Assembly: GCA_963801165.1 (NCBI GenBank)
Contig: CAWDDT010000004.1
Location: 448,001 to 512,000 of the forward strand
DNA from: an uncultured bacterium
GTDB taxonomy: Bacteria; Actinomycetota; Acidimicrobiia; Spongiisociales; UBA5794
Length of the DNA: 64,000 nucleotides
Direction of reading: 5' to 3'
In this document: piece after piece, positions 1 through 64,000 of the stretch
Position numbering within the stretch: position 1 is the first letter of the stretch
Layout of the letters: each line of letters begins with the position of its first letter
Notes under the pieces: model-generated
Databases searched by the model: none
The model's input: the letters and a program-made list of their open reading frames with translations, nothing else
Told to the model about the DNA's origin: nothing
Translations under genes and position numbers: made by a program

Positions 1-299
1 GCATGTTGATGGGATCGGTCTTCGACAACGACCAGCAGGCGGGCTCAGTCGGAGTGTTTGCGGGTCTTGGCCTTGCTGCACTCGGCGGCTGCATGGTCCC
101 GCTCGAGATCTTCCCCGACACGATGGTGAAGATCGCTCATCTCACCCCTCATGCATGGGCGCTGGACGGGTTTACCGAGTTGATCCGACAGGGCGGCAAC
201 CTCGGCTCCGTAGTTCCTCAGATCGGTGCACTGATCGCTTTCGCCGCCGTGTTGCTGGCGTTGGGCACCTGGCGCCTCCGTGCCAAGTTGACCCACTGA
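1..299 (+). CDS. ABC-2 type transporter permease, C-terminal part (runs off window edge)
   Basis: Hydrophobic ORF with LGGCMVPLEIFPD..AHLTPHAWALDGF, typical ABC-2 permease C-terminus. Confidence 0.8.
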   Translation, partial: MLMGSVFDNDQQAGSVGVFAGLGLAALGGCMVPLEIFPDTMVKIAHLTPHAWALDGFTELIRQGGNLGSVVPQIGALIAFAAVLLALGTWRLRAKLTH

Positions 300-312
300 C
301 GGGCCAGGCAGG

Positions 313-1083
313 TCACTCCTCGAGGTCGAAGAACGGTGTCCGGCCGACCTCCTCGCGCCCCGCGTCGAGAGCGCCGTCCTCCAGAGAGGGCGGCTCGGGT
401 GCTTTGCGCGTGGTCGCCGCATTCCTGTCCCGACGCACCGCCGCCAGCCAGACCGCCAGCGCTAGACCGCCCGACAGGAGGAGCAACGCCAGCAGCCAGA
501 GCGGGAAACCCGACTTGGGGTAGGTCGTGTTGGCGAACATGTACAGCTTGCCGTCGAGCGGGATGTTCCAGGAGAACCGCCCGTCGGAGGTGATCTCGTC
601 GGCGTTGTTGTCGGCGGCCTCGCCGGGCAGCGACACGAGGATGCGCGCTTCGAAGGTCTCCGGATCGATCGAACTGGGGTTGACGGGGAACTGCGACAGA
701 TCCAGGTCGCCTACCAGGTCGAGCGTCGCCTCGAGCGACGTCCCATTGTCATTCATGTCGAGGCTGAAGGACGTGAAGTGACCGGCCGCCGCGTCTGAGA
801 TCTTGGTCTCGTCGGCGAACGTTACCTGGGTGGTGTAGATCGTCATATCGCCTTCGACCCGCGTGCTGCCCTCGCCGACCAGACCGAGGTCGAGGGCGGA
901 GATGATGGCCTCGCTGTCGCCGGTGAGCTGATCGATCAGGTCCTTTAGCTGGTTGTTGATGCCCACCTCGGCGGCCAGTGTGCCCGACCCGTTCTCGTTG
1001 ACATCGAGAAGCAAGCGAACTTCAGCGCGGCAGCCCGCCATGAGGAGGGCGACAACAACAGTGAGCGCAGCAAGCCGTTTCAT
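313..1083 (-). CDS. LppM-like (DUF3153-type) lipoprotein with C-terminal TM anchor
   Basis: Lipobox LMAGC, LDVNENGSG motif, C-terminal hydrophobic helix. Confidence 0.6.
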   Translation of the reverse strand: MKRLAALTVVVALLMAGCRAEVRLLLDVNENGSGTLAAEVGINNQLKDLIDQLTGDSEAIISALDLGLVGEGSTRVEGDMTIYTTQVTFADETKISDAAAGHFTSFSLDMNDNGTSLEATLDLVGDLDLSQFPVNPSSIDPETFEARILVSLPGEAADNNADEITSDGRFSWNIPLDGKLYMFANTTYPKSGFPLWLLALLLLSGGLALAVWLAAVRRDRNAATTRKAPEPPSLEDGALDAGREEVGRTPFFDLEE

Positions 1084-1219
1084 CGAACCTTCGAGACTCT
1101 AGTGTCGCCACCGCACCCCGGTTCTCCCCGTTCGTGCGGATTTTCGACGCCTCAGGGCAGCGGATGTCCGCAAGAACGGCGATGCGTGCCAAACCGGCGG
1201 ACGCTCTTATGCTGGCGGG

Positions 1220-1993
1220 ATGGAAGACACGGAGACCGAGCGCTTTGTTGCGGCGATGCTTGCGGCGTTCCCGGGATTTCTGGAAAGCAAGATCGCAGAC
1301 CTCGGAGTCGTTGCCGACGACACTGTGACTGCGGCCGTTCGGATGGCTGCGGATCAGTTGCACGCCGAGCTGGAGAGTCTGCTGAGCCGGCCCGCAGTCG
1401 AGCAGGCGGACTCGCCGCTGGAGCTCGTGCGGCGCGCCACACAGCCCGTCTCCGCCGCGTTGGCAGCGTTGGGCGTTGCCGCTGCAACACGTGACGATTG
1501 GGAGGTCGACGCCCATCCGGAGGATCGCTACGGTCTCTACCCCGCATCGTCTCAAGAGCTGGGGGAAGAGGTGTGGCGCCACCATCTCCAGTGGGGTGTG
1601 CGCAAGGCCGGGTCGGTTGCCGGGGTGGTTCCGGCCCGGGAACCGCTGGCGGCGCTGCCTTCGATCGCGCTGTTCGGAATACCGGTGGAGCAGCGTGACC
1701 GTCTCCAAGCCGAGATCGAACGCCGCGAATTCCGGGTTCTGCTGTGGCGCAACCCGGCGGCTCTGGAGGCTGCGGCCGCAGAGCGGCCGGTGCTGGCGCT
1801 GGTCCATCTGGGACACCCAGCGGCGCACGAGGCAATCCGGGCGTTGGTGTCCGGCAACATCGGCGTGGTTGCAGTCGGGGAGCGGGTTGACGACCTGATG
1901 ACCCCGGGGATCCTGGCCCTTGGTGCCAGGGAGGTGGTCGCGTCAGGCCGTCTGATCGCCGGTCTCGACCGGTTGCTTCCCCGGCTTGCCTGA
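1220..1993 (+). CDS. Hypothetical protein
   Basis: 257-aa ORF with normal composition; no family recognised. Confidence 0.65.
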   Translation: MEDTETERFVAAMLAAFPGFLESKIADLGVVADDTVTAAVRMAADQLHAELESLLSRPAVEQADSPLELVRRATQPVSAALAALGVAAATRDDWEVDAHPEDRYGLYPASSQELGEEVWRHHLQWGVRKAGSVAGVVPAREPLAALPSIALFGIPVEQRDRLQAEIERREFRVLLWRNPAALEAAAAERPVLALVHLGHPAAHEAIRALVSGNIGVVAVGERVDDLMTPGILALGAREVVASGRLIAGLDRLLPRLA

Positions 1994-2869
1994 TCCCGGT
2001 CGCCGCAGACTGAAGACCACGAGCCCGGCGAGCACGAGGCCCGCTCCGATCCATTGGCTGACCCCGAACAGCTCTGTGTAGATCAACCGTGCCCAGACAA
2101 TCGCCAGGAGAGGCTGACCCAGCAGAAGAACCGAAGTGTCGAGAGCCGGCAGGTTGGGGAGCGATCTCGAGATGAGCAGCCACCCGATGACCTGGGCGAT
2201 GATCGCGATCAGGATGATCCATCGGTGCGTGGCCCAGTCCACCGTGAGTTTGAAGTCCGGCGAGAATACGAGCCCGATGAACAGCGAGGCCGCGGCAGCC
2301 CCGACGGTCGAGTCGAACAAGGGGCCGGTGGGCGGCGCCTGGTGGCCTCGGTTTGCCTCGCGGAGGGTCAGGACGAATCCGGCATAGAAGAACGCCGATG
2401 CCAGGGACTCGATGGTGCCCAGTCGCGGGTTCGTCCCGTATGCGTCTGAGCTGCCGGCTCCGGAGATGAGGAAGATGCCGAGCAGGATCGCCGGAACGAG
2501 CCAGATCGCCCGCCGGCCGGGCCGCTCCCGATACAGCGCCCAGGCGATCAGCGCCACGATCACGACCTGGAGGTTGGCGACGACGGTGGCGAGCCCGGCA
2601 CCGATCAGACCTATCCCGGCGTGCCAGAACGTGAGGTCGAGCGCAAGGAAGACACCAGAGGCGACGGCGATCCACCGGCTCTTGCGAGGCCGCCGGTCCT
2701 TACTGCGTGTCCCCCAGTAGAGCACGGCGAGGACAGGCAGTGCATAGAGAAAGCGGAAGAACGCGATTGTCACGTCACCGGCGTCTTCGGCGGCGCGCAC
2801 CAGTACCGGTACGAACGAGATACAGAAAACGCCGGCGACCGCCATCAGCCGGTAGGAGAAATCGGACAT
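1943..2869 (-). CDS. DMT/EamA family transporter
   Basis: About 10 TM helices in two EamA-like repeats (TIAFFRFLYALP; GAGLATVVANLQ). Confidence 0.9.
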   Translation of the reverse strand: MSDFSYRLMAVAGVFCISFVPVLVRAAEDAGDVTIAFFRFLYALPVLAVLYWGTRSKDRRPRKSRWIAVASGVFLALDLTFWHAGIGLIGAGLATVVANLQVVIVALIAWALYRERPGRRAIWLVPAILLGIFLISGAGSSDAYGTNPRLGTIESLASAFFYAGFVLTLREANRGHQAPPTGPLFDSTVGAAAASLFIGLVFSPDFKLTVDWATHRWIILIAIIAQVIGWLLISRSLPNLPALDTSVLLLGQPLLAIVWARLIYTELFGVSQWIGAGLVLAGLVVFSLRRPGSGKPGKQPVETGDQTA

Positions 2870-2947
2870 CGGGCGAGGTTAGCGGTCGCCTGGCTCGGGA
2901 CCGCCGCGAGTGTTCTACGCTGCCAAGAAGTCGAGAGAACGGATGCC

Positions 2948-3217
2948 ATGTCGGACATCGAGTCGGCCTTCACCACCGCCGTCGCACAGGTCAAGCAGTT
3001 GCGGGAGCGACCCGGCAATGACGACCTGCTCCGGCTCTATGCGCTCTACAAGCAGGCCACGTCCGGGGACGTGTCGGGTGATCGCCCCGGGATGATCGAC
3101 TTCGTCAACCGAGCCAAATACGACGCCTGGGCGGCGCTGCGAGGAACACCCCGAGACGATGCGATACGTTCCTACATCGACGTTGTGGATGGTCTGAAGG
3201 CTACCCAAGCCGACTGA
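2948..3217 (+). CDS. Acyl-CoA-binding protein (ACBP)
   Basis: LLRLYALYKQATSGD..RAKYDAW signature; start re-called to ATG 2948. Confidence 0.9.
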   Translation: MSDIESAFTTAVAQVKQLRERPGNDDLLRLYALYKQATSGDVSGDRPGMIDFVNRAKYDAWAALRGTPRDDAIRSYIDVVDGLKATQAD

Positions 3218-3275
3218 ATCGCGGCTAGCACGAACGTACGACGATCGGCCGACACGCCAGAAAGCGAGCCGTTCC

Positions 3276-3686
3276 ATGACCGAAGATCGAGTCGAATTCA
3301 GGACACCGAAGACCATGCCCCCGACCGCCGGCTACCACCACATCGCGGTTGTTCCTCCCGGGGCCACGACGCTTTATCTCTCGGGTCAGGTCCCGTTCGA
3401 CACCGAGGGGAACCTGGTGGGACAGCACGATTTTGCGGGTCAGGCGGAACAGGTCTTTCGCAACATCGAGGCAGCGCTCCGGGCCGTGGGGGCCGACTTC
3501 GGAGACGTGGTGAAGCTCGGCATGTTTGTGTCGGACATGTCGAACATCGGGGCGTTGCGGGAAGTACGTGATCGTTTCATCGACATGTCCAACCCGCCAA
3601 CCAGCACGCTCGTGGAGGTCTCCGGCTTCATCCGGCCGGAGATAATGCTGGAGGTCGATGCAATAGCGGTTCTGGGGCCGACCTAG
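3276..3686 (+). CDS. RidA/YjgF family protein
   Basis: LYLSGQVP, PPTSTLVEV, LEVDAIA motifs. Confidence 0.9.
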   Translation: MTEDRVEFRTPKTMPPTAGYHHIAVVPPGATTLYLSGQVPFDTEGNLVGQHDFAGQAEQVFRNIEAALRAVGADFGDVVKLGMFVSDMSNIGALREVRDRFIDMSNPPTSTLVEVSGFIRPEIMLEVDAIAVLGPT

Positions 3687-3732
3687 CGATAGGAGATCAC
3701 CGTCGGCCCCCGCCAATTGTGTCGATTCAGCC

Positions 3733-4680
3733 TCATGGACGCAGGTCGAGTTCGGCCAGTGGCTCCGCTACCTCCCGGGCCACAGCTTGCAGCCCCCCGG
3801 GAGCCTGGCGAGCCGGGACGCCCAGGATCACCTGGTTTGCCCCGGCGCGGATGAACGCTCGCGACGTCTCGAGGGCGGCGCGGCGCGAAGCCCGGCTCGA
3901 CCCGCAGGAGACCTGGGCTGCGAACATGAATGCCGAAGGGTCACGGCCCTCGGCCTCGAGAGCCCGGGAGATCTCGGTGCGTTTCCCGGCGAAGTAGGCG
4001 ACATCGCCCGGGCGGTTGCCGGGCATGGGCCATCCCTCGGCGTAGCGCGCCGCCAGGGCGATACCCCGCCGTTTCTGCCCACCGAGCCAGATCGCAGGCC
4101 CCCCGGGCCGTACCGGTGGCGGCTCGTTGGTGGCGTTCTCGAGCGGGAAGAAGGGATCGTCGAGGCTGACGCCGGGCGGGCGGTGCGCCTCATCCGAGAA
4201 CAGTGAAGTGAGCACACGCAATGCGCTCTCATAGCGATCGAAACGCTCCGGCAACGGCGGCAGTGGAATCCCGAACGCATCGTGCTCGCCCTGGTGCCAG
4301 CCGGCGCCGAGACCAAGCACGAACCGGCCGCCCGTTGCGTTGTCGATGACGGTCGCAGCCTTGGCGAGCACGGCCGGGTGGCGGAAGGTGTTGGACGCGA
4401 CCGCAATCCCCAACCATTTGCCCGGCACCTTTCCGGCCAGGGCGGCGGCAGTAGTCAGGGATTCGAACGCGGGGCCGTTTCTCTTGCGGTTTGCGTCAGA
4501 GAGGTGATCGCTCATCCAGCCCGCCGAGAACACCGGCGTAGATCCGGCCAGGGCCCAGGTGTCCTCGAGACGGCGCCAGTCGAGGTCGGTCGTTTCAGTG
4601 GCGGAGATACGAAAACCGATCAACCCGGGCCGGGCCCGGCCGGGAGTCTCGGCTTCAGGGGAGCCGGAGCGGCGAGTCAT
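3733..4680 (-). CDS. LLM class (luciferase-like) oxidoreductase
   Basis: WMSDHL, RHPAVLAKAATVIDNATGGRFVLGLGAGW; start re-called to ATG 4680. Confidence 0.9.
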   Translation of the reverse strand: MTRRSGSPEAETPGRARPGLIGFRISATETTDLDWRRLEDTWALAGSTPVFSAGWMSDHLSDANRKRNGPAFESLTTAAALAGKVPGKWLGIAVASNTFRHPAVLAKAATVIDNATGGRFVLGLGAGWHQGEHDAFGIPLPPLPERFDRYESALRVLTSLFSDEAHRPPGVSLDDPFFPLENATNEPPPVRPGGPAIWLGGQKRRGIALAARYAEGWPMPGNRPGDVAYFAGKRTEISRALEAEGRDPSAFMFAAQVSCGSSRASRRAALETSRAFIRAGANQVILGVPARQAPGGLQAVAREVAEPLAELDLRP

Positions 4681-4809
4681 GCAATCTCCAGTTGTGACGG
4701 CATCAAGCGAGGCTAGGCCGTTTGTCCGCTCATGAGGGCGAGCCACCTCCTGGCCGTGTTCAACCCGCGCCGCGGCGAGCACATGTCATCGTAGAGGTCG
4801 CCGGTTCGC

Positions 4810-7119
4810 TCACCCGATGAGCCGGGCCCGCACGGTGGCGGAGATGTTGAGCCGTTGCAGCCGCCGTACTGTGAAGAAGGTGGGGATCAGCGCCAGTAGG
4901 AGCGCCCCGGCGACGACGGTGAAGTCGGACGGCTTTGCATCGAGACCGATGTGGAACCAGGCCTCTCCCATCCGGGCGACCAGCGGTGCGGCAAGCAATA
5001 GACCGGCCGGCACCGATAGGAGTGCGGCGACTGCCGTCTGGAGAACCGTCTCGACGGTGACGATCGTCGCCAGGGGCCGCCTGCCGTACCCCATTGCCCG
5101 CAGGGTGGCGAACTCGTCGCGTCGGTCGAGGAAAGCGAGCGACAGGCTGGAGACGAGGAACAGGAGGCCGACCGCCAGGCTGATGGCGAGCATCGTGTCG
5201 ATGAGCCCGGTCAGCTCGGTGACCAGCTCGTGGACCGCCTGTTGCACCTGAGCCTTCGAAGCCACCCGGGCCACTTCCGGCTCGCTACGGAGTGAATCGG
5301 CCTGTGCGGCGTCGGCCACCACAAGCACCGTGGAGATGTCACCACTGCCGAGCAGCCGGGTCGCCACGTCGTTGGTGGCGTAGGCGCTATTGGAGGCGAG
5401 AGTACGGATCTCACCGCCGACCGTGAGCTGCGTCGTTCCGGTGGCGGACAGCACCGTTATCGAATCCCCGACACTAACCCCCAGCGTCTGCGCCGTTTGC
5501 TCGCCGAGGTCGATCATCCCCGGTTGTGGGGGAGAGCCGGCAACGACGTCGAGATTCATCAGCTCCCCGGCGCCCGGTACGCCCACGACCTGGAGGTCCA
5601 CGCTCTTGCCGGCAACGGACGTGATGCGAGCCGGTCCCTCGAGCAGCGGTTCCGCACCGTCGATCCCGGCCGCGGCGACGAGCCGGTTCGCCTCCGGCTC
5701 GGGCAGGGGTGTGGCGAGCGTCACGCTGTAGGTCCAGGAATCGCCGCTGAAGGCAGCGTCGGTGGCCTGCGCCGCCGAGCTCGCCACGATGTTGAGAGCC
5801 GCGCCGAGACCGATGGCGGCGCTCACGCTGACCACGGTTGCAAGAGTCAACACGGGACGCCGTGCGAGCGAGCGGGTGGCGTACGCCCATGGTGTGCTCC
5901 ATGCTTTGGTGCTTCGCTCCAGCCAGTGGGGGAGGTGGACGCCCACGGCGGCTTGGCCCCGCATCGCGGCGGCCGGGGTGAGCCGGGCCACCCGGTAAGC
6001 CGGAACGATCGCCGCAATCAGGGTGGCGCCCAGGGCGACTGCGACGCACAGCAGCAGCGAAGCAGGCTCCAGCTGGTGTACGGTCGCTGGGAAGCCGACC
6101 GCGGTGGCGTACTGGGCGCCCACCAGCCGGCTGATGCCCGCGGTGACGCCGATCCCGACGACCGCCCCGGCGATACCGAGAAGGGCGGCAACGAGGACGA
6201 CGCTGACGGCCACTGCGGTGCGGGAGTATCCGATGGCGAGCAGGGCACCGAGCTCACGCCGCTGGTGTTGTACCAGCCGCAGGAGACTCAGCATCACGAG
6301 GATCAGCCCGGAGACGGCAAACACACCGCCGAGCACAGGAGCCAGCAACGAGAAGATCCTCACGTCGGCCTCGGTGAACCTGAGTGAGTACTGCTGGGCG
6401 CGGGGAACGATGCTCGCCACCGGCAACGTGGCTGCGAGGTTGGTGGAGGGTGCGGTGGCGTCGGTGGCAGAGTCGAGGATCAAGTCGTTGGCCCGGTCGG
6501 CGAGTCCGGTGACCTCCTGGAGCCGGGCGCGGGTGGTGAAGACGACGGCGAGCGACCCGCGCTGTGGGATCAGATAGGCAGGGTTGGCCGTCGCCAACAG
6601 GTATTCCGGGCTCCGAACCAGACCGGCCACCCGCCAGTGGCCGGTCTGCCCGGAGACGTTGAGGGTGACATCGTCGCCGACCTTCAGACCCGTGTAGTGA
6701 GCAAAATCGGCCTCGATGAGGACCTCATCGGGTCCCAACGCGGCGAGGTCGGACCCTACGAGAACGTCGAGCCGGTCCAACTCGGCGTCGGGCTGCATGC
6801 CGACGATCTCGGCCGGGGTGGTCTCTCCGTCGCCCGGAAAGGCGGTACCGCTCACGATGAGACGGGCTTCACTGCGCGTCGCTTCCATGCCGATCGCAGC
6901 GCCCGTCAGCTCGGTCAGCGGCACCGGGTCGGTGAGCCGGACGTCGAGGTCGGCGAGCGCGTAGTCGGTGAAGAAGTTGTCCCGCGTCGTCTCGACGTCG
7001 TGCAACGCCTGGGCGATGCCCGCCGTGGTGCCGGCTCCGGTGGCTATGACAGCGATGATGAGGAGGGCTCCGATCCCCAGAGCGCGGAGATCACGAAACG
7101 CCTTGAGGATCAGCATCAT
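4810..7119 (-). CDS. FtsX/MacB-like ABC transporter permease (two FtsX domains)
   Basis: RRELGALLAIGYS and RRDEFATLRAMGY repeats; start overlaps ATPase stop. Confidence 0.88.
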   Translation of the reverse strand: MMLILKAFRDLRALGIGALLIIAVIATGAGTTAGIAQALHDVETTRDNFFTDYALADLDVRLTDPVPLTELTGAAIGMEATRSEARLIVSGTAFPGDGETTPAEIVGMQPDAELDRLDVLVGSDLAALGPDEVLIEADFAHYTGLKVGDDVTLNVSGQTGHWRVAGLVRSPEYLLATANPAYLIPQRGSLAVVFTTRARLQEVTGLADRANDLILDSATDATAPSTNLAATLPVASIVPRAQQYSLRFTEADVRIFSLLAPVLGGVFAVSGLILVMLSLLRLVQHQRRELGALLAIGYSRTAVAVSVVLVAALLGIAGAVVGIGVTAGISRLVGAQYATAVGFPATVHQLEPASLLLCVAVALGATLIAAIVPAYRVARLTPAAAMRGQAAVGVHLPHWLERSTKAWSTPWAYATRSLARRPVLTLATVVSVSAAIGLGAALNIVASSAAQATDAAFSGDSWTYSVTLATPLPEPEANRLVAAAGIDGAEPLLEGPARITSVAGKSVDLQVVGVPGAGELMNLDVVAGSPPQPGMIDLGEQTAQTLGVSVGDSITVLSATGTTQLTVGGEIRTLASNSAYATNDVATRLLGSGDISTVLVVADAAQADSLRSEPEVARVASKAQVQQAVHELVTELTGLIDTMLAISLAVGLLFLVSSLSLAFLDRRDEFATLRAMGYGRRPLATIVTVETVLQTAVAALLSVPAGLLLAAPLVARMGEAWFHIGLDAKPSDFTVVAGALLLALIPTFFTVRRLQRLNISATVRARLIG

Positions 7120-7847
7120 CCTTCCCCGGCTACGAGGTGCCCGTCGGCGAGGCGCACGACCCGACCTGCGGTGGCAGCCACCGTGGGGTCGTGGCTCACC
7201 ACCAGGAACGTTGCCCCCGTTTCTTCGTTCAGGCGGTGCATCAACTCCACGATCTCGCCGCTGGATGCGGTGTCGAGGTTGCCCGTTGGTTCGTCGGCGA
7301 GCACCAGCCGTGGTCCCTTCGCCAGGGCGCGGACGATTGCCACGCGCTGTTGCTCCCCACCCGAGAGCTCGCCCGGGAGGCGGTCCTGCAGCGCCGCAAG
7401 ACCCACGCGGTCCAGGAAGGCTGCCGCCTCCTGCTTCGCCCGGCGGCGGGGGATGCCGGCAACCGTCATCCCTGCGACCACGTTCTCCATTGCGGTGAGC
7501 GTCGGCAGCAGGTTGTAGAACTGGAAGACGAAGCCGACCGATCGGGCCCGGAAGTCGGCCAGCTCGCCGGGGGTGGCCCCGTCGAGTTCCGTTCCGCATA
7601 CGGTCACGGTGCCCGTGTCCGACGCGTCGAGAGCACCGATCACATTGAGCAGGGTGGTCTTGCCCGATCCGGAAGGGCCGAGCAGGACCACGAACTCACC
7701 CGCTTCGATTTCGAGCGATACGTCCTGCAAGACCGTCTGGCCGGTCCCGTCGCCGCGGTAGGTCTTGGACACACGGTCGAGCACCACCAGCGGCGCTGTG
7801 GCGGTGGCACTGCCGACCGGGTCATGGTGCTGGTCTGTTTTCATCAT
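7116..7847 (-). CDS. ABC transporter ATP-binding protein (LolD/MacB type)
   Basis: GPSGSGKT, LSGGEQQRV, LADEPTGNLD. Confidence 0.95.
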   Translation of the reverse strand: MMKTDQHHDPVGSATATAPLVVLDRVSKTYRGDGTGQTVLQDVSLEIEAGEFVVLLGPSGSGKTTLLNVIGALDASDTGTVTVCGTELDGATPGELADFRARSVGFVFQFYNLLPTLTAMENVVAGMTVAGIPRRRAKQEAAAFLDRVGLAALQDRLPGELSGGEQQRVAIVRALAKGPRLVLADEPTGNLDTASSGEIVELMHRLNEETGATFLVVSHDPTVAATAGRVVRLADGHLVAGEG

Positions 7848-8455
7848 CGCTGCTCCTCATCTCGTCCCACCCCGTCGAGTACCAAAGCGACGACGTAGCC
7901 GGGGATCTCGTCCAACGTCGGCCAGCCGCCGCCGGCCCGCCAATGCTGGGCGAGCATCAGCAGTGTGAGCCCAACGAGCGTGAGCGTCAGCTGCTCGACG
8001 GCGACGTCATCGTCGATCTCACCCCGCTGCACGCCTTCGACGAGGATGATCACGACCTTGTCCATGAACGGTGCCGCCGCCTGGACGATGCGGACGTATA
8101 CGTCGATGTCGGCGGCCAGCGCCTCGCGCACCAGGACCCGGGCGAAGGCTTCGTTGTTGCGGGCCCAGTCGACGTCGGCGGCCACAGCTGCCAGCAGCCG
8201 CTCCCGCGTCGAGGCGGTGGCAGACACCGAGTCGGCGCCGGTCGCCGCTCGCTGGCAGGCTTCCTCCACAACCGCAAAGAAGAGGGCGTCTTTGGAGGTG
8301 AAGTAGTTGTAGACCGTTCCCTGGGCGAAACCGGCGGCGCGGGAGATGCGATTGACGTTCGCGCCGTCCCTTCCCTCCCGAGCGAACTCGTCTGCCGCGG
8401 CCTCGAGCAGGCTGGCCCTGGTTGCTTGCTTTGTCTCCCCGGTGATCCGAGCCAC
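7844..8455 (-). CDS. TetR/AcrR family regulator
   Basis: N-terminal HTH ISRAAGFAQGTVYNYFTSKDALF. Confidence 0.93.
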   Translation of the reverse strand: MARITGETKQATRASLLEAAADEFAREGRDGANVNRISRAAGFAQGTVYNYFTSKDALFFAVVEEACQRAATGADSVSATASTRERLLAAVAADVDWARNNEAFARVLVREALAADIDVYVRIVQAAAPFMDKVVIILVEGVQRGEIDDDVAVEQLTLTLVGLTLLMLAQHWRAGGGWPTLDEIPGYVVALVLDGVGRDEEQR

Positions 8456-8528
8456 AGGTTCGCTCCTAATATGACTGACTGCCCACCCATATTAGCGGAC
8501 GGATCCGTGGCAGGCAACTGGTTCCTCA

Positions 8529-9950
8529 GTGCAGCAACGTGGAGACATGTCTATGGTCGCTCGCAAAGGGGTGGTGTCCGGGAGGGAGCCCGACACCGTG
8601 ACTAGGCGGAGGCGACGTGTGAGCAGGCAACATCGGCTGTATGGCTACCGCTGGGTGGTGCTGGCGGTCTTCATGTTCATCAACCTGGCCATCCAGCTGT
8701 TGTGGATCTCGTACGCTCCGATCACCGGTCCCGCAGCGGACTTCTACGGGGTGAGCGACCTGCTCATCGGTCTGCTGGCGATGTCGTTCATGATCGCCTT
8801 CATCCCGCTCTCGATCCCCGTGTCCTGGGTGATCGACGCCTACGGCTTTCGGATTGCGGTCGGGATCGGCGCCGGTCTGATGGGCGTCTTCGGTCTGCTG
8901 CGTGGCTTCGCCGGAGCCAACTACGCCGTGGTTTTGACGAGCACGATCGGCCTCGCCGTCGCCCAACCGTTCCTGCTCAACGCGTGGACCACGATCCCCG
9001 CCAAGTGGTTCCCCGTGGATGGCCGGGCCACCGCTGTCGGATTGGTGACGCTGGCCAACCTGGTGGGCACGGCTCTCGGTCTGGCGCTCACCCCGGTGCT
9101 GATCGAGAGCATGTCGATCTCGACCGTGCAGTTGATCTATGGCGCAACTGCGGCCTTCGCATCCGTGCTGTTTCTGCTGCTGGCGCGCGAGACCCCGCCC
9201 ACCCCGCCCGCAGAGCCCGGCCGGGAGGAGCGGGCGCTCATGCTCGACGGTCTCAAGCACGCTCTCAAGGTCAAGCCGTTTCTGCTGTTTCTCGTGGTCG
9301 CGTTCGTCGGGCTGGGGATATTCAATGGGGTTACCACCTGGATCGAGAACATCGTCCGACCGCGGGGGTTCACACCAACAGACGCGGGGACCATCGGAGC
9401 GCTGATGGTCGCCGGCGGGCTCGTCGGTGCGATCGTCCTGCCCGCCCTCTCGGACAAACAGCACAAGCGGCAGCGCTATCTGATGCTCGCCTTCGTTGGT
9501 GCGATCCCAGGGCTGTTTGGTCTGACGTTCGCCACGTCGGGTGTACTGCTGTTCGGTTCGGCAGTTGTGATGGGGTTCTTCCTCATCAGCGCCATGCCGG
9601 TAGGGCTGCAGTACGCCGCCGAGATCACCTACCCGACACCCGAGGGGACCTCCAACGGGCTGATTCAGCTCTCCGGCCAGGGCGCCGTCGTCTTTGTCTA
9701 TGTAATGGAAGCGATGCGAACCAGCGACGGCTCCTTCACTCCGTCGCTGGTGCTGGCGATGGCGATGCTCGTGGTCAGCGCCGGGCTTGTTACGCAGATG
9801 AAGGACCCGGAGCGGATTCGACCAGAAGCCGCGCTCGCCCTTGAACCTCAATCTGCGGATTGGGGAGGAGAATCGCTCGATTCCGCAATGCCCTCCGGGG
9901 GATTCTGCACTGGGTGGGGCACTGAAACTGTGAATGATTCAACGGATTGA
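8529..9950 (+). CDS. MFS transporter (true start probably near 8620)
   Basis: YRWVVLAVF N-terminus, about 12 TM helices, WFPVDGRATAVG. Confidence 0.88.
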   Translation: MQQRGDMSMVARKGVVSGREPDTVTRRRRRVSRQHRLYGYRWVVLAVFMFINLAIQLLWISYAPITGPAADFYGVSDLLIGLLAMSFMIAFIPLSIPVSWVIDAYGFRIAVGIGAGLMGVFGLLRGFAGANYAVVLTSTIGLAVAQPFLLNAWTTIPAKWFPVDGRATAVGLVTLANLVGTALGLALTPVLIESMSISTVQLIYGATAAFASVLFLLLARETPPTPPAEPGREERALMLDGLKHALKVKPFLLFLVVAFVGLGIFNGVTTWIENIVRPRGFTPTDAGTIGALMVAGGLVGAIVLPALSDKQHKRQRYLMLAFVGAIPGLFGLTFATSGVLLFGSAVVMGFFLISAMPVGLQYAAEITYPTPEGTSNGLIQLSGQGAVVFVYVMEAMRTSDGSFTPSLVLAMAMLVVSAGLVTQMKDPERIRPEAALALEPQSADWGGESLDSAMPSGGFCTGWGTETVNDSTD

Positions 9951-10071
9951 AATCGCCCGCGACGTCGAGCTGATCGAGCGATCCGACAATCTGCAACCGT
10001 GGATTGGGGTTGAAGAGCCGGGTGGCCCCAGGGCAGTGTGAGCCCGGATCGCGCCCGGTGGAGGAGACACG

Positions 10072-11184
10072 ATGGTCTACAACGGAGATCCCACAGGCGA
10101 CGTCGGCGCGGTACGCCGCACCGCAACATTCGAGCTGTTGTTCGATCTGGTCTTCGTCTTTGCGATCACCCAGATCACGAACCTGATCGAATTCGCTGAC
10201 GGTCCCGCCGATTGGATAGCGGCGGTGTCGGTCCTGTTGTTCCTCTGGTGGATGTACGGCGGCTTTGTCTGGCTTGCCAGCCACGTCGACGATGAGCGCA
10301 AGCTCGAGGCAGCGATGTTTCTGGCAATGCTCGCGTTCTTTCTTCTGGCAATGGGGATTCCCGGTGTGCACGCCGGCGACACGGTCCAGGTGGGCTCTGC
10401 CGCGATCGTGGTTGTCGTCATTCACTTCGTGGCGTTCTGGGTCCTGGCAGGTGCCCGGTACGGCTGGCCGATGGTCCGGGTCGGTGTGGTGAATCTCATC
10501 GCCGCTGTTCTCGTTCTGGTCGCCGGGTCCCTACCGAGCGGGCTCGAGTGGATTGCCCACCTGGCTCTTGTAGTTCTGCTGTCCGGGATGGCGCTCGTCT
10601 ACGCAGCGGAGCCTTTCTCGCTTATCCCGTCGCACTTCGTGGAGCGTCATGGTCTGGCGTTGATCATCGTCTTCGGCGAGAGCATCATTGCCGTCGGCAG
10701 CGGCATTTCGGGGCCGGCACCGGCGCACGTGCTGGCCGAGGCCGGCCTGACGCTTTGTCTCGTGATCGGGCTCTGGCTGACGTATTTCGCCCGGGACGAC
10801 GAGCGGGCCGAGACCGTGATGCTGGCGACGCCCGAGAGCGAGAGGGGGCGGATTGCCTTGCTCGGGTATTGGGCGGCCTTTGCCGTCATGATCGGCGGTG
10901 TGTTGATGCTGGCCGCGGGAGCGAAGCTGCACTTCGGCGGCCGGAGTTCCAGCGACTTCGGCGGCTGGATTGCAGCGGGGATGGCGCTCTACCTCGCCGG
11001 CACCGCAGGATTCCGGGCCGTGATGAGCATTCGGGGTGCGCTCGGCCGGCTCGCCGGGGCAGGCGTTGCGCTCGCCATCGCAGTTGTACCGTCCCGTGAG
11101 AATGCTATCGCTCCGCTCCTTTTGGCCGTCGTTCTGGTCGTTGCTCTGTTCGCTCTAGACATCCGAATGGCAGAGGAAACGTAG
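10072..11184 (+). CDS. ltrA: Low temperature requirement protein A family
   Basis: ELLFDLVFVFAITQ and HFVERHGLALIIVFGES signatures. Confidence 0.88.
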   Translation: MVYNGDPTGDVGAVRRTATFELLFDLVFVFAITQITNLIEFADGPADWIAAVSVLLFLWWMYGGFVWLASHVDDERKLEAAMFLAMLAFFLLAMGIPGVHAGDTVQVGSAAIVVVVIHFVAFWVLAGARYGWPMVRVGVVNLIAAVLVLVAGSLPSGLEWIAHLALVVLLSGMALVYAAEPFSLIPSHFVERHGLALIIVFGESIIAVGSGISGPAPAHVLAEAGLTLCLVIGLWLTYFARDDERAETVMLATPESERGRIALLGYWAAFAVMIGGVLMLAAGAKLHFGGRSSSDFGGWIAAGMALYLAGTAGFRAVMSIRGALGRLAGAGVALAIAVVPSRENAIAPLLLAVVLVVALFALDIRMAEET

Positions 11185-11414
11185 CCGCCGGTGGTGTCGG
11201 TCACGAGTCGCCGAGAATCGCCGCCCGGTTCGCGTCGAGGAGCTGGCCAGGTTGTGTCCGCGGGGGAGAGTCAGTACCGACGGCTAGGTTTCGGGATGAC
11301 GGGGATTGCGTCTGGCGTGGCGGCGATCACGGAGCAGGGTCCGGACGCACCCGTCGGCGGTGCGCGTGGATGACAATGCCACAGCAACCATCACGCCGGG
11401 TCTGGAGGATCTGC

Positions 11415-12179
11415 ATGGATGACATGTTCAGTCTTGACGGCAAGCTCGCTCTCGTGACCGGCTCCTCTGCCGGTATCGGTTTCGTGCTGGCAAAGGCCCT
11501 TGGCTCCGCGGGCGCGGCGGTTCTGGTCAATGGTCGTCGGCGGGCGCCGGTACATGAGGCCGTGGAGAGACTCCAGGGTGTCGGGATCACGGCATACCCG
11601 CTGTGCTTCGACGTGACGGATGCATCGGCCGTGGGTGAAGCCGTCCGGGTGGCGGAGTCTGAGCACGGGCCGATCGACATCCTGGTCAACAACGCGGGGG
11701 TGCAACGACGCGCCCCGTTCCTCGAGTTCACCGATGACGACTGGGACCTGCTCGTCGACACGAATCTCACCGGCCCGTTCATCGTGAGCAGGGCCGTCGC
11801 CCGCTCGATGGCGGAGCGCGGTGCGGGGAAGATCATCATGGTGTGCTCGGTGCAGAGCGAGCTGGCTCGCCCGTCCATCGCCCCCTACTCGGCGACAAAG
11901 GGGGGATTGAAGATGCTCATCAAGGGCATGTGTGCGGACCTCGGTCCTCTGGGCATCCAGGTCAATGGCCTCGGTCCCGGGTACTTCGATACCGAGCTCA
12001 CCAAGGCGCTTGTGGACGATGCCGAGTTCAGCGCCTGGGTCGCGGAGCGAACGCCCGCAGGCAGGTGGGGCCAGGTCGAGGAGCTGGCAGGTACTGTCAT
12101 CTTCTTGTCGTCCCGAGCGTCCGACTTCATCAATGGCCAGATCATCTACGTCGACGGCGGGATGCTGGCGACCATCTAG
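11415..12179 (+). CDS. idnO: SDR oxidoreductase, gluconate 5-dehydrogenase-like
   Basis: TGSSAGIG, NNAG, CSVQSELARPSIAPYSATKGG. Confidence 0.8.
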   Translation: MDDMFSLDGKLALVTGSSAGIGFVLAKALGSAGAAVLVNGRRRAPVHEAVERLQGVGITAYPLCFDVTDASAVGEAVRVAESEHGPIDILVNNAGVQRRAPFLEFTDDDWDLLVDTNLTGPFIVSRAVARSMAERGAGKIIMVCSVQSELARPSIAPYSATKGGLKMLIKGMCADLGPLGIQVNGLGPGYFDTELTKALVDDAEFSAWVAERTPAGRWGQVEELAGTVIFLSSRASDFINGQIIYVDGGMLATI

Positions 12180-12341
12180 CGGCCGTGCGACACCGACGTT
12201 TCCCCGGTGGCGTAGATACAAGGCTGCGATGCTCACGACCGAGACGCAAGAGGGGGCTTTCGGGCTTCGGATGGCTCCGTCTCAGCAGACTCCCAGCGAA
12301 CTCTAAGCTCCCTCACTGGTTCTCGCTCAAAGGTCGGCGCA

Positions 12342-13097
12342 ATGAATTCCAAGACAACTCCTCTCCATTCACGCGCCGCCCTTGCGGTGGTTGCCATGGT
12401 CCTCCTCGTCGCCGCCTGTGGCTCCTACGAGCCCGGCACCGTCGGCCAGGGGGCCGATACGAATGGTGCGGCAACTTCGACATCGACCACAACGACATCC
12501 GCCTCCGCCGTCGGCGCTTCAAGCTTCACTGCCGAGGTGTGGGCCGACAACTGGTTTGCCCTCTACGTCGATGGCGAGCTCGTGGGCGAGGATTCAGTTC
12601 CGATCACCACCGAGCGCTCGTTCAACTCCGAGACGATCACGTTCGAGGCCACCTACCCGTTCACGATTGGCATCGAGGCCAAGGACTTCAAGGAGACCGA
12701 CTCGGGCCTGGAATACATCGGCACGGACCGCCAGCAGATGGGGGACGGCGGGATGATCGCCCAAATCACCGACAACGCAACCGGTCAGGTGGTGGCGGTC
12801 ACGGACGGATCCTGGACGGTGCTAGTGGTGCAGCGCGCTCCGCTCAACACCGAGTGCGAGAAGGCGGCCGATCCCGACACCGCGTGTCAGCACGAGACCA
12901 TTGAGATCCCGGCCGATTGGGGGGCGCCCGGCTTCGACGACAGTGGCTGGGTCGCGGCAACCGAGTGGAGTGCGGCCGACGTCGGCCCCAAGGATGGCTA
13001 CGACGAGATCAGCTGGGACCCGGCAGCCAAGCTGGTCTGGGGCTCGGACCTCAAGATCGACAATACGATTCTCTTGCGAGCAACGGTCGACGCATAA
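12342..13097 (+). CDS. Secreted lipoprotein (WADNWF-motif family, often auto-annotated PEBP-like)
   Basis: Lipobox VAAC, Thr/Ser linker, EVWADNWFALYVDG..TERSFN. Confidence 0.6.
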   Translation: MNSKTTPLHSRAALAVVAMVLLVAACGSYEPGTVGQGADTNGAATSTSTTTTSASAVGASSFTAEVWADNWFALYVDGELVGEDSVPITTERSFNSETITFEATYPFTIGIEAKDFKETDSGLEYIGTDRQQMGDGGMIAQITDNATGQVVAVTDGSWTVLVVQRAPLNTECEKAADPDTACQHETIEIPADWGAPGFDDSGWVAATEWSAADVGPKDGYDEISWDPAAKLVWGSDLKIDNTILLRATVDA

Positions 13098-13277
13098 CGT
13101 AGCGAGCGCGGGGCGGATCATCGCCCCCGAGCTCTCCTCAGGAACGTCCGGCATTTGTCCTCCCCTCGACGCCGCCCTTCAACACAAATGCGTCACCCGT
13201 GAGAAGGAGTCACCGAGTTCCGAGGAGAACTCACAGTTGGCCGTCACCCATTTCCGTGGTCCGGGGAGTGCCGGCCG

Positions 13278-14258
13278 TCAACGTTGAGCCTTCTCGTCGG
13301 TGGTTGGTCGATGCCCGATCTCCAACCCGGCGAGGTTGCTCTCGCCCCGATACTCGAGACGTCCGGTCACCTCGAGGGAGAGGTGTCCGCCCAGGTACTC
13401 GAAATCGGTGTCGATGTTGCGTCGTTGTGCCGGTAGCGGTACGGGCAGTACGTGTGGTTCGCCGACGCCGTGCCCGATGATGCGCACGCGATAGCCGTGA
13501 CCGCGACCATCTACTTCCCACCGTTGGCCGTCGGTCTCGCCGCGCACGCGGGAGAAGGGCGGAGCGAGGCGGATCACCCTGGCGCCGATGCGGACCACGA
13601 TCCCCCCGACCTGCGCGGAAAGAGGTCCTGCTGTCAGCAGGCCCCCGCCGAATGCGACGCATACATCGGGCCGGTCGAAGCCTTGGGCCTGACCCCACCA
13701 CCAGTGCTCTGGAAACCCGGCTCCCCAGTTCTTCTCGGCGTACACCTCGGCGTCGATGATCTCCCATTCCTGATCACCGACGCGGGCGGTGCCTTCTGCT
13801 GCACCACCGAGCAGGTGCGGGTGCCAGTACTGGCCGAGAAATGGCAGTGCCGAGAACAGGCCGCCGCCTCCGAGGACCAGCGGCCACGTGACAGGCCGAC
13901 TCAACGACAGGTCGGCACCGGCGTCGGGACCGAGATCGATGTGGACCCCGGTCTCAGTCGCAGTGAACTTTCCGTCCCCCGCGGTGACGAGGAATCGGTC
14001 CGAAGCGGCGGCGGCTCCATCGAGCACCGCGGAGCGGACAAAACCACCAGGATGCGCAGCGATCGCCACCGTCGCCCATTCACCATTCGGATGTCGGTTC
14101 ACGCCGCACAGCACGACGAGCACGCGCTGGTGGGCCACGTCGGTGACTCGCCAGAAGTAGCCCTCCATTTCCGCTCCATGGGACGGCCGCGGGTCACCGA
14201 GGGGGAGGTTTGCGCCCGTGCGCCGATAGATCGAGTCGAGACGGGCGAAGACTGTCAC
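13278..14258 (-). CDS. Tocopherol cyclase family protein
   Basis: MEGYFWR, YAEKNWGAGFPEHWWWGQ; GTG start re-called. Confidence 0.8.
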   Translation of the reverse strand: MTVFARLDSIYRRTGANLPLGDPRPSHGAEMEGYFWRVTDVAHQRVLVVLCGVNRHPNGEWATVAIAAHPGGFVRSAVLDGAAAASDRFLVTAGDGKFTATETGVHIDLGPDAGADLSLSRPVTWPLVLGGGGLFSALPFLGQYWHPHLLGGAAEGTARVGDQEWEIIDAEVYAEKNWGAGFPEHWWWGQAQGFDRPDVCVAFGGGLLTAGPLSAQVGGIVVRIGARVIRLAPPFSRVRGETDGQRWEVDGRGHGYRVRIIGHGVGEPHVLPVPLPAQRRNIDTDFEYLGGHLSLEVTGRLEYRGESNLAGLEIGHRPTTDEKAQR

Positions 14259-14518
14259 GAGGCAGGGACGGCCTCGTCCAACACCTGCAGAGGCTCGGCC
14301 TCGAGACGCATGCGGCAACCCTCGCCGTCGGGGGTCAGCGCCTCCGTGAGCGATGCCCGACCGTTGCTCTTCGATCGGCCCTCGATCCGAATCAACTTGT
14401 CGGTCTCCACCTCGACGGTCATTTCCGAGAACTCCGGAAGGCGCTCTACGTACGACCGCAATGCGAATACGCGGTCCGGCGAGCACGAAACGACAGCTTC
14501 GTCGGCGATCTTGCTCAT
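14255..14518 (-). CDS. Small SRPBCC-like hypothetical protein
   Basis: VVSCSPDRVFA N-terminus and LTPDGEGCRMRL; stop overlaps next start. Confidence 0.45.
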   Translation of the reverse strand: MSKIADEAVVSCSPDRVFALRSYVERLPEFSEMTVEVETDKLIRIEGRSKSNGRASLTEALTPDGEGCRMRLEAEPLQVLDEAVPAS

Positions 14519-14687
14519 CTGGCTTCCTCCGGGTGTACAGCCGTTGAACAGACCGCACGTGGCAATACCCGCTACCCGACTTGGAGCGCACCCTACCATC
14601 GCAGGTGGGCGTCCGTTATGGGGACCATCGTGAAGCGCGATGGAGCGGCATCGTCACGCTGGGAACGTTCCACGGGGCCAACCAATC

Positions 14688-14730
14688 GGCGTCCCGGGAG
14701 GATTCGAACCTCCGATACCCGGTTTAGGAA
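14688..14730 (-). repeat. 3'-half copy of tRNA-Arg(CCT) (att scar, outer island boundary)
   Basis: ggcgtcccgggaggattcgaacctccgatacccggtttaggaa matches 19404-19447 with about 3 differences. Confidence 0.9.
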
Positions 14731-14904
14731 CGTGTTGCAGCCGAATCCCTGGGTGCTCATGTAGGGCCACGAATAGCTGGGGGTTCCCATCCGAAATGTT
14801 GTCGATTCGCCCCATATTCATTGAGGAATCAACAACTTGGGTTGTTGTTCGGCGTGTCGAATTCGCTGGTTTCTCAGGCCTGCGAAGTGCCCAAGATTCT
14901 CCAT

Positions 14905-15050
14905 GCCGGTTGCTGCGCGGCTACTCCTTCCATATTTTGAGACGCATCTCAACCCAGTGTTTGGGGATCAGCGCATCATTGACATTGCGCAACCGGCGGT
15001 TCAGAGCGTTGTTGCGGCTGGGAGCGCCGAGCGCGCTCCTCAGACCCGAT
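14905..15050 (+). pseudogene. Possible tyrosine integrase core-binding domain remnant
   Basis: FETHLNPVFGDQRIIDIAQPAVQSVVA resembles the integrase SAM-like segment; next to att scar. Confidence 0.4.
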
Positions 15051-15188
15051 CGACAAAACGATTCTCTTGCGGGCAACGGTCAACGGATAGCGCACCCAGC
15101 GTGTGCCTTCGGGGTGGCTGCCTCGACAACCGGTCGCACGAACGACTTGAAACAACGGAGGGCGGTACCGCCGCACTCCCCTCCGATT

Positions 15189-15596
15189 TCAGCCCCACAC
15201 GAGCACGAGGATGGCTGCGACCACTACGAACAGTGTCGAGTACTCCATCCCCCATAGGGCTACCGGTGACCCGTCGCCGATGATGAACACCAGACCGGCG
15301 AGGGTGGCCGCGATGGTCGCGGCCGCCGTCACCCCGGTGGCGACACGCCGGCGGGTGTCGGGGAGCCGCAGCGTGTAGACGAAGCTTCCGGTGCTGAGCC
15401 CCACCAACAGGAGGCCGATTGCGATGTGAAGCCCGAGGTCCCGGTGGCCGAACGGGGGACCGCTCATCAGGGCGGATCCGAGAAGACCCTCCCACACCAC
15501 GAGGATGAGGATCACGAGCGCCAGGATCCTGAGCACTGTGTTCTTCTGCCGGCGGACGTTCACGCCGGTGGGCTGTGCGGATTGGTGCTCGGTCAT
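15189..15596 (-). CDS. Small 4-TM membrane protein
   Basis: Four hydrophobic helices; coupled to upstream TetR. Confidence 0.65.
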   Translation of the reverse strand: MTEHQSAQPTGVNVRRQKNTVLRILALVILILVVWEGLLGSALMSGPPFGHRDLGLHIAIGLLLVGLSTGSFVYTLRLPDTRRRVATGVTAAATIAATLAGLVFIIGDGSPVALWGMEYSTLFVVVAAILVLVWG

Positions 15597-16222
15597 GGGA
15601 ATGGTCCTTTCGTCGCGTCGGCCCGGATAGGCAAGTCGATGCCGAGGATCCGCCACACGGAACGGGTGAGCGCATGTAGCGCATCGTCAGGGCTCATTCG
15701 CCCGCCTCCGACTTCGTTTGCGGCCGCGTGGGTCAGACTCATGAGCGCGGCCACGATCCAGTTGGCTGAGAGGCGGGGGTCGAAGTCGCCGGTGCGTTGG
15801 CCCCGTTGGATCAGCGGCACCAGCCGATCGAGGATCGGGCCATGCCCCGTCTGCTCCTCCTCGGGTCGCATCGGGAGCGTCGGCAGCGTGAATACCCGGT
15901 TCTCGATGGAAGTATCCCAATTGGTTTCGATGAATCGCTGCAGCGCAGCGGCGGGAGGACCTTCATTTAGCGTGGCGCGGTCCAGCGCCGTGATCGCTCG
16001 GTTCAACGTGCGCGTCAAAACGGCACGGATCAGCTCGTCTCTCGAGGGGTAATGGGAGTAGACGGTTTGTCGAGCCAAACCTGCGGCTCGAGCGATGTCT
16101 TCGATGGTTGCGTCGGGCCGCTCGCCAAGCGTCTCGGCGGCGGCATCGAGAATCGACTCCATGTTGCGCTCGGCGTCCGCACGGAGCCGGCGAGCTGGCG
16201 TATGTGATGTGTTCGAGGACAT
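15593..16222 (-). CDS. TetR/AcrR family regulator
   Basis: RADAERN..IARAAGLARQTVYSHYPSRDEL. Confidence 0.92.
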   Translation of the reverse strand: MSSNTSHTPARRLRADAERNMESILDAAAETLGERPDATIEDIARAAGLARQTVYSHYPSRDELIRAVLTRTLNRAITALDRATLNEGPPAAALQRFIETNWDTSIENRVFTLPTLPMRPEEEQTGHGPILDRLVPLIQRGQRTGDFDPRLSANWIVAALMSLTHAAANEVGGGRMSPDDALHALTRSVWRILGIDLPIRADATKGPFP

Positions 16223-16424
16223 GAGTGTCTATGTTAACAGCGTGATGTGTCATTCTAGCGAGCAAATTCGAGTTAACTACGACAGCCTCGTCTAAGTTAT
16301 CGTCGACCATGATCGAAGCGTGGCCGGGACCGTCGTCACTCGAGATACAAGATGGGATTGACCTTTCGACTCCCTCCGCGATTCCCGACCGATATTCCAC
16401 CGACGCAGATCTCCAGTGTTTTCA

Positions 16425-16492
16425 GCGCCCGGGAGGATTCGAACCGCCTTCACCGTCTTGGGAGACCGGTTCGCGTAGGTTTAGGAAACCGG
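16425..16492 (-). repeat. Degenerate tRNA-Arg 3'-half (16425-16469) plus a second anticodon-arm core GGTTTAGGAAACCGG (16478-16492)
   Basis: Direct alignment to the intact tRNA. Confidence 0.8.
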
Positions 16493-16666
16493 CCAGGACA
16501 CTTTCCGGTGTCTCTCGTCGATTGTCGTCTTCTGCGAGATCGTCAATGTTTACGGGGGATTCCCACCGATTCGCTGAATGCGGCCTTTGCGTCGTTTTGT
16601 GTCGTTTCTCGACCTGTGACGGACCGTTGAAGCGAGATTTGCTGATAGGGGTTCAATCGGTCTCTC

Positions 16667-16678
16667 GTTACATGTAAC
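16667..16678. promoter_or_regulatory. Palindromic operator GTTACATGTAAC upstream of antitoxin
   Basis: Perfect 12-bp palindrome ending 9 nt before ATG 16687. Confidence 0.55.
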
Positions 16679-16686
16679 ATCAGAGC

Positions 16687-16908
16687 ATGGCTACACCCCA
16701 AGAGAGGTCTTCCGTCTCGAATCGAGTACGCAACTACCGCAAGCGGATGCGGGCACAAGGAATGCGGCCAATCCAGATCTGGGTGGCGGACGTCCGCTCT
16801 CCGGACTTCGCTGCTGAAGCACACCGCCAGGCCGCGGCCGTCGCCAACAGCAAGCACGCCGCCGACGATCAGGCATTCATCGATGCGCTCAGTGTCGACG
16901 ACAAGTGA
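16687..16908 (+). CDS. MazE-like antitoxin (DUF3018 type)
   Basis: RVRNYRKRMRAQGMRPIQIWVADVRSPDF. Confidence 0.88.
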   Translation: MATPQERSSVSNRVRNYRKRMRAQGMRPIQIWVADVRSPDFAAEAHRQAAAVANSKHAADDQAFIDALSVDDK

Positions 16909-17237
16909 GACGCTCCGAGGTCTGGACGGCCGCAGCCGGGACTGGCTACAGCGGCAAACCGCGGCTCGTCGTGATCATTCAGGACGACCGGTTTGATGCC
17001 ACCGACTCGGTGACGGTGTGCGCTTTCACCACTGACCCGACAGAGGCGCCGCTGATCCGTCTCCCCGTTGTGCCCGATGAGCAGAACGGTCTTCGCGAGA
17101 CAAGCAGTCTCATGGTCGACAAGATCACAACCGTTCCCCGATCCAAGCTTGGTGAACGAATCGGCCGCCTAGCCGACCAAGACATGCTTAGGCTCGGGCG
17201 TGCCGTCGTGGTGTTCTTCGGACTGGCAGGCGACTGA
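16905..17237 (+). CDS. mazF: PemK/MazF family toxin
   Basis: GKPRLVVIIQDDRFD..NGL..SSLMVDKITTV; overlaps antitoxin stop. Confidence 0.9.
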   Translation: MRRSEVWTAAAGTGYSGKPRLVVIIQDDRFDATDSVTVCAFTTDPTEAPLIRLPVVPDEQNGLRETSSLMVDKITTVPRSKLGERIGRLADQDMLRLGRAVVVFFGLAGD

Positions 17238-17361
17238 CCACTCCAACCATGGCGTGAAGCCCTGCAAACGCGATACAGGATGTCAACGGTCAGTGTTCGC
17301 CCAGCAAGCGGATACGTGAGGATCTCGCTCACTCGAGAAACTGATCGTTATCACCCGATAT

Positions 17362-18206
17362 TTGTTGTATGTGCTTCCTCGCTTTGCTCGGGCATCCCTG
17401 GGGAGCATTCAGGCCGTTGACATCCGGGAGTGGTTGGCAGACCTCGATCGTTCGGGTCTGTCGGCGTCGCGAATCCGGCAGGCGTACTTCCTGCTGGCGC
17501 AGATTCTCCGCTCGGCCGTCGAGTCCGGTCATCTGGCGAAGGACCCGTGTGTCGTGGTGAAGCTTCCGCGCATGCAGGTACCCGAGATGCGATTCCTGTC
17601 CGTGGAACAGGTCGAGGCGCTGGCTTCAGCCATTCGTGAACCGTATGGTGTCCTTGTCAACACCGTTGCCTACGGCGGTCTGCGATGGGGCGAGGCGGTA
17701 GCCCTGGACGGGAACGATGTGAGCTGCTGCGTTCCCGGGTCCATGTGGCGGAATCGCTCTCCGAGACCTCCGAAGGGCTTCTATTCGGTGCCACAAAGAC
17801 ATATCAGCGCCGAACGGTGGTGATACCGGGATTCCTCCGGGATCAACTGGCGGAGCATCTGGCGACTCGCGTCGAAATCGCCGAGGATGCACTCGTCTTC
17901 ACCTCCCCAGGCGGCGAGCCCTTGCGCCGAGGCAACTTCAGCCGGCGGGTGTGGAAGCCCGTGCTCGCGGCAGCGCGTCTTGACGTTCGGCCGCACGAAC
18001 TCCGCCATACCTGTGCCGCGCTGCTCATCGCCGAGGGGGCGCATCCCAAGGCGGTGCAGGCTCAGCTCGGACACTCGTCGATCCAGGTCACTATGGATCG
18101 GTACGGGCATCTGTTTCCCTCTGCCGCTGAGGAGCTCGCTGGTCGTCTGGATGCTGTGCATCGACGGAAGCAGACGCTCGAGACTCCGGGGATTTCTATT
18201 GCATGA
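17362..18206 (+). pseudogene. Tyrosine integrase, N-terminally truncated, frameshift near 17710
   Basis: AYGGLRWGEA, PHELRHTCA, LGHSSIQVTMDRYGH split across two frames. Confidence 0.85.
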
Positions 18207-18248
18207 AAGAAACAAGTGTTCGATTTATGACGGGTGTTTGTTATCATA

Positions 18249-18877
18249 TGGACATGGATTTCGTTCGACCCGTTGAGGCAATCGTTCCCGGTGTCCAGGG
18301 CCGGGTTCTGTCCGTGCTGGCGGAGACAACTGCCGACCTCAACATGAGGACGATCGCTCGTCTCGCTGATGTCAGTCTGGCGCAAGCCTCGCGCGTGCTG
18401 GCGCGGTTGGTCGACCTTGGCGTTGTGGAGCGGCGTGACGTGCCTCCTTCGTCACTCTTTCGTCTGGTTCGCCAGCATGTGGCCGCGGGTCCGTTGCTTG
18501 CTTTGGCGAGAGGCCGGGATGCGTTGATAGGCGAGATGGGGCGCCTCGCGGCCGGGCTCCCTGTGGTGCCCTTGTCGGCGATTGTCTTCGGATCCTTTGC
18601 GCGAGGCGAGGCAGATATCGACAGCGACATCGACATGGTGCTCGTCCGCCCCGCGGGTGTCGATGAGTCCGACGAGTCGTGGTGGGAGGCGGTCGAGCAG
18701 TGGCGGACTTCGGTGCGCCGGGCTAGTGGCAACCGGGTTGAAGTCCTCGAGGTTGGCTCCGACGAGGTCGCAGCGTTGCTGAACAGCCGGCGGCAGGTAT
18801 GGCGTGACATTCGGCGCGATGGCCTGGTCGTGCACGGCCTGAGCCTCGCCGATCTCAAGGATGGATCACGTGGCTAG
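18249..18877 (+). CDS. wHTH plus minimal nucleotidyltransferase (MNT) antitoxin-like protein
   Basis: N-terminal HTH; FGSFARGEADIDSDIDM motif. Confidence 0.85.
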
Positions 18878-19276
18878 GAGCGGGCGAACCCGGTCCGTCA
18901 CGGCGAGTCAAGCGCGGCGGTATCTGGCGAAGGCCGAGGAGTACGTTGAGGCGCATCCAGCGAACTCGACGCTCAACGGGGCATCGCTGCGACGGGTCTG
19001 GCCATCCATGCCGCGATCAACGCTGCCGATGCCGTGTGCGGTGTCCGCCTCGGGGAGCGAGCCGTCGGCGAGGATCACGATGAGGTGCTCGTACTGCTGA
19101 AGACGGCCGGCAAGGATGGTGTCGAAGTTGAGAAAGAGCTTCGACGGCTACTTCCGTTGAAGACCAAGGCTGAGTACGACCCCGACAATGTCTCGCTCCC
19201 GACGGCATCAAAGGCAGTTGCGCGAGCGCAAAGATTCGTCGCAGTCGCTCGACGTGTCGTGGCGTCGCTGAGGTGA
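18870..19276 (+). CDS. HEPN-domain protein (frameshift near 18955)
   Basis: YLAKAEEY..AIHAAINAADAVC..LKTKAEY across two frames; coupled to MNT. Confidence 0.7.
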
Positions 19277-19405
19277 TTCGCGGCTTGTCGGCGGCGGCTT
19301 CCAACGAACTCTGACGGACACTAGACGGACAGTACGGGCTCTAAGCGTCGCTGTGGGCATCGCCCGAAATGCCGATATCCGTTCTCACACAGCGAATACC
19401 TGAGG

Positions 19406-19478
19406 CGCCCCCGGGAGGATTCGAACCTCCGACACCCGGTTTAGGAAACCGGTGCTCTATCCCCTGAGCTACGAGGGC
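19406..19478 (-). tRNA. tRNA-Arg(CCT)
   Basis: GCCCTCG TAGCTCAGGGGATAGAGCA CCGGT TTCCTAA ACCGG GTGTC GGAGG TTCGAAT CCTCC CGGGGGC G; full cloverleaf, no encoded CCA. Confidence 0.97.
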
Positions 19479-19484
19479 GAAATA

Positions 19485-20633
19485 TCAAGAATAGCCCGAA
19501 AAATCAGCCTTTCCGGAGTCCTCGGGTAGGGCAACAATGTTGTCAGATGTGCGCTTGGGCCGCACCTGGGCCGCACTGTAACGAGCATCCATCGATTCTG
19601 CGAGGCTATCGAGGTCGTCTTCGAACAGATGAGCGTACCGATCGAGAGTGATCTGCGCCGACGAATGGCCCAGCATTCTTTGCACCGCTTTCACGCTCGC
19701 GCCGGCCGAGATCGCCAGACTTGCCGCCGTGTGTCGCAAGTCGTGGGGCACGAGATCGCCAAGCCCGAGGTCGGCCACTGCAGGCTTCCACACCCTCCGC
19801 AAGAAGTTCGGGGAACGGAGAGGTTGACCGGTCGACGATGCGAACACGAGATCGCCGCCGGCGAGCGTAGGAGCCAACTCGTCCATCAGAAACCTCGGGA
19901 TCACAATCGTTCGGGACCGATGCGACTTCGGAGTGCCCCAGACGAGCTTGCCGTTGACCAGGGTGGCCGATTCCCTCACATAAACCCGGTGCCGCAAGAC
20001 ATCCACGTTGTCCGACCTGAGCGCCACCGCTTCGCCCCAGCGCAGGCCACCGTAGGCGAGGAGCTTGACCAGCTGGGCACCTCCACGCATCCTCTGCTCC
20101 ACCGCATCGGCCAGCTCGGTCACCTGCGTCGCGGTCAGATACCGTTGGTCCCGTTCGGCCGTCTTGGGCACTTTCACCGTCTCTGCCGGATTCCGCCCGA
20201 TGAGGCCGTCATCCACTGCTTGCGTCAGCACCGCGGAGACGACCCGTTTCGCCTGGCCCATCCGCGACGCCGAAAGCCCGTCCGCGGCCATAGCGGCGAC
20301 CCACGCCCTGAGGAAGTCCGGGTTGATCCGTCTCAGTTCGACGGAACCCAGCGCAGGCAAGATCCGTGAATCGAGCAACGAGCGGTAGCCGGCGATTGTC
20401 TTTGGCTTGAGGACGAGGCCTTGAAACCATTCCTCGGCATAGTCTTCGAATCGAACGGCGCCGGCACTCGGGTCAACCCACAGACCGCGGTCCTGCTTCT
20501 GGAGCTCGTCGCGCAGCCATCGCTCGGCATCGACCTTGCGGTCGAACGCCCTCGAGTGTTCCCGCCCGTCAGGGCCCCGGTACCCAGCCCGCCACGGTGT
20601 GGGTCGATCAGGTCGTTTGCGAATCCATCCCAT
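19485..20633 (-). CDS. int: Tyrosine recombinase/integrase
   Basis: GLRWGE, HDLRH, LGH, DRYAH catalytic motifs; start re-called to MGWIRKR. Confidence 0.95.
   Translation of the reverse strand: MGWIRKRPDRPTPWRAGYRGPDGREHSRAFDRKVDAERWLRDELQKQDRGLWVDPSAGAVRFEDYAEEWFQGLVLKPKTIAGYRSLLDSRILPALGSVELRRINPDFLRAWVAAMAADGLSASRMGQAKRVVSAVLTQAVDDGLIGRNPAETVKVPKTAERDQRYLTATQVTELADAVEQRMRGGAQLVKLLAYGGLRWGEAVALRSDNVDVLRHRVYVRESATLVNGKLVWGTPKSHRSRTIVIPRFLMDELAPTLAGGDLVFASSTGQPLRSPNFLRRVWKPAVADLGLGDLVPHDLRHTAASLAISAGASVKAVQRMLGHSSAQITLDRYAHLFEDDLDSLAESMDARYSAAQVRPKRTSDNIVALPEDSGKADFSGYS
19553..19575. repeat. Arm-type integrase site candidate GCTTGGGCCGCACCTGGGCCGCA (copy 1)
   Basis: Tandem TGGGCCGCA; identical copy at 25603-25625. 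Confidence 0.7.
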
Positions 20634-20689
20634 TAGAACTCCGGAGCGTAGCCGTCTGTTGTGACGGCGGACTAGGCGAAGACATCTGT

Positions 20690-20878
20690 TCATCGGTCGG
20701 CCCTCTTCTGGTTCTCGATCCACTCCGCGACGTCGGTCCACTGGTAGCGGATGTGCCTTCCCACACGGAACCCACGTGGTCCTTCCCGGCGATACCTCCA
20801 CTGATACAGCGTCGTCGCCGGAACGCCGAGATAAGCGGCGAGGTCGTGCACGGTGAGCAGCCGGTCGCGAGGTGTCAT
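20690..20878 (-). CDS. Excisionase/AlpA-type HTH protein
   Basis: LLTVHDLAAYLGVPATTLYQWR..GPRGFRVGRHIRY. Confidence 0.9.
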   Translation of the reverse strand: MTPRDRLLTVHDLAAYLGVPATTLYQWRYRREGPRGFRVGRHIRYQWTDVAEWIENQKRADR

Positions 20879-20910
20879 GACCCAATCGTCTGCTCCGACC
20901 CTGTCATCAG

Positions 20911-21047
20911 CCTGTTATTTCGTTGCACCTGGACCTGTCATTGGGTCGGAAACGCTGATTTGGCGGGCGAATTCGACGGGTGGGCCTTTTCGTTATCGCG
21001 GCCGGCTGGGACCCCAATGACAGGGTAGATGGCAACGAAATAACAGG
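20911..21047. repeat. Long imperfect inverted repeat (oriT or regulatory candidate)
   Basis: cctgttatttcgttgc..cctgtcattgggtc (20911-20947) versus gaccccaatgacagg..gcaacgaaataacagg (21010-21047). Confidence 0.7.
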
Positions 21048-21230
21048 GTCGGCACGTCTACTCACGGGTATGAGACCGCCGACAGGCCCCAACCATCGCC
21101 GAAGATCCCGCTACGGCAATCCTCAAGCCGACACGACCATGGTCGCCGCCACGGCACTGGTACCGCTTCGACTGTACCGACGGCCTGATCGACACACGCA
21201 TCTGCAACCAGTTGCTTCAGGTGGTGTTCC

Positions 21231-23975
21231 GTGTTGAGTCTGGCGAAGGCGGTCAAGGACTACTACCTGCAGAAGCTGGGTGAGATCTCACCACGGGAGG
21301 ACTACTACCTACGGGGCGGTACGGCGACCGGTCGTTGGTGCGGCTCGGGAGCCGCCGAACTCGGTCTCACGGGTGCCGTGTCGGCGGAGGGTTTGGTGCG
21401 GCTGTTTGACGGGAACCATCCCGACACGGGCGAACAGCTGGGTCGCCGTCTCCGTGAAGACGGGGTGGCGGCGTGGGATGTGACCTTCTCGGCGGACAAA
21501 TCGGTGTCGCTGTTGTGGGCGTTGGGTGACGAACTGACCCGCAAGGAAGTCGTCGAGGCGTTCGAGGAAGCAACGTCACAAGCATTCGAGTATCTGGAGT
21601 CGGTAGCCTCATTCACTCGCGGCGCCACCAAGACACCGATCACCGACGAGAACGGGAACCCGGTCCGTGGCCCGAATGGTCGGCTGAGGTATCGGGTGGA
21701 GACCTGGCCGATAGCGACATCGGGGTATGTGGCGGCGGCGTTCACCGAGTACACGTCACGGGCCGACGACCCACAACTGCACACCCATGTCGTCGTTGCC
21801 AACAAGGTCAAAGGCGCCGATGGGGTGTGGCGCACCATCGACGGCCGCCTGTTGTATCGGCATCAGCTCGCCGCCGGCTACCTGCACGAGGCGGTACTAC
21901 GTCGCGAGTTGACCCAGCGGTTGGGGGTGCGGTGGCAGCCGATACACCACGGTGTCGCCGACATTGCCGGGTTCACCCTTGGCCAGATCGAGGCGTTCTC
22001 GCAGCGGCGCCGACAACTCGAAACCTGGCGACAGGAAGAGAGTCTTCCGGATACGGCGGCGGCGCGGCAGGTAGCGGTGATCGCTACCCGCACCGCCAAG
22101 ACCAACCGCTCTCTCGACGAGCTGGAAGAGGTCTGGCAGCGACGAGCCGTAGAGGTCGGTCTCACCCCAGAGAGGATCGGTCGGATTGTCAATCGGAGCA
22201 TGGAGGTCACGTCACCCGACCGTGAAGCACTGTTTGCGGACCTGGCATCACCAGACGGGCTCACCGCACACAAGTCGACATTCGCCGTACCAGAGGTCAT
22301 CCAACATGTCGCCGCTGCACTCCCCGAGGGAGGCACCCGGACCGAGATCGAAGCCCTCGCCGACACATTCCTGAAGGGCAGCGACATCATTCCGCTCCTC
22401 CCCAGCCCGCAACTCGAACCCCCAGCTCAAGCCGGAACGAACTCGCTTGCCGAGCCGAACGGCCGACAGCTCGTCGATGAGGCACGGGTGCCTGTGATGC
22501 GTACCCGTCGCGGTGAACCGTTCCCCGCACCGACCCTGCCCAGCTACACCACCGCCGAGCTCCTGGCCACCGGGCAGCGGATCGTCGACTACGCAATGGC
22601 CGGCGTCGGTCAGGGTCGTTGGCAGGCACCGCACCGGCTCGTTGAAACGTGGCTACGCAACAGACCGGAACTCACCGACGGGCAACGCCAGATTGTGCGC
22701 AGCTTCGCAACCTCCGGCAACACCGTCGATATCGGTATCGGTCCTGCCGGCAGTGGCAAGACCGCCGTTGTCGCCGTCGTCAACCAACTCGCCCAACTCA
22801 CCAGACGACCCATCATCGGAGCTGCCCTCGCCGCTCGCACCGCATCCGGCCTCCAAACCGACACCGGCGTCCCCTCCACCACCCTCGCCCGACTCCTCAG
22901 CCGAGCCCAACACGGATCCAGTCTTCCTACCGGTGTGGTGGTGGTCGTCGACGAAGCTGGCATGGTCGGCACCCGGCAGCTCGCTGCCGTCGTCGATCTT
23001 GTCGACCAAGCAGATGGCAAACTGGTCCTGGTCGGGGATGACAAGCAACTCCCCGAGATCGACGCCGGCGGTCTGTTCCGTGCCCTCGCCATGAGGCTGC
23101 CAGCCGTCGAACTCACCGACAATGTGCGTCAGCAGGCGGCCTGGGAACGCCAAGCACTCGACGAGCTCCGCAACGGATCCGTACAACAGGCAATGCAGGC
23201 CTATGTCGAGCATCGGCGTCTCGTCCTCGGCCGCAACCGTACCGATGCGGTCACCAGAGCCTGTGCTGACTGGTATCGGTACGTCCGGTCATCCGGCGAG
23301 ATAGGTTCGGCGCTGCTCATCGCCCACGACAACGACACCGTCACCCAACTCAACGAAAAGGCACGACAGCACCTCGCCGCCTCCGGGCACCTCCACGGAC
23401 CCACACACCAAGCGGCAGGCATCGTGCTCCAGGCTGGTGACCGGATCCTCTGCCGCCGAAACCGATATGAGCTCGATGTCCTCAACGGCGACCTCGGCAC
23501 CATCACCGTCGTAGACCAGGATGCGGGAACGGTCACCGTCCGTCTCGACCGAGACCCCGAAACCCGAGAGCTACCGGACTGGTATCTCAACGACGCGAAA
23601 GTCGGCTACGGATACGCCCTCACCGCCCACAAAGCCCAAGGCATCACAACCGGGCGCACCTTCACCGTCATCACCGGAACCACCGACCGGGAATGGGCCT
23701 ACGTCGCCCTCAGCAGAGGCCGCAACGCCAACACCCTCTACCTCGCATCTCCCGAACCCGGCCACCAGGAATGCTCCCACCTCACCCACCAGACACGGCA
23801 GCAGAGAGCTGATGCTCCTTGTGCATTCCTCACCCGCAGCAGGGCACAGATCGCGGCTACCGACAGAGAAGAACCGCGAGGGGCAGGTCTCTTCGTTGTT
23901 GTTGGCCACGACGGGGCAACCTGTGCGCGCCGGTTGACACAGTCCCGCCCAGGGTTGCCGGTCTTCGGTTGGTAG
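21231..23975 (+). CDS. MobF/TrwC family relaxase-helicase
   Basis: DYY..DYY tyrosines, DVTFSADKSVS, SRADDPQLHTH, GPAGSGKT, VVDEAGM, YALTAHKAQG. Confidence 0.93.
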   Translation: MLSLAKAVKDYYLQKLGEISPREDYYLRGGTATGRWCGSGAAELGLTGAVSAEGLVRLFDGNHPDTGEQLGRRLREDGVAAWDVTFSADKSVSLLWALGDELTRKEVVEAFEEATSQAFEYLESVASFTRGATKTPITDENGNPVRGPNGRLRYRVETWPIATSGYVAAAFTEYTSRADDPQLHTHVVVANKVKGADGVWRTIDGRLLYRHQLAAGYLHEAVLRRELTQRLGVRWQPIHHGVADIAGFTLGQIEAFSQRRRQLETWRQEESLPDTAAARQVAVIATRTAKTNRSLDELEEVWQRRAVEVGLTPERIGRIVNRSMEVTSPDREALFADLASPDGLTAHKSTFAVPEVIQHVAAALPEGGTRTEIEALADTFLKGSDIIPLLPSPQLEPPAQAGTNSLAEPNGRQLVDEARVPVMRTRRGEPFPAPTLPSYTTAELLATGQRIVDYAMAGVGQGRWQAPHRLVETWLRNRPELTDGQRQIVRSFATSGNTVDIGIGPAGSGKTAVVAVVNQLAQLTRRPIIGAALAARTASGLQTDTGVPSTTLARLLSRAQHGSSLPTGVVVVVDEAGMVGTRQLAAVVDLVDQADGKLVLVGDDKQLPEIDAGGLFRALAMRLPAVELTDNVRQQAAWERQALDELRNGSVQQAMQAYVEHRRLVLGRNRTDAVTRACADWYRYVRSSGEIGSALLIAHDNDTVTQLNEKARQHLAASGHLHGPTHQAAGIVLQAGDRILCRRNRYELDVLNGDLGTITVVDQDAGTVTVRLDRDPETRELPDWYLNDAKVGYGYALTAHKAQGITTGRTFTVITGTTDREWAYVALSRGRNANTLYLASPEPGHQECSHLTHQTRQQRADAPCAFLTRSRAQIAATDREEPRGAGLFVVVGHDGATCARRLTQSRPGLPVFGW

Positions 23976-24081
23976 GCGACGTGGCAAGGTTGATGGCGCG
24001 CTGAGGTGTGCTCGAGCACCGGTGCCACCGTGCCATGTGCGACACTGACGTCGGTCGACGCTTGGCACCGGCGGGTGCCTG

Positions 24082-24882
24082 CTATTGGTCGGTGAGGACG
24101 CAGAGCGCGAACGGGTAACCGTCGATGAGTTCGGCGGGTCCGAGGACGTCCGGGCAACGGTGGGTCCACTCGTCGATCGTGTCCTCGTAGCCGGGTGGTG
24201 CAGGGCCGTTGTTGACCATACCCCAGGAGGTCCAGAGACGTTGTGAACAGCTGAAACCACCGTCGGCGGTCGCGACGTCTATGCCGCCGTCTTCGGTATA
24301 GACGGTGAAGTTCATCGTGGCAGCCAGTTCGTCGGCGATACCGCTTGTCGAGACGATCAGCGAGCGGAGCACGAAGCTTTCGTCGCGGCTGGCCCGATCC
24401 GTCAGGTAAGCGGCCAGAGTGGCCCTGTCGAACGACTCGGGTTGGATTCGGGGCTGGCTGTCACCTGTGATGGAGAAGAACAGGAACCCGCTCTCCGCGA
24501 TCTGGCTCTCGGCGGCGGCCGGATCCGAGGTCAAGTCTGACAGGAGCCGCTGCGACGATTCAGCCACCGTAGTGGCATCACATTCGCTCGACGCAGGAGC
24601 GGCTGAGACCGGTGCCGACGTGGTGACGACAGTCGTGTTGGCCGACATTGTGGTCGCGGTCGGTCCAGTCGTGGTGGTCGCAGATGTGGCGCCTGCGGAT
24701 CGAGGCAGCTCAGCCGTGTGCGTAATCCAGAGCATCGAGCCAACGAGCGCGACTGTCACGAACGCGGCAAGTGCGAATACCTTCAACCGTCCTCTCGCAT
24801 GGGGTGGCTGCGGTACCGGTACATCCTCGAGCCGTGCGTTGAGACGAGATCCCGCCCGAAGTAGTTCATCGTCGAGGCTCAT
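24082..24882 (-). CDS. Single-pass membrane protein, putative anti-sigma factor
   Basis: Short cytoplasmic N-terminus, TM helix, Thr-rich linker; overlaps sigma factor 3' end. Confidence 0.6.
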   Translation of the reverse strand: MSLDDELLRAGSRLNARLEDVPVPQPPHARGRLKVFALAAFVTVALVGSMLWITHTAELPRSAGATSATTTTGPTATTMSANTTVVTTSAPVSAAPASSECDATTVAESSQRLLSDLTSDPAAAESQIAESGFLFFSITGDSQPRIQPESFDRATLAAYLTDRASRDESFVLRSLIVSTSGIADELAATMNFTVYTEDGGIDVATADGGFSCSQRLWTSWGMVNNGPAPPGYEDTIDEWTHRCPDVLGPAELIDGYPFALCVLTDQ

Positions 24883-25426
24883 CCTCGTTACCTCCTATTC
24901 CGAGACGCTTCGCCAATGTCTGCTTGGCGCGGCTGAGATGGGTCTTGACTGTTTCGTCGGAACAACCCAACACCTCGGCCACTTCTCGCCGAGACATTCC
25001 GCCCAGATACACGAGTGCCACTGCCTGCGCCTGTCGGTGAGGCAACCGCCGAACCTCACGCCATAGGTCAAGCCGGGCTTCAATGTCCAGCCCTGGATAG
25101 CTCGTGGGCGTGGAAGCGAGACGTAGCAGTGCACGAGCCCGGGACCTAGCTCGACGCAACCACGAAACCGAGCTGTTCGTCACCACCGTTCGTACCCACG
25201 CACCCGGATTATCCATCTGACACACCCTGTGCCAATTGCGGAGCGTCGCCACAAACGCTTCCTGCGCCAACTCTTCGGCCACGGCTTGGTCGCCCGAGAG
25301 CACGATTGCCAGCCCCAGCACCTGGCGGTACTGGCGGCGATAAAACGTCTCGAAACTCTCGCTAGCTCTCACCAGCGGCAGGTCATTCACCCGACTCAAC
25401 TCACTCCATGTCCGAATCGTTGCCAC
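24866..25426 (-). CDS. ECF sigma-70 factor
   Basis: AEELAQEAF (region 2); LPHRQAQAVAL..VAEVLGCSDETVKTHLSRA (region 4). Confidence 0.93.
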   Translation of the reverse strand: MATIRTWSELSRVNDLPLVRASESFETFYRRQYRQVLGLAIVLSGDQAVAEELAQEAFVATLRNWHRVCQMDNPGAWVRTVVTNSSVSWLRRARSRARALLRLASTPTSYPGLDIEARLDLWREVRRLPHRQAQAVALVYLGGMSRREVAEVLGCSDETVKTHLSRAKQTLAKRLGIGGNEDEPRR

Positions 25427-25433
25427 GCCTAAT

Positions 25434-25464
25434 AAAACGCATCAGCGACATCATTTGGGGGACA
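25434..25464 (-). promoter_or_regulatory. Putative ECF-type promoter TGTCCCCC-N17-CGTT
   Basis: Directly upstream of sigma GTG; conserved in second copy at 54661-54690. Confidence 0.55.
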
Positions 25465-25602
25465 TCATCGCGAAAGAAGGCCAGAAGCCGGCTTGCGGGA
25501 TCTGCTACCGCTGCGCCACCTACAGGCGATGCACCCAATGACCGGGCTAGCTACCCAACACACCGCGCCAGTTCGTCGGCCAGTAGCATCTCTCCGCTGC
25601 GG

Positions 25603-25625
25603 GCTTGGGCCGCACCTGGGCCGCA
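25603..25625. repeat. Arm-type integrase site candidate (copy 2)
   Basis: Identical to 19553-19575. Confidence 0.7.
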
Positions 25626-25729
25626 ACGGACGTGAGAACATGAGAAATGATGAAAGACGATGAGAGGCGAAATCGCCCGGAAAATCAGGCTTTCCGCCGG
25701 TTTGCCCTGGTAGACAAAGACCCCCAAAA

Positions 25730-25771
25730 CGGTTTAGGAAACCGGTGCTCTATCCCCTGAGCTACGAGGGC
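25730..25771 (-). repeat. 5'-half copy of tRNA-Arg(CCT) (att junction)
   Basis: Exact match to 19437-19478, ends at the anticodon arm. Confidence 0.95.
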
Positions 25772-25777
25772 GAAATG

Positions 25778-25930
25778 TCAAGAATAGCCCGAAAAATCAG
25801 CCTTTCCGGGATCCACGGGCAGGTCCACAACATCGTCGGATATGCCCCTGGGCCGCACCATAACGAGCATCCATCGACTCTGCTAGGCAATCCAGGCCAC
25901 CTTCGAACAGGTGTGCCAACCGACCTAGAG
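25778..25930 (-). pseudogene. Decayed C-terminus of an older copy of the integrase
   Basis: AHLFEGGLDCLAESMDARYGAAQ versus AHLFEDDLDSLAESMDARYSAAQ in the intact integrase. Confidence 0.85.
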
Positions 25931-26000
25931 TGGCCCGGGAACCGTCGGCGGCTATCGGATCGTCCAAGTCACCGAGAGAACTCGCCCGGGGGTACACAGA

Positions 26001-26885
26001 ATGAACCGGTCCGTCCCTGTCCTCATCGTCGTGGCGCTTCTGATCGGTGGCTGCGTGGATTCGCGTCCAGAACAGGCGAACGACACCGGCTCCGGCGTAA
26101 CGGTGTCCGCATTGCAGGCTCCGCACGTCACCGACTCGGGCGATCAGAAACCGCCGCCCCTCGAGATTGGCACGTCGGCCGAGCGAGTCGAGGTACCGGG
26201 ATATGACTACACCTGGGGTGCCGACGATTCGGAGATGGGTGTTTCTGCCGACTCGTTTGGTCGCGAGGAGCCAACCCCGCTAACGGTCGATACCTCGACA
26301 GTCCCGGTGCAATGGATAGACGGGGCGGTATTGTCGGCGTCGGTGTCGCTCGAAGGGGATAAGTGTGACACCCCGCTGCTCGAGCCTTCCGGGCCGGGCG
26401 AATGGGTTCTTGCCATGCCGCCGGCTCCCGGTACCTACCGGGTCGGGTTCTATGGCACGTCAGGTCGGTGGAAGAGTCTATTTGCCATCATGTTGACCTC
26501 GACGGTGGAAGGCCCGCCCCTGACACCGCACGCAGAGGTGTGGTGGCCCGACACGATCGACCGGTTCCAGCCGTACGTAGAGATCGCCGGTCCGCCAGAC
26601 AACGCAACCATGACGCTGAGGGTCTCGGCGACGGGCGCCGATGCGACGACTCTCGTACTTGACCGGGTACCGCCGAGCGAGCACCCCCAAAGTTGTCCTC
26701 CGACGTTCCGTATCGGCGACGAGACTCCCTTCTCACGCAACACGGAGCTACCCGGAAACCCTCCGTACACCATCTCCCTCCTTGTCGAATCCCCTGAAGG
26801 TGATTATGAGGCGAGCTGGCGCTGGCCCGACGACCTCAACCCAACTGGCAAACTCGTGGGATCGATGACAGAGACATCGAGCTGA
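26001..26885 (+). CDS. Lipoprotein of unknown function
   Basis: Signal peptide with lipobox LIGGC; Pro/Thr-rich. Confidence 0.7.
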   Translation: MNRSVPVLIVVALLIGGCVDSRPEQANDTGSGVTVSALQAPHVTDSGDQKPPPLEIGTSAERVEVPGYDYTWGADDSEMGVSADSFGREEPTPLTVDTSTVPVQWIDGAVLSASVSLEGDKCDTPLLEPSGPGEWVLAMPPAPGTYRVGFYGTSGRWKSLFAIMLTSTVEGPPLTPHAEVWWPDTIDRFQPYVEIAGPPDNATMTLRVSATGADATTLVLDRVPPSEHPQSCPPTFRIGDETPFSRNTELPGNPPYTISLLVESPEGDYEASWRWPDDLNPTGKLVGSMTETSS

Positions 26886-26988
26886 CATGACATCCGACAC
26901 CAATTTCCCCCGTTCGACCATCCGCGGCAGATTCTTCGGGCTCTCCGTTGTAGACGAAACGCCCCAACGCGGTCGACGAAACGGCGCC

Positions 26989-27032
26989 AACGCCGCCGGA
27001 TCGCATAGACCGCCGGGTTGTCTCCGCGTGGC
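26989..27032. repeat. 44-bp direct repeat, copy 1
   Basis: aacgccgccggatcgcatagaccgccgggttgtctccg(c/a)gtggc, also at 55627-55670. Confidence 0.85.
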
Positions 27033-27522
27033 CCGCCACCGAACTCCCATTCGACCATCCGCTGCAGTGGTGGCCTCTACGTGGCTGCGAACCCGCGAGG
27101 TCCAGCCGTTGTCAAACACGGATTCCTCGTCGACCTCGACGCTTGACTGCACCCACATCGCCCTGCGTTTTATACGTCGCGAATGTAGATGTAGGAACTC
27201 GTCCGTTGAGCGCCCAAGGTCGCGAGCGGGCAGCTGCATCGACCGGTATCGCTCCCTCGCGATGTCGCTGTCGACCGCTTACAGGAGAATCTCCAGGTCT
27301 CGTCGAATGGCGGAGGCCGCCTCCCGGAAGTGGGCCGCGACCTCAAGGAGCGCGGTGGGATGTGATCCCGGTTGGCTGACCCAGTTTCTCGAACGCTGCC
27401 CGGCAGAGTTCAACGCCTTGTGTGTGCATCACTCGATCCGGATCGCAAATCGATCGCCCAGGAGAATACGAGCCAATAGGGATCCAGAGCGCTAGCCGCG
27501 TCGCAGAATCGCCTCCGCCAGG

Positions 27523-28529
27523 TCATCCGGCATTTGGATCGTCTCCATCCATCCTGCCGGCGCCAAGTCGTCCGGGCACGAAGGCCTCGTCAAGTTCCAC
27601 GATCGCTCCACCGCAATCAGCGGCCTCGAGAAGCTCCAAAGCGGCATTGAGAACGGCGGTCTGACGCAACCTGTCTCGTGGTGCGCCCATCGGTCGGCCC
27701 ATCGGGTGGCGGGTGATCACCGTCCGGGGTACCCCCATCGTCTGCGCCAAGTGGCGGAAGGACCGAACGAACACCGACACAGTGGGGATACCGCTGGCTT
27801 CGATTGCTCGCGCGACGTGTCCGACCGACACGTGGCATGCTGGTCAGACGGGTACCAGTAAGACCGCGTCGATCTGATCACGACCGAGGATGGCGGCCCA
27901 TTCATCTGCCGCCTTCTTGACCCGGCCCTGGGCGGCTGCTCCCGTGAAGGAATAGAGTGTTTCGGCAACGCTGCCGATCCTTCCCGCGGCCTCCGCTTCG
28001 AGAATACGATCGAGGGGAAACGTCACATTCGGATCGTGCCTGACGGATCGAACATCGTACCCACCATGACGTACGACCAGGTCCGCGGTCGGGGTGTCCG
28101 CGGAATTGCCGAAAGCGTTGGTGCTGCCCGCAGGAAGTCCGTAATCCGGTCCTCCGCTTCTTGCTGGGTCATCCCCTTGACTCCGAACGGTTCGGGATCA
28201 CGGCCCACGACGAAGTGCCCACTGGAAGTCAACAGACCGAGTTTCGACTCGGGGAGGGATTTGCGTAGGGGGGCGAACGGTCGATCATCGTAGCTCCAGC
28301 GTGGCTCGGTGCCGGGTCGCGGGGAGTAGGCGGCCACTTCGGTCTCGTACACCAGTTGCACGACGGGTCGAACGTCGCCCGTATCGTAAGCCGCTCCCAC
28401 CTCCCGGAATAGCCGCTGAATGAACTCCGTCGCGGCCTCGTCGGTCATCGACTTCAAGAACTTGAAGGAGAGGTCCGACCGGGATCCGTAGAAGAAGGAC
28501 TGTCGGAACTCTTCCAGCGATTCCGACAT
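27523..28529 (-). CDS. Glycine/sarcosine/betaine reductase selenoprotein B-like protein (Sec at 27844-27846; frameshift near 28095)
   Basis: LGLLTSSGH, HGGYD..DPNVTFPLD, DAVLLVPV-U-PACHVSVGHVARAIEASGIPTV; SECIS-like hairpin after UGA. Confidence 0.82.
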
Positions 28530-28534
28530 CAGGC

Positions 28535-29194
28535 TCAGGTTGCTTCCGTGAGCGCCTCAGCGCGGGCAGCGACTGCAGCGCTGGTGAGCTCCTCGATTTG
28601 GGACCACGCCTCATCGACAAGAAGCTGTTTGGGAGCAATCCAACTTCCACCGATTGCAGCTATTCCGGGGACTCGCCAGTAGGACGGTGCTCGCTGAGCA
28701 TTGATGCCGCCCGTAGGTATGAACTCGACGCCCAGGTGCCGATACGGACCGAGGAGAGCCTTGATCATGGATGGGCCGCCCATGGCTTCGGCAGGGAAAT
28801 ACTTGAGCAACTTGCACTCAGCCGAGAGCGCGGTCTCGATATCAGTGGGAGTGGCGACGCCCGGCCAGAACGGCATGCCTGCTTTGGTAGCGGTTGTCAC
28901 AACGGACCGATTGAAGCCGGGGGAAACACCGAATTGCGCACCGGCGGCCACGGCGGCGGTTGCCTGCTCGGGCGTGGTGATGGTTCCGGCTCCGACGAGC
29001 ATCTCCGGCAGATTGCTACGGATGGCTGCGATTGCCTCGGATGCGCCTGCCGTCCTGAAGGTGATCTCGATCACATCGAGCCCGCCGCGAAGCAACGCCC
29101 TGGCGAGAGGGAGCGCGAGGGACGGTGCCGGAAGTGCCACTACTGGCACCAGGCCGGCTCGGCGTATCCGCTGCTCTACTTCATCGTGCGACAC
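28535..29194 (-). CDS. eda: KDPG/KHG aldolase
   Basis: IEITFRT, GAGT, VSPG, LKYFPAE, FIPTGGI. Confidence 0.93.
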   Translation of the reverse strand: MSHDEVEQRIRRAGLVPVVALPAPSLALPLARALLRGGLDVIEITFRTAGASEAIAAIRSNLPEMLVGAGTITTPEQATAAVAAGAQFGVSPGFNRSVVTTATKAGMPFWPGVATPTDIETALSAECKLLKYFPAEAMGGPSMIKALLGPYRHLGVEFIPTGGINAQRAPSYWRVPGIAAIGGSWIAPKQLLVDEAWSQIEELTSAAVAARAEALTEAT

Positions 29195-30278
29195 GCGCTG
29201 CTCCTCCTCTCGCGACACGCTCAACGTCAGCGAGCGTGGCCATGGTTGTGTCACCTGGAGTTGTCATGGCCAGGGCGCCGTGGGCGGCCCCGTATTCCAC
29301 GCAATCCCGTGGAGTCATTCCCTCCTGGAGACCGTATATGAGGCCAGAGCAGAAGCTGTCGCCGCCGCCAACACGATCGTAGATCTCCAGCCCGGGACGG
29401 GGTGTGGCGCGGTGGAACGAGCCTTCTGCCCACAGGACGGCACCCCAGTCATTGTGGGAAGCTGATGGGGCTGCTCGCAGGGTCGTTGCGACGCACCGTA
29501 GATCCGGATAATCCGCTGTGACCCGTTTGATCATTGCCTCGAACGCCGTCGGATCGAGTGCGGCGAGATCCTCATCGACGCCCGTGACTTCATAACCCAG
29601 GGCGGCGGAGAAGTCCTCCTCGTTTCCGATCATGACATCGACATATGGCGCGAGAGTTCGATTCACCTCTTGAGCGCGGGCTTTGCCGCCGTGATCCTCC
29701 CATAGCGAGGCTCGGTAGTTGAGGTCGTACGAGACAACCGTCCCCGTCTCGCGCGCAGCCTGCATCGCCTCCAGGATGACTTCGGCGGTCTGCTCACCGA
29801 GCGCGGCCATGATGCCACCGGTATGCAGCCACCGGGCTCCCTCCTTCTCGAATATCTGGCGCCAGTCGATCTGGCCGGGGCGGAGTTGAGAGGTCGCGCT
29901 GTGGCCTCGATCGGAACAGCCTTTGGCCGCACGCACCCCGAAGCCACGCTCGACGAAGTTGAGTGCGTTGCGAGCGCGCTTTCCGATGCCGTCGAACGGA
30001 ACCCATTGCACGTGCCGCATGTCGACACCGCCTTGGAGAATGAGGTCCTCGAGCAACCTCCCAACTTCGTTGTCGACGATGGCGGTGACGAGGGTGGTGC
30101 GCTTTCCGAAGCAGCGTCGCAGCCCACGACTCACGTTGTATTCCCCGCCGCCTTCCCAAACTCGGAACTGACGTGCGACACACGTGCGAGTGTCACCGGG
30201 GTCGAGGCGGATCATTACCTCGCCGAGGGAAACGCAGTCCCATCTGCATTCTTTCGCCGGTCTGATTGGCAGAGACAT
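29181..30278 (-). CDS. kdgK: 2-keto-3-deoxygluconate kinase (PfkB family)
   Basis: SLGEVMIRLDPG, GGGEYNV, SYDLNYR, DRVGGGDSF. Confidence 0.88.
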   Translation of the reverse strand: MSLPIRPAKECRWDCVSLGEVMIRLDPGDTRTCVARQFRVWEGGGEYNVSRGLRRCFGKRTTLVTAIVDNEVGRLLEDLILQGGVDMRHVQWVPFDGIGKRARNALNFVERGFGVRAAKGCSDRGHSATSQLRPGQIDWRQIFEKEGARWLHTGGIMAALGEQTAEVILEAMQAARETGTVVSYDLNYRASLWEDHGGKARAQEVNRTLAPYVDVMIGNEEDFSAALGYEVTGVDEDLAALDPTAFEAMIKRVTADYPDLRCVATTLRAAPSASHNDWGAVLWAEGSFHRATPRPGLEIYDRVGGGDSFCSGLIYGLQEGMTPRDCVEYGAAHGALAMTTPGDTTMATLADVERVARGGAARVAR

Positions 30279-30315
30279 GATTCTCCCAGTTGCGGTGGTC
30301 GTGGCCGAGACGAGC

Positions 30316-30909
30316 TCAGTACTCCGAATCCTCGGGCGACCGTTCTTCGGGAATCGCCGAGTAGGCAGGGAACTCCGGGTCGACGGGCTCGGTGATACCG
30401 AGTCCCCGGGTGACCCGGTTGATGTAGTTGAGGTGTGCGCACTGCGAATTCGCATCGAGGATGTCGAGATCGGTGAAGCCCTGGGCGCGCAGGCGTTCGA
30501 TGTCATCTTCCGTTATCGAGCCCGGGCTCCTGGTGAGCTTTGTCGTGTAGCGGACCAGTTCGCGGTCGGCGGGTGACATGTCGAGCTCGTCGGGGTGGCT
30601 GGCGAGCATGATGATCTGGTCGTTGTTGAATCCGGTCTCGCGCAGCTTGATCGTTGCCTGGCTCGCGCAGTAGTCGACGGAGTTCAAGGACGATGTGACG
30701 AAGCTGATCAGATTGCGCTGGTGGGGGGTCAGATTCGAGGGGCACCGCTCGCTGGCGGCGTAGAGATCAAGCCGGGTGCCGGCGAGGCGTGGATAGAGGG
30801 ACCCGAGTAGCGTCGTCTTTGTTGGTTTGCCGAGCGCGCGCGCCTGCCGGTCATAGACTGCCTTGAGCTCGTCGTCGGCATCTTCGTACGGAATCGTCTT
30901 GATCCACAT
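30316..30909 (-). CDS. AhpD/CMD-like peroxidase-related protein (degenerate CxxC)
   Basis: MWIKTIPYEDA, NSVDYC, KLTRSPGSI..LRAQGFTD..NYINR. Confidence 0.78.
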   Translation of the reverse strand: MWIKTIPYEDADDELKAVYDRQARALGKPTKTTLLGSLYPRLAGTRLDLYAASERCPSNLTPHQRNLISFVTSSLNSVDYCASQATIKLRETGFNNDQIIMLASHPDELDMSPADRELVRYTTKLTRSPGSITEDDIERLRAQGFTDLDILDANSQCAHLNYINRVTRGLGITEPVDPEFPAYSAIPEERSPEDSEY

Positions 30910-30964
30910 CGCATCCTCCGCTCGTCGGTTACCGCGGTCTATCTGAGCATGATGTCCCACTGGC

Positions 30965-30991
30965 TATCCTACCAGATGTCTGATAAGTTGC
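30965..30991 (-). promoter_or_regulatory. Promoter/operator with CAGACATCTG core (divergent region)
   Basis: Exact reverse complement of 35761-35787. Confidence 0.8.
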
Positions 30992-31029
30992 GAAGGGACG
31001 CGTGACGCAAAGAGAGGCAGGTCGTTCTG

Positions 31030-31966
31030 ATGACATTCCCGTGGGGGATCTGGTTCGAGCCGACGCAGCCGGTGCGGCGCATACTGGAATTGGCCCGCCT
31101 GGCGGAGGCCGAAGGAGCGTCCATATGCCTCGTCGCTGACGAGGGTACGACACGTGACGTCTATGTGACCATGACCGCGATCCTCATGGGGACAGAGCAA
31201 CTGACCGTCGGTCCCGGCATCACGAACCCGTTTTCTCGGCACCCGATTGCCACTGCCGCGGCGATCGCGACCCTTGCCGAGATGTTCCCGGGTCGCGTCT
31301 GGCACGGCCTTGGAGTGGGGGGTAGCCGGGTCATGGAGCCTTTGGAGCTCAGTCCTGAGAAGCCGTACACAGCGTTGCGAGACGCGGTGGACGTCAATGT
31401 TCGTCTCCTCGCCGGAGAGGCGGTCGGACCGGCCCGGCTCGACTGGTTCAAGGGGTCCGTACCGCTGGCGCTGGCCGGCCGGGGCAAGCGGACGCAAGCT
31501 CTAGCGGCAGAGCGGGGCGACTGGGTGATCCTCACCGCCAAACCCCTCGCCGAACTGCCTCGAGAGGCTCAGCGCATCCGTGCCGCGGGAAATGCAAAGA
31601 TCGCCTGGTCGGCCTACATGGCCTTCTCGGAGGAGGAGCGCAGCCTGGTTCTCGCGCATTTCTCCTACATGGCCGTCGATGCGCCTCCCGACATTCGCGC
31701 CGCCGCTGGTCTCGATGATGTGCGCCTGCAAGAAGGTTCGCTCCGCGATGCTTGCGGGTGACTTCGAGTCGGCGATCCGCCTGCTGCCGCTGGCACTCGT
31801 GGATGCCTACGCCTTGGCAGGGTCGCCAGAAGAATGCGCGGTCAAGATTCGTGCCTTGCGCGGATCATTCGATTTGTTCATGCTGCCGATCCCTCATGAC
31901 GCCACCGCGGAGGAGCACATCGCGACCACGGCCCAAGTCCTCCGCGCGGCAGCGGTAGACCCGTAA
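31030..31966 (+). CDS. LLM class oxidoreductase (frameshift near 31725)
   Basis: VGPGITNPFSRHP..ATLAEMFPGRVWHGLGVG; C-terminus ALAGSPEEC in another frame. Confidence 0.85.
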
Positions 31967-32020
31967 TGAGATCGCCCGAATCGTCGTCTCGCACCTGCTG
32001 TATGCGAAGGAGTTGTTGAA

Positions 32021-33055
32021 ATGTTCAAAGGCTTTGGAATCTCGATATCAAATGAAGACCACGTCGATACCACGTTGGGCATGGTCCAACGTGCCGACCG
32101 GTTGGGCTTCGATGAGGTTTCGCTCCCGGAGAGCCGCCACTTTCGATCGGTGTTCAGCGTTGCAGCAGCCGGTCTCGCCACGACCGATCAGATCACAGTC
32201 CGTATAGGGGTCGCCAATCCGGTTACCCGCCATCCGGCAATTCTCGCAATGGAGGCGGGGACTCTGGCCGAGATCGGTCCAGGGAGGATTCGGTTTGGTA
32301 TCGGCGCCGCGGCGTGGACCATGCGCAAGTTCGGGTACGTCTCCGATAGCTGGAAGCCGTATACCAACACCGTCGAGTCTGCGAAGGCGATTCGCCAACT
32401 CGTGCGTGGCGAGCCCCTCGGATTCACTCCCAAGACGTTTCTCGCGACGCCCGCAACCACCCTCGACTTCACGCCACCGCAGCCGATCCCCGTTGACCTG
32501 GGTGCCGTCAACGAGAGGATGATGGAAGCAGTAGGCGAGGTCGGCGACGGAGTACAGCTGGGTGCGTTGGCGACCCCGGGCTACGTGGCGTGGGCCCGGG
32601 AGCGGATCGCCGTTGGCGCGGCGCGCTCCGGTCGTGATCCTTCCGGCATGCGGATTGCGTCCAACGTGCTGACTTCGGTGGGCCGCGATCGTCGCGCCGC
32701 CCGCCTCGCGGTGCGTGAAGTCCTTGCGTACTATCTCCACCGGGTGGAGTCCGTCATCATCGAGAAGAGCGGTGATGTGGACCAGGATCAACTAGCCAGG
32801 ATCGGGGCCACGGTTAGAGAAGATGGTGTCGAAGCGGGGGCCAAGCTGGTGAACGATGACCTGATCGACGGCTTCGCCGTTGCCGGCACTATCGACGACG
32901 TTGTCGAAGGCTTCGGCCGCTACATCGCAGCAGGTCTCGAGGTACCCCTCGCGTGGTACACGTTTGGACCCGATCCCGATTGGGCGATCGACGTCCTCGC
33001 CAGCGAGGTCCGACCCGCACTTCTCGGTCTCGTGAAGGGGGGTTTGCATGACTGA
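32021..33055 (+). CDS. LLM class oxidoreductase (Mer-like, possibly F420-dependent)
   Basis: IGVANPVTRHPAILAMEAGTL..GRIRFGIGA, FAVAGT. Confidence 0.9.
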   Translation: MFKGFGISISNEDHVDTTLGMVQRADRLGFDEVSLPESRHFRSVFSVAAAGLATTDQITVRIGVANPVTRHPAILAMEAGTLAEIGPGRIRFGIGAAAWTMRKFGYVSDSWKPYTNTVESAKAIRQLVRGEPLGFTPKTFLATPATTLDFTPPQPIPVDLGAVNERMMEAVGEVGDGVQLGALATPGYVAWARERIAVGAARSGRDPSGMRIASNVLTSVGRDRRAARLAVREVLAYYLHRVESVIIEKSGDVDQDQLARIGATVREDGVEAGAKLVNDDLIDGFAVAGTIDDVVEGFGRYIAAGLEVPLAWYTFGPDPDWAIDVLASEVRPALLGLVKGGLHD

Positions 33056-34193
33056 TCGATGGAGGCGCAACTGGCGTGATCTAGCCAGCGAGGTTATCGA
33101 CCTGGGCCTTTGCACCGGCTGCTCGGGGTGTGTGGTTGCTTGTCCGCAAGGCGTCCTGCACCTGGATCGGGAGACGTGGATACCCGGTCTCGACTCGGAT
33201 GCGTGGCATGAAGACCAGGACTCGTATTGCCGTTTCGGGGATCGGGGGTGCACGCTCTGCGCTCGTGCTTGCCCGCGTCTCGGCGCCTGGGAGACCGAAG
33301 CGGATTTGGCACGGTGGTCGAGAACGCGCCGGGTCGACGAGGTGCTTGGCGTCTACCGGCGGATTCTGATGGTCGACGCGACCGACCGTGCGGTCGCGGC
33401 CGCCGGTCAGGACGGCGGACTTGGCACGGCAATGCTGCTCTACGCCATCGAGAAGGGCTACATCGATGGTGCTCTGATCAGTCAATACGACGAGAAGATG
33501 AACACCCGACCGGGCATCGCCCGGACTCGCGAGGAATTGCTCGCCTGCGCCGGCTCTCGCTACACGTACTCGCCCAACCTGCTCGCCATCAAGGAGGCAG
33601 ACCGTGCAATGAGGATCGGTCTGATCAGTGTTGGGTGCCAGGTTTCTGTTCCCGCCATCGCCAAGAGCAGGGGCGCCAACAAGCTTGCCAAGCGCTTCGA
33701 GCTTGTTGTCGGGCTGCTCTGTTCGAAGACGTTTGCCGACCGCATCTACGAGGATCTGCTGGAGAACCAGTACGGCATTGCGCGGCACCAGATCACGAAG
33801 GTCAACATCAAGGGCATACTCCAGGTTTGGTACGAAGGCAACGACGCCGAGTCGTCCTATGTGGAGGTGCCTCTCTCGGAGTGCAGGGAGTACTCTCGGC
33901 TCGGCTGCTCCCACTGTCCAGATTTCGCGGCCCAGCACGCTGACGTATCGCTCGGCGGGATCGGAAGGGAGCCCGGTCGTACGCTGACGATCATCCGGAG
34001 TGAGCTCGGTGATGAGATCATCACGGCCATGCAGCGTGACGGTCTCGTTGTTGCCTCTGACGCAATGGATGATGACCCTGGTGCAGTTGCCCTGATTGAG
34101 AAGCTTGCCGCCCGGCAACGCAAGCGATGGCCGGGAGCCTCTTCGTCGTTGGAACTGGTCGACCCAGCGCCGGTAATGGTGTCCTCTACTTGA
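33048..34193 (+). CDS. Coenzyme F420 hydrogenase/dehydrogenase beta-subunit (FrhB/FdhB) family with N-terminal ferredoxin
   Basis: CTGCSGCVVACP, CTLCARACP, GQDGG, GSRY, GCQ, GLLC, CSHCPDF. Confidence 0.9.
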   Translation: MTDRWRRNWRDLASEVIDLGLCTGCSGCVVACPQGVLHLDRETWIPGLDSDAWHEDQDSYCRFGDRGCTLCARACPRLGAWETEADLARWSRTRRVDEVLGVYRRILMVDATDRAVAAAGQDGGLGTAMLLYAIEKGYIDGALISQYDEKMNTRPGIARTREELLACAGSRYTYSPNLLAIKEADRAMRIGLISVGCQVSVPAIAKSRGANKLAKRFELVVGLLCSKTFADRIYEDLLENQYGIARHQITKVNIKGILQVWYEGNDAESSYVEVPLSECREYSRLGCSHCPDFAAQHADVSLGGIGREPGRTLTIIRSELGDEIITAMQRDGLVVASDAMDDDPGAVALIEKLAARQRKRWPGASSSLELVDPAPVMVSST

Positions 34194-34230
34194 GGTTTGG
34201 TTTGTTCCCAATCAACAGGAGTGTTGCGAA

Positions 34231-34794
34231 ATGGCGTACATACGGCAGATCGAGCCCGCCGATGCGACTGGAGAGTTGAGGGCGTTTTACGATGCTCTCT
34301 TCGATACCGTCGGCAGCATCCCCAATATTGTGAAGCTTTCCAGCCTCAAGCCGTCCGCGGCATCCGCCGCGCAGGATCTCTATCAGAGTGTCCTCTACCA
34401 CGACTCGGGGCTGGCGATGGAGGAGAAGGAGATGGTGGCGACCGCCGTGTCCGTCATCAATGGCTGCGTCTACTGCTACGAGCATCATGGTGGGGCGCTC
34501 GCCAGACTCACGGATGATCCCGATCTCGCCGCGCAGGTGATTTCGGATTTTCGGTCGGCGCGGATCGGCCCGCGGGCGATGTCTTTGCTCGAGTTCGCCG
34601 ACAAGCTCAGCCGCACGCCGGGTGCGATGACCGAGGCTGACATCGACGCGCTGCGTCCCCTCGGCTTGTCCGACGAGGATATTCTGGACCTGGTCCAGTT
34701 GGTTTCCTACTTCGCCTACACCAGTCGCCTTGCGGTCGCGCTGGGGGTTGACCCGGAGATTCCGAAGGAGCCACCTGGTCCGGATCCCACGTGA
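34231..34794 (+). CDS. AhpD-like peroxidase-related enzyme
   Basis: EMVATAVSVINGCVYCYEHH. Confidence 0.88.
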   Translation: MAYIRQIEPADATGELRAFYDALFDTVGSIPNIVKLSSLKPSAASAAQDLYQSVLYHDSGLAMEEKEMVATAVSVINGCVYCYEHHGGALARLTDDPDLAAQVISDFRSARIGPRAMSLLEFADKLSRTPGAMTEADIDALRPLGLSDEDILDLVQLVSYFAYTSRLAVALGVDPEIPKEPPGPDPT

Positions 34795-34819
34795 TGCGGT
34801 CATGACGCGAATCGGCTAT

Positions 34820-34835
34820 TGTCAGACATCTGACA
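34820..34835. promoter_or_regulatory. Operator TGTCAGACATCTGACA upstream of the GntR gene
   Basis: 16-bp near-perfect palindrome with CAGACATCTG core. Confidence 0.8.
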
Positions 34836-34841
34836 TGAATT

Positions 34842-35693
34842 GTGGTCTCCAGCTGCTGGCTACTGTCTGTCGGTTCCGGAGCGGTGGTTCACGCCAGCCC
34901 TAGTACGTGCGAGGTCGCCGATGGCAGAAGTACACGGACAGAAGGGACTCCGGGCGGACCGCGTCCTCTGTACCTGCAGCTGGTGGATGCGCTGCTTGAC
35001 TGGATCGTAGAAGAAGGGAAGGGGCCGGGGGACCGAGTACCGGGGGAGCCGGAGCTCGCGCGCCGATTCAAGGTCGGTCGATCGACGGTGCGTGAGGCCC
35101 TGGTGTATCTGGAATACGAAGGAATCGTAAATCGCTCCCAGGGCTTCCATACCACCCTGACTTCGCTGGCGCGGCGCCCGGCGTTGGGTTTGGAGGTGTT
35201 GGAACCAGTTGAGGCTCTCGCGACGCGGCAGGGATGGGAGTGCAAGACACGAGACCTGGTCTTGATGCAGAGTACTGCTGATGAAGTCCGGGCCGACAAG
35301 CTTCATGTCGAGCCCGGTTCCGATGTGTCGATCATCCGAAGAACGAAGTTCACCCAGGATGGCCCGTTTGCCTTGATGGAGAGCGTTGTCCCCAATGCAG
35401 TCAAGTCGTACGACATGCTGCGGAGCGAGTTCCAGGATTCCATAACGGTACTACTCGACGATGTCGCCACCCTTCGGTTTGCGGCGGCCGAGATCACCGC
35501 GGCGACCGCCGAGGGTCACGTCGCAGAGGCACTGGCCCTAGAGGTCGGGTCCCCGGTGCTGCTGCTCGAGGAGCTGTTCTATGGGGATGGTGAGGACCCT
35601 CTTGCCTGGAATCTCAACTACTTCGTACCGGGAACGATCCGGTTCGAGTTGCTGCGCAAGGTTCCGAGCGTAAAGTTGTCGGACCGCCGCTGA
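34842..35693 (+). CDS. GntR/HutC family regulator (UTRA domain); start uncertain
   Basis: PLYLQL..RVPGEPELARRFKVGRSTVREAL; UTRA-like C-terminus. Confidence 0.9.
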   Translation: MVSSCWLLSVGSGAVVHASPSTCEVADGRSTRTEGTPGGPRPLYLQLVDALLDWIVEEGKGPGDRVPGEPELARRFKVGRSTVREALVYLEYEGIVNRSQGFHTTLTSLARRPALGLEVLEPVEALATRQGWECKTRDLVLMQSTADEVRADKLHVEPGSDVSIIRRTKFTQDGPFALMESVVPNAVKSYDMLRSEFQDSITVLLDDVATLRFAAAEITAATAEGHVAEALALEVGSPVLLLEELFYGDGEDPLAWNLNYFVPGTIRFELLRKVPSVKLSDRR

Positions 35694-35757
35694 GTCGCTA
35701 GCTGAGTTACCGTTCGGCCGAGTCAATCGGCTCACGGAGGGTCACCTGGAATTCAAC

Positions 35758-35787
35758 CTGGCAACTTATCAGACATCTGGTAGGATA
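35758..35787 (+). promoter_or_regulatory. Sigma70-like promoter (CTGGCA-N17-TAGGAT) with operator in the spacer
   Basis: gcaacttatcagacatctggtaggata. Confidence 0.7.
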
Positions 35788-35853
35788 CCACCTTGAGAAG
35801 CAACCCATCCCAGAACGGGCGGTGTCTCTCGGGATGGACATCAGGAGAGATCG

Positions 35854-36609
35854 GTGATCTGGGTGAACAACTCCAATGGTGTGGCCCTCAGATTCGAAGA
35901 GGTAGGCCTCACGTATCCGGACGGAACTGAGGCATTGCGCAATGTCAGCCTCGACGTTACCCCCGGCGAATTCGTCAGCGTGGTCGGTCCTTCAGGCTGC
36001 GGTAAGTCGACTCTCCTGAAGCTGGCATCGGGGCTGATCCCGGAGACTGTCGGCAAGGTCGTGGTGGATCGTGCCCGTCTTGGCTACGTGTTTCAAGACG
36101 CGACCCTGGCGCCATGGCGCACGGTGCGGAAGAACGTCGAGCTTTTGCCAGAGTTGCATGGAATCGCGAAGGCGGAACGGAGTCGCATCGCCACCGAGGT
36201 GATCGGCCTGGTCGGATTGGGTGCCTTCGAGGACCACTACCCGAAGCGTCTCTCCGGCGGGATGAAGATGCGCGTCAGCCTGGCGCGGTCCTTGACTCTG
36301 GATCCGACCGTGTTCCTGTTCGATGAGCCGTTTAGCGCTCTCGACGAGATAACCCGGCAACGGCTCAATGCAGAGCTGCTCTCTCTGTTCCTGGCGAAAG
36401 GTTTCGCGGCCTTGTTCATCACTCACAACGTCTTCGAATCAGTGTTCCTGTCGACTCGGGTATTGGTGATGTCGGAGCGGCCGGGTCGGATCCTCGCTGA
36501 GATCGAGGTTCCGTTCCCCTTCCCCAGAGATGACGAATTGCGGTTTCAAGCGGAGTTCGCGGCAAAGGGCGACGAAGTGTCGCGGGCATTGCAGGAGGCG
36601 TACTCATGA
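35854..36609 (+). CDS. NitT/TauT family ABC ATP-binding protein
   Basis: GPSGCGKS, LSGGMKMRVSLAR, DEPFSALD. Confidence 0.95.
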   Translation: MIWVNNSNGVALRFEEVGLTYPDGTEALRNVSLDVTPGEFVSVVGPSGCGKSTLLKLASGLIPETVGKVVVDRARLGYVFQDATLAPWRTVRKNVELLPELHGIAKAERSRIATEVIGLVGLGAFEDHYPKRLSGGMKMRVSLARSLTLDPTVFLFDEPFSALDEITRQRLNAELLSLFLAKGFAALFITHNVFESVFLSTRVLVMSERPGRILAEIEVPFPFPRDDELRFQAEFAAKGDEVSRALQEAYS

Positions 36610-37535
36610 CCGCAGATCCATACGATGGAGTCGATGTTGCGTTGCTGGTAAAGGAAGAGGAGCAGGAGATCCCCCGGGAGGGATCGCAGCCCACCAGAAA
36701 CTCCGGACTTCGGGGCCACCTCAAGAAGCTGGTTGCGCCGGCGATCGTCTTCGTGGTGTTCGTCGGGATCTGGTATCTGCTGTCGTGGAAGTATCTCCCA
36801 GTGCTTATGCGCCGCGATTCACCTCCGCAGTTCATGCGGAGCATCCTCCTGCCTTACCCGCACGATGTGGTGAAGGTTGCCTACCTCGACTCGGCGAACC
36901 TCCACGAGATCCTTTCCGGACTGTGGCTCGACACCCGCCTGGCGTTCACCGGCTTGGCGATTGCGATTTCGATCGGGATTGCGGCTGCCATCGCTATGAG
37001 TCAGGCCCGTTGGGTCGAGCGTTCCTTCTATCCGTATGCGGTCTTCTTGCAGACCGTCCCCATTCTCGCCCTCGTCCCGGTGATCGGACTCTTTCTGGGC
37101 TGGGGATTCACCTCACGTGTCGTCGTGGTGGTGATCATCTCGTTGTTCCCGATAATCACGAATACGCTCTTCGGCTTGAAGTCGGTCGATCGCGGTCTCG
37201 ACGACCTGTTCGCATTGCACACGTCGTCGCGGTGGGTCCGGCTGTGGAAGCTGCAGCTGCCCGGCTCGCTACCAGCGATGTTCGTTGGGTTCCAGATCGC
37301 GGCGGGCCTGTCGGTCATCGGCGCCATCGTCGGCGACTTCTTCTTCGCTCGAGGGGCGAAGGGGCTCGGGAACCTCATCGGTATCTATGCCAACCGCCTC
37401 CAACCCGAGCGGCTCTGGGGAACTGTGTTCTTCTCCACCCTGCTCGGCCTCTTCGTCTTCACAATATTTGGGACCCTCCGGACCCGCCTCGTCGGCCACT
37501 GGCACGAATCGGCGGGACCGGAGAAGCAAGCGTGA
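36606..37535 (+). CDS. NitT/TauT family ABC permease
   Basis: LQTVPILAL, KLQLPGSLP, IGAIVGDF. Confidence 0.92.
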   Translation: MTADPYDGVDVALLVKEEEQEIPREGSQPTRNSGLRGHLKKLVAPAIVFVVFVGIWYLLSWKYLPVLMRRDSPPQFMRSILLPYPHDVVKVAYLDSANLHEILSGLWLDTRLAFTGLAIAISIGIAAAIAMSQARWVERSFYPYAVFLQTVPILALVPVIGLFLGWGFTSRVVVVVIISLFPIITNTLFGLKSVDRGLDDLFALHTSSRWVRLWKLQLPGSLPAMFVGFQIAAGLSVIGAIVGDFFFARGAKGLGNLIGIYANRLQPERLWGTVFFSTLLGLFVFTIFGTLRTRLVGHWHESAGPEKQA

Positions 37536-37582
37536 ACAAGCGAACGGCGCTACGGAACCTGTTGAGAAAGGAAATAAACCCT

Positions 37583-38788
37583 ATGGGTATCCCGCGTAAG
37601 GCCATGCGGTGGGTGGTATTGCTAGCGACACTCGCCATCGTCGCATCGGCATGTGGTGGCGACTCCGAGCCGGAAACCACGCAAGCAGCGACGACCACGG
37701 AGGCGACGTCGACCACACAAGCCGCGACTAACACGACTAGTACGGTGGCGGCCACAACCACGGAGGCAGCACCAGTTGGGGATCTGTCGACGTGCCCCAA
37801 TCCGCTCGTCATCCAGACGGCGTGGTTTCCTGAGCCCGAGTACGCAGAGTTGTACCAGCTAACTGGTGGGGAAGGATCCATCGATCCTGAGAGCGGCATC
37901 TTCAGCGGTCCGCTCGCCGCCGACCCGAGCATCACGGTTGAGGTTCGTACCGGCGGTCCGTATGCGGGCTATACCCCGGCGCATGTTCACATGTACGCCG
38001 ACGACGAAGTCTTCCTCGGACTGGTACCGACGGACGCACAGCTGACGGCCCAAGCGGCAACTCCCGTGATCGGCGTGATGGCCACGATGGAGAAGAGCCC
38101 GCTCGGCGTGATGTGGGACCCGGCGACCTACACGATCAACTCCTGGGAGGATGTTGGCAAGACGGGTGCGGTTGTCAACTACTTCGAGAGCGCCTTCTGG
38201 CCCCCGTTCGTGGTTGCCAAGGGTTACGTCTCAGAAGACCAGCTCGACGGCTCGTACGACGGCTCCCCATCGCGGTTCGTCTCCGAAGAGGGCGCCATCA
38301 TTCAGCAGGCATACATAACCCAGGAGCCGTACAAGTACGAGAATGACCTCGAGGGGTGGAACAAGCCCGTTCAGATGCTCCTCGTGCACGACTCGGGATA
38401 TGAGTACTACGAGCAGCAGCTCGCGATTCGTGCCGACCGGCTCGAGGAAGCACGCCAATGCCTGACGGCGTTCATTCCTCTCGTCCAGCAGGCAACCGTC
38501 GACTACATGAACGATCCCAGCACCGTGAATGCCACGATGCTGCAAGCCGTTGAGGACCTGGCAACCTTCTGGACCTTCACGCCAGAGAGCATCGCCTACT
38601 CCAGCCAGGCCCTGGACGAATACGGCATCTTTGCCAACGGCGCGAACGACACCATCGGTGATTTCGACATGGACCGCCTGAACAAGTTCATCGAAGACAT
38701 CCGCATCGTGCCGGCCTTTGCCGACATGACATGGACCGCCGAGGATCTGGTGACAAACGAGTTCATCGATCCGTCGATCGGAAGGTGA
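37583..38788 (+). CDS. ABC substrate-binding lipoprotein (NMT1/THI5-like)
   Basis: Lipobox ASAC, Thr linker, QTAWFPEPEY, YDGSPSRF, QAYITQEP; RBS GAAAGG before ATG 37583. Confidence 0.85.
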   Translation: MGIPRKAMRWVVLLATLAIVASACGGDSEPETTQAATTTEATSTTQAATNTTSTVAATTTEAAPVGDLSTCPNPLVIQTAWFPEPEYAELYQLTGGEGSIDPESGIFSGPLAADPSITVEVRTGGPYAGYTPAHVHMYADDEVFLGLVPTDAQLTAQAATPVIGVMATMEKSPLGVMWDPATYTINSWEDVGKTGAVVNYFESAFWPPFVVAKGYVSEDQLDGSYDGSPSRFVSEEGAIIQQAYITQEPYKYENDLEGWNKPVQMLLVHDSGYEYYEQQLAIRADRLEEARQCLTAFIPLVQQATVDYMNDPSTVNATMLQAVEDLATFWTFTPESIAYSSQALDEYGIFANGANDTIGDFDMDRLNKFIEDIRIVPAFADMTWTAEDLVTNEFIDPSIGR

Positions 38789-40077
38789 GTCGAATCCATC
38801 GAACGTGGCGCCCCGGTGACGAACCGGGGCGCCATCCCATTCGGGCTTTCGACGACGCCCGGGTCGTGCTGCATGATGGGCTGTTGACCACGGGGGACCG
38901 GGTCGACGTCGTCCTTGCCGGCGCCTCGATCGACGAGGTTGTTCCGACTGGGGCGGGCGTGGCTCGAGAAGCCGAGATCGTCGACCTGGAAGGCAGGCTC
39001 CTGCTGCCCGCTCTCGTCGAACCGCACGCACATCTCGACAAAGCACTGACTGCCGACACCTTTCCCAATCCTGCAGGCGACCTCGCGGGTGCGATCGAGG
39101 TCATCACTGGGGCCTGGGAGACGTTGACCATTGAGGACACGGTCGAGCGGGCGGTGGCCGCGGCTCGAAAGCTGGTGGTGGCGGGGACGACGGCCATTCG
39201 CACCCATATCGATGTGATTCCGGCGAACGCATCGAAGTCGCCGGAAGCTCTTGCCGAGGTCAAGCGGCGGCTTCGTGGTGTCTGCGATCTCCAGGTGGTC
39301 GCGCTGGTGCACCCGCTGACCGGGCCTGATGCGGCGCAGGGCCGCGCTGCGTTGAAGAAGGGTCTTGCGTGGGGAGTCGACGTAGTAGGCGGTGCTCCGC
39401 ACTTCGAACCGGATCCTGCGGCTGCCATGACCTTTGGTATCGAGACCGCAGTCGAGAACGGACTCGCGGTGGATTTCCACTTGGACGAGGTGCTCGATGT
39501 GAGGGTTCAGCACCTCGCCGAGCTTGCGCGCCAGACGGCGAAAAACGGGATGGAGGGTAGAGTCACCGCCTCACATTGTGTCAGCCATGGGCTTTTGCCA
39601 CCGGCCGACCAACGCGAGCTTGGCCGGATCCTGGCGGACAGCGGCATCTCGGTCGTGACCCTGCCGCGGACCAATCTCTTCATTCAGGCAAGGGGTGTCG
39701 AGTCTGCGCCGCCACGCGGTCTCCCCGGACTGCGTGCTCTTCTCGATACAGGAGTCACGGTCGCCGCCGGCGCCGACAACGTTCAGGATCCGTTCTACCC
39801 GATCGGTCGGTCTGACCCGCTGGAGACGGCGATGTTTCTCATCGCGGTCGCTCACCTCGATGTGGCGGAGGCGCTGGCGGCCGTGTCGGGTGCGGGCCGT
39901 CGTGTGTTGGGCTTGGAGCCGCTGGCAATCGAGGCGGGGTTCCCGGCTGAGCTGGTGGCGGTGCGCGCGTCTTCGCCGCGCGAGGCTATAGCCGAGCAAC
40001 CCGGCGACCGGGTCGTGATCCACGAGGGGCGCGTCGTAGCCTGCACCAAGACGGAATCCTGGGTCATCGATGGGTGA
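38785..40077 (+). CDS. Cytosine/creatinine deaminase-like amidohydrolase; start uncertain
   Basis: EPHAHLDKA, RTHID, DFHLDE, ASHC, GADNVQDPF. Confidence 0.9.
   Translation: MSRIHRTWRPGDEPGRHPIRAFDDARVVLHDGLLTTGDRVDVVLAGASIDEVVPTGAGVAREAEIVDLEGRLLLPALVEPHAHLDKALTADTFPNPAGDLAGAIEVITGAWETLTIEDTVERAVAAARKLVVAGTTAIRTHIDVIPANASKSPEALAEVKRRLRGVCDLQVVALVHPLTGPDAAQGRAALKKGLAWGVDVVGGAPHFEPDPAAAMTFGIETAVENGLAVDFHLDEVLDVRVQHLAELARQTAKNGMEGRVTASHCVSHGLLPPADQRELGRILADSGISVVTLPRTNLFIQARGVESAPPRGLPGLRALLDTGVTVAAGADNVQDPFYPIGRSDPLETAMFLIAVAHLDVAEALAAVSGAGRRVLGLEPLAIEAGFPAELVAVRASSPREAIAEQPGDRVVIHEGRVVACTKTESWVIDG
38806..38834 (+). terminator. Stem-loop after the substrate-binding protein gene (mRNA stabiliser or attenuator)
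   Basis: tggcgccccggt-gacga-accggggcgcca, perfect 12-bp stem. Confidence 0.65.
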
Positions 40078-40110
40078 GTGATGCCGCGTAGGTCGCCGCG
40101 TAGCTGAAGG

Positions 40111-42482
40111 GTGTTGAAGATCTTGAACCGGAACACCGCCAACGAGAACGAATCCTTTGCGTATGTCGATTTCGCGGGTTCGATTGGTCGAACCTTCTTC
40201 GACTCGGAACCGGATTGGCCCGCCGAATCGATAGTCGTCGAGCTCAACCAAACGTCGTGATCGTGCTCGTTGACGACATGGGATACTCCGACGTGGGCTG
40301 CTACGGGGGAGAGATCGATACGCCGAACATTGATCGGCTGGCGGAACGTGGGCAGCGGCTCACGAACTTCCACGTCACGCCGATGTGCGCTCCGACGCGG
40401 GCGTCCCTGCTGACCGGAGTCAACCACCATCTGGCGGGAGTGGCTGACGTGCTCTACGACGATCCAGGCTTCCCGGGCTACCTTGGAGAGCTCCGAGAGG
40501 ACGTCGTCACGTTGCCCGAGATCCTCCAGTCGGCCGGGTATCGCACGCTCATGGTGGGCAAATGGCATCTCGCCAAGGAGTCCCACACATCCTCCGGATC
40601 TCCGAGGCGCTCCTGGCCATTGCAGCGTGGCTTCGACGAGTTCTACGGGGTGCTCGGTGCCTGCACGAATCTGCACCATCCCCACCAGCTCGTCGAGGGC
40701 AACTCGATCGTCGAGGTCGACACCTACCCGAGCGGCTACTACCTGACCGACGATCTGACCGATCGAGCCATCCGGATGGTTCGCCAGCACCGAGCGCACG
40801 ACCCGGTCTCGCCCTTCTTCCTTCATTTGGCCCACCTCGCGGTCCACGCGCCGCTCCACGCCAAGCAGGCGGACATCGCCAAGTACGCAGACAAGTACGG
40901 GCTCGGGTGGGATGTGATCCGGCGGGATCGATACGATCGGCTCGTCGCGCTGGGAATCCTGCCGGAGGGGACCGTACTCCCCGACAACGTCGAAGATGGT
41001 TTGGATGTCGTTCCGTGGGATTCGCTCGACGCGAAGTCCCAAGCAGTCTTCGCCCGGTACATGGCGGTCTATGCGGCGATGGTCGACAACATCGACCAGA
41101 ACCTCGGCCGGCTCGTTGCTGCCTTGGATGAGATGGGCGAGATGGAGAACACCATCTTCATGTTCCTCTCCGACAACGGATCAACTCACGAAGGTGGTCA
41201 GGTGGGCTCGGTTCACTACCTCGACTACATCGCTGCCGTCCACGTGCTGTCCACCGAGGCCGAGACGTCTCAGCATGCGGTGCAAGACGCGTTCAGGCGG
41301 CTCGAAGAGATCGGCGGCCCCCGCACCATGCCAATCCATCCCCGGGGTTGGGCCCAGGTGAGCAATACGCCTTTTCGGCTCTACAAATCGTTCACTCATG
41401 CCGGGGGACGTCAAGTCCCGTGCATCGTCTCGTGGCCATCGGCGCTTGCCGACCTTGGGTCGCTGCGGTCCCAGTACGCCCATGTCACCGACGTGCTCCC
41501 GACGGTGCTCGACATGATCGGTCTCAAATCTCCTGCCTGCCGCAAAGGACGCCCTGCGGTGCCGATCTCCGGAGTGTCGTTCCTTTCCGTGTTGCGGAAT
41601 GGCGATGTTCCATCGGATCACCATGAGCAGTACTTCGAGCGCAAGGGGAACCTGGCGTACTACCAGAAGGGCTGGGAGATTGTCGCCGCGGTGGCGCCCA
41701 TCCCGGTCTCGAACAGCCGGCCTGGGAGCTCTATCACGTCGCGACGGATCCAACCGAGGCCCGCAATCTCGCTGGCGCCCATCCGGATCGCATCGCAGAG
41801 CTGGCCCAATCCTGGGAGCGGGCCGCGTGGCGAATCAGGTGTTCCCGCTCGATGACAACACCGGTCTCCGGCGGGCCTTTCGAAACCCCGCATCCGCACG
41901 CGACCGGGACCGATCGGTCGTCCTATACCCAAGAACGGCAACGATGAGTCACCATCGGAGCATGGAGCTGATCGGAACTCGATCATTCCGCATCATCATC
42001 CGCCTGGATCACGCCCGGCCGACGAGGGGGTGCTCGTCGCTCACGGAGATCAAGGCGGTGGCTACCTGATCTATGTCGAGGATGGTCGTCTCCATTTTGC
42101 CCACAATCACCGGGGCAAGCTCAGGGTCGTGTCGACCGATGCAGTGCTTCCCGAAAGTTCCCTTAAGGTGGAGGTTGATGTTGCCGCACCTGGAAGTTGG
42201 TTGTGGGACGTGAGGCTGTTGGTCGACGGCGACGCGGCCGCACCCACCATGGAGGTCCCGATGCTATGGGGCCAGGTCCCATTTCAAGGCATCGATATCG
42301 GCGCAGACCGCGCCTCGCCGGTGTCCTGGCCGTTGCGCGAAGCTCACGGGGCCTTTGGGTATCGCGGCAGAATTCGCAGTGTCACATATCAGCCGGGCGA
42401 ATTCGCTCCGGACTCGCCCTATCGAGCTGGCCCCGACGAAGTCAGAGCGATGGCTCGGGCGATCTTTGATGCGATTCAATGA
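40111..42482 (+). CDS. Arylsulfatase (multiple frameshifts)
   Basis: FAGSIGRTFFDSEPDWP, LVDDMGYSD, CAPTRASLLTG (CxPxR), GKWHL; C-terminal domain in other frames. Confidence 0.85.
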
Positions 42483-42523
42483 CGCCGACGGCGCCTTTTC
42501 GTCAACGAGTTGGGGGAGACGGA

Positions 42524-43440
42524 GTGAGGTTCAGCTACTGGAGCACTGCCGGGGATCCGTCGGTCGAGTTGCGCGGGATCGCCGCTACGTCGAGCAAACC
42601 GGGTGGGATGGATTCTGGATCGGCGACCACTTCATGCCTCCGCCCGGCGGCTTCGGGGATTCTCCCGGTGATCGATCCGGGGAACTGCGAGAACGCATGA
42701 GGCATGGACTGTTCTCGCCGGGCTGGCGGCGTTGATCCCGCGCATCCGGATCGGGCCGCTGGTGAGTGGAATACTTACCGTAACCCATGCGTGCTGGCGA
42801 AGATGGCGGCGACGGTGGACCACATCTCAGGGGGCCGCGCGGTGCTCGGGCTAGGGGCCGGCTGGCAGGAGAACGAACATGTCGCGTACGGCATCGAGTT
42901 CCCGCCTTTGGGGGAACGGATGGACTGTCTCGAGGAGGCGGCTGCCATCATCAAGGGCCTCTTTGCCGACGAGAGGACCGATTTTGCAGGCCGTCACTAT
43001 GAAGTCATTGCAGCGCCGCTGGCTCCCAAGCCGATCCAGTCTCCATTGCCGTTGCTGATTGGCGGAGGGTGAGAAGCGAACCTTGCGGATAGTGGCCGAA
43101 TACGCCGACGAATGGAACGTGTGGGGTACGCCTGAGATCGTGCGAAGGAAGATGGACATTCTAGATCGTCACTGTGCAGAGGTTGGGCGAGACCCTGCCG
43201 AGATCCAGCGTTCGTCTACCGCTCTCGTCTTCTTGACGTCGGACCGGCTACGTTGCGAGCCCTGCGGGCCAACCCGCCCGCACGGCCGAGTCTCATCGGT
43301 ACCGCCGATGAGATCGTGGCGCGGATCGCCGAGTACGGCGAGCTTGGGGTCGACGAGGTGATCGTGCCCGGATTCAACGTCCCGGTGTCGCGGCGCCGAG
43401 AATTCTCGATGAATTCAGGTCCGAGGTTGCGGCACCACTC
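42524..43440 (+). CDS. LLM class F420-dependent-type oxidoreductase (multiple frameshifts)
   Basis: GWDGFWIGDHFMP, NTYRNPCVLAKMAATVDHISGGRAVLGLGAGWQENEH, GEKRTLRIVAEYADEWN. Confidence 0.8.
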
Positions 43441-43571
43441 CGCTGAGGTCTGCGATGCAAGGATCTCGGACCGCGGAGACTCGCGCCGATCTCCGAGAAC
43501 TGGGTTGACGAAGACCCCGGGCCGCTTGGCTTGGCCGGGCAGTTTCCCGCAAGCTGCGCCCGTCCCGGCGT

Positions 43572-43625
43572 CCCCGTGGTTCGGATCGGCCCCGTGTTCC
43601 GGACCGGCCCCGTGTTCCGGACCGG
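43572..43625. repeat. 3 x 18-bp tandem repeat ccccgtgttccggaccgg
   Basis: Two exact copies and one diverged copy, intergenic. Confidence 0.85.
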
Positions 43626-43655
43626 CACGAGCCCATCGGTATGCACCCTCGGTAG

Positions 43656-43682
43656 GCAACTTCTCAGACATCTGATAGGCTA
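43656..43682 (+). promoter_or_regulatory. Promoter/operator with CAGACATCTG core and TAGGCT -10
   Basis: gcaacttctcagacatctgataggcta, 24/27 identical to 35761-35787. Confidence 0.8.
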
Positions 43683-43739
43683 GGGGAAGTTCGCAACTAT
43701 GGTCATCCAACCTCGGCGAAACCACACTGGAGGTACCTC

Positions 43740-45185
43740 TTGGACATCGTGACAGTCTTTCGGCGATCGGCGGGCCGCTACCCGGACCGGTGTTTCGTCT
43801 TCGACGCGAATGGCGCCGTTACCTATGGCGAAGCCGAAGCGCGTACCGACGCCATCGCTGCCGAATTGGTCACCCACGGCGTTCCCGCCGGTAGCCCACT
43901 CGGACTCTGTAGCCCGGATCGGGTGTCACTGTGGCTAGCGATCATCGGGGCGTGGAAGGCCGGGGTTCTCCCGGCGTTGATCGATGCGAGAACAGTCCGG
44001 AGGACCTGCCTTTCTTCGTCGAGGATATCGACGCTTCACTGGTGGCCGCCGCCTCCGAACTCCACGATGGGCTTTCCGCTGCCGGGGCCACCGACCTGGT
44101 AGACCTCGACTCCCTCGGAACCGGCGGTGCCGGTGTCGCGGTGGATGCCCATGGTCCCGAGGCACCTTTGTACCTCTCCTACACGTCGGGGACGACCGGC
44201 GCCCCCAAAGGTGTCGTTCTCCTTTCGGAACCGGTGACCCTCGGCACCGCGGTATCGCCGATCGGCTGGATTGACGAAAGACGACGTTCTCATCGCTGCA
44301 ACACCGACTTCGAGCAGCTTCCAGCTTGTGCCGCGATGATCCCCGTGGTTCACGTGGGTGCGTCGATCGGGTTGGCGGACAGAAGCACGACCGATGGCAT
44401 CTGGGCGATGGCCTCGCGAGCCGCCGCGACCGTACTGGTTGCGTATCCGTTGACCCTGGCGGATGTGGTGAACGCACACAGGCGCTCTCGGCTCGTCATC
44501 CTTCCGGCTCGCCATGTCCGGTGGCTCACCGTTGGCGCCCCGGATCAAGCGTGAGTATCGGAATCGGCTCGGCATCGATCTCGTGGAGAGCTACGGCCAG
44601 AGCGAGATCGGCGGCTTCATGGCCATGGGCAGCCCCAACGACGGAGAGCGCAGCCTCACAGGATACGCGGGTCGGCCGCTCCCGGATCGTCCCACCTACA
44701 TCGGGGCCTCGTCGGGCGACGAATTGCCGTTTGGGGAGGTTGGCGAGGCGCTGGTCCCAGATGGGTATTTCTCTCACTACAAGGATGCGCCCGACAGAAC
44801 CGCCGAGACTCTCGCCGGCGGCGTGCTCCATACCGGAGACCTAGCGGTTTCAGATCCGGGTGGCTACTTGAAAGTGCTGGGCCGGACGGGCGAAGCCGAT
44901 GCTGCAAAGCGTCGGGGCGGATTCCTACGGCAAGTCGAAGACGCCTACTACGAGCACGACGACATCCTGCATGCAGCGGTTGTTGAGGGCAGCGGCGGTG
45001 AGGTCGAGGCGTTCGTTGAGCTGCTGGTAGGTCACGTGGCAACGGCTGCAGACATCGAACAGAAGGTGTGCGCCGACCTTCCTGCGGAGCTCGTGCCACG
45101 CCGGACCACGATTCTCAAAGCGATGCCGCGTACCTTCAGCGGCAAGGCGGACCGAGCCGGGTTGTCGGCAATTATTCACGAATAG
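43740..45185 (+). CDS. Class I adenylate-forming enzyme / acyl-CoA ligase (multiple frameshifts)
   Basis: YTSGTTGAPKG, ESYGQSE, LHTGD, PRTFSGKADR. Confidence 0.82.
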
Positions 45186-45212
45186 CGAACCCTACGAGTA
45201 GTGGAGGTAAGG

Positions 45213-45860
45213 AATGAGCGATCTCACAGTCAGATTCCGCGAGCGTACACAGGTGTCGTCGCAGACGTTCTCGACGGCAGAGGTCATCGGAATCAGGTCC
45301 TTCCGCGGCGGATCGCTCCGATGGCAGAGGGCTTGAAGATAGCCGGGCCGGCCTTTCCCGGCAGGGGGGAGCCGACCGACGACCCGACGCAGGACGATAG
45401 CTTGCGGCGGCTCGCCATGCTCGAGAGCGTTCCGGCCGGGTCGGTGTCGGTATGGGACTGCGGCGGCCATGAGGGAGCGGCGCATTGGGGCGAGATCATG
45501 TCCCGTGCCGTCATGGAGCGGGGATGCGTCGGTGCGGTGGTCGACGGCGGGCTTCGTGACAGCGACTTCGTGACCGAGATCGGCTTCCCGGTGTTTTCCG
45601 CGTTTCGATCGGCGGCATCGTCGATAGGTCGATGGAACATAGTGGAATGGAACCAGGAGATCACAGTGGGATCGACCCTCGTACGACCCGGCGACTGGGT
45701 CTTCGGAGACGTCGACGGAGTTGTGATCATCCCGGCCGACCTGGTTGAGGACGTTCTGGCCGAGGCCGAGGAGCGTGCTGGAGCGGAAGCGCAAATGCGC
45801 GCCGAGCTCGCCACTGGCGCCTTGCCCAGTGAGGTCTACGCCCGCCTCGGCACCTTCTAG
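45213..45860 (+). CDS. RraA/HMG aldolase family protein (probable N-terminal frameshift)
   Basis: VVADVLD, AHWGEIM, VVDGGLRD, PGDWVFGDVDGVVIIP. Confidence 0.88.
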   Translation, partial: NERSHSQIPRAYTGVVADVLDGRGHRNQVLPRRIAPMAEGLKIAGPAFPGRGEPTDDPTQDDSLRRLAMLESVPAGSVSVWDCGGHEGAAHWGEIMSRAVMERGCVGAVVDGGLRDSDFVTEIGFPVFSAFRSAASSIGRWNIVEWNQEITVGSTLVRPGDWVFGDVDGVVIIPADLVEDVLAEAEERAGAEAQMRAELATGALPSEVYARLGTF

Positions 45861-45964
45861 CGAGGCGAGGTGAGCCAGAACCCTGAGGCCCGTCAGGATC
45901 AACACCGACAATCACCCCCTGGTCAACCGGCACCATCCACCCTGGCCGGACTGGAGCAGAAGCT

Positions 45965-47094
45965 ATGAACACAATCGAACGTGCTGTTGTGCTCGGCAGT
46001 GGCGCCGGCGCTCTCACCATCGCTGCCGAGCTCGGATTGGGAGGCGCCGCGGTCACCCTCGCCGACCTCCCGCAATTCGGTGATCGGCTCGAACCGGTCG
46101 AGGCGGCCGGCGGTGTCAAGATCGCGTATCGCGACCTACCCGAGCTTGGCGTGCAACATGCCCCGATCGCGGCCACTTCAGTTGACGTCAAAGGCGCGAT
46201 TGCCGGTTCACCGCTGGTTATCGTTTCGGTTCCATCATTCGGTCACAGGCCGTTCGCCGAGCTCCTCGCACCGACTCTCGAGGATGGACAGACGTTGATG
46301 TGGGTTGGCGAGGGCGGTGGCGCCTTCGCAACAGTTGCCGCGCTGCGAAAGATCGGAAGTCGTCCGGCGATCCTGCTTGCTGAAACGAACACACTGCCTT
46401 ACAACGGTTCGTTGGTCAATGGACCGGGCAGCGTGACTACGGTTCACAAGATCGGGGAACTTACGTGGCCGGACTTCCCGCTCGCCTCACCCAAGAGGTC
46501 GCACACACGGCGTCGCAGATCTGGCCCTGGTCCGCGGCTGCGACCAATGCCTGGGAAACGGTGCTGATCAACTACAACGCCATTGACCACGTTGCGACTG
46601 TGGTGGCGAATCTGGGCAGCCTGCAGAGTCGGTCCGATACGATGTTGCTGTGGGGCGAGGGAGCCTCGGTTGGGGTAGCCAACTTGATTCATGCAGTCGA
46701 CGGTGACTACCTGGCGCTGCGCGCCGCCTTGGACCTCCCGACCGAATTGCGATATCACGACTTTCTCATCCGCCAGGGTGTCGCCGCCAAGAAGGCGGAG
46801 ACGCTCTACGAGACTATCCACGCCAGCGATCTGGCCAAGGCCCGGTTCCAGTGCGGTCCCGAAGCGCTCGAGCATCGCTATATCGCAGAAGACGTGCCCT
46901 ACTCGTTGGTGCTTGCTTCATCGATCGCCGCCGAACTGGACGTCGCGGTACCGACAATCGATGGTCTGATTGCGATAGTGTCGGCGGCCGCCGGAAAGGA
47001 CTACCGAGCCAGCGGGCGCACCTTGGCAGACTGGGGATTGGAGGGTGTTGGACGCGACGGCCTGCTTCGCGCAGCCGTCGATGGGTGGTGGTAG
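45965..47094 (+). CDS. NAD/NADP octopine/nopaline (opine) dehydrogenase family (frameshift near 46455)
   Basis: VLGSGAGA, ETNTLPY, NYNAIDH, HRYIAEDVPYSL, GRTLADWGL. Confidence 0.85.
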
Positions 47095-47158
47095 CGCCGC
47101 CAGATTGCCCAGATGCAGACGGACCGGATAGGAACGGCAGAGGACCGGAGTTAGATCT

Positions 47159-49393
47159 ATGACAACCGAGAGTGTCACGACACCAACAAGAACTCGTTAC
47201 GTCGGCCGTTCGGTGCCGTCGCGGAGCGCGGATGTTGTGGTTACCGGGGAGCTGGAGTATCTAACCGACATCTCCCTTCCCGGCATGCTCTATGGCAGAG
47301 TCATTCGTGCCAAGGTAGCCCACGGTCGTCTTCTGGGACTCGAGACGGAGGCGGCCCGGCAAGTACCCGGTGTGGTTGCGGTGCTGACCGCCGCAGACGT
47401 TCCCAACAACGTCTCGGGAGCGATTGTGGTTGACCAGCCGGTCCTGGTCGACGGCCTGATCCGCCATTCGGCGATGCCGTCGCGCTCGTTGCGGCCGATA
47501 CACCTGCAGCGGCGGAGGCTGCCGCTGCCGCGATCGAACTCCACGTAAGGCCATCACCCCCATCACCGACCCCGTTCAGGCGTTGCAGGCGTCGGCACCG
47601 TCGCTCCATGAAAACGGGAATCTTCTGCTCGAGCTGAATCACCAACGGGGTGACGTCGAGGCAGCGCTGGCGGCGGCGGCAGTGGTCGTCGTGCGCACGT
47701 TCCAGACCCAGGTCCAGGAGCACGTATGCCTCGAGCCGGGTGGCGGCGTCGGCGCGGACCAGAACGGTCAATTCACTATCTGGGTGGGTACCCAACTTCC
47801 CGGTAATGCGCAGCATGAGGTGGCCAGAGCACTACAGGTCGAGATCGAAGACGTGCGCATAATCTCGACCCCTATCGGCGGCTCGTTTGGGAGCAAGAGC
47901 GAGGGCCCATTTCCCATCTTTCTCGCCCTGCTGGCCAAGGCGACGGGGCGGCCGGTGCGCATCGTCCTCACACGTGAAGAAGTGATGGCCGTAGGCGCAA
48001 AACGCCACCCATTCCGGGTGCATTTCGCCTGGGACTCAATGAGGAAGGGGCAATCGTCGTGCTCGACACAGACGCCGTCGTCGATGCGGGGCCCTATGCG
48101 GGCTTCACTCCTGCGGTGCTGGGTGTGGCCGCCGAGGCTTCCTCGGGGACCTATTCCATGCCGAACGCCCGTTTCCGTGGTCGCGCTGTCTACACGAACA
48201 ACAGCAACGGCGGGGCGTTCCGTGGCTACGGTGTCCCTCAGATGACGTTCCCCCTGGAGAGCTCTCTCCTCGAGGCGGCGGAACGGCTGGGGCTCGACCC
48301 GGCGGAGGTCAGAAGACGCAACATGCTTCACCCGGGTGATGCGCACGCCCTCTATGGTCACACGATCGGGCCGAGCTTCCGCGGCGCGGAGGCACTCGAC
48401 GCTATCGTCGCTCATCCGTGGTGGCAAGACCGGGTCGCATGGAAGGAACAGGCCGCCGATCCGTGGAGGCGCGGTACCGGAATTGCGGCCGCACTGAAAG
48501 GCTGCGGATACGGCAGCGGCAAGGGAGACCGTGCCGGAGCACGACTTCAGATCGGTGTCGACGGGTCGATCACGATCTGGGCCGGCCCGAACCACTCGGG
48601 TCAGTTTGTCGAGACCGCATACGCCCAGGTTGCCGCCGATGCTCTGGGTCGGGACTATGACGAGGTCACCGTCGTCGTCGGGGATACGGAGTTGGTGCCA
48701 GAGTCGGGTGCCTGTGCGGCGTCCCGGAGCCTCTACGTGGGGGGCGGGGCCGTGTTGCGAGTCTGCGAGGAACTGAAAGCCCGGATCCGCGCCGGGGGGA
48801 TCGAAGGCCCGATCGACTGGCGAGAAGCTGGGGCGCTGACTGGGGGCGGCCGGTCAAGCGCTCGTCGAGGTCTATCACGACGCTCCAGACGTGACCGAAC
48901 TGGGCGAGATGGATCTCGAGGATGTGAAGCGTCTCAACCCGCATCGTGTCTTCTCCAGCGCGGTCCAGGTGGCGCGGTTGAAGTCAATCGATTCACCGGA
49001 CAAGTGGAGGTTCGCGGCATCGTCTGTGCCGTCGACTGCGGCGTAGCCGTCAATCCTGCAGGTGTGGTCGGCCAGACCGAAGGAGCGATGCTCCAGGGTA
49101 TGGGCTGGGCTCTGATGGAGGACTTCAAGCTCGAAGGCGGCGTGCCTCAGACCGGCTCGTTGGAGACATACTTGATTCCCACCGCAGGTGACGCGCCTTA
49201 TCTGGAGACGATCATCATCGAGGGAGGCGAGGAGACCGGACCGTTTGGCGCCAAGGGCATCGCAGAGGTTGTCCTGGTACCGACGGCTCCAGCGATCACG
49301 GCCGCCATTCGCGATGCTGTCGGTGTGACGGTAGACCGGCTACCGGCGAGCCCGGAGCGGGTCTACCGGCTCATGGAAGGGTTGGAATTGTGA
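47159..49393 (+). CDS. Xanthine dehydrogenase family molybdopterin-binding subunit (multiple frameshifts)
   Basis: IGGSFGSK, AFRGYGVPQ, GQTEGAMLQGMG, GPFGAKGIAE. Confidence 0.88.
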
Positions 49394-49827
49394 AAGTCAA
49401 CGGACGCGACGTCACGCCAACCGACCCGGCGCTGCGACTGCTGGACTACCTGCGCGACACGCTCGAGCTCACCGGGGCCAAGGAGGGATGCGGCATGGGT
49501 GAGTGTGGAGCGTGCACCGTCCTCGTGGATGGGATCCCCGTGTGCTCGTGCCTGGTCCTTGTCGGCCAGGTTGCCGACGTGGCAGTGGTGACGGTCGAGG
49601 GCCTGGCGGACGCCGAGGGTCTTCACCCCGTCCAGCAGGCGATCGTCGACCATCTCGCCAGCCAATGTGGGTACTGCACGCCCGGTGTCGTCGTGTCTGT
49701 TGCTGCGTTGCTCGCTCGCGGGCCGTGGCCGGATGATGAGGCGATGCGGGAGGCGCTTGCGGGCAATCTCTGCCGCTGCACCGGCTACCAGGCGATCTTT
49801 CGTGCGATCGCCGCGTTGGGAGAGTGA
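49390..49827 (+). CDS. (2Fe-2S) subunit, CoxS/XdhC type
   Basis: GCGMGECGACT, QCGYCTPG, NLCRCTGY. Confidence 0.95.
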   Translation: MKVNGRDVTPTDPALRLLDYLRDTLELTGAKEGCGMGECGACTVLVDGIPVCSCLVLVGQVADVAVVTVEGLADAEGLHPVQQAIVDHLASQCGYCTPGVVVSVAALLARGPWPDDEAMREALAGNLCRCTGYQAIFRAIAALGE

Positions 49828-49829
49828 CC

Positions 49830-50645
49830 ATGGCAGAACTTCTCACCCCAAAGTCGTTGGCAGAGCTGAGGGCGGTCGCCGGAAGTGGACGGCTGATCGC
49901 CGGAGGGACGGATGTCATCGTTCAGATGCGGGCAGGTCGCCGCTTCACTCGCCTGATTGACATCAGCAACATCGGAGACCTCCCTCCTGCCGTCAAGGCG
50001 GATACCGGTCAGATCGAGCTGTCAGCGATGGCTCCGATCACTGCGGTCGTGGGCGAGTTGGGTGGCCAGTTGCCGGGGATCGCGGCGGCGGCGCGCGTCT
50101 TTGCCTCACTCCAGATCCGCAATCGGGCAACGATCGGCGGCAATCTGGCGAACGTGTCACCGGCAGGCGACATGATCCCACCTCTCGTTGCCGCTCACGC
50201 TCAAGTCGTGGCCGACGGTCCAGCGGGCCCGCACGCTATCGCGGTGGAAGATCTCGCAACCGGGCCGGGGCACACCGTGCTGAATCCAGATGAGTGGTTG
50301 TCGATCATTCGCCTTTCTCCTCCTCAGGGCGAGGAGGGCTTCATCAAGCTGGGCGGCCGAACCGCGACGGCGATATCCATTGTGAGCCTGGCGTGGCGCT
50401 GGCGGAGAACGGACGATGGATCGCTCGCCGGTGTGAGCCTTGCAGTGGGTGCGGTGGCTCCTACGGTCATCCGGGCACGACAGGCGGAGTCGGCGCTCGA
50501 AGGCAAGCAGCCAACGCCTGAGGTAGTAGCCGACGCGATCGAGGCTCTCAGGGCTGAGATCTCTCCGATCGATGACGTGCGCGCGAGCGCATCGTATCGC
50601 CGCCAGGTGGCGGGCGGCCTACTGCGACAGGCGCTCTCGAGATGA
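49830..50645 (+). CDS. FAD-binding subunit, CoxM type
   Basis: IAGGTD, QIRNRATIGGN, DDVRASASYR. Confidence 0.93.
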   Translation: MAELLTPKSLAELRAVAGSGRLIAGGTDVIVQMRAGRRFTRLIDISNIGDLPPAVKADTGQIELSAMAPITAVVGELGGQLPGIAAAARVFASLQIRNRATIGGNLANVSPAGDMIPPLVAAHAQVVADGPAGPHAIAVEDLATGPGHTVLNPDEWLSIIRLSPPQGEEGFIKLGGRTATAISIVSLAWRWRRTDDGSLAGVSLAVGAVAPTVIRARQAESALEGKQPTPEVVADAIEALRAEISPIDDVRASASYRRQVAGGLLRQALSR

Positions 50646-51677
50646 TCGCGATGAACCCGACGGCAACCGGGCGCCGCGGGATTCCGGCGGTGGCCCTGGT
50701 TGCCCTGGCCGCTGCGCTCTGGGGCACGGATGGTGTTTTCCGATTCTGGCTGGCCGTCGAGATGCCCGCGACCGTGGTTGTGCTTCTCGAACATGTCGTC
50801 CTCGTACTCATGACTCTCCCGTTCTTGATTCGCGTAGGGCCGGCGTTGCGGCGGCTGAACGCTGGGGATTGGGTTTCCGTGATCCTGGTTGGCGCGGGCG
50901 CGGTCGGTACTCGGCACCGTGCTGTTCACAATGGCTTTCTCCTACGGAGACCCGAATACACCTCTGCTTCTGCAGAAACTACAGCCCGCGTTTGCCGTGT
51001 TGGCTGCCGCCCTCATCCTCGGCGAACGGCTGACCAGCCACTACTGGCGCTATTTTGCGTTCGGGATTGGGGGCGCCTATCTGATCAGCTTCCCCGACCT
51101 CACTCCGAGTTCGGTTGACCAGGCCGCACCGGCCCTGCTGGCACTCGGAGCCGCAGGACTCTGGGGCCTGGGGACTGTCCTGGGGCGCCGCCTCACCGAG
51201 AAGGTGCCTTTCGCCCAACTCACCGCACTGCGGTTCGGCATCGGTATGCCCGTGGCTGCGATTGCAGTGGCGCTTCGCGGAGAGTGGCCTCGCCTCACGG
51301 AGGTCACGCCCGCAGAGATCTGGGGCGTCGCGGGCTTGGCATTGGTTCCTGGTTTCCTCGCCATCATGCTCTACTACCGCGGTCTCGGTGGGACCCCTGC
51401 CTCGACTGCAACGCTCGCCGAGTTGGCTTTTCCGGTCAGCGCTCTTCTCCTCAATTGGCTGGTTCTCGGCAGTACCCTCGAGGTCGGTCAGGTGGTGGGG
51501 GTGGTGGTCCTCGTTGCGACGATCACGGCAATGGGTTTGGCCCAAGCGAGATCACCGATCCGGCTGGGAGTGCGGGTGAAGAGAATGGCGGCGACAGAGG
51601 GCGAGCTGATCGGGGCTCGCGGATCTGGCCAAGTGTCCGACGAGTTGTTGAGAACACGAGATTCGATGGAGGCGTAG
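50642..51677 (+). CDS. DMT/EamA transporter (frameshift near 50900)
   Basis: AAALWGTDG, LLQKLQP, ATLAELAFP. Confidence 0.82.
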
Positions 51678-51683
51678 CACACC

Positions 51684-52670
51684 ATGAAGGTTGGAACAGC
51701 AGTTTGGCTCGATCGTCCGGCGCGAGACGCGGCACGCATAGCCGCGGCCGCGGAGCAGGCGGGGTTCGACGCCATGTGGGTGCCGGATCACTACTTCCTA
51801 CGCGACTCGTTTGTTGCTCTGGCGTTGGCGGCGGAGGCAACGTCCACCATCAAGCTTGGCACGGCAGTAGCGAGCCCGCTGCTGCGTCATCCTGCGCAGC
51901 TCGCCGGTTCCTTCGGAACCCTCCAAGAGGTATCCGAGGGCAGGGTGATTGTCGGGATCGGTCCCGGGGGAGCGGAGTTCGGTCGGCAACTCGGTCTGCC
52001 GATCAGACGACCGCTCAGCTTGATCGAGGAATCGGTCGAGATCATTCGCGGCCTCGGGAATGGCCCAATCAGCATGGCGGGGGATCATTTCGAAGTCTCA
52101 GGTGCCGAGCTCGGTTGGCGATGCCAACCGATGCCGGTGTATCTCGCAGCCAGGGGGCCCAAGATGCTGGAGCTCTCCGGCCGGATCGCAGATGGGATCT
52201 TCGCCCACGGGCTTGCTCCGAGCTGCGTGGAGTTCATTCAGGACCGGGTTGCCGCGGGGGAGGAAAGCGCCGGCCGCAAAGGCGCTTGCGAAATCAACTT
52301 CATGTTTGTCTATGAATACGACACGGATCGAGAGGCGGCGATCGATCGGCTGCGATCGAGTGTCACCTACATGGTGGCCGGCAACTACCCCGAGGAGCTG
52401 ATTCCGATATTCGGTCTGGACCCAGAAGAGGTTCTTCCGATTCGGGAGGTCGTTGCCAGAGGAGATCTCGATCGCGCTAACCAGATGATGACTCCGGAGA
52501 TGATCGAGGCATTCAACGTTGGGGGGCCGGAATCTGCTCTCATCGACCGGCTCCGCTTGTTGGCGGACCACGGTGTCGAAAGCGTGACGCTCCAGTTGGG
52601 TGGAGACACAGTCGAGGAGGCCATTGCCCGAACCGAACGCGTTGGACGAGCGATTGCGACGTTGGTATGA
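51684..52670 (+). CDS. LLM class oxidoreductase (Mer-like)
   Basis: WVPDHYFLRD, LGTAVASPLLRHP, YLAARGPKMLELSGRIADG. Confidence 0.92.
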   Translation: MKVGTAVWLDRPARDAARIAAAAEQAGFDAMWVPDHYFLRDSFVALALAAEATSTIKLGTAVASPLLRHPAQLAGSFGTLQEVSEGRVIVGIGPGGAEFGRQLGLPIRRPLSLIEESVEIIRGLGNGPISMAGDHFEVSGAELGWRCQPMPVYLAARGPKMLELSGRIADGIFAHGLAPSCVEFIQDRVAAGEESAGRKGACEINFMFVYEYDTDREAAIDRLRSSVTYMVAGNYPEELIPIFGLDPEEVLPIREVVARGDLDRANQMMTPEMIEAFNVGGPESALIDRLRLLADHGVESVTLQLGGDTVEEAIARTERVGRAIATLV

Positions 52671-53965
52671 CGGATCTTCAGATCAAAGGCGGAACAGTCA
52701 TAACGATGGACGACGAGCGCTCTATCGTGGAAGCGGACGTCTATGTCGACGCCGGGCGGATCGTCACGATCGGTGGTCCGCAACGTCCTGCCCGCAGGAC
52801 AATCGACGCTACCGGGATGGTCGTCATTCCGGGGCTCATCAACCTTCACGATCACTTGCGCGACCTTACCCCAGGGATCCGGATCGGTGAGGGCCTCAAG
52901 ATCGACGAATTGTTGCGGGCCTACTGGCGGCTCACCGAAGCCATGGGTGTTGTTGAGTACCGGGTCGGTGCAATGCTCGGCGCCGCTCGCCTCGTCAGGG
53001 CCGGTGTCACCTCGGTGGTCGATCACGTGTATCCGTTCCATGTTCCCGGACTGGCGGAATCGACGGTGGCAGGTTATGAGGCCGTCGGCATTCGATGGTT
53101 CATGGCCCGCGGCATAATGACCCAACCGTACGAGCCGATTTGCGAAACCGAGGCCGAAGCCTTCCGGGGAATCGACGAGCTCTCCGAGATTGTGCCCACC
53201 GAGCGCCTGTTCGTAGCACCGGTGTCGCTGCGACAGGCACCACCAGAGCTCTATGCAGAGGCTCGGCGGTTTGCTGACCAGCGGGGCCTGCGTCTCTACA
53301 CCCACATCGCCGAGACACCCGACGAGGTGACCAAGACGAGGGAGGAGTATGGTGCCCGCCCCGTCGAGTTACTCCACAAGCTCGGATTCGCCGGCGAGGA
53401 CACCGTCTTGGTCCATTGCGTTCAGCTGTCTGCGCAAGAGATGCGTCTTCTGGCTGCGAGCGGCAGCCACGTGGTTCACTGCCCCACGAACCACATGAAG
53501 CTTGCCAAAGGAGTGACCGCCGTCCCGAAGCTACTCGAGCGTGGCATCAACGTGGGGATGGGCGTCGACACAATGGGTGACATCATCGCCGAGATGCATC
53601 AGGAGGTATTGATCCAGAGCTTGGCCACGGGAGATCCGGGTGCGATTGACCCCGTAACGGCGCTGGAGATGGCTACCCGAAACGGCGCTGCCGCTTTGGG
53701 ACTGGCGGATGAGCTGGGATCCATCGAGGAGGGCAAGCGGGCGGATTTGGTATGCGTCGATCTTCGCGCCATCCATCTGCGGCCAGTCCTCGATCCGATC
53801 TGGACGCTGGTGAATCGCGCCCAGGGACACGATGTCGCGCATGTCGTTATCGATGGCCGCCTTGTCGTACGCGCCGGCAAGCTGACCATGGTTGACGAGC
53901 CGTCACTCATGGAAGAGGTAGATACCGTCGCATCCGCGTACCTCCGCAGGACCGGCATGGCGTGA
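52667..53965 (+). CDS. Amidohydrolase (MTA/SAH deaminase or AtzA/SsnA-like)
   Basis: PGLINLHDH, THIAET, VHCV, HCPTNHMKL, GVD. Confidence 0.9.
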   Translation: MTDLQIKGGTVITMDDERSIVEADVYVDAGRIVTIGGPQRPARRTIDATGMVVIPGLINLHDHLRDLTPGIRIGEGLKIDELLRAYWRLTEAMGVVEYRVGAMLGAARLVRAGVTSVVDHVYPFHVPGLAESTVAGYEAVGIRWFMARGIMTQPYEPICETEAEAFRGIDELSEIVPTERLFVAPVSLRQAPPELYAEARRFADQRGLRLYTHIAETPDEVTKTREEYGARPVELLHKLGFAGEDTVLVHCVQLSAQEMRLLAASGSHVVHCPTNHMKLAKGVTAVPKLLERGINVGMGVDTMGDIIAEMHQEVLIQSLATGDPGAIDPVTALEMATRNGAAALGLADELGSIEEGKRADLVCVDLRAIHLRPVLDPIWTLVNRAQGHDVAHVVIDGRLVVRAGKLTMVDEPSLMEEVDTVASAYLRRTGMA

Positions 53966-54131
53966 CCAGCATCGCCATTCGGATCGTCTCCTGCGGGGCC
54001 GGACAGCGCTTGGCGTTTCCGTGTCTCTTGCGTGCCGCCAATGATCGGACCGACCAAGAAGGGCCTTCCGGCCGTATTCAGTGGTGTCGCTCCGCGATAC
54101 CGTTATATCATCCATTAGGGAGCAGGACGTG

Positions 54132-54389
54132 ATGGCATCTGTAACCAGATTCGGCGTCAGTGTCGTTGATGGCGACGGCATGCAGGTACCTGGTTTGCAA
54201 CTCGGTGCCCGTTTCAAGTACGACAGCGAGCCAGCGTCGTGGGACTGGGAGACAACCGATGGATATGGAGTGGCCACCTTCTGCGACGAGCATCTCGAGC
54301 CTCCGCGCGAGGTGAGCATCTATGTGGGCGACACCTTCTGCGATAAGTTCCCAGTCGTGGATGGCGCAAACCTGGTCTTGGAGATGTGA
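54132..54389 (+). CDS. Small hypothetical protein
   Basis: 85-aa ORF preceded by RBS-like GGAG. Confidence 0.5.
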   Translation: MASVTRFGVSVVDGDGMQVPGLQLGARFKYDSEPASWDWETTDGYGVATFCDEHLEPPREVSIYVGDTFCDKFPVVDGANLVLEM

Positions 54390-54519
54390 TCGGCGCTAGC
54401 CGGTTGCATTCCCTAGGCGTACCGCGCATCGCTGCGGTGCGGCCATTTCATATTGCCAATTGTCACTCGGAACGAGTCGTGCGGTCGGGCCGTCGCCTCA
54501 GCTCCGTTAATAGTCGGGT

Positions 54520-54690
54520 GGAAAGGACAATGGCAAGCCCAAGCACCTGCCGGTACTGGCGGCGATAGAACGCCTCGAAGCTCACGCTGGCCCTCACTAC
54601 CGGCAGGTCATCCACCAGGCTCGACTCACCCCATATCTGAATCGTTGCCACGCCTAGTAAAAACGCATCAGCTACACCATTTGGGGGACA
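54520..54690 (-). pseudogene. 5' remnant of the ECF sigma gene plus its promoter (paralog of 24866-25464)
   Basis: VATIQIWGESSLVDDLPVVRASVSFEAFYRRQYRQVLGLAIVLS aligns to the intact sigma N-terminus. Confidence 0.88.
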
Positions 54691-54750
54691 CCGGCGCAAG
54701 GAGGAGGCCGGGACTCGCGTGATGGGGCGGCTTGGTCCGGGCTTCTTTGG

Positions 54751-55158
54751 TCAGCGGTCCGGGTGGGGGACGGCGACGACGGTGAGCCCGTCGATCCCCG
54801 TGAAGTCACGCGGGGTGCGCGTGTGGAGTGGTAGATCGTTGGCGAGGGCGATGGCGGCAATCATTGCGTCGTAGGCGCGGGTTGCCGGCTTGCGCCCGGC
54901 TCGGCGTAACCCGGCGGCAACTTGGCCGAAGCTGCGAGCAGCGGCAGCGTCAAAGGGAAGCGGATCGAAGTCGGCCTCGGCGTGCTGGAGGTGCGCCTGC
55001 CGGGCGGCCCGTTCCTCGTCGGCCGAAGCTACGAGTGGTCCCACCGAAAGCTCGGCGAGTGTGATTGCCGTTATTACTGGCTCGTCCGGAAGTGGGTCGG
55101 TCTCCCGAAGACGTCCGAGCAGTATGAGTGTGCTGGTATCGAGTATCCCGCGCGCCAT
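54751..55158 (-). CDS. vapC: VapC PIN-domain toxin
   Basis: ILDTS, ITLAEL, DAMIAAIA, RDF. Confidence 0.92.
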   Translation of the reverse strand: MARGILDTSTLILLGRLRETDPLPDEPVITAITLAELSVGPLVASADEERAARQAHLQHAEADFDPLPFDAAAARSFGQVAAGLRRAGRKPATRAYDAMIAAIALANDLPLHTRTPRDFTGIDGLTVVAVPHPDR

Positions 55159-55161
55159 GAG

Positions 55162-55398
55162 CTAGACGGTGGGGTCGAGGATCTGGTCGAGATCTTGGCG
55201 CAACCGGTCCGGGTCTAGGAACGAGAGATGCCGACGTCGCCCAAGAATGACGCTGAGCGACACAGGTTCGCGACCGAGGCGTCGGATTTCGGCGACTGGT
55301 TTCCCCGATCGTGTGATGGTGAGTCGCTCGCTTTTGGCAGCGCGGTCGACCACGTCGCCGCCATGGTTGCGTAGGTCGCGGATAGATACTTCTGACAT
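55162..55398 (-). CDS. vapB: Phd/YefM family antitoxin
   Basis: VSIRDLRNH..LTITRSGKPVA; operator-like palindrome gtattacgcgtgatac at 55409-55424. Confidence 0.88.
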   Translation of the reverse strand: MSEVSIRDLRNHGGDVVDRAAKSERLTITRSGKPVAEIRRLGREPVSLSVILGRRRHLSFLDPDRLRQDLDQILDPTV

Positions 55399-55626
55399 AC
55401 CCCAGATGGTATTACGCGTGATACAAGCATGGAAGGCAGCCGAGTTGACCTCACAGATCAATGATTCCCGAGTGATGAGACACATTTCGGAGGGTGCGCG
55501 AATGCGGCGTGCGGGAGCAGGCTGTGTTGGCAAGGGCGGCTTCGGGCTGCATCGGCGGCTCCCAACGAGATGCGTTCTACTGGCGGCGAAGATCCCCGCA
55601 CCGCGTTTGGGCGGCACCCGGGCCGA

Positions 55627-55670
55627 AACGCCGCCGGATCGCATAGACCGCCGGGTTGTCTCCGAGTGGC
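55627..55670. repeat. 44-bp direct repeat, copy 2
   Basis: Matches 26989-27032 with 1 mismatch. Confidence 0.85.
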
Positions 55671-55695
55671 TGCTCAGGGAGGACGTGTTCTCGGC

Positions 55696-56490
55696 TCAGA
55701 CGTCGGTGTCTGCCCACCACAGGCGGAGCACGGTTTCACACCCCAACCGGGCGAGACGATCGATATGGTCGGCGCCGTGCTCCAACTGGTCTTCGGGGTC
55801 GAAAGCACCTTCGTCCCCGCTCACGCGGAGCACGTTGTCGAGAACCACGGCTGCGCCACCGGAACGTAGTCCCCAGACGCGTGCCAGCACGAAGATGAGG
55901 CTCGCCTCCATCTCGGCGGCGACGACGTTGAGACGCTTCAGGTCTTCGAAATGATCGCGCCACCATCCTTGCCAGAAGCTGTTGAAGGACGATCCCGGCC
56001 TCGGATGGCGGGCATAGAAGGTGTCCGCCGAGCGCGTCGTTCCGATGTGGTACGTCAGCCCGAGAGCCTCGGCAGCATCGGCCGCCGCAGCGACAACGTC
56101 GTAGCTGGCCACCGCCGGGAACTCCGGTGGGGCGTAGCCGTGGGAAGCGCCATCGAGCCGTACCGCCGAATCGAAGATCGCCATGTCGCCGTTGGCGACG
56201 GTGTCTAGGAACGTGCCGCATGTGCCCACCCGGAAGAATGTCGTGGCCCCGCAGCGGGCGAGCTCTTCCATGGCGATCGACGTCGACGGCGCACCGATGC
56301 CGGTCGATACACAGCTGATGGGCGCCCCTTTGTAGCTGCCGGTGTATGTGACGTACTCCCGGTTGCTGGCAACATGTCTCGCCTCGTCCCAGAACGAGGC
56401 GATTGTCTCTACCCGACCCGGATCCCCGGGCAGAAGGACATACGGGGCGACGTCGCCGGAATCGATCTGCAGGTGGTACTGCACCGCCAC
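55696..56490 (-). CDS. udp: Uridine/nucleoside phosphorylase
   Basis: LPGDPGR, NREY, STGIGAPS, RVGTCG, EMEAS. Confidence 0.88.
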   Translation of the reverse strand: MAVQYHLQIDSGDVAPYVLLPGDPGRVETIASFWDEARHVASNREYVTYTGSYKGAPISCVSTGIGAPSTSIAMEELARCGATTFFRVGTCGTFLDTVANGDMAIFDSAVRLDGASHGYAPPEFPAVASYDVVAAAADAAEALGLTYHIGTTRSADTFYARHPRPGSSFNSFWQGWWRDHFEDLKRLNVVAAEMEASLIFVLARVWGLRSGGAAVVLDNVLRVSGDEGAFDPEDQLEHGADHIDRLARLGCETVLRLWWADTDV

Positions 56491-56656
56491 GGGGATCTCC
56501 TTCGTTGGCTCTGTCTCAACCTAGCTGAGCAGGCCACCCGTGGTTTGGTCTTGACCTCCGGGTATGGAGTTCGGTAGGTCCGCCGACCCTTTCTCGCCAA
56601 CTGCCTCGTCCGGACGCCGGAGATCGTCGAACCCACGGCTTCCCGGCGATGGTGCC

Positions 56657-56760
56657 GCCCTCACCGCCTTCGCTTCGCTCGGCACCCCTCCCAGAGGGAG
56701 AGGGATTCACCCTCCCTCTGGGAGGGTCGGGCGCCCGAAGGGCAGCCCGGGGAGGGCCTT
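56657..56760. repeat. REP-like palindromic repeat pair
   Basis: ccctc..cttcgcttcgctcg..ctccc..gggagaggga followed by an inverted partner; same family as 59590-59860. Confidence 0.7.
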
Positions 56761-56881
56761 CGCAGCTTCGCTCAGCCGTCAATTCCTGTTGACGGCGAAG
56801 GTGGACCCTGATCGTCCAGAAGACGCCAGGGAATCAGCCTCCCGACGTATTTCGGCGCAGGGAGTGGCAGACGCAGCCGCG

Positions 56882-59494
56882 CTATTCGTCGAGGATGTCG
56901 TCGGTGTTGAACCACTCGAGCGTGTCGAAGTCCTCCGGCGGTGGGGGAGGCGTCGGTTCCTCGGGGCGGCTGTTAGCGCGGGTGGCTAGAGGCGGAGGCT
57001 CGTCTCCCGGGGCCGCCTGCTGTGGCTTCCAGGTGCGGTAGCGCTCGATGATCGTGGTGTCCGCGTCATCGTCGTTGTTCCAGCTATGCGCCAGACGGTC
57101 CTTGAGATCGGTCCAGGTTGCTGTGGCGTTGGGAGGGTTCTCTCGCAGATACATCGGGACCTGTTTCGCCCAGCCGACCGCACGCAGGGTGAACATCATC
57201 ACCGTGCCCGTGATGGCCACCACGCCGATGGCGGCCACGAGCACGACGGCGCGGGGCAAGTCGAGCTCGAAGAATCTCTGCGAGGCACCGGAGAGAAGGA
57301 GCAGCGTCAGCAGCGCGATCATCGCCCCGATCAGGATCTTTTTCCACGGCAGAAGCGGGCGGCTGACGATGCCGAGGGCAAACAGCCCCACCGCCGCCAG
57401 CACCAACGTTGCTGTGGTGCGGGCTTGCTGGAGCGATACCTCCTCCGTGATTGCCAGCTCGTAGGCCGCATAAGTCGCCAGACCGGCGGCGAGGCCTGTC
57501 GGGAGCGAGAAGCTCAGCACCCGGCGTACGAACCCACGGCGGGCTCGCTCGGCGCTGGGAGCCAGCGCCAGGAAGAAGGCGGGGAGCCCGATAGTGATGG
57601 TGCCCACCAGCGTGAGGTGGCGGGGGAGGAACGGGAATGGTCTGCCGGCGAGCCCGACCGCCAGAGCGATAAACACGGCGTACACGGTCTTGGTGAGAAA
57701 GAGGTTGGCAACCCGCTCGATGTTGGCGATGACCTTCCTGCCTTCAGCGACGACCTCGGGCAAGGTGCTGAACTGGCCGTCGATGAGCACCAACTGGGCC
57801 ACGGCACGGGAGGCGGCGCTGCCACCGCCGACGGCCACCCCGACGTCCGCATCCTTCAGTGCCAGCACATCGTTGATCCCGTCGCCGGTCATCGCGACAA
57901 CGTGGCCGCGTGACTGGAGCGCCTGGACCATCACCCGCTTCTGATGCGGGGTCACCCGGCCGAAGACGGTCCCCTGCTCGATGGCGTCGGCAAACCCCTC
58001 GGGGTCGCGGGGCAGGTTGCGGGCGTCGACAGCCTCAGCCGAACCGGGCACACCGACCTCGCGGGCGATGGCTGCGACCGTTTCCGGATGATCGCCAGAG
58101 ATGACCTTCGCCTGCACACCCTGAGCGGCGAAGTAGCGCAGCGTCGCCGCCGCATCCGACCGGATCTTGTCGCCGAGTGTCACCAAGGCTGCCGGCTTGA
58201 GTTGCCGCGGTAGCCGGTCGCCGCTGAGCGGGTAGTCGGTCCATGCCAACAGGACGACCCGGTTTCCCTGCTCGGCGAGTTGCTCGGCATGGTCGTTCAC
58301 CCTGGCGTTGCTGGAGAGGACGATCTCGGGTGCGCCCAACACCCACGTGCCTTCGCCTGCGAAGGAGGCTGCGCTCCACTTGCGGTCGGAAGAGAACGGG
58401 ACCACACCCGTGTTGTGCCACGTGTGCTGGGCGGGATAGCGGGCTGCGATTGCCTTGAGGGTCGCGTTCGGCTCCGGCTCGGAGGCGACGAGCGCACCCA
58501 GCGCCGCTTCCGGGTCCACGTCGCCCAACTCGATGACCCCGCGTACGACCAGGGTCCCTTCGGTTAGCGTTCCCGTCTTATCGAAGCACACGGTGTCGAC
58601 CCGGGCGAGACCCTCGATGGCAGGCAGCTCCTGCACCAGCACGTTGCGTCTTCCCAGCCGGATCACCCCGACCGCAAACGCCAGAGATGTCAGGAGCACC
58701 AGGCCCTGGGGGATCATCCCCACCGCACTGGCGACTGCGGAACTGAGGGCGTCGTGCCAGCCCGTATCGAGACGCATCTGGGTCCACAACAGCAACAGGA
58801 TCATCGGCCCGACGATCCACGACACACCGCCGATGATCCAGTCGACGCCATCGCGCAATTCGGATCTGACCAGCACGAACTGCTTCGCTTCCTTCGCCAG
58901 GGCGGCCGCATAGGCGTCATCGCCGACCCGGCGGGCACGGAACCAGCCGTTGCCCGCGACGACGAAGGAGCCCGAAAGACAGGTTTCGCTCTCAGACTTG
59001 GCGACGGCGTCGGATTCCCCGGTCAGCAGCGACTCGTCGATCTCGAGACCGCGGCTCTTCGTCACCGTTCCATCGACAGGTACCTGGTCCCCGGTGGCGA
59101 GTGCGATCAGGTCGTCACGCACGATCTGGTTGACCGGGATCTCGATCTGGCGGCCGTCACGGATCACATTGGCCACCGGTGCCGTCAGCAGGGCCAGCCG
59201 ATCGAGCGTCCGTTTCGCCCGCAGCTCCTGGATGATGCCGATGGCGGCGTTGGAGACGAGCACGAACCCGAATAGCGCATCCTTGGGTTCCCGAATCACC
59301 GCCAGGACGACGACGAGCAAGATCCCGAGCAGGATGTTGAACCGGGTGACCACGTTGGCTCGGACGATGTCGGCGGTCGTCCTGGCGGCGGTCTCCGTCA
59401 CCCGGTTTACCTGCCCGGCGGCCACCCGCTCGGCCACCTCTGCCGAGGTCAAACCCTGCGGGCCGGCCGCAACCTGTTGCGTTTCCGAGGTCAT
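56882..59494 (-). CDS. ctpE: Cation-transporting P-type ATPase (CtpE-like)
   Basis: LTGES, IPQGL, DKTGTLT, MTGDGINDV. Confidence 0.88.
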   Translation of the reverse strand: MTSETQQVAAGPQGLTSAEVAERVAAGQVNRVTETAARTTADIVRANVVTRFNILLGILLVVVLAVIREPKDALFGFVLVSNAAIGIIQELRAKRTLDRLALLTAPVANVIRDGRQIEIPVNQIVRDDLIALATGDQVPVDGTVTKSRGLEIDESLLTGESDAVAKSESETCLSGSFVVAGNGWFRARRVGDDAYAAALAKEAKQFVLVRSELRDGVDWIIGGVSWIVGPMILLLLWTQMRLDTGWHDALSSAVASAVGMIPQGLVLLTSLAFAVGVIRLGRRNVLVQELPAIEGLARVDTVCFDKTGTLTEGTLVVRGVIELGDVDPEAALGALVASEPEPNATLKAIAARYPAQHTWHNTGVVPFSSDRKWSAASFAGEGTWVLGAPEIVLSSNARVNDHAEQLAEQGNRVVLLAWTDYPLSGDRLPRQLKPAALVTLGDKIRSDAAATLRYFAAQGVQAKVISGDHPETVAAIAREVGVPGSAEAVDARNLPRDPEGFADAIEQGTVFGRVTPHQKRVMVQALQSRGHVVAMTGDGINDVLALKDADVGVAVGGGSAASRAVAQLVLIDGQFSTLPEVVAEGRKVIANIERVANLFLTKTVYAVFIALAVGLAGRPFPFLPRHLTLVGTITIGLPAFFLALAPSAERARRGFVRRVLSFSLPTGLAAGLATYAAYELAITEEVSLQQARTTATLVLAAVGLFALGIVSRPLLPWKKILIGAMIALLTLLLLSGASQRFFELDLPRAVVLVAAIGVVAITGTVMMFTLRAVGWAKQVPMYLRENPPNATATWTDLKDRLAHSWNNDDDADTTIIERYRTWKPQQAAPGDEPPPLATRANSRPEEPTPPPPPEDFDTLEWFNTDDILDE

Positions 59495-59589
59495 AGAGAG
59501 AGCCTACAGCAGCGGGGTTTGTCCGCCCTCGGTGTCGTTGGCCGTTGCTGGTTCCACCGGGTATGCCACTCAAAGTGTGTCGTGACGAG

Positions 59590-59860
59590 GCCCTCACCTG
59601 GCTTCGCTTCGCTCGCCATCCTCTCCCAGGGGGAGAGGGAAAGATCACTGTTGTTTCTTGTGGTGGCGGGATCAGTGACCGTCCCTTGCGGGGGGTGGGG
59701 ACGGCGGTGGGCGTCGTGTGTCGTTCTCCCTTTGTCCGGGTTGCGCCGGGCCGATCTCCCCGAGCTGGGGGATCACTGTTGTTTCGTGTGGTGGCGGGAT
59801 CAGTGACCCTCCCCTAGCGGGAGGGTCGAGGGAGCGTAGCGACCGAGGGGAGGGGAGAAA
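59590..59860. repeat. BIME-like mosaic of REP-like palindromes with a duplicated 38-bp linker
   Basis: gatcactgttgtttc(t/g)tgtggtggcgggatcagtgacc at 59643-59680 and 59771-59808. Confidence 0.75.
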
Positions 59861-59995
59861 CAACGGCGGTCGCGATGTCCTGCTCCCTTGAGAACCGCTC
59901 GGGTGTTTACGGATTGTGGCCGATGAACTACACTGTTGTAACTTCCCGAGTGTAACTTCTGCAAGATGCTGGACCAGGAGTAAGGGGCAGCCGAT

Positions 59996-60385
59996 ATGGC
60001 TATGGCGGTGCAAGTCGGTCTGATCGGAACCGAGCGTGTGGTCGATCGGGTCTTGGCAATTTATCGCGTACATCTGGAGCGGGCCATCGAGGTGCCGCTC
60101 GGCGATATGGTCGATCGCGAGATTTCCCTCGATGCGGCTCGACTCTCCGTCGTGGCCGCAGGTGACAGCAGGACGGCCGAGATCGTGGTGGACCAGACGG
60201 TGCAATGTGCCGAGCTGACGACGGCACTGTGGTCGCTCGAAGATCAGGGCTGGCGGGCCACCGTCGTTGTGCCCACCGCACGGCTCGGTGAGGCGCACAC
60301 CGCCCTGCGTGGGGTGCCGTGCCGTCTCCAGGGATGGTGGGAGGATTCCACCGGAATCTGCTTCGGCAGCCACGAGCTCCCGTAG
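59996..60385 (+). CDS. Hypothetical protein
   Basis: 129-aa ORF with RBS-like sequence; no family recognised. Confidence 0.6.
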   Translation: MAMAVQVGLIGTERVVDRVLAIYRVHLERAIEVPLGDMVDREISLDAARLSVVAAGDSRTAEIVVDQTVQCAELTTALWSLEDQGWRATVVVPTARLGEAHTALRGVPCRLQGWWEDSTGICFGSHELP

Positions 60386-60427
60386 GCCACTCCGCAGAGT
60401 CGCAAGCGTGTTCTCGGCACTACGCTG

Positions 60428-61387
60428 ATGGAACTGATGCCTGTTCCCCTGCACACACAGACAGTCATTGCGTTCATCTGGGACTTCGATCGCACGCTGA
60501 TCCCGGACAACATGCAGTGGCCGATCTTCCAGGAATACGGTGTCGACGAGGCAACCTTCTGGCGAGAGGTAGACGGCCTCATCGACTACCACAAGGCCCT
60601 GGGTGAGACCATGGGGCGCGGTCTCGCCTATCTCATACATATCCTCAGCTACGTCGAGCAGGGTGTCTTCAAGGGTTTGAGCAACCGCAAGCTCCGTGAG
60701 CTCGGGGCGAAGCTCGAGTTCTGCCCCGGTATCCCCGAGTTCTTTGCGGAGACCCGGAACCGGGTCAAAGACATTCCGGACTTCGCCAAGGAGGACATCA
60801 GCGTCGAGCACTTCGTCGTCTCGACCGGGATCCGGCCCATGATCGAAGGGTCGGCCATCGCCCCATACGTCGATGGGATCTGGGCGAACAGCTTCATCGA
60901 GCAGACCGCCCCGGCCGGCTTTCTCGACCAGCTTCCGGTCGCCGGCAAGAGCGGCGAGATCAAGTACATCTCGGATTACATCGGCCACACGTCGAAGACC
61001 AGGGCGCTGTTTGAGATCAACAAGGGTGTCAACGTGAACCCGTCGGTCGATGTCAACGCCAGGATGTCAGAGTCGCAGCGCCGCGTGCCGCTGCGGAACA
61101 TGATCTACATCGCCGATGGGCCGAGCGACGTCCCCATGTTCTCGATTCTCAACAAGGCGGGCGGCAAGACGCTCGGGGTGTACAACCTCGAGCCCCGCAA
61201 CAATCATCGCCAGGTCAAGCAGCTACAGGAGCAGGGCCGTATCCAGGGGATGGCCGAGGCCGATTACCGGCCCGGTAAAGCCGCCCATCTATGGCTGATG
61301 GACAGCCTCGATCAGATCGCCTTCGAGATCGTAGAGAACCGGAGGTTGGCCTTCGCCGAGATCAAGAACCCGCCGGGCCACACCTGA
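60428..61387 (+). CDS. HAD-like hydrolase
   Basis: WDFDRTL, VVSTG, KTRALFEINKG, YIADGPSDVP. Confidence 0.88.
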   Translation: MELMPVPLHTQTVIAFIWDFDRTLIPDNMQWPIFQEYGVDEATFWREVDGLIDYHKALGETMGRGLAYLIHILSYVEQGVFKGLSNRKLRELGAKLEFCPGIPEFFAETRNRVKDIPDFAKEDISVEHFVVSTGIRPMIEGSAIAPYVDGIWANSFIEQTAPAGFLDQLPVAGKSGEIKYISDYIGHTSKTRALFEINKGVNVNPSVDVNARMSESQRRVPLRNMIYIADGPSDVPMFSILNKAGGKTLGVYNLEPRNNHRQVKQLQEQGRIQGMAEADYRPGKAAHLWLMDSLDQIAFEIVENRRLAFAEIKNPPGHT

Positions 61388-61400
61388 GGAGGAACCGACA

Positions 61401-62258
61401 ATGAGCATCGACAAGGTAGGGGTCGTAGGCGGGGGCCAGATGGGCGCCGGAATCGCCGAGGTCTGCGCCAAGGCCGGTGTCGACGTGGTCGTCCACGAGG
61501 TCACCGAGGAGTTGGCGGCCGCGGCGCAGGCCCGGGTCGAGAAGTCGCTGGCCAAAGCGGTCGACCGTGGCAAGTTGAGCGGCGAGGATCGCACCGCGGC
61601 GCTCTCCCGGATGAGGTTTGTCTCGGATCTCGGTCTCATGAAGGACCGGCTACTGGTTGTCGAGGCCGTCGTCGAGAACGCGGGCGTCAAGGCCGACGTG
61701 TTCGGCAAGCTCGATGAGATCGTTGCCGCACCGGACGCAATCCTCGCTTCCAACACGTCATCGATCCCCATCACCAGGATCGGTCAGGCGACGAGCCGGC
61801 CCGGGTCGGTGGTGGGGATGCACTTCTTCAACCCTGCGACCGTCATGCCGCTCGTCGAGATCGTGCACAGCGTCACCACAAGCGACGATACCGCAGCGCG
61901 GGCAACCGGGTTTGCGCAGGAAGTACTCGACAAGGTCGTGGTGCACACCAAGGACCGGGCGGGGTTCATCGTCAACATGCTGCTTTGCCCGTACATCTTC
62001 GAGGCGATCAAGATGTTCGAGTCGGGGTTTGCCACCCGGGAGGACATCGATGCGGCGATGGTCAACGGCGCCGGGTACCCCATGGGGCCGCTGACGCTCA
62101 GCGATCTCATCGGTAACGACACCATGCTCGCCGTGGCCGAGTCGTTCTACGAGGAATACGGCGAGGCCCGGTTCAAGGCTCCTCCCTTGCTCAAGCGCAT
62201 GGTCGAGGCAGGAATGCTGGGCAGGAAGAGTGGCCAGGGCTTCTACTCGTACACCTGA
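61401..62258 (+). CDS. 3-hydroxybutyryl-CoA dehydrogenase
   Basis: GGGQMGAGIA, EAVVEN, SNTSS, GMHFFNP, PMGPL. Confidence 0.93.
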   Translation: MSIDKVGVVGGGQMGAGIAEVCAKAGVDVVVHEVTEELAAAAQARVEKSLAKAVDRGKLSGEDRTAALSRMRFVSDLGLMKDRLLVVEAVVENAGVKADVFGKLDEIVAAPDAILASNTSSIPITRIGQATSRPGSVVGMHFFNPATVMPLVEIVHSVTTSDDTAARATGFAQEVLDKVVVHTKDRAGFIVNMLLCPYIFEAIKMFESGFATREDIDAAMVNGAGYPMGPLTLSDLIGNDTMLAVAESFYEEYGEARFKAPPLLKRMVEAGMLGRKSGQGFYSYT

Positions 62259-62330
62259 GGCCGATCGGCCGGAACTTGCGTACTTACGTCGCCCTCACGG
62301 GTGTACGCCAGAAGGGTGGACGGAGGCCAT

Positions 62331-62765
62331 TCAGCCTCCGATCTGGCTGGCCCCGTTGCTCTCTAGCAGGCGTTGCAGCGCGTTCTTCTTCACCAGACCG
62401 ATGGTGCGCCAACGCGAGGTGATCTTGCCCGTCGGAGCGGCCGGGCCGCCGTCCCGCTGAGCGCGCTGGCGGGCCTTCTTCGATTGCTTGGCCGGGGCGG
62501 CTCCGAGCAGCACGAACGTCGGTGTCGACCGCACGTTGAACGCTTCGGCGGCACCGGCGACTTTGGTTACGTCGACCTTGACGATGTGCGCCGTGTCTGC
62601 GTACTCGCGGGCCAGCTCGTTCATGATGCCGTCCATCACCTGGCATGGAGCGCAGCCGACCTGGAAGAAGTCGAGGAGCACGGGCTTGCCCGATTTGAGC
62701 ATCGGCTCGAGCTCATCGAGCGAGATGAGACGGTGCGGTTTCGGTTTGCGGGAGAAGACAGCCAT
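62331..62765 (-). CDS. Thioredoxin family protein
   Basis: PVLLDFFQVGCAPC, VRSTPTF. Confidence 0.85.
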   Translation of the reverse strand: MAVFSRKPKPHRLISLDELEPMLKSGKPVLLDFFQVGCAPCQVMDGIMNELAREYADTAHIVKVDVTKVAGAAEAFNVRSTPTFVLLGAAPAKQSKKARQRAQRDGGPAAPTGKITSRWRTIGLVKKNALQRLLESNGASQIGG

Positions 62766-62839
62766 TCGACCTCGTGTTGTTGATGTGAACAACCAGCATG
62801 ATCCTGCAGTATTCCCGGGAGAAGAAGACCCGGGCAACT

Positions 62840-62859
62840 TGGCATGATCGGTTATGCCA
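62840..62859. promoter_or_regulatory. Inverted repeat TGGCAT-N8-ATGCCA between thioredoxin and MocR regulator
   Basis: Lies in the divergent intergenic region. Confidence 0.45.
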
Positions 62860-62893
62860 TGATGGACACTTCTGTCAGACCAAGGTTTTTGCA

Positions 62894-64000
62894 GTGGACA
62901 TCTTCATCAATCAGAACGCCGGCGTCGGTCTGAGCACGCAGATCTATGAGGAGATTCGGAGCGGGATTCTCGAAGGAAGGCTCGCACCCGGCGATCGGCT
63001 CCCACCCAGTCGGGAGCTCGCCGAGACGCTCGGTGTCTCGCGGTCCACCGTTACTACCGCGTACGGCCACCTCGCCGCCGAGGGGTTTCTGGAAGGGCGG
63101 CGCGGTGGAGGCACCGTCGTTTCCGAGCTGTCGGTCCTCGTTGCGGCCGATGCCCCGGCACGGCCCGTCCTCAGTCCGACGAGGCGTGACCGGGCCGAGG
63201 ATGCAGTTTTCGATCTCCGTCCGGGGACTCCCGATCCGCGGCTGTTCCCGACGACCGAGTGGAAGCGATATACCCGGTGGGCGGTCGATCGGCATCTCGC
63301 GATCTACGGCGACCCGGCTGGTCTGCCAGACCTGAGGCTGGTTCTGGCGCGGTGGATCGGACGCTCCCGCGGGATCGCGGCGGGTTTTCGCCAGCTCGTG
63401 GTGACCTCGGGAGCCCAACAGGCTTTCTATCTACTGACGGCTACGAGCATCACGCCCGGAGACGTCGTCGCGATGGAGGATCCCGGCTACCGCCGGTTTC
63501 GCAGGCTGGCCGAGGCCTGTGGTGCCAACGTCGTCCCGGTCCCGGTGGATGAGGAGGGCATCGTCGTCGCGGACATCCCGTCTGAGGCACGGCTCGTTTG
63601 TGTCACGCCGTCGCATCAGTTCCCAACGGGGGTAACCATGTCGCTGCCACGGCGGCTGGCACTTCTCGAACTGGCGGCGCAGCACGGCATGGTTGTTGTC
63701 GAAGACGACTACGACTCCGAGTTTCGCTACACCGACCGACCACTCGAGCCTCTCTACCGCCTCGACCGGACCCGGACCGTCGCCTACGTGGCGAGCTTTT
63801 CCAAGACGCTGTCGCCTGCGCTCCGTCTGGGCTACATGGTCGTTCCGCCCGGGCTGCTGTCCCGGGTGCTCGAGCTTCGGCAACACATGGACTGGTCACC
63901 GGCCCACATCGAACAGGAAGCACTGCGGGCTTACATCGCCGATGGAGCGCTCGATCGGCATCTGCGCAGGACGCGTCGCATCTACGAGCGCAGGCACGCG
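62894..64000 (+). CDS. MocR/GabR family regulator (GntR HTH plus PLP aminotransferase domain), runs off window edge
   Basis: Not in ORF track (no stop in window): LPPSRELAETLGVSRSTV, TPSHQFPTG, EDDYDSEF, SFSKTLSPALRLG. Confidence 0.92.
   Translation, partial: MDIFINQNAGVGLSTQIYEEIRSGILEGRLAPGDRLPPSRELAETLGVSRSTVTTAYGHLAAEGFLEGRRGGGTVVSELSVLVAADAPARPVLSPTRRDRAEDAVFDLRPGTPDPRLFPTTEWKRYTRWAVDRHLAIYGDPAGLPDLRLVLARWIGRSRGIAAGFRQLVVTSGAQQAFYLLTATSITPGDVVAMEDPGYRRFRRLAEACGANVVPVPVDEEGIVVADIPSEARLVCVTPSHQFPTGVTMSLPRRLALLELAAQHGMVVVEDDYDSEFRYTDRPLEPLYRLDRTRTVAYVASFSKTLSPALRLGYMVVPPGLLSRVLELRQHMDWSPAHIEQEALRAYIADGALDRHLRRTRRIYERRHA

Follow-up and report, generated by a model that had tools for sequence, protein, structure and literature searches.

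Does the mobile element that lies upstream of the tRNA-Arg(CCT) gene of this bacterium supply the 5' half of that gene and, with it, the promoter? In the window (the whole stretch of 64,000 nt that was analysed), the first 42 nucleotides of the tRNA gene occur twice, and the gene is the sole Arg(cct) gene in the genome, next to one Arg(tct) gene (whole-genome ARAGORN). The sequences concerned are the following:

19404..19478, minus strand: tRNA-Arg(CCT) gene (ARAGORN)
19437..19478, minus strand: putative attR core, tRNA nt 1-42, the presumed element-supplied 5' part up to the crossover (identical to 25730-25771)
25730..25771, minus strand: putative attL core, displaced chromosomal tRNA nt 1-42 (repeat comparison)

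The initial annotation placed the element upstream of the tRNA and described a near-identical 80-bp duplication that includes the tRNA 5' half, and both ARAGORN and the alignment agree with it. The two copies (19437-19516 and 25730-25809) consist of tRNA nt 1-42 plus 38 nt upstream and differ at 1 of 80 positions, with 0 of 42 differences in the tRNA core; the common block stops in the 3' strand of the anticodon stem. The 80 bp with one mismatch stand, but the real repeat is longer and diverged, at 89% identity for 130 nt and then, past an 11-nt indel, at 82% as far as 19650/25932. The 5' fragment (25771..25730) is located upstream of the full tRNA (19478..19404) in direct orientation, at a spacing of 6293 bp. 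We consider it highly probable that this is an integrative mobilizable element inserted site-specifically in tRNA-Arg(CCT) with reversed polarity, where the element has restored the 5' part of the gene and the extension of the repeat is an older scar. The anatomy of the locus, its family-wide arrangement and the attB/attL difference in relatives are direct observations.

The interval codes for the following:

19485..20633, minus strand: tyrosine integrase, 382 aa (Pfam Phage_integrase, PF00589, 6.3e-23, plus SAM-like N-domain)
20690..20878, minus strand: excisionase-like HTH gene (xis), 62 aa (Pfam HTH_17, 1.1e-12; NCBIfam TIGR01764 excise, 2.7e-7)
20911..21047, no strand: set of nested inverted repeats separating xis from the relaxase gene, possibly an operator or oriT (16-nt arms, 100% complementary)
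21231..23975, plus strand: MobF/TrwC relaxase fused to a RecD-like helicase, 914 aa (Pfam TrwC, 2e-76, and AAA_30, 1e-49; NCBIfam MobF, 1e-68)
24082..24882, minus strand: 266-aa single-pass membrane protein, overlapping the end of the sigma gene (one hydrophobic helix in the translation)
24866..25426, minus strand: ECF (SigE-family) sigma factor, cargo (Pfam Sigma70_r2 and r4_2; NCBIfam TIGR02983, 4e-38)

The integrase has the Arg, HxxR and nucleophilic Tyr of the tyrosine recombinase/phage integrase family, with HxxR (HDLRH) and the tyrosine motif (LDRYAHL) visible in the translation. As previously annotated, it points the same way as the tRNA, and 6 nt separate its end from the first tRNA nucleotide (TGA at 19487..19485, tRNA nt 1 at 19478). 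The 466-aa ORF extending to 20885 over-reads: alignment of homologues puts the conserved start at 20633, and the first 80 codons are an out-of-frame reading across the separate 62-aa xis gene, whose ORF is conserved in five relatives. ORF callers that fuse xis with int, and island finders tuned to 3' fragments, would misread such loci. The relaxase gene recurs in the elements of three other genomes (G005, G032 and G033) at 64-87% nucleotide identity, and the inverted repeats ahead of it include an inner CCTGTCATTGGG / CCCAATGACAGG pair. The membrane protein, which had no Pfam or NCBIfam match, may be an anti-sigma-like partner of the ECF sigma factor. A metatranscriptome contig is identical to 24088-24333 in its gene, and a contig from an RNA run is identical to 25109-25342 in the sigma gene. 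No T4SS, T4CP or FtsK domain was detected with Pfam/NCBIfam in the elements of this genome (G000), G005 and G032, in which some ORFs are unannotated and the cargo varies. Since xis, the tyrosine integrase and MobF are present and a transfer apparatus is absent, the 6293-bp interval reads, by gene content, as a candidate integrative mobilizable element, in agreement with the initial annotation. A MobF relaxase without transfer apparatus would imply transfer by a helper apparatus.

Two sets of short tandem repeats suggest how the attachment site may be organized:

19553..19577, minus strand: P-arm 11-bp tandem repeat GTGCGGCCCAG, two copies within the integrase tail, possible arm-type sites
25603..25626, minus strand: P'-arm 11-bp tandem repeat, two copies in the P-arm orientation

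Within the 13.5 kb examined, 5 of 6 GCGGCCCA copies lie no more than 160 nt from the two cores. On the P arm GCGGCCCA occurs at -96 and -85 in G000, G032 and G033, only at -96 in G005, and in four copies in G031. On the P' arm it is found at +147 and +158 past the 5' fragment in all five elements compared (up to four copies), and P'-arm repeats are present in G007 too. This layout, kept in 5/5 elements, makes the 11-bp repeats candidate arm-type sites. In relatives, 5' fragments of tRNA-Arg(CCT) reach to nt 42-43 and its 3' fragments begin with nt 27, so that what they share is the anticodon stem-loop; crossover probably takes place in the anticodon loop. In the mechanism we propose, the attP core, bearing tRNA nt 1-42, would follow the integrase stop codon directly and be flanked on either arm by 11-bp tandem repeats, with those of the P arm inside the integrase C-terminal tail. 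Site-specific recombination would insert the element into the anticodon stem-loop of tRNA-Arg(CCT), pushing the chromosomal 5' part to 25730-25771 while the gene is rebuilt from element DNA.

We used related genomes, mostly metagenome bins, to look at the locus beyond the repeat. The initial annotation had suggested asking whether close integrase homologues end just before tRNA 5' ends: all seven (74-91% identity) do so, each stopping some 6 nt short of a tRNA-Arg(CCT) in the same orientation. In all four other genomes with long contigs (390-830 kb), the full tRNA has a 42-nt 5' fragment on its upstream side, at a distance of 13.3 kb in G005, 18.3 kb in G031, 17.8 kb in G032 and 10.6 kb in G033. 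Across the family, the 42-43-nt 5' fragment recurs in 14 genomes or more. In G031-G033, G007 and G004 the 5' fragments are clean and their flanks native; in G031-G033 the flanks beyond the fragment are free of integrase-like sequence. A direct comparison comes from two genomes of the same genus, G002 with an empty attB and G007 with an occupied attL. They agree over tRNA nt 1-42 and some 300 nt of flank upstream of it and split exactly after nt 42, where one enters the tRNA 3' part and the other the element arm. The pair provides the uninterrupted site by which tRNA islands are judged. Integration at the 5' side of the tRNA, as originally proposed, is thus confirmed by homologues, distal fragments and the G002/G007 pair, as far as sequence comparison goes. 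Farther out, 25940-27500 had no counterpart in 30 relatives, and the sole match of the G008 flank was a P-type ATPase gene (57024-58069 of the window). With far-flank synteny missing, the outer chromosomal boundary of the locus was not found. A scar boundary beside a tRNA-Gly island was considered and rejected, as the ARAGORN tRNA-Gly (57752-57845) sits within the P-type ATPase ORF.

As for polarity, this genome has 12 other integrase-family loci, of which seven are 36-195 nt from a tRNA, and all seven are convergent with it. These classical anticodon-loop paralogues belong to the same protein family (30-51% identity) and likewise have attP directly after the int stop and a tRNA target. However, they restore the tRNA 3' part, whereas the Arg(CCT) integrases are co-oriented and restore the 5' part. 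The nine co-oriented Arg(CCT) integrases form one clade (SH-aLRT 100) in a quick-search, midpoint-rooted tree with SH-aLRT rather than bootstrap support; among the paralogues of this genome the reversed-polarity clade is, on this tree, apparently monophyletic.

Older integrations have left traces on both sides of the gene:

25772..25932, minus strand: apparent scar left by an older integrase, final ~55 codons of its tail (82-89% identity to 19479-19650)
16425..16490, minus strand: decayed tRNA 3' fragment ending island 1
14693..14735, minus strand: another 3' fragment of the tRNA, running from the anticodon loop to the 3' end (97% identical to tRNA nt 32-69)

Segment 25772-25932, where the repeat runs on in diverged form, has in-frame stops, lacks one 11-bp unit and adjoins a lipoprotein-like gene that starts at 26001 on the plus strand. 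It is, judging by its similarity to the integrase tail, the scar of an earlier related element; the native upstream region would already have been lost to that element when the present one inserted. Integrase-like sequence upstream of the tRNA in element-free relatives had been named as evidence that would speak against the proposed integration. Such sequence does precede a full tRNA in three genomes (G008, G087 and G122), but the reading stands because these are truncated earlier scars and other relatives (G018, G025, G028, G030, G020 and G034) have unrelated native DNA upstream of the tRNA. Short scars in G145 and G140 have kept GGG(C)TATTCT, and its distance to the full tRNA that follows is unchanged. 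On the other side, island 1 (19403..16491) is a classical 3'-side island, absent in G005, with an integrase pseudogene (17338-18197, plus strand) and a MazF-like ORF. The pseudogene was considered as a sister of the reversed clade and rejected, its nearest relatives being the Lys and Thr paralogues. The fragment at 14693..14735 marks where a tandem 3'-side array ends on the outside.

The geometry of integration implies, as the initial annotation argued, that transcription of the tRNA now depends on element DNA. The annotation also singled out one hexamer:

19488..19493, minus strand: TATTCT, candidate -10 box 9 nt before tRNA nt 1 (by position only)

The box is indeed made from the last two sense codons of the integrase (TAT TCT), with TGA directly after, and the tRNA may be transcribed from it. 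Its role as a -10 box gains from position: of 14 native upstream regions, 11 have TANNNT at 8-10 nt from nt 1, as do 5/5 type-a element or scar copies, and boxes upstream of tRNAs genome-wide number 29 at 6-16 nt versus 19 in the 38 positions of the 17-54 nt range. It does not gain from sequence, since a strict sigma-70 scan of 19300-21300 returned no promoters and TATTCT has no -35 match. Moreover, none of seven elements of type b, a sister subtype, has TANNNT within 30 nt of the tRNA; therefore, the family overall does not depend on such a box. A terminator-like hairpin is present at 19517..19495 and again at 25810..25788. We rejected it as a terminator: it is within shuffle expectation, and the P' arm has an inverted repeat resembling it.

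The same anatomy would also permit the tRNA to be co-transcribed with xis-int, or transcribed from another promoter within int, and released by RNase P and 3' processing. The co-oriented integrase ending 6 nt away, the missing type-b boxes and the negative consensus scan all agree with this, as does the integrase ORF of G031, which runs into the tRNA. Yet the scars that precede full tRNAs in G008, G087 and G122 contain neither int nor xis, so that the last ~125-200 nt appear sufficient there. In addition, TATTCT sits at the distance preferred by the organism for a -10 box, and integrase operons are usually kept low while an element is integrated. On balance, we regard this alternative to a promoter in the integrase tail as unlikely.

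A mobile element need not be mobile today. The interval could be a fixed, vertically inherited, immobile relic, with repeats that merely record an old event. The same-genus genomes G000 and G005 have in common the scar (92% identical) and the int-relaxase backbone (87%), so vertical inheritance rather than recent acquisition is possible. In the assembled contigs of four out of 20 public runs, compared with 14000-27500, there was no joint of 19437 with 25730 and no circle junction. (In one odd contig from a public run, 22638 is connected to 19404 through 32 other letters.) Against a relic speak the intact int, xis and relaxase ORFs, the cores without a single difference in 42 positions, the conserved arm repeats, the cargo differing between G000, G005 and G032, and the presence of occupied and empty sites within one genus. 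We therefore think a relic improbable and infer that the element may well be mobile at present.

The repeat could also be an assembly artefact of a metagenome bin, two strains having been collapsed or joined in a chimera; the bin has 5.6% contamination and a near-identical 80-bp repeat can mislead assemblers. Misassembly is nevertheless very unlikely because both the int-tRNA junction and the distal 5' fragment are found again in four further assemblies, where the contigs measure 390-830 kb; an independent soil-metagenome contig also covers 18682-19501 with one mismatch. Finally, an integrase of the SSV1 type, with attP inside int and the gene split upon integration, would account for an integrase C-terminal fragment at the far end (25772-25932 as int(C)), but can practically be dismissed: int is intact while integrated, the core begins 6 nt past its stop codon, the fragment has stops and is only 82-89% identical, and the clean 5' fragments of G031-G033, G007 and G004 have native flanks.

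Taken together, the 5' and 3' sides permit a broader reading, which we put forward tentatively and with some doubt. The reversed-polarity clade may serially overwrite the promoter of a single-copy tRNA, its integrase tail serving both as recombination arm and as promoter, and the decayed last 20-200 nt may persist as resident promoter, as in the G008, G087, G122, G145 and G140 scars. In this genome both halves of tRNA-Arg(CCT), together with the promoter, would then be of mobile-element origin, through the 5' element and the tandem 3' array. Irrespective of this, the locus is a well-delimited, family-wide case of reversed-polarity tRNA integration. As occupied, empty and scarred sites exist in related genomes and classical paralogues in the same genome, two questions become testable: how an integrase lineage flips polarity at a quasi-palindromic anticodon-stem target, and whether an element replacing the 5' end of a gene must carry a promoter.

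Insertion at the 5' side is a rare but already described mode, of which this locus is a further example. The initial annotation was right that it is uncommon, but the kind is already catalogued: Table 1 of the Islander database paper (PMC4383910) lists a 5' tDNA fragment for 159 of 3919 islands. The locus has everything in the Islander definition, namely a full tDNA, a displaced, co-oriented 5' fragment upstream, an integrase inside the interval and a length within 2-200 kb; in the Islander cases, too, the attachment site is centred on the anticodon. It is by this definition that the Arg(CCT) family, found in Acidimicrobiia-like bins and built on a MobF relaxase backbone, is likened to the Islander kind. 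PMC6563490 cites a precedent for 5'-distal recombination. The polarity of the target tRNA relative to int/attP is reversed in both systems, while host, tRNA and cargo differ. A literature text search on 5'-end tRNA integration with attP and promoter gave no match. The paper on that precedent reportedly deals with a Mesorhizobium element and discusses a supplied promoter. Actinomycete integrative conjugative elements (AICEs), such as pSAM2 and SLP1, encode an FtsK-like Tra and Rep. The present element resembles integrative mobilizable elements and AICEs in its xis-int module, tRNA target and actinobacterial host. Unlike AICEs, it has a MobF relaxase instead, and Pfam detected neither an FtsK/SpoIIIE-like Tra nor a replication initiator in the scanned ORFs. 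ICESt3 and CIMEs exemplify accretion, with cis-mobilizable remnants at ICE attachment sites. Here, too, the truncated end of an older element is retained beside the att site of a newer one; in contrast to ICESt3/CIME, only ~160 nt of an integrase tail are left, and in some relatives this tail precedes the full tRNA.

The 6293-bp element on the 5' side of tRNA-Arg(CCT) carries the genes listed here together with the tRNA (window positions).

19478..19404, minus strand: tRNA-Arg(CCT) (ARAGORN)
20633..19485, minus strand: integrase proper, 382 aa (Pfam PF00589, 6e-23)
20878..20690, minus strand: conserved 62-aa HTH_17/excisionase-family protein, in another frame inside the over-read region of the integrase ORF
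21231-23975, plus strand, divergent from the integrase: MobF/TrwC relaxase-helicase (profile matches)
24882..24082, minus strand: single-pass membrane protein, cargo, overlapping the ECF sigma gene (translation read)
25426..24866, minus strand: SigE-family ECF sigma factor, cargo (profile matches)

The 466-aa integrase ORF over-reads, and homologs align with it from residue 81 only. Neither a coupling protein nor a T4SS or FtsK-like gene was found in the window element, its 13.3-kb relative in G005 (a genome of the same genus) or the 17.8-kb relative in G032. Cargo varies among relatives: ECF sigma and unknown ORFs in G005, sugar and redox enzymes in G032. This gene content (xis, int and MobF relaxase) fits the integrative mobilizable element proposed in the initial annotation, mobility itself being putative. 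Stretches of the genes for the membrane protein (24088-24333) and the ECF sigma (25109-25342) have identical contigs in a salt-marsh metatranscriptome run, which hints at expression of both genes, although DNA carry-over may account for the contigs. Between xis and the relaxase gene (20911-21047) lies a perfect 16-nt inverted repeat, CCTGTTATTTCGTTGC, whose arms are separated by 105 nt; nested within it is another pair, CCTGTCATTGGG / CCCAATGACAGG. These repeats are a candidate operator or oriT. A related motif, ACCCAATGAC, precedes the ECF sigma gene at 25533-25550.

The integrase is co-oriented with the tRNA, its ORF ends in TAT TCT TGA (19493..19485, minus strand), and 6 nt separate the stop codon from tRNA nt 1, all as initially read from the sequence. 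The near-identical duplication of the tRNA 5' half was likewise recovered: 19437-19516 and 25730-25809 differ at one of 80 positions, and the repeat takes in tRNA nt 1-42 plus the 38 nt before them, ending within the anticodon stem, on its 3' strand. However, these 80 nt are part of a longer repeat, which extends at 89% identity and, past an 11-nt indel, at 82% to 19650/25932. The extension matches the final ~55 codons of the integrase and has in-frame stops in the 25772-25932 copy.

Integration into the 5' side of the tRNA, as had been proposed, is borne out by comparison with relatives (mostly metagenome bins, cited by handle; no claim is based on the unpublished G021). Close integrase homologs consistently end just before tRNA 5' ends: all seven in species-representative genomes (74-91% identity) stop ~6 nt before a co-oriented tRNA-Arg(CCT). 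A displaced 42-nt copy of tRNA nt 1-42 (5' fragment) is found upstream of the full tRNA at 18.3 kb in G031, 17.8 kb in G032 and 10.6 kb in G033, each preceded by unrelated native sequence, and in G005, whose integrase is 97% identical, a 5' fragment lies 13.3 kb upstream. G002, which has the full tRNA and no element, shares with G007 ~300 nt of upstream flank plus nt 1-42; the two diverge exactly after ACCG, where G002 continues into the rest of the tRNA and G007 into the element arm. Among 133 family genomes scanned, at least 9 have int-through-tRNA matches and at least 14 carry clean 5' fragments of 42-43 nt. No attachment-site or circle junctions were seen in public runs, covered as assembled contigs only.

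At one locus (L094, G012:C75, 1816-4268) just 2.4 kb separate a 5' fragment of 41 nt from the full tRNA; the interval holds an ECF sigma and a 477-aa ORF, without an integrase, and both tRNA copies are preceded by the same ~22 nt of native type, which include TAAGCT. This may be a decayed element or another kind of 5'-side insertion. In one contig of a soil metagenome, position 22638, within the relaxase gene, is linked to 19404, where the tRNA has its 3' end, through 32 letters of other sequence; the contig may represent a rearranged relative or an assembly chimera. Two integrase-plus-tRNA contigs of 2.5-3.9 kb (L009, L012), 89-91% identical to the window's integrase, come from bins whose titles name Acidobacteria and Planctomycetota, which would mean either incorrect binning or an element that crosses phyla.

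In all five elements compared, an 11-bp unit, GTGCGGCCCAG, occurs in one to four tandem copies at -118 to -85, within the integrase tail, and in two to four copies of the same orientation at +147 to +180 past the 5' fragment, the latter also in G007. Five of the six copies of GCGGCCCA in the 13.5 kb of the window examined fall at these two places. We infer that the tandem repeats are arm-type sites. Since their copy number varies by 11 bp, the integrase tail has no constant reading frame; the integrase ORF of G031 continues into the tRNA. In relatives, tRNA-Arg(CCT) 3' fragments extend from nt 27 onwards and 5' fragments reach as far as nt 42-43. Their overlap is the anticodon stem-loop, which, as read from the fragments, would be the site of crossover, centred on the anticodon as is usual.

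Because 6.3 kb of element precedes the tRNA gene and the relaxase gene points away from it, the promoter of the full tRNA must be in element DNA, in line with the earlier view that expression of this tRNA now depends on the element. TATTCT had been read as a -10-like box, and its position fits. Of 14 native regions upstream of tRNA-Arg(CCT), 11 have TANNNT 8-10 nt ahead of nt 1, as do all five element or scar copies of type a (the window's subtype, with TATTCT before the tRNA); upstream of the genome's 47 tRNAs, 29 TANNNT boxes lie at a distance of 6-16 nt from nt 1 (mode 10) versus 19 over the 38 positions 17-54. However, TATTCT has no matching -35, a strict promoter scan gave zero sites, and none of seven elements of the sister subtype, type b (tail ...TAGATATACCAAGGGTTTCGTAACAATTC), has TANNNT within 30 nt of the tRNA; the type-b tail is kept as protein, KVD[I/V]PRVS, as read from the sequences. 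The alternatives are read-through from xis-int or an unrecognised promoter. On sequence grounds we cautiously lean towards TATTCT as the tRNA promoter box.

The 25772-25932 copy of the integrase tail, a scar, adjoins a lipoprotein-like gene on the opposite strand, and G005 has an orthologous scar (92% identity). In G008 a comparable remnant lies directly before the full tRNA, beside an MscS-type gene; no 5' fragment was detected in this genome. Type-b remnants precede full tRNAs in G087 and G122, while ~32 nt and ~20 nt of type-a sequence are left in G145 and G140, respectively. Integrase-like sequence thus does stand before this tRNA without the element, an occurrence that the initial annotation would have held against integration; in these genomes it represents earlier integrations and is no argument against it. 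In the simplest history, an earlier related element would have integrated and decayed, leaving its integrase tail in front of the tRNA, and the present element would then have integrated. The scar of the window's genome starts at the same nucleotide (CA/CTCTCGATC, catalytic-Tyr motif; window 25932) as those of G088 (L098) and G144 (L099), the three representing different genera with unrelated flanks; the boundaries of six other scars differ. The common boundary may reflect a hot spot for deletions or recombination at a secondary site.

In tandem array behind tRNA-Arg(CCT) (14693-19403) are decayed islands of the classical 3'-side type, bracketed by two 3' fragments.

14735..14693, minus strand: decayed tRNA 3' fragment, downstream of the tRNA
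15593-16222: TetR-family ORF
16490..16425, minus strand: decayed tRNA 3' fragment, downstream of the tRNA
16905-17237: MazF-like toxin ORF
17338-18197, plus strand: frameshifted integrase pseudogene, 3'-side island remnant
18203-18877: MarR/nucleotidyltransferase ORF

G005 is without the first 3'-side island. With the element on one side and this array on the other, both tRNA flanks are mobile DNA. If the usual logic applies, the present tRNA gene would owe its 3' part to the first 3'-side island and its 5' part to the element. Elsewhere, a 44-nt stretch occurs twice on the same strand (26989-27032 and 55627-55670, 98% identity, ~28.6 kb apart). A 94-nt tRNA-Gly(ccc) reported by ARAGORN at 57752-57845 (minus strand) falls inside an ORF that has the hinge motif of P-type ATPases (…GDGINDVLALKDADVGVAV…); the tRNA call is almost certainly false.

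The window's genome has 12 further integrase loci of this family. At seven of them a tRNA lies 36-195 nt away, in every case convergent with the integrase, as in the classical arrangement that restores the tRNA 3' part, whereas the window integrase is co-oriented; the other five have no tRNA within 1.8 kb. The integrase tree proposed initially (quick ML, midpoint root, SH-aLRT only) places the nine co-oriented Arg(CCT) integrases in one clade among the paralogs, with an SH-aLRT support of 100. Convergent paralogs and a single co-oriented clade argue that the int-then-core geometry is unchanged and that the target is inverted relative to int and core. Two features deserve testing: integrase tail, arm repeats and a likely tRNA promoter overlap one another, and tails persist as scars. 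A full-text literature search gave nothing further on 5'-end tRNA integration with attP or promoter, which is weak evidence as many journals are outside its coverage. According to PMC6563490, which cites Zhao and Williams 2002, tRNA genes recombine considerably less often in their 5'-distal part than in their 3' part, and Table 1 of the Islander paper (PMC4383910) counts 159 5'-fragment islands among 3919. The assignment of the element to this already described kind of 5'-side tRNA integration is well supported.

Follow-up and report, generated by a model that had tools for sequence, protein, structure and literature searches.

Positions 27523-53965 of the window, as we call the whole 64,000-nucleotide stretch of DNA that was analysed, hold a real, conserved, orphan catabolic regulon that is seemingly used to import and degrade an N-heterocycle. 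The host is an uncultured actinobacterium (Acidimicrobiia) from soil and salt marsh. Pfam searches over 93 open reading frames, together with NCBIfam, place 24 genes in five transcription units here; a first-pass annotation of the bare sequence had counted about 22 genes in several units, and every gene family that it named was recovered at the same coordinates. On balance, we lean slightly toward the reading that one HutC/GntR-type repressor regulon, with four operators, five units and 24 genes, imports and degrades an amino-substituted N-heterocycle, most likely a purine-, pteridine- or pyrimidine-like ring with an acid or N-carboxyalkyl side chain.

The units are tied together by a 27-28-nt element, identical or 89% alike at 30964-30991, 35760-35787 and 43655-43682, whose 16-bp palindromic core is found a fourth time at 34820-34835, before the regulator gene. 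The palindrome pattern has four matches in the window versus none in 100 shuffles. Elsewhere in the 4.55-Mb genome, no site comes within two mismatches of it and three sites have three mismatches. The operators lie between -35-like and TAGGAT or TAGGCT -10-like hexamers and overlap the latter. Putative operator O1 (30970-30985) sits in a divergent promoter region, where the 28-nt element faces the minus-strand operon, and is kept in the relative UBA5794. O2 (34820-34835) is directly upstream of the regulator gene, O3 (35767-35782) is upstream of the ABC operon and overlaps a TAGGAT -10-like hexamer, and O4 (43662-43677) is upstream of the ligase operon, a site kept before the ligase gene in both UBA5794 and a second relative, L055.

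The regulator (34842-35693, plus strand) combines a helix-turn-helix domain (PF00392, 51 bits) with a UTRA domain (PF07702, 59.9 bits), both above their cut-offs, and reaches the cut-off of no named NCBIfam equivalog. As in HutC-subfamily GntR catabolic regulons, an HTH and UTRA repressor is paired with a palindromic operator before its own gene and its target operons, but this locus has an effector and an operator sequence of its own. At the level of sequence, the shared operator and single co-regulated unit proposed earlier are borne out: the operator is restricted to the locus, and the two closest relatives keep it at their corresponding promoters. From the operator we infer that the units are probably co-induced.

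The ABC operon encodes, on the plus strand, an ATPase of the taurine/nitrate/sulfonate type (35854-36609) and a permease (36606-37535), both assigned by Pfam and NCBIfam, and an NMT1/THI5-like substrate-binding protein (37583-38788; PF09084, 22.3 bits against a cut-off of 20.5). Searched against PDB sequences, the binding protein has no match at E up to 1. The top Foldseek matches of its AF2 model (pLDDT 88.8) are ThiY (3ix1), a thiamin binder (4nmy) and Thi5, and the modeled NMT1/THI5 fold would resemble that of the ThiXYZ/ThiY-type aminopyrimidine importers, although sequence identity to these is just 13-19%. Two plus-strand amidohydrolases were assigned by Pfam, NCBIfam and a search for solved relatives, one cytosine-deaminase/AtzC-like (38731-40077) and the other 8-oxoguanine-deaminase/TRZ-ATZ-like (52667-53965). 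Their best solved relatives are CodA/AtzC and 8-oxoguanine deaminase/AtzB, respectively, but both enzymes miss all equivalog cut-offs. The former keeps the metal and catalytic residues of CodA but not its cytosine-recognition residues, having Leu and Asn at the positions that we take to be Gln156 and Asp314. Together, the ThiY/Thi5-nearest model and these nearest deaminases lend some support to the first-pass suggestion of an N-heterocyclic substrate.

The region also encodes a Cys-type sulfatase with a CAPTR motif and a long C-terminal extension (40215-42482, plus strand; Pfam). Its gene has three assembly frameshifts (about 41685, 41831 and 42019) and is a single 799-aa ORF in UBA5794; the CxPxR motif is present, and a radical-SAM maturase scores above its cut-off in the genome. 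Such a sulfatase, a TauT-type ABC importer and SsuD-like LLMs could together free sulfur from sulfate esters or sulfonates, and in keeping with organosulfur scavenging of this kind, the ABC ATPase and permease score highest on taurine/sulfonate transporter models, the sulfatase motif is of the Cys type and alkanesulfonate monooxygenase LLM models match weakly. We nevertheless find this quite improbable, since the LLMs score far higher on F420 families, most related clusters lack the sulfatase, the XDH, deaminases, opine dehydrogenase and ligase would be left without a role, and the binding-protein model is closer to ThiY/Thi5 than to TauA/SsuA.

The ligase operon, on the plus strand, begins with an AMP-forming adenylating enzyme or acyl-CoA ligase (43710-45185; Pfam, NCBIfam; five assembly frameshifts), an RraA-like/HMG-CHA-type aldolase (45201-45860; PF03737, 110.1 bits) and an opine-dehydrogenase-family enzyme (45965-47094; PF02317; 1bg6 at E 6.8e-26; one assembly frameshift near 46454). 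These are followed by the three subunits of an XDH-family enzyme, namely the molybdenum subunit XDH-L (47159-49393; Pfam; five assembly frameshifts), in which the catalytic Glu is kept, the [2Fe-2S] subunit (49390-49827) and the FAD subunit (49824-50645; both Pfam and NCBIfam), and by an EamA/DMT transporter (50642-51677; Pfam; one assembly frameshift near 50903). The best solved relative of the molybdenum subunit is the alpha subunit of 4-hydroxybenzoyl-CoA reductase (1rm6_A, E 1.2e-83), but its 413 bits compare with an equivalog cut-off of 994. Furoate degradation, with its furoyl-CoA synthetase and dehydrogenase, likewise joins acid activation to an XDH-family enzyme. The window shares with both systems a three-subunit XDH-family enzyme encoded with an acid-activating ligase, here the first gene of the operon, whereas the two known pathways lack deaminases, LLMs and an opine dehydrogenase.

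The best solved relatives of the ligase are NRPS adenylation domains, which we counted against an N-heterocycle pathway. Opine dehydrogenases and EamA exporters occur in metallophore biosynthesis too, and members of both families are present in the region. The adenylating enzyme and the opine dehydrogenase might accordingly make an opine-type metallophore or other small metabolite that is exported by EamA. That the cluster is biosynthetic seems to us very doubtful, however. No gene for a nicotianamine-synthase-like or carrier protein was found by Pfam in the region, and what it does encode (an importer that depends on a binding protein, hydrolytic deaminases, two in number, an XDH-type hydroxylase, KdgK/Eda and a repressor with a UTRA domain) is typical content of catabolic operons.

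Four plus-strand LLM oxidoreductases accompany these enzymes. LLM1 (31030-31966; Pfam, NCBIfam), LLM2 (32021-33055; PF00296, 173.4 bits) and LLM4 (51684-52670; PF00296, 191 bits) are Mer-like, and LLM3 (42355-43443; Pfam; six assembly frameshifts) is of the F420 type, its UBA5794 ortholog scoring 254.5 bits on TIGR03560 against a cut-off of 231.4. LLM1 has one assembly frameshift near 31729, and its orthologs in G339 and UBA5794 are intact. Among F420 biosynthesis profiles, CofH is above its cut-off and CofD slightly below. On the same strand are an FrhB/FpoF-like protein with an N-terminal 2x[4Fe-4S] domain (33048-34193; PF04432, PF04422 and Fer4 families) and AhpD-like protein 2, which has a CVYC (CxxC) motif (34231-34794; TIGR01926, 149.8 bits against a cut-off of 81.8). 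FrhB-like homologs (~50% identity) occur singly in 225 of 400 other genomes of the class, and at the seven of these loci that we examined no other cluster gene adjoined them except for one 35% ABC-ATPase-like match in L048. In L064, a 72% ortholog lies beside the opine dehydrogenase and XDH genes; UBA5794 has a different FrhB-like gene and a 2-oxoacid:ferredoxin oxidoreductase behind Eda.

The minus-strand operon encodes AhpD-like/CMD protein 1, without CxxC (30316-30960; PF02627; TIGR01926, 80.9 bits against a cut-off of 81.8), a KdgK-type PfkB sugar-acid kinase (29181-30278; PF00294; below the cut-offs of the NCBIfam KDG kinase families), the KDPG/KHG aldolase Eda (28535-29254; PF01081, 197.8 bits; TIGR01182, 224.8 bits against a cut-off of 156) and a PrdB/GrdB-family selenoprotein of ~330 aa (27523-28529). 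The selenoprotein has the motif VPV-U-PAC-H, with its Sec codon TGA at 27846-27844 and a SECIS-like hairpin 3' of it, and an additional N-terminal domain of ~90 residues. One 1-nt assembly deletion near 28100 divides it into two ORFs, whereas its L055 ortholog (76% identity) is one ORF. It scores 111.6 on the NCBIfam PrdB equivalog against a cut-off of 300, and a comparison of its model with solved structures found no specific structural relative. A selenoprotein family described from marine metagenomes under the name 'Proline reductase PrdB' belongs to pfam07355 and has a UxxC motif (PMC2398784). Our protein resembles that family in its PF07355 match, its UxxC with an in-frame TGA and its Cys-containing homologs, but PrdA, GrdE and GrdA partners were not found by Pfam in the region, and the gene lies behind KdgK-Eda under a catabolic repressor.

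Eight genes (those for the selenoprotein, LLM1, the sulfatase C-terminus, LLM3, the ligase, the opine dehydrogenase, XDH-L and the EamA transporter) contain 23 frameshifts in all, most of them 1-nt deletions, and are split across reading frames as a result. Were these breaks genuine, the locus would be a decaying pseudogene cluster and its pathway dead, which we regard as extremely improbable. None of the eight split genes contains a nonsense codon, five of them have intact orthologs at 74-82% protein identity, and nearly all changes are 1-nt deletions, which are typical of long-read consensus errors. Four public runs from two studies yielded short-read contigs, many pieces of which are at least 99% alike to the window; of 20 predicted frameshift sites in 41500-49500, these contigs show 1-nt insertions or a deletion at 11 and loose ends at three more. 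Because these near-identical contigs carry the missing bases, we read the frame breaks as assembly errors and not as decay.

The co-occurrence that the first-pass annotation had proposed to check is found elsewhere: two further Acidimicrobiia genomes and several contigs from metagenomes carry a core set of the genes, with the order shuffled. This core consists of the ThiY-like ABC importer, the cytosine-deaminase-like and 8-oxoguanine-deaminase-like amidohydrolases, the three-subunit XDH-type molybdenum enzyme, an F420-type LLM, the opine-dehydrogenase-like enzyme, the adenylating ligase and the RraA-like aldolase. Carriers are rare, with only two among the 400 other genomes that we sampled from the class. 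A search anchored on the opine dehydrogenase gave 10 metagenome loci plus the two genomes; XDH subunits adjoin the anchor in seven of the 10 loci and in both genomes, and near it, in altered gene order, lie an LLM4-like gene (5/10), the ligase (4/10), RraA (4/10), the second amidohydrolase (3/10) and a CDA-like gene (3/10). In UBA5794, two contig ends jointly carry Eda, KdgK and AhpD1, then LLM1, LLM2, AhpD2 and GntR, and the stretch from the binding protein to the last amidohydrolase, all intact and at 58-82% protein identity.

Outside this core, the combination of LLM, Mo, Se and sulfatase chemistry put forward earlier does not hold as a fixed one. Among related clusters, we saw the sulfatase only in the window and UBA5794, the selenoprotein only in the window and L055, and the FrhB ortholog only in the window and L064. 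The selenoprotein family, which has homologs in 55 of 200 further genomes from the order, is mostly found outside such clusters, with KdgK or Eda within 1.5 kb at none of 20 loci examined. The sulfatase, PrdB-type selenoprotein, FrhB-like protein and KdgK/Eda are accessory modules. This variation in module content was counted against the N-heterocycle pathway.

The same variation would suit a mosaic scavenging island, where one repressor controls unrelated modules for sulfate-ester uptake and hydrolysis, heterocycle oxidation and deamination, KDG kinase and aldolase reactions and redox chemistry, with no linear pathway. Modules have been gained and lost independently between genomes, members of the selenoprotein and FrhB-like families are mostly solitary elsewhere, and UBA5794 and L055, which keep the operator before the ligase gene, have an additional one before LLM4 that is absent from the window. 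Although it deserves weight, we consider such an island unlikely. All units share an operator found nowhere else in the genome, and the core genes remain linked across rearrangements in at least six loci. Furthermore, the genome has a second KdgK/Eda-like pair (a 60% KdgK paralog on contig C13, adjoining an Eda-like gene), which suggests that the window copy is dedicated.

Cluster I for pterin/lumazine degradation in Cupriavidus sp. LA-1 is reported to have a three-subunit XOR-family dehydrogenase with a pterin deaminase, and the pterin deaminase of Actinomycetota is a cytosine-deaminase-like protein (PMC12391406). The window likewise has an XOR-family three-subunit enzyme and a deaminase, but beyond these it has LLMs, aldolases, a ligase, an opine dehydrogenase and an ABC importer, and the Amidohydro_2 isomerase (DHLI), CobW-like GTPase and UbiD decarboxylase were not found by Pfam in the cluster's region. 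The latter set is encoded separately, ~41 kb upstream in the same genome, and the window cluster is therefore not the described pterin/lumazine pathway. A DHLI-type gene occurs in five of 400 other genomes of the class, neither cluster carrier among them, and by this phyletic measure a pteridine version of the substrate has no support.

Under the N-heterocycle reading, our best guess for the substrate is an amino-substituted purine-, pteridine- or pyrimidine-like acid; no single known compound accounts for all of the enzymes. After uptake, the Cys-type sulfatase of this strain would take off a sulfate ester, and exocyclic amino groups would be removed hydrolytically. Molybdenum-dependent hydroxylation would then follow adjoining a ring nitrogen, possibly on the CoA-activated acid, and the LLMs may reduce the product with F420H2, with F420 recharged via the FrhB-like iron-sulfur flavoprotein. 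Finally, the opine dehydrogenase, the RraA-like aldolase and KdgK/Eda would free the side chain and cleave it to pyruvate. An accessory module for thiol/selenol redox or reductive C-N cleavage may consist of the PrdB-type selenoprotein and the AhpD-like protein with the CxxC motif.

None of the XDH, the deaminases or the PrdB-type protein reaches an NCBIfam equivalog cut-off, and our literature search found no published pathway with this gene combination, in line with the first-pass view that it is not a described one.

The 26-kb cluster at 27523–53965 lies in a genome of 4.55 Mb (13 contigs, 64% G+C) and comprises 24 genes that are packed as tight arrays. The window spans C4:448001–512000 of that genome, which the names of its nearest matches assign to the Acidimicrobiia. 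Families were assigned with Pfam, on 93 ORFs between 24 and 56 kb, and with NCBIfam; a GC3 frame filter proved too noisy for gene calling in the window. On the minus strand, from 30960 to 27523, are genes for an AhpD-like protein (AhpD1), a KdgK-type kinase, Eda and a PrdB/GrdB-type selenoprotein. On the plus strand, from 31030 to 34794, are two Mer-like LLM oxidoreductases (LLM1 and LLM2), an FrhB/FpoF-like protein bearing two [4Fe-4S] motifs and a second AhpD-like protein (AhpD2) that carries a CVYC motif, followed by a GntR regulator with a UTRA domain. The stretch from 35854 to about 43443 encodes an ABC ATPase, a permease, an NMT1/THI5-like binding protein, a cytosine-deaminase-like (CDA-like) amidohydrolase, a Cys-type sulfatase and LLM3. 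That from about 43710 to 53965 encodes an AMP-forming ligase, an RraA-like aldolase, an opine-dehydrogenase-family enzyme, an XDH-type enzyme of L, S and M subunits, an EamA transporter, LLM4 and an 8-oxoguanine-deaminase-like amidohydrolase. All gene families named in the first-pass annotation were borne out in place, and its count of about 22 genes is revised here to 24.

Upstream of the cluster is an ECF sigma-factor gene (24866–25426, minus strand), separated from the selenoprotein gene by two plus-strand ORFs (26001–26885 and 26887–27495) with no Pfam or NCBIfam match. Immediately downstream, Pfam identifies a PIN-domain toxin and Phd/YefM antitoxin pair (54751–55644, minus strand) and, past it, a PNP_UDP_1 nucleoside phosphorylase gene (55696–56490, minus strand).

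The five transcription units of the cluster share one predicted operator. An element of 27–28 nt occurs at 30964–30991 (other strand), 35760–35787 and 43655–43682, and its core is a 16-bp palindrome of which a further copy, at 34820–34835, sits just upstream of the regulator gene. A degenerate pattern of the palindrome gave four matches versus none in 100 shuffles. Elsewhere in the genome there are no sites with two or fewer mismatches and three sites with three mismatches, which upholds the proposal of an operator shared among the promoters. At three of the sites the end of the palindrome lies in or adjoins a TAGGAT or TAGGCT hexamer, a placement that would fit a repressor blocking the −10 region. 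With one mismatch, the palindrome also precedes the ligase gene and LLM4 in a relative genome (UBA5794) and in a closely related metagenome contig (L055) alike, and it recurs in the divergent AhpD1/LLM1 region of UBA5794; it was not found at more distant variants of the cluster. The regulator itself has the two domains of the HutC subfamily, an N-terminal GntR winged helix (PF00392, 51 bits, cut-off 27) and a C-terminal UTRA effector domain (PF07702, 59.9 bits, cut-off 23.8). The palindromes, found at four promoters and nowhere else in the genome at that stringency, are candidate sites at which the regulator may bind its own and its target promoters. At the two unit borders scanned with E. coli-type models, no promoter was found, and three weak terminator-like sites follow the last gene. 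Between LLM3 and the operator copy ahead of the ligase operon, an 18-nt unit, GGCCCCGTGTTCCGGACC, occurs twice in tandem (43588–43623).

Several genes of the cluster match Pfam as pieces in differing frames. When the window DNA was aligned to intact orthologs with frameshifts allowed, 20 frameshifts were located within 7.3 kb (41685–48978): three in the C-terminus of the sulfatase, six in LLM3, five in the ligase, one in the opine dehydrogenase and five in XDH-L. Probable start artefacts account for two extra calls, at the extreme N-termini of the sulfatase and the opine dehydrogenase. The selenoprotein, LLM1 and EamA genes have one frameshift each, for a total of 23, of which 19 are 1-nt deletions, and there are no nonsense codons alongside. 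We compared 41500–49500 with contigs from public runs: one study supplied three, all from soil metagenomes, and another a single run from a salt marsh. The runs found were of DNA, with no RNA runs among them. The best-matching run may be the source sample, which limits independence; the salt-marsh run comes from a separate study. The comparison yielded 67 contig pieces, 34 of them at least 99% alike. These carried a 1-nt insertion or deletion at no fewer than 11 of the 20 predicted sites, each at most 13 nt off, including 42692, 42767, 43245, 43402, 43993, 44251, 44266, 47465, 47547, 48837 and 48976. Loose contig ends fall at three further predicted sites (41686, 43069 and 44329), and each contig record across 46454 has one gap. 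Real pseudogenes, hardly credible in our estimation, are rejected by the short-read contigs, given their indels at no fewer than 11 of the 20 sites predicted in this stretch, and the breaks are read as assembly errors.

The consensus is instead locally poor. Three long ORFs of 874–962 aa are unbroken elsewhere in the window, so the errors are locally concentrated; an ORF-coverage scan for local decay was not discriminating in this high-GC DNA. We infer that the cluster is possibly an accessory island carried by part of the population, and hence poorly polished. A UbiD gene on the same contig (C4:434140–434728; L099:10029–11211, upstream of the window) is likewise split across two frames, probably by another single-base assembly error, and since it lies outside the window the errors reach beyond the cluster. 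Apparent pseudogenes that are assembly errors in an accessory island are a warning for the automatic annotation of long-read MAGs.

In UBA5794 the cluster sits on two contig ends. The first carries, on one strand, a 2-oxoacid:ferredoxin oxidoreductase, a differing FrhB-like gene (32% identity), Eda, KdgK and AhpD1, and past the operator, on the other strand, LLM1, LLM2, AhpD2 and GntR. The second runs from the binding protein through the last amidohydrolase, with all genes intact at 58–82% identity and the sulfatase as a single ORF of 799 aa. UBA5794 has an additional short-chain dehydrogenase gene between the sulfatase and LLM3 (L016:14248–15333, minus strand), which the window lacks; metagenome loci L061 and L062 have similar genes. 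Behind Eda, where the window and L055 have the selenoprotein, UBA5794 has genes for an FrhB-like protein of 469 aa and an alpha/gamma subunit of the 2-oxoacid:ferredoxin oxidoreductase, then a 275-aa ORF (L078:1864–5845, G031:C5).

Scanning metagenomes with the opine dehydrogenase of UBA5794 as query gave ten loci, in seven of which XDH subunits adjoin the opine dehydrogenase (L055, L056, L057, L058, L060, L062 and L064; for L058 the evidence is an M subunit at the contig edge). No XDH subunits were found at L059 (4.6 kb), L061 (18 kb) or L063 (2.1 kb, 31% identity). Five of the ten loci have LLM4-like genes, four the ligase, four RraA, three the second amidohydrolase and three the CDA-like enzyme; ABC genes occur in L060 and L062 and, by Pfam, in L058. 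L055 carries the selenoprotein as one ORF; Eda and KdgK accompany it, and the group is convergent on the main operon. In L064 an FrhB ortholog (72%) adjoins the opine dehydrogenase and XDH genes. A further genome of the same order and another family (G339) has LLM1, AhpD1, LLM2, the ligase, an amidohydrolase, LLM4 and XDH M-S-L, with three tandem opine dehydrogenases. The same genes thus recur in UBA5794, G339 and the metagenome loci in rearranged order, which indicates a conserved core set to which the sulfatase, selenoprotein, FrhB-like protein and KdgK/Eda are accessory. Of the LLM, Mo, Se and sulfatase chemistry that the first-pass annotation combined in one pathway, the LLM and Mo enzymes therefore belong to the core, and the sulfatase and selenoprotein do not. 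A second KdgK (60% identity) adjoins an Eda-like gene (33%) at C13:50085–51868, so the copy in the regulon looks dedicated.

The cluster is rare. Orthologs of the opine dehydrogenase (E of 1e-60 or better) occur in two of 400 other genomes of the class, UBA5794 and G339, and none was found in a genome of the same genus (G007, 95% complete). FrhB-like homologs (about 50% identity) occur singly in 225 of the 400, G409 and G236 among those counted, and the seven neighborhoods of them that were compared are varied and share no cluster genes, bar one 35% ABC-ATPase-like match (L048). Searching genome contigs with the binding protein gave three loci, with synteny in UBA5794 only, and a DNA search of 30 relatives gave short weak matches (E of 8.6e-7 or worse) and no synteny. 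The cluster could be read as a mosaic of unrelated scavenging modules, to which the coming and going of the accessory genes might be attributed; given one operator and a conserved core, we regard this as unlikely. We are fairly confident that the locus is one conserved, co-regulated catabolic regulon.

The binding protein has no sequence match in the PDB. Its model (pLDDT 88.8) is nearest to ThiY (3ix1), which binds formylaminopyrimidine, to a thiamin binder (4nmy) and to Thi5, with TauA and SsuA next. The sulfatase (PF00884, 204.7 bits) has a CAPTR motif (C-x-P-x-R) and is of the Cys type; the genome encodes a radical-SAM anSME maturase (TIGR03942, 481 bits, cut-off 349), and FGE (PF03781) was not found in it. 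The ABC ATPase and permease, which score best on taurine/sulfonate transporter models, and the sulfatase itself would suit the scavenging of organosulfur compounds, a reading that we consider very unlikely, the binding-protein model being nearer to ThiY and Thi5 and the sulfatase an accessory gene.

The CDA-like enzyme keeps the metal ligands and catalytic residues of E. coli CodA, with the HxH motif and the equivalents of H214, E217, H246 and D313 (which we take to be CodA numbering) all aligned. At the positions of Gln156 and Asp314, presumably the cytosine-recognition residues of CodA, it has Leu and Asn, and it scores 226.5 against a cut-off of 403 for NF005759. The second amidohydrolase is nearest to 8-oxoguanine deaminase/AtzB (7ww2, E 3.3e-56). 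All six Pfam domains of the XDH-type enzyme are above cut-off (PF01315, PF02738, PF20256, PF01799, PF00941 and PF03450), giving Mo, [2Fe-2S] and FAD subunits. The catalytic Glu, close to the C-terminus, was assessed in the UBA5794 ortholog, which is 82% identical to the window copy over 739 aligned codons, and is kept in the alignment to 1sij_A (GAKGIAEV versus GASGVGEL, ending at residue 870); we take the site to be Glu869 of D. gigas aldehyde oxidoreductase. The best solved relative of the Mo subunit is the alpha subunit of 4-hydroxybenzoyl-CoA reductase. It falls under every NCBIfam equivalog cut-off (pucD, 501 against 783.65; 4hydrxCoA_A, 413.3 against 994.55; XdhA, 398.1 against 780), those for xanthine dehydrogenase and 4-hydroxybenzoyl-CoA reductase included.

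All four LLM proteins have the PF00296 fold. The UBA5794 ortholog of LLM3 exceeds the cut-off of the F420-LLM model TIGR03560 (254.5 against 231.4), and LLM1, LLM2 and LLM4 are under the cut-offs, with Mer models as best matches. The organism can be predicted to make F420 from its genes, with CofH at 479.3 bits against 374.1 and CofD slightly below its cut-off at 247.7 against 257.45. The opine dehydrogenase joins an N-terminal NAD(P) fold to an octopine_DH helical domain (PF02317, 100.6 bits, cut-off 30), aligns with 1bg6 over residues 18–382 (E 6.8e-26) and matches N-(1-D-carboxyethyl)-L-norvaline dehydrogenase. The ligase is a generic ANL enzyme, for which NCBIfam gives acyl-CoA ligases below cut-off and the best solved relatives are NRPS adenylation domains. 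These two enzymes could belong to a biosynthetic cluster of the opine type; beside an importer, two amidohydrolases and KdgK/Eda, we judge that reading highly improbable.

PrdB-type selenoproteins are abundant in aerobic microbes, and to our knowledge the family has had no function assigned since 2005. The window protein (PF07355, 45 bits against a cut-off of 22) has an in-frame TGA at 27846–27844 within a UxxC motif and is 76% identical to its ortholog in L055, a single ORF of 329 aa whose U is residue 229, in VPV-U-PVCH. The TGA column is shared by the window, L055, locus L069 and 13 genome-locus rows of the order (alignment A3). Most database entries are 228 aa and end at the TGA, and a few Cys forms have 328–338 aa. 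About 10 nt past the UGA begins a 7-pair stem with a GGUCG loop, which is kept in three of three sequences with two compensatory pair changes; the fold z-scores of −0.25 to −0.99 are not significant. SelB is above cut-off in the genome, and gene content establishes a predicted capacity for selenocysteine insertion. Of 200 other genomes of the order, 55 encode a member of the family, almost always with a single in-frame TGA; a phylum-wide sample gave two carriers among 300 others, one of them G669. At 17 other loci its neighbors vary, and no conserved partner was found. The marks of a D-proline or glycine reductase complex are missing: neither the pyruvoyl partner PrdA/GrdE nor GrdA was found in the region by Pfam, and the PrdB equivalog cut-off was missed (TIGR04483, 111.6 against 300). 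No PDB entry matched the sequence, and none matched the model (pLDDT 85.1) in Foldseek at E 0.001 or better. A VIA-wide structure search gave generic hits, to LacI/binding-protein-type and SDR-type Rossmann folds, at a best Z of 9.3 (rmsd 3.3, 142 residues). In locus L080 (G017:C8:65760–69495) a homolog lies directly behind a POR/DUF6537-type oxidoreductase gene, in frame, giving an open frame of 1570 aa with TGA readthrough, a second hint tying the family to 2-oxoacid:ferredoxin oxidoreductases. The window protein corresponds to the ‘proline reductase PrdB’ family (pfam07355, UxxC), one of the selenoproteins listed as most abundant in ocean metagenomes (PMC2398784).

The conserved combination of XDH-type enzyme, F420-type LLM proteins, opine dehydrogenase, two deaminases and ThiY-like importer was not found in the literature searched, in keeping with the first-pass annotation, which did not recognise the gene set as a described pathway. 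The nearest described route is that by which pterin and lumazine are broken down in Cupriavidus, which in the accessible part of a 2025 paper involves a pterin deaminase, a three-subunit XOR-family lumazine dehydrogenase, a CobW-like GTPase, an Amidohydro_2 isomerase and a UbiD-type decarboxylase, the pterin deaminase of Actinomycetota being CDA-like (PMC12391406). Compared with the route as given there, the cluster is without the isomerase and the decarboxylase, so that defining features are missing, and its CDA-like enzyme would be at most a candidate pterin deaminase. Namely, the 6,7-dihydroxylumazine isomerase family PF04909 was not found among the 93 ORFs, nor did Pfam find a UbiD-type xanthine-8-carboxylate decarboxylase (PF01977) in the region. 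An Amidohydro_2 (PF04909) gene lies outside the window at C4:432167–433198, and the sole PF01977 matches of the genome are at C4:434140–434728.

Both belong to a lumazine-type gene set about 41 kb upstream of the cluster (C4:426654–435757; L099:2654–11757), in the order GntR(FCD), XOR FAD and 2Fe-2S, CobW-like, XOR Mo (813 aa), Amidohydro_2, UbiX-type and UbiD, with a PNPOx-like gene also within it. No deaminase was found among 19 ORFs scanned in the 20 kb around this set. Its presence in the same genome means that the cluster might feed substituted pterins into a lumazine route. Orthologs of the isomerase occur in five of 400 other genomes of the class, UBA5794 and G339 not among them, and co-occurrence of the cluster with the lumazine-type set was not found in that sample. 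An obligatory link between the two is not supported by this phyletic test.

On balance, we lean towards a regulon that imports and degrades an amino-substituted heterocycle; the assignment of the substrate class to the N-heterocycles, taken by itself, is roughly evenly poised. The substrate or an intermediate would release the repressor, and the ThiY-like importer would take up the heterocycle. In this strain a sulfate ester may be removed in the cytoplasm. The two amidohydrolases would take off exocyclic amino groups, and the Mo enzyme would hydroxylate beside a ring nitrogen, perhaps on a CoA-activated acid. A ring or imine would then be reduced by the LLM proteins with F420H2, and the FrhB-like protein would recharge F420; the FrhB-like gene and 2-oxoacid:ferredoxin oxidoreductase behind Eda in UBA5794 suggest that pyruvate oxidation pays for this step. 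The side chain would yield pyruvate via the opine dehydrogenase, the RraA-like aldolase and KdgK/Eda. The selenoprotein and the CxxC AhpD-like protein may provide an accessory redox or reductive-cleavage step.

A more specific version, which we hold to be improbable, is an undescribed F420 and Mo route for conjugated pteridines or related 2-amino-4-oxo heterocycles, with the selenoprotein carrying out reductive C–N cleavage or selenol/thiol redox chemistry in the catabolic operon of an aerobe. If true, it would give the PrdB-type family its first physiological context and add an upstream branch to the lumazine-to-xanthine pathway encoded about 41 kb away.

All parts of the cluster come from known families and its regulatory logic is ordinary; what stands out is the conserved combination. 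Together with its absence from the literature searched, this marks the locus as a probable orphan N-heterocycle catabolic regulon that is rare, conserved and testable. The catabolism of pteridines, modified purines, aminopyrimidines and other natural N-heterocycles is poorly mapped, especially in uncultured soil and marsh Actinomycetota. Here the locus gives a defined regulon whose operator is clear, whose binding protein is dedicated and whose enzyme core is conserved, all open to expression and screening, and it brings three poorly understood families, the F420-type LLM proteins, the FrhB-like proteins of non-methanogens and the PrdB-type selenoproteins, into one testable setting.
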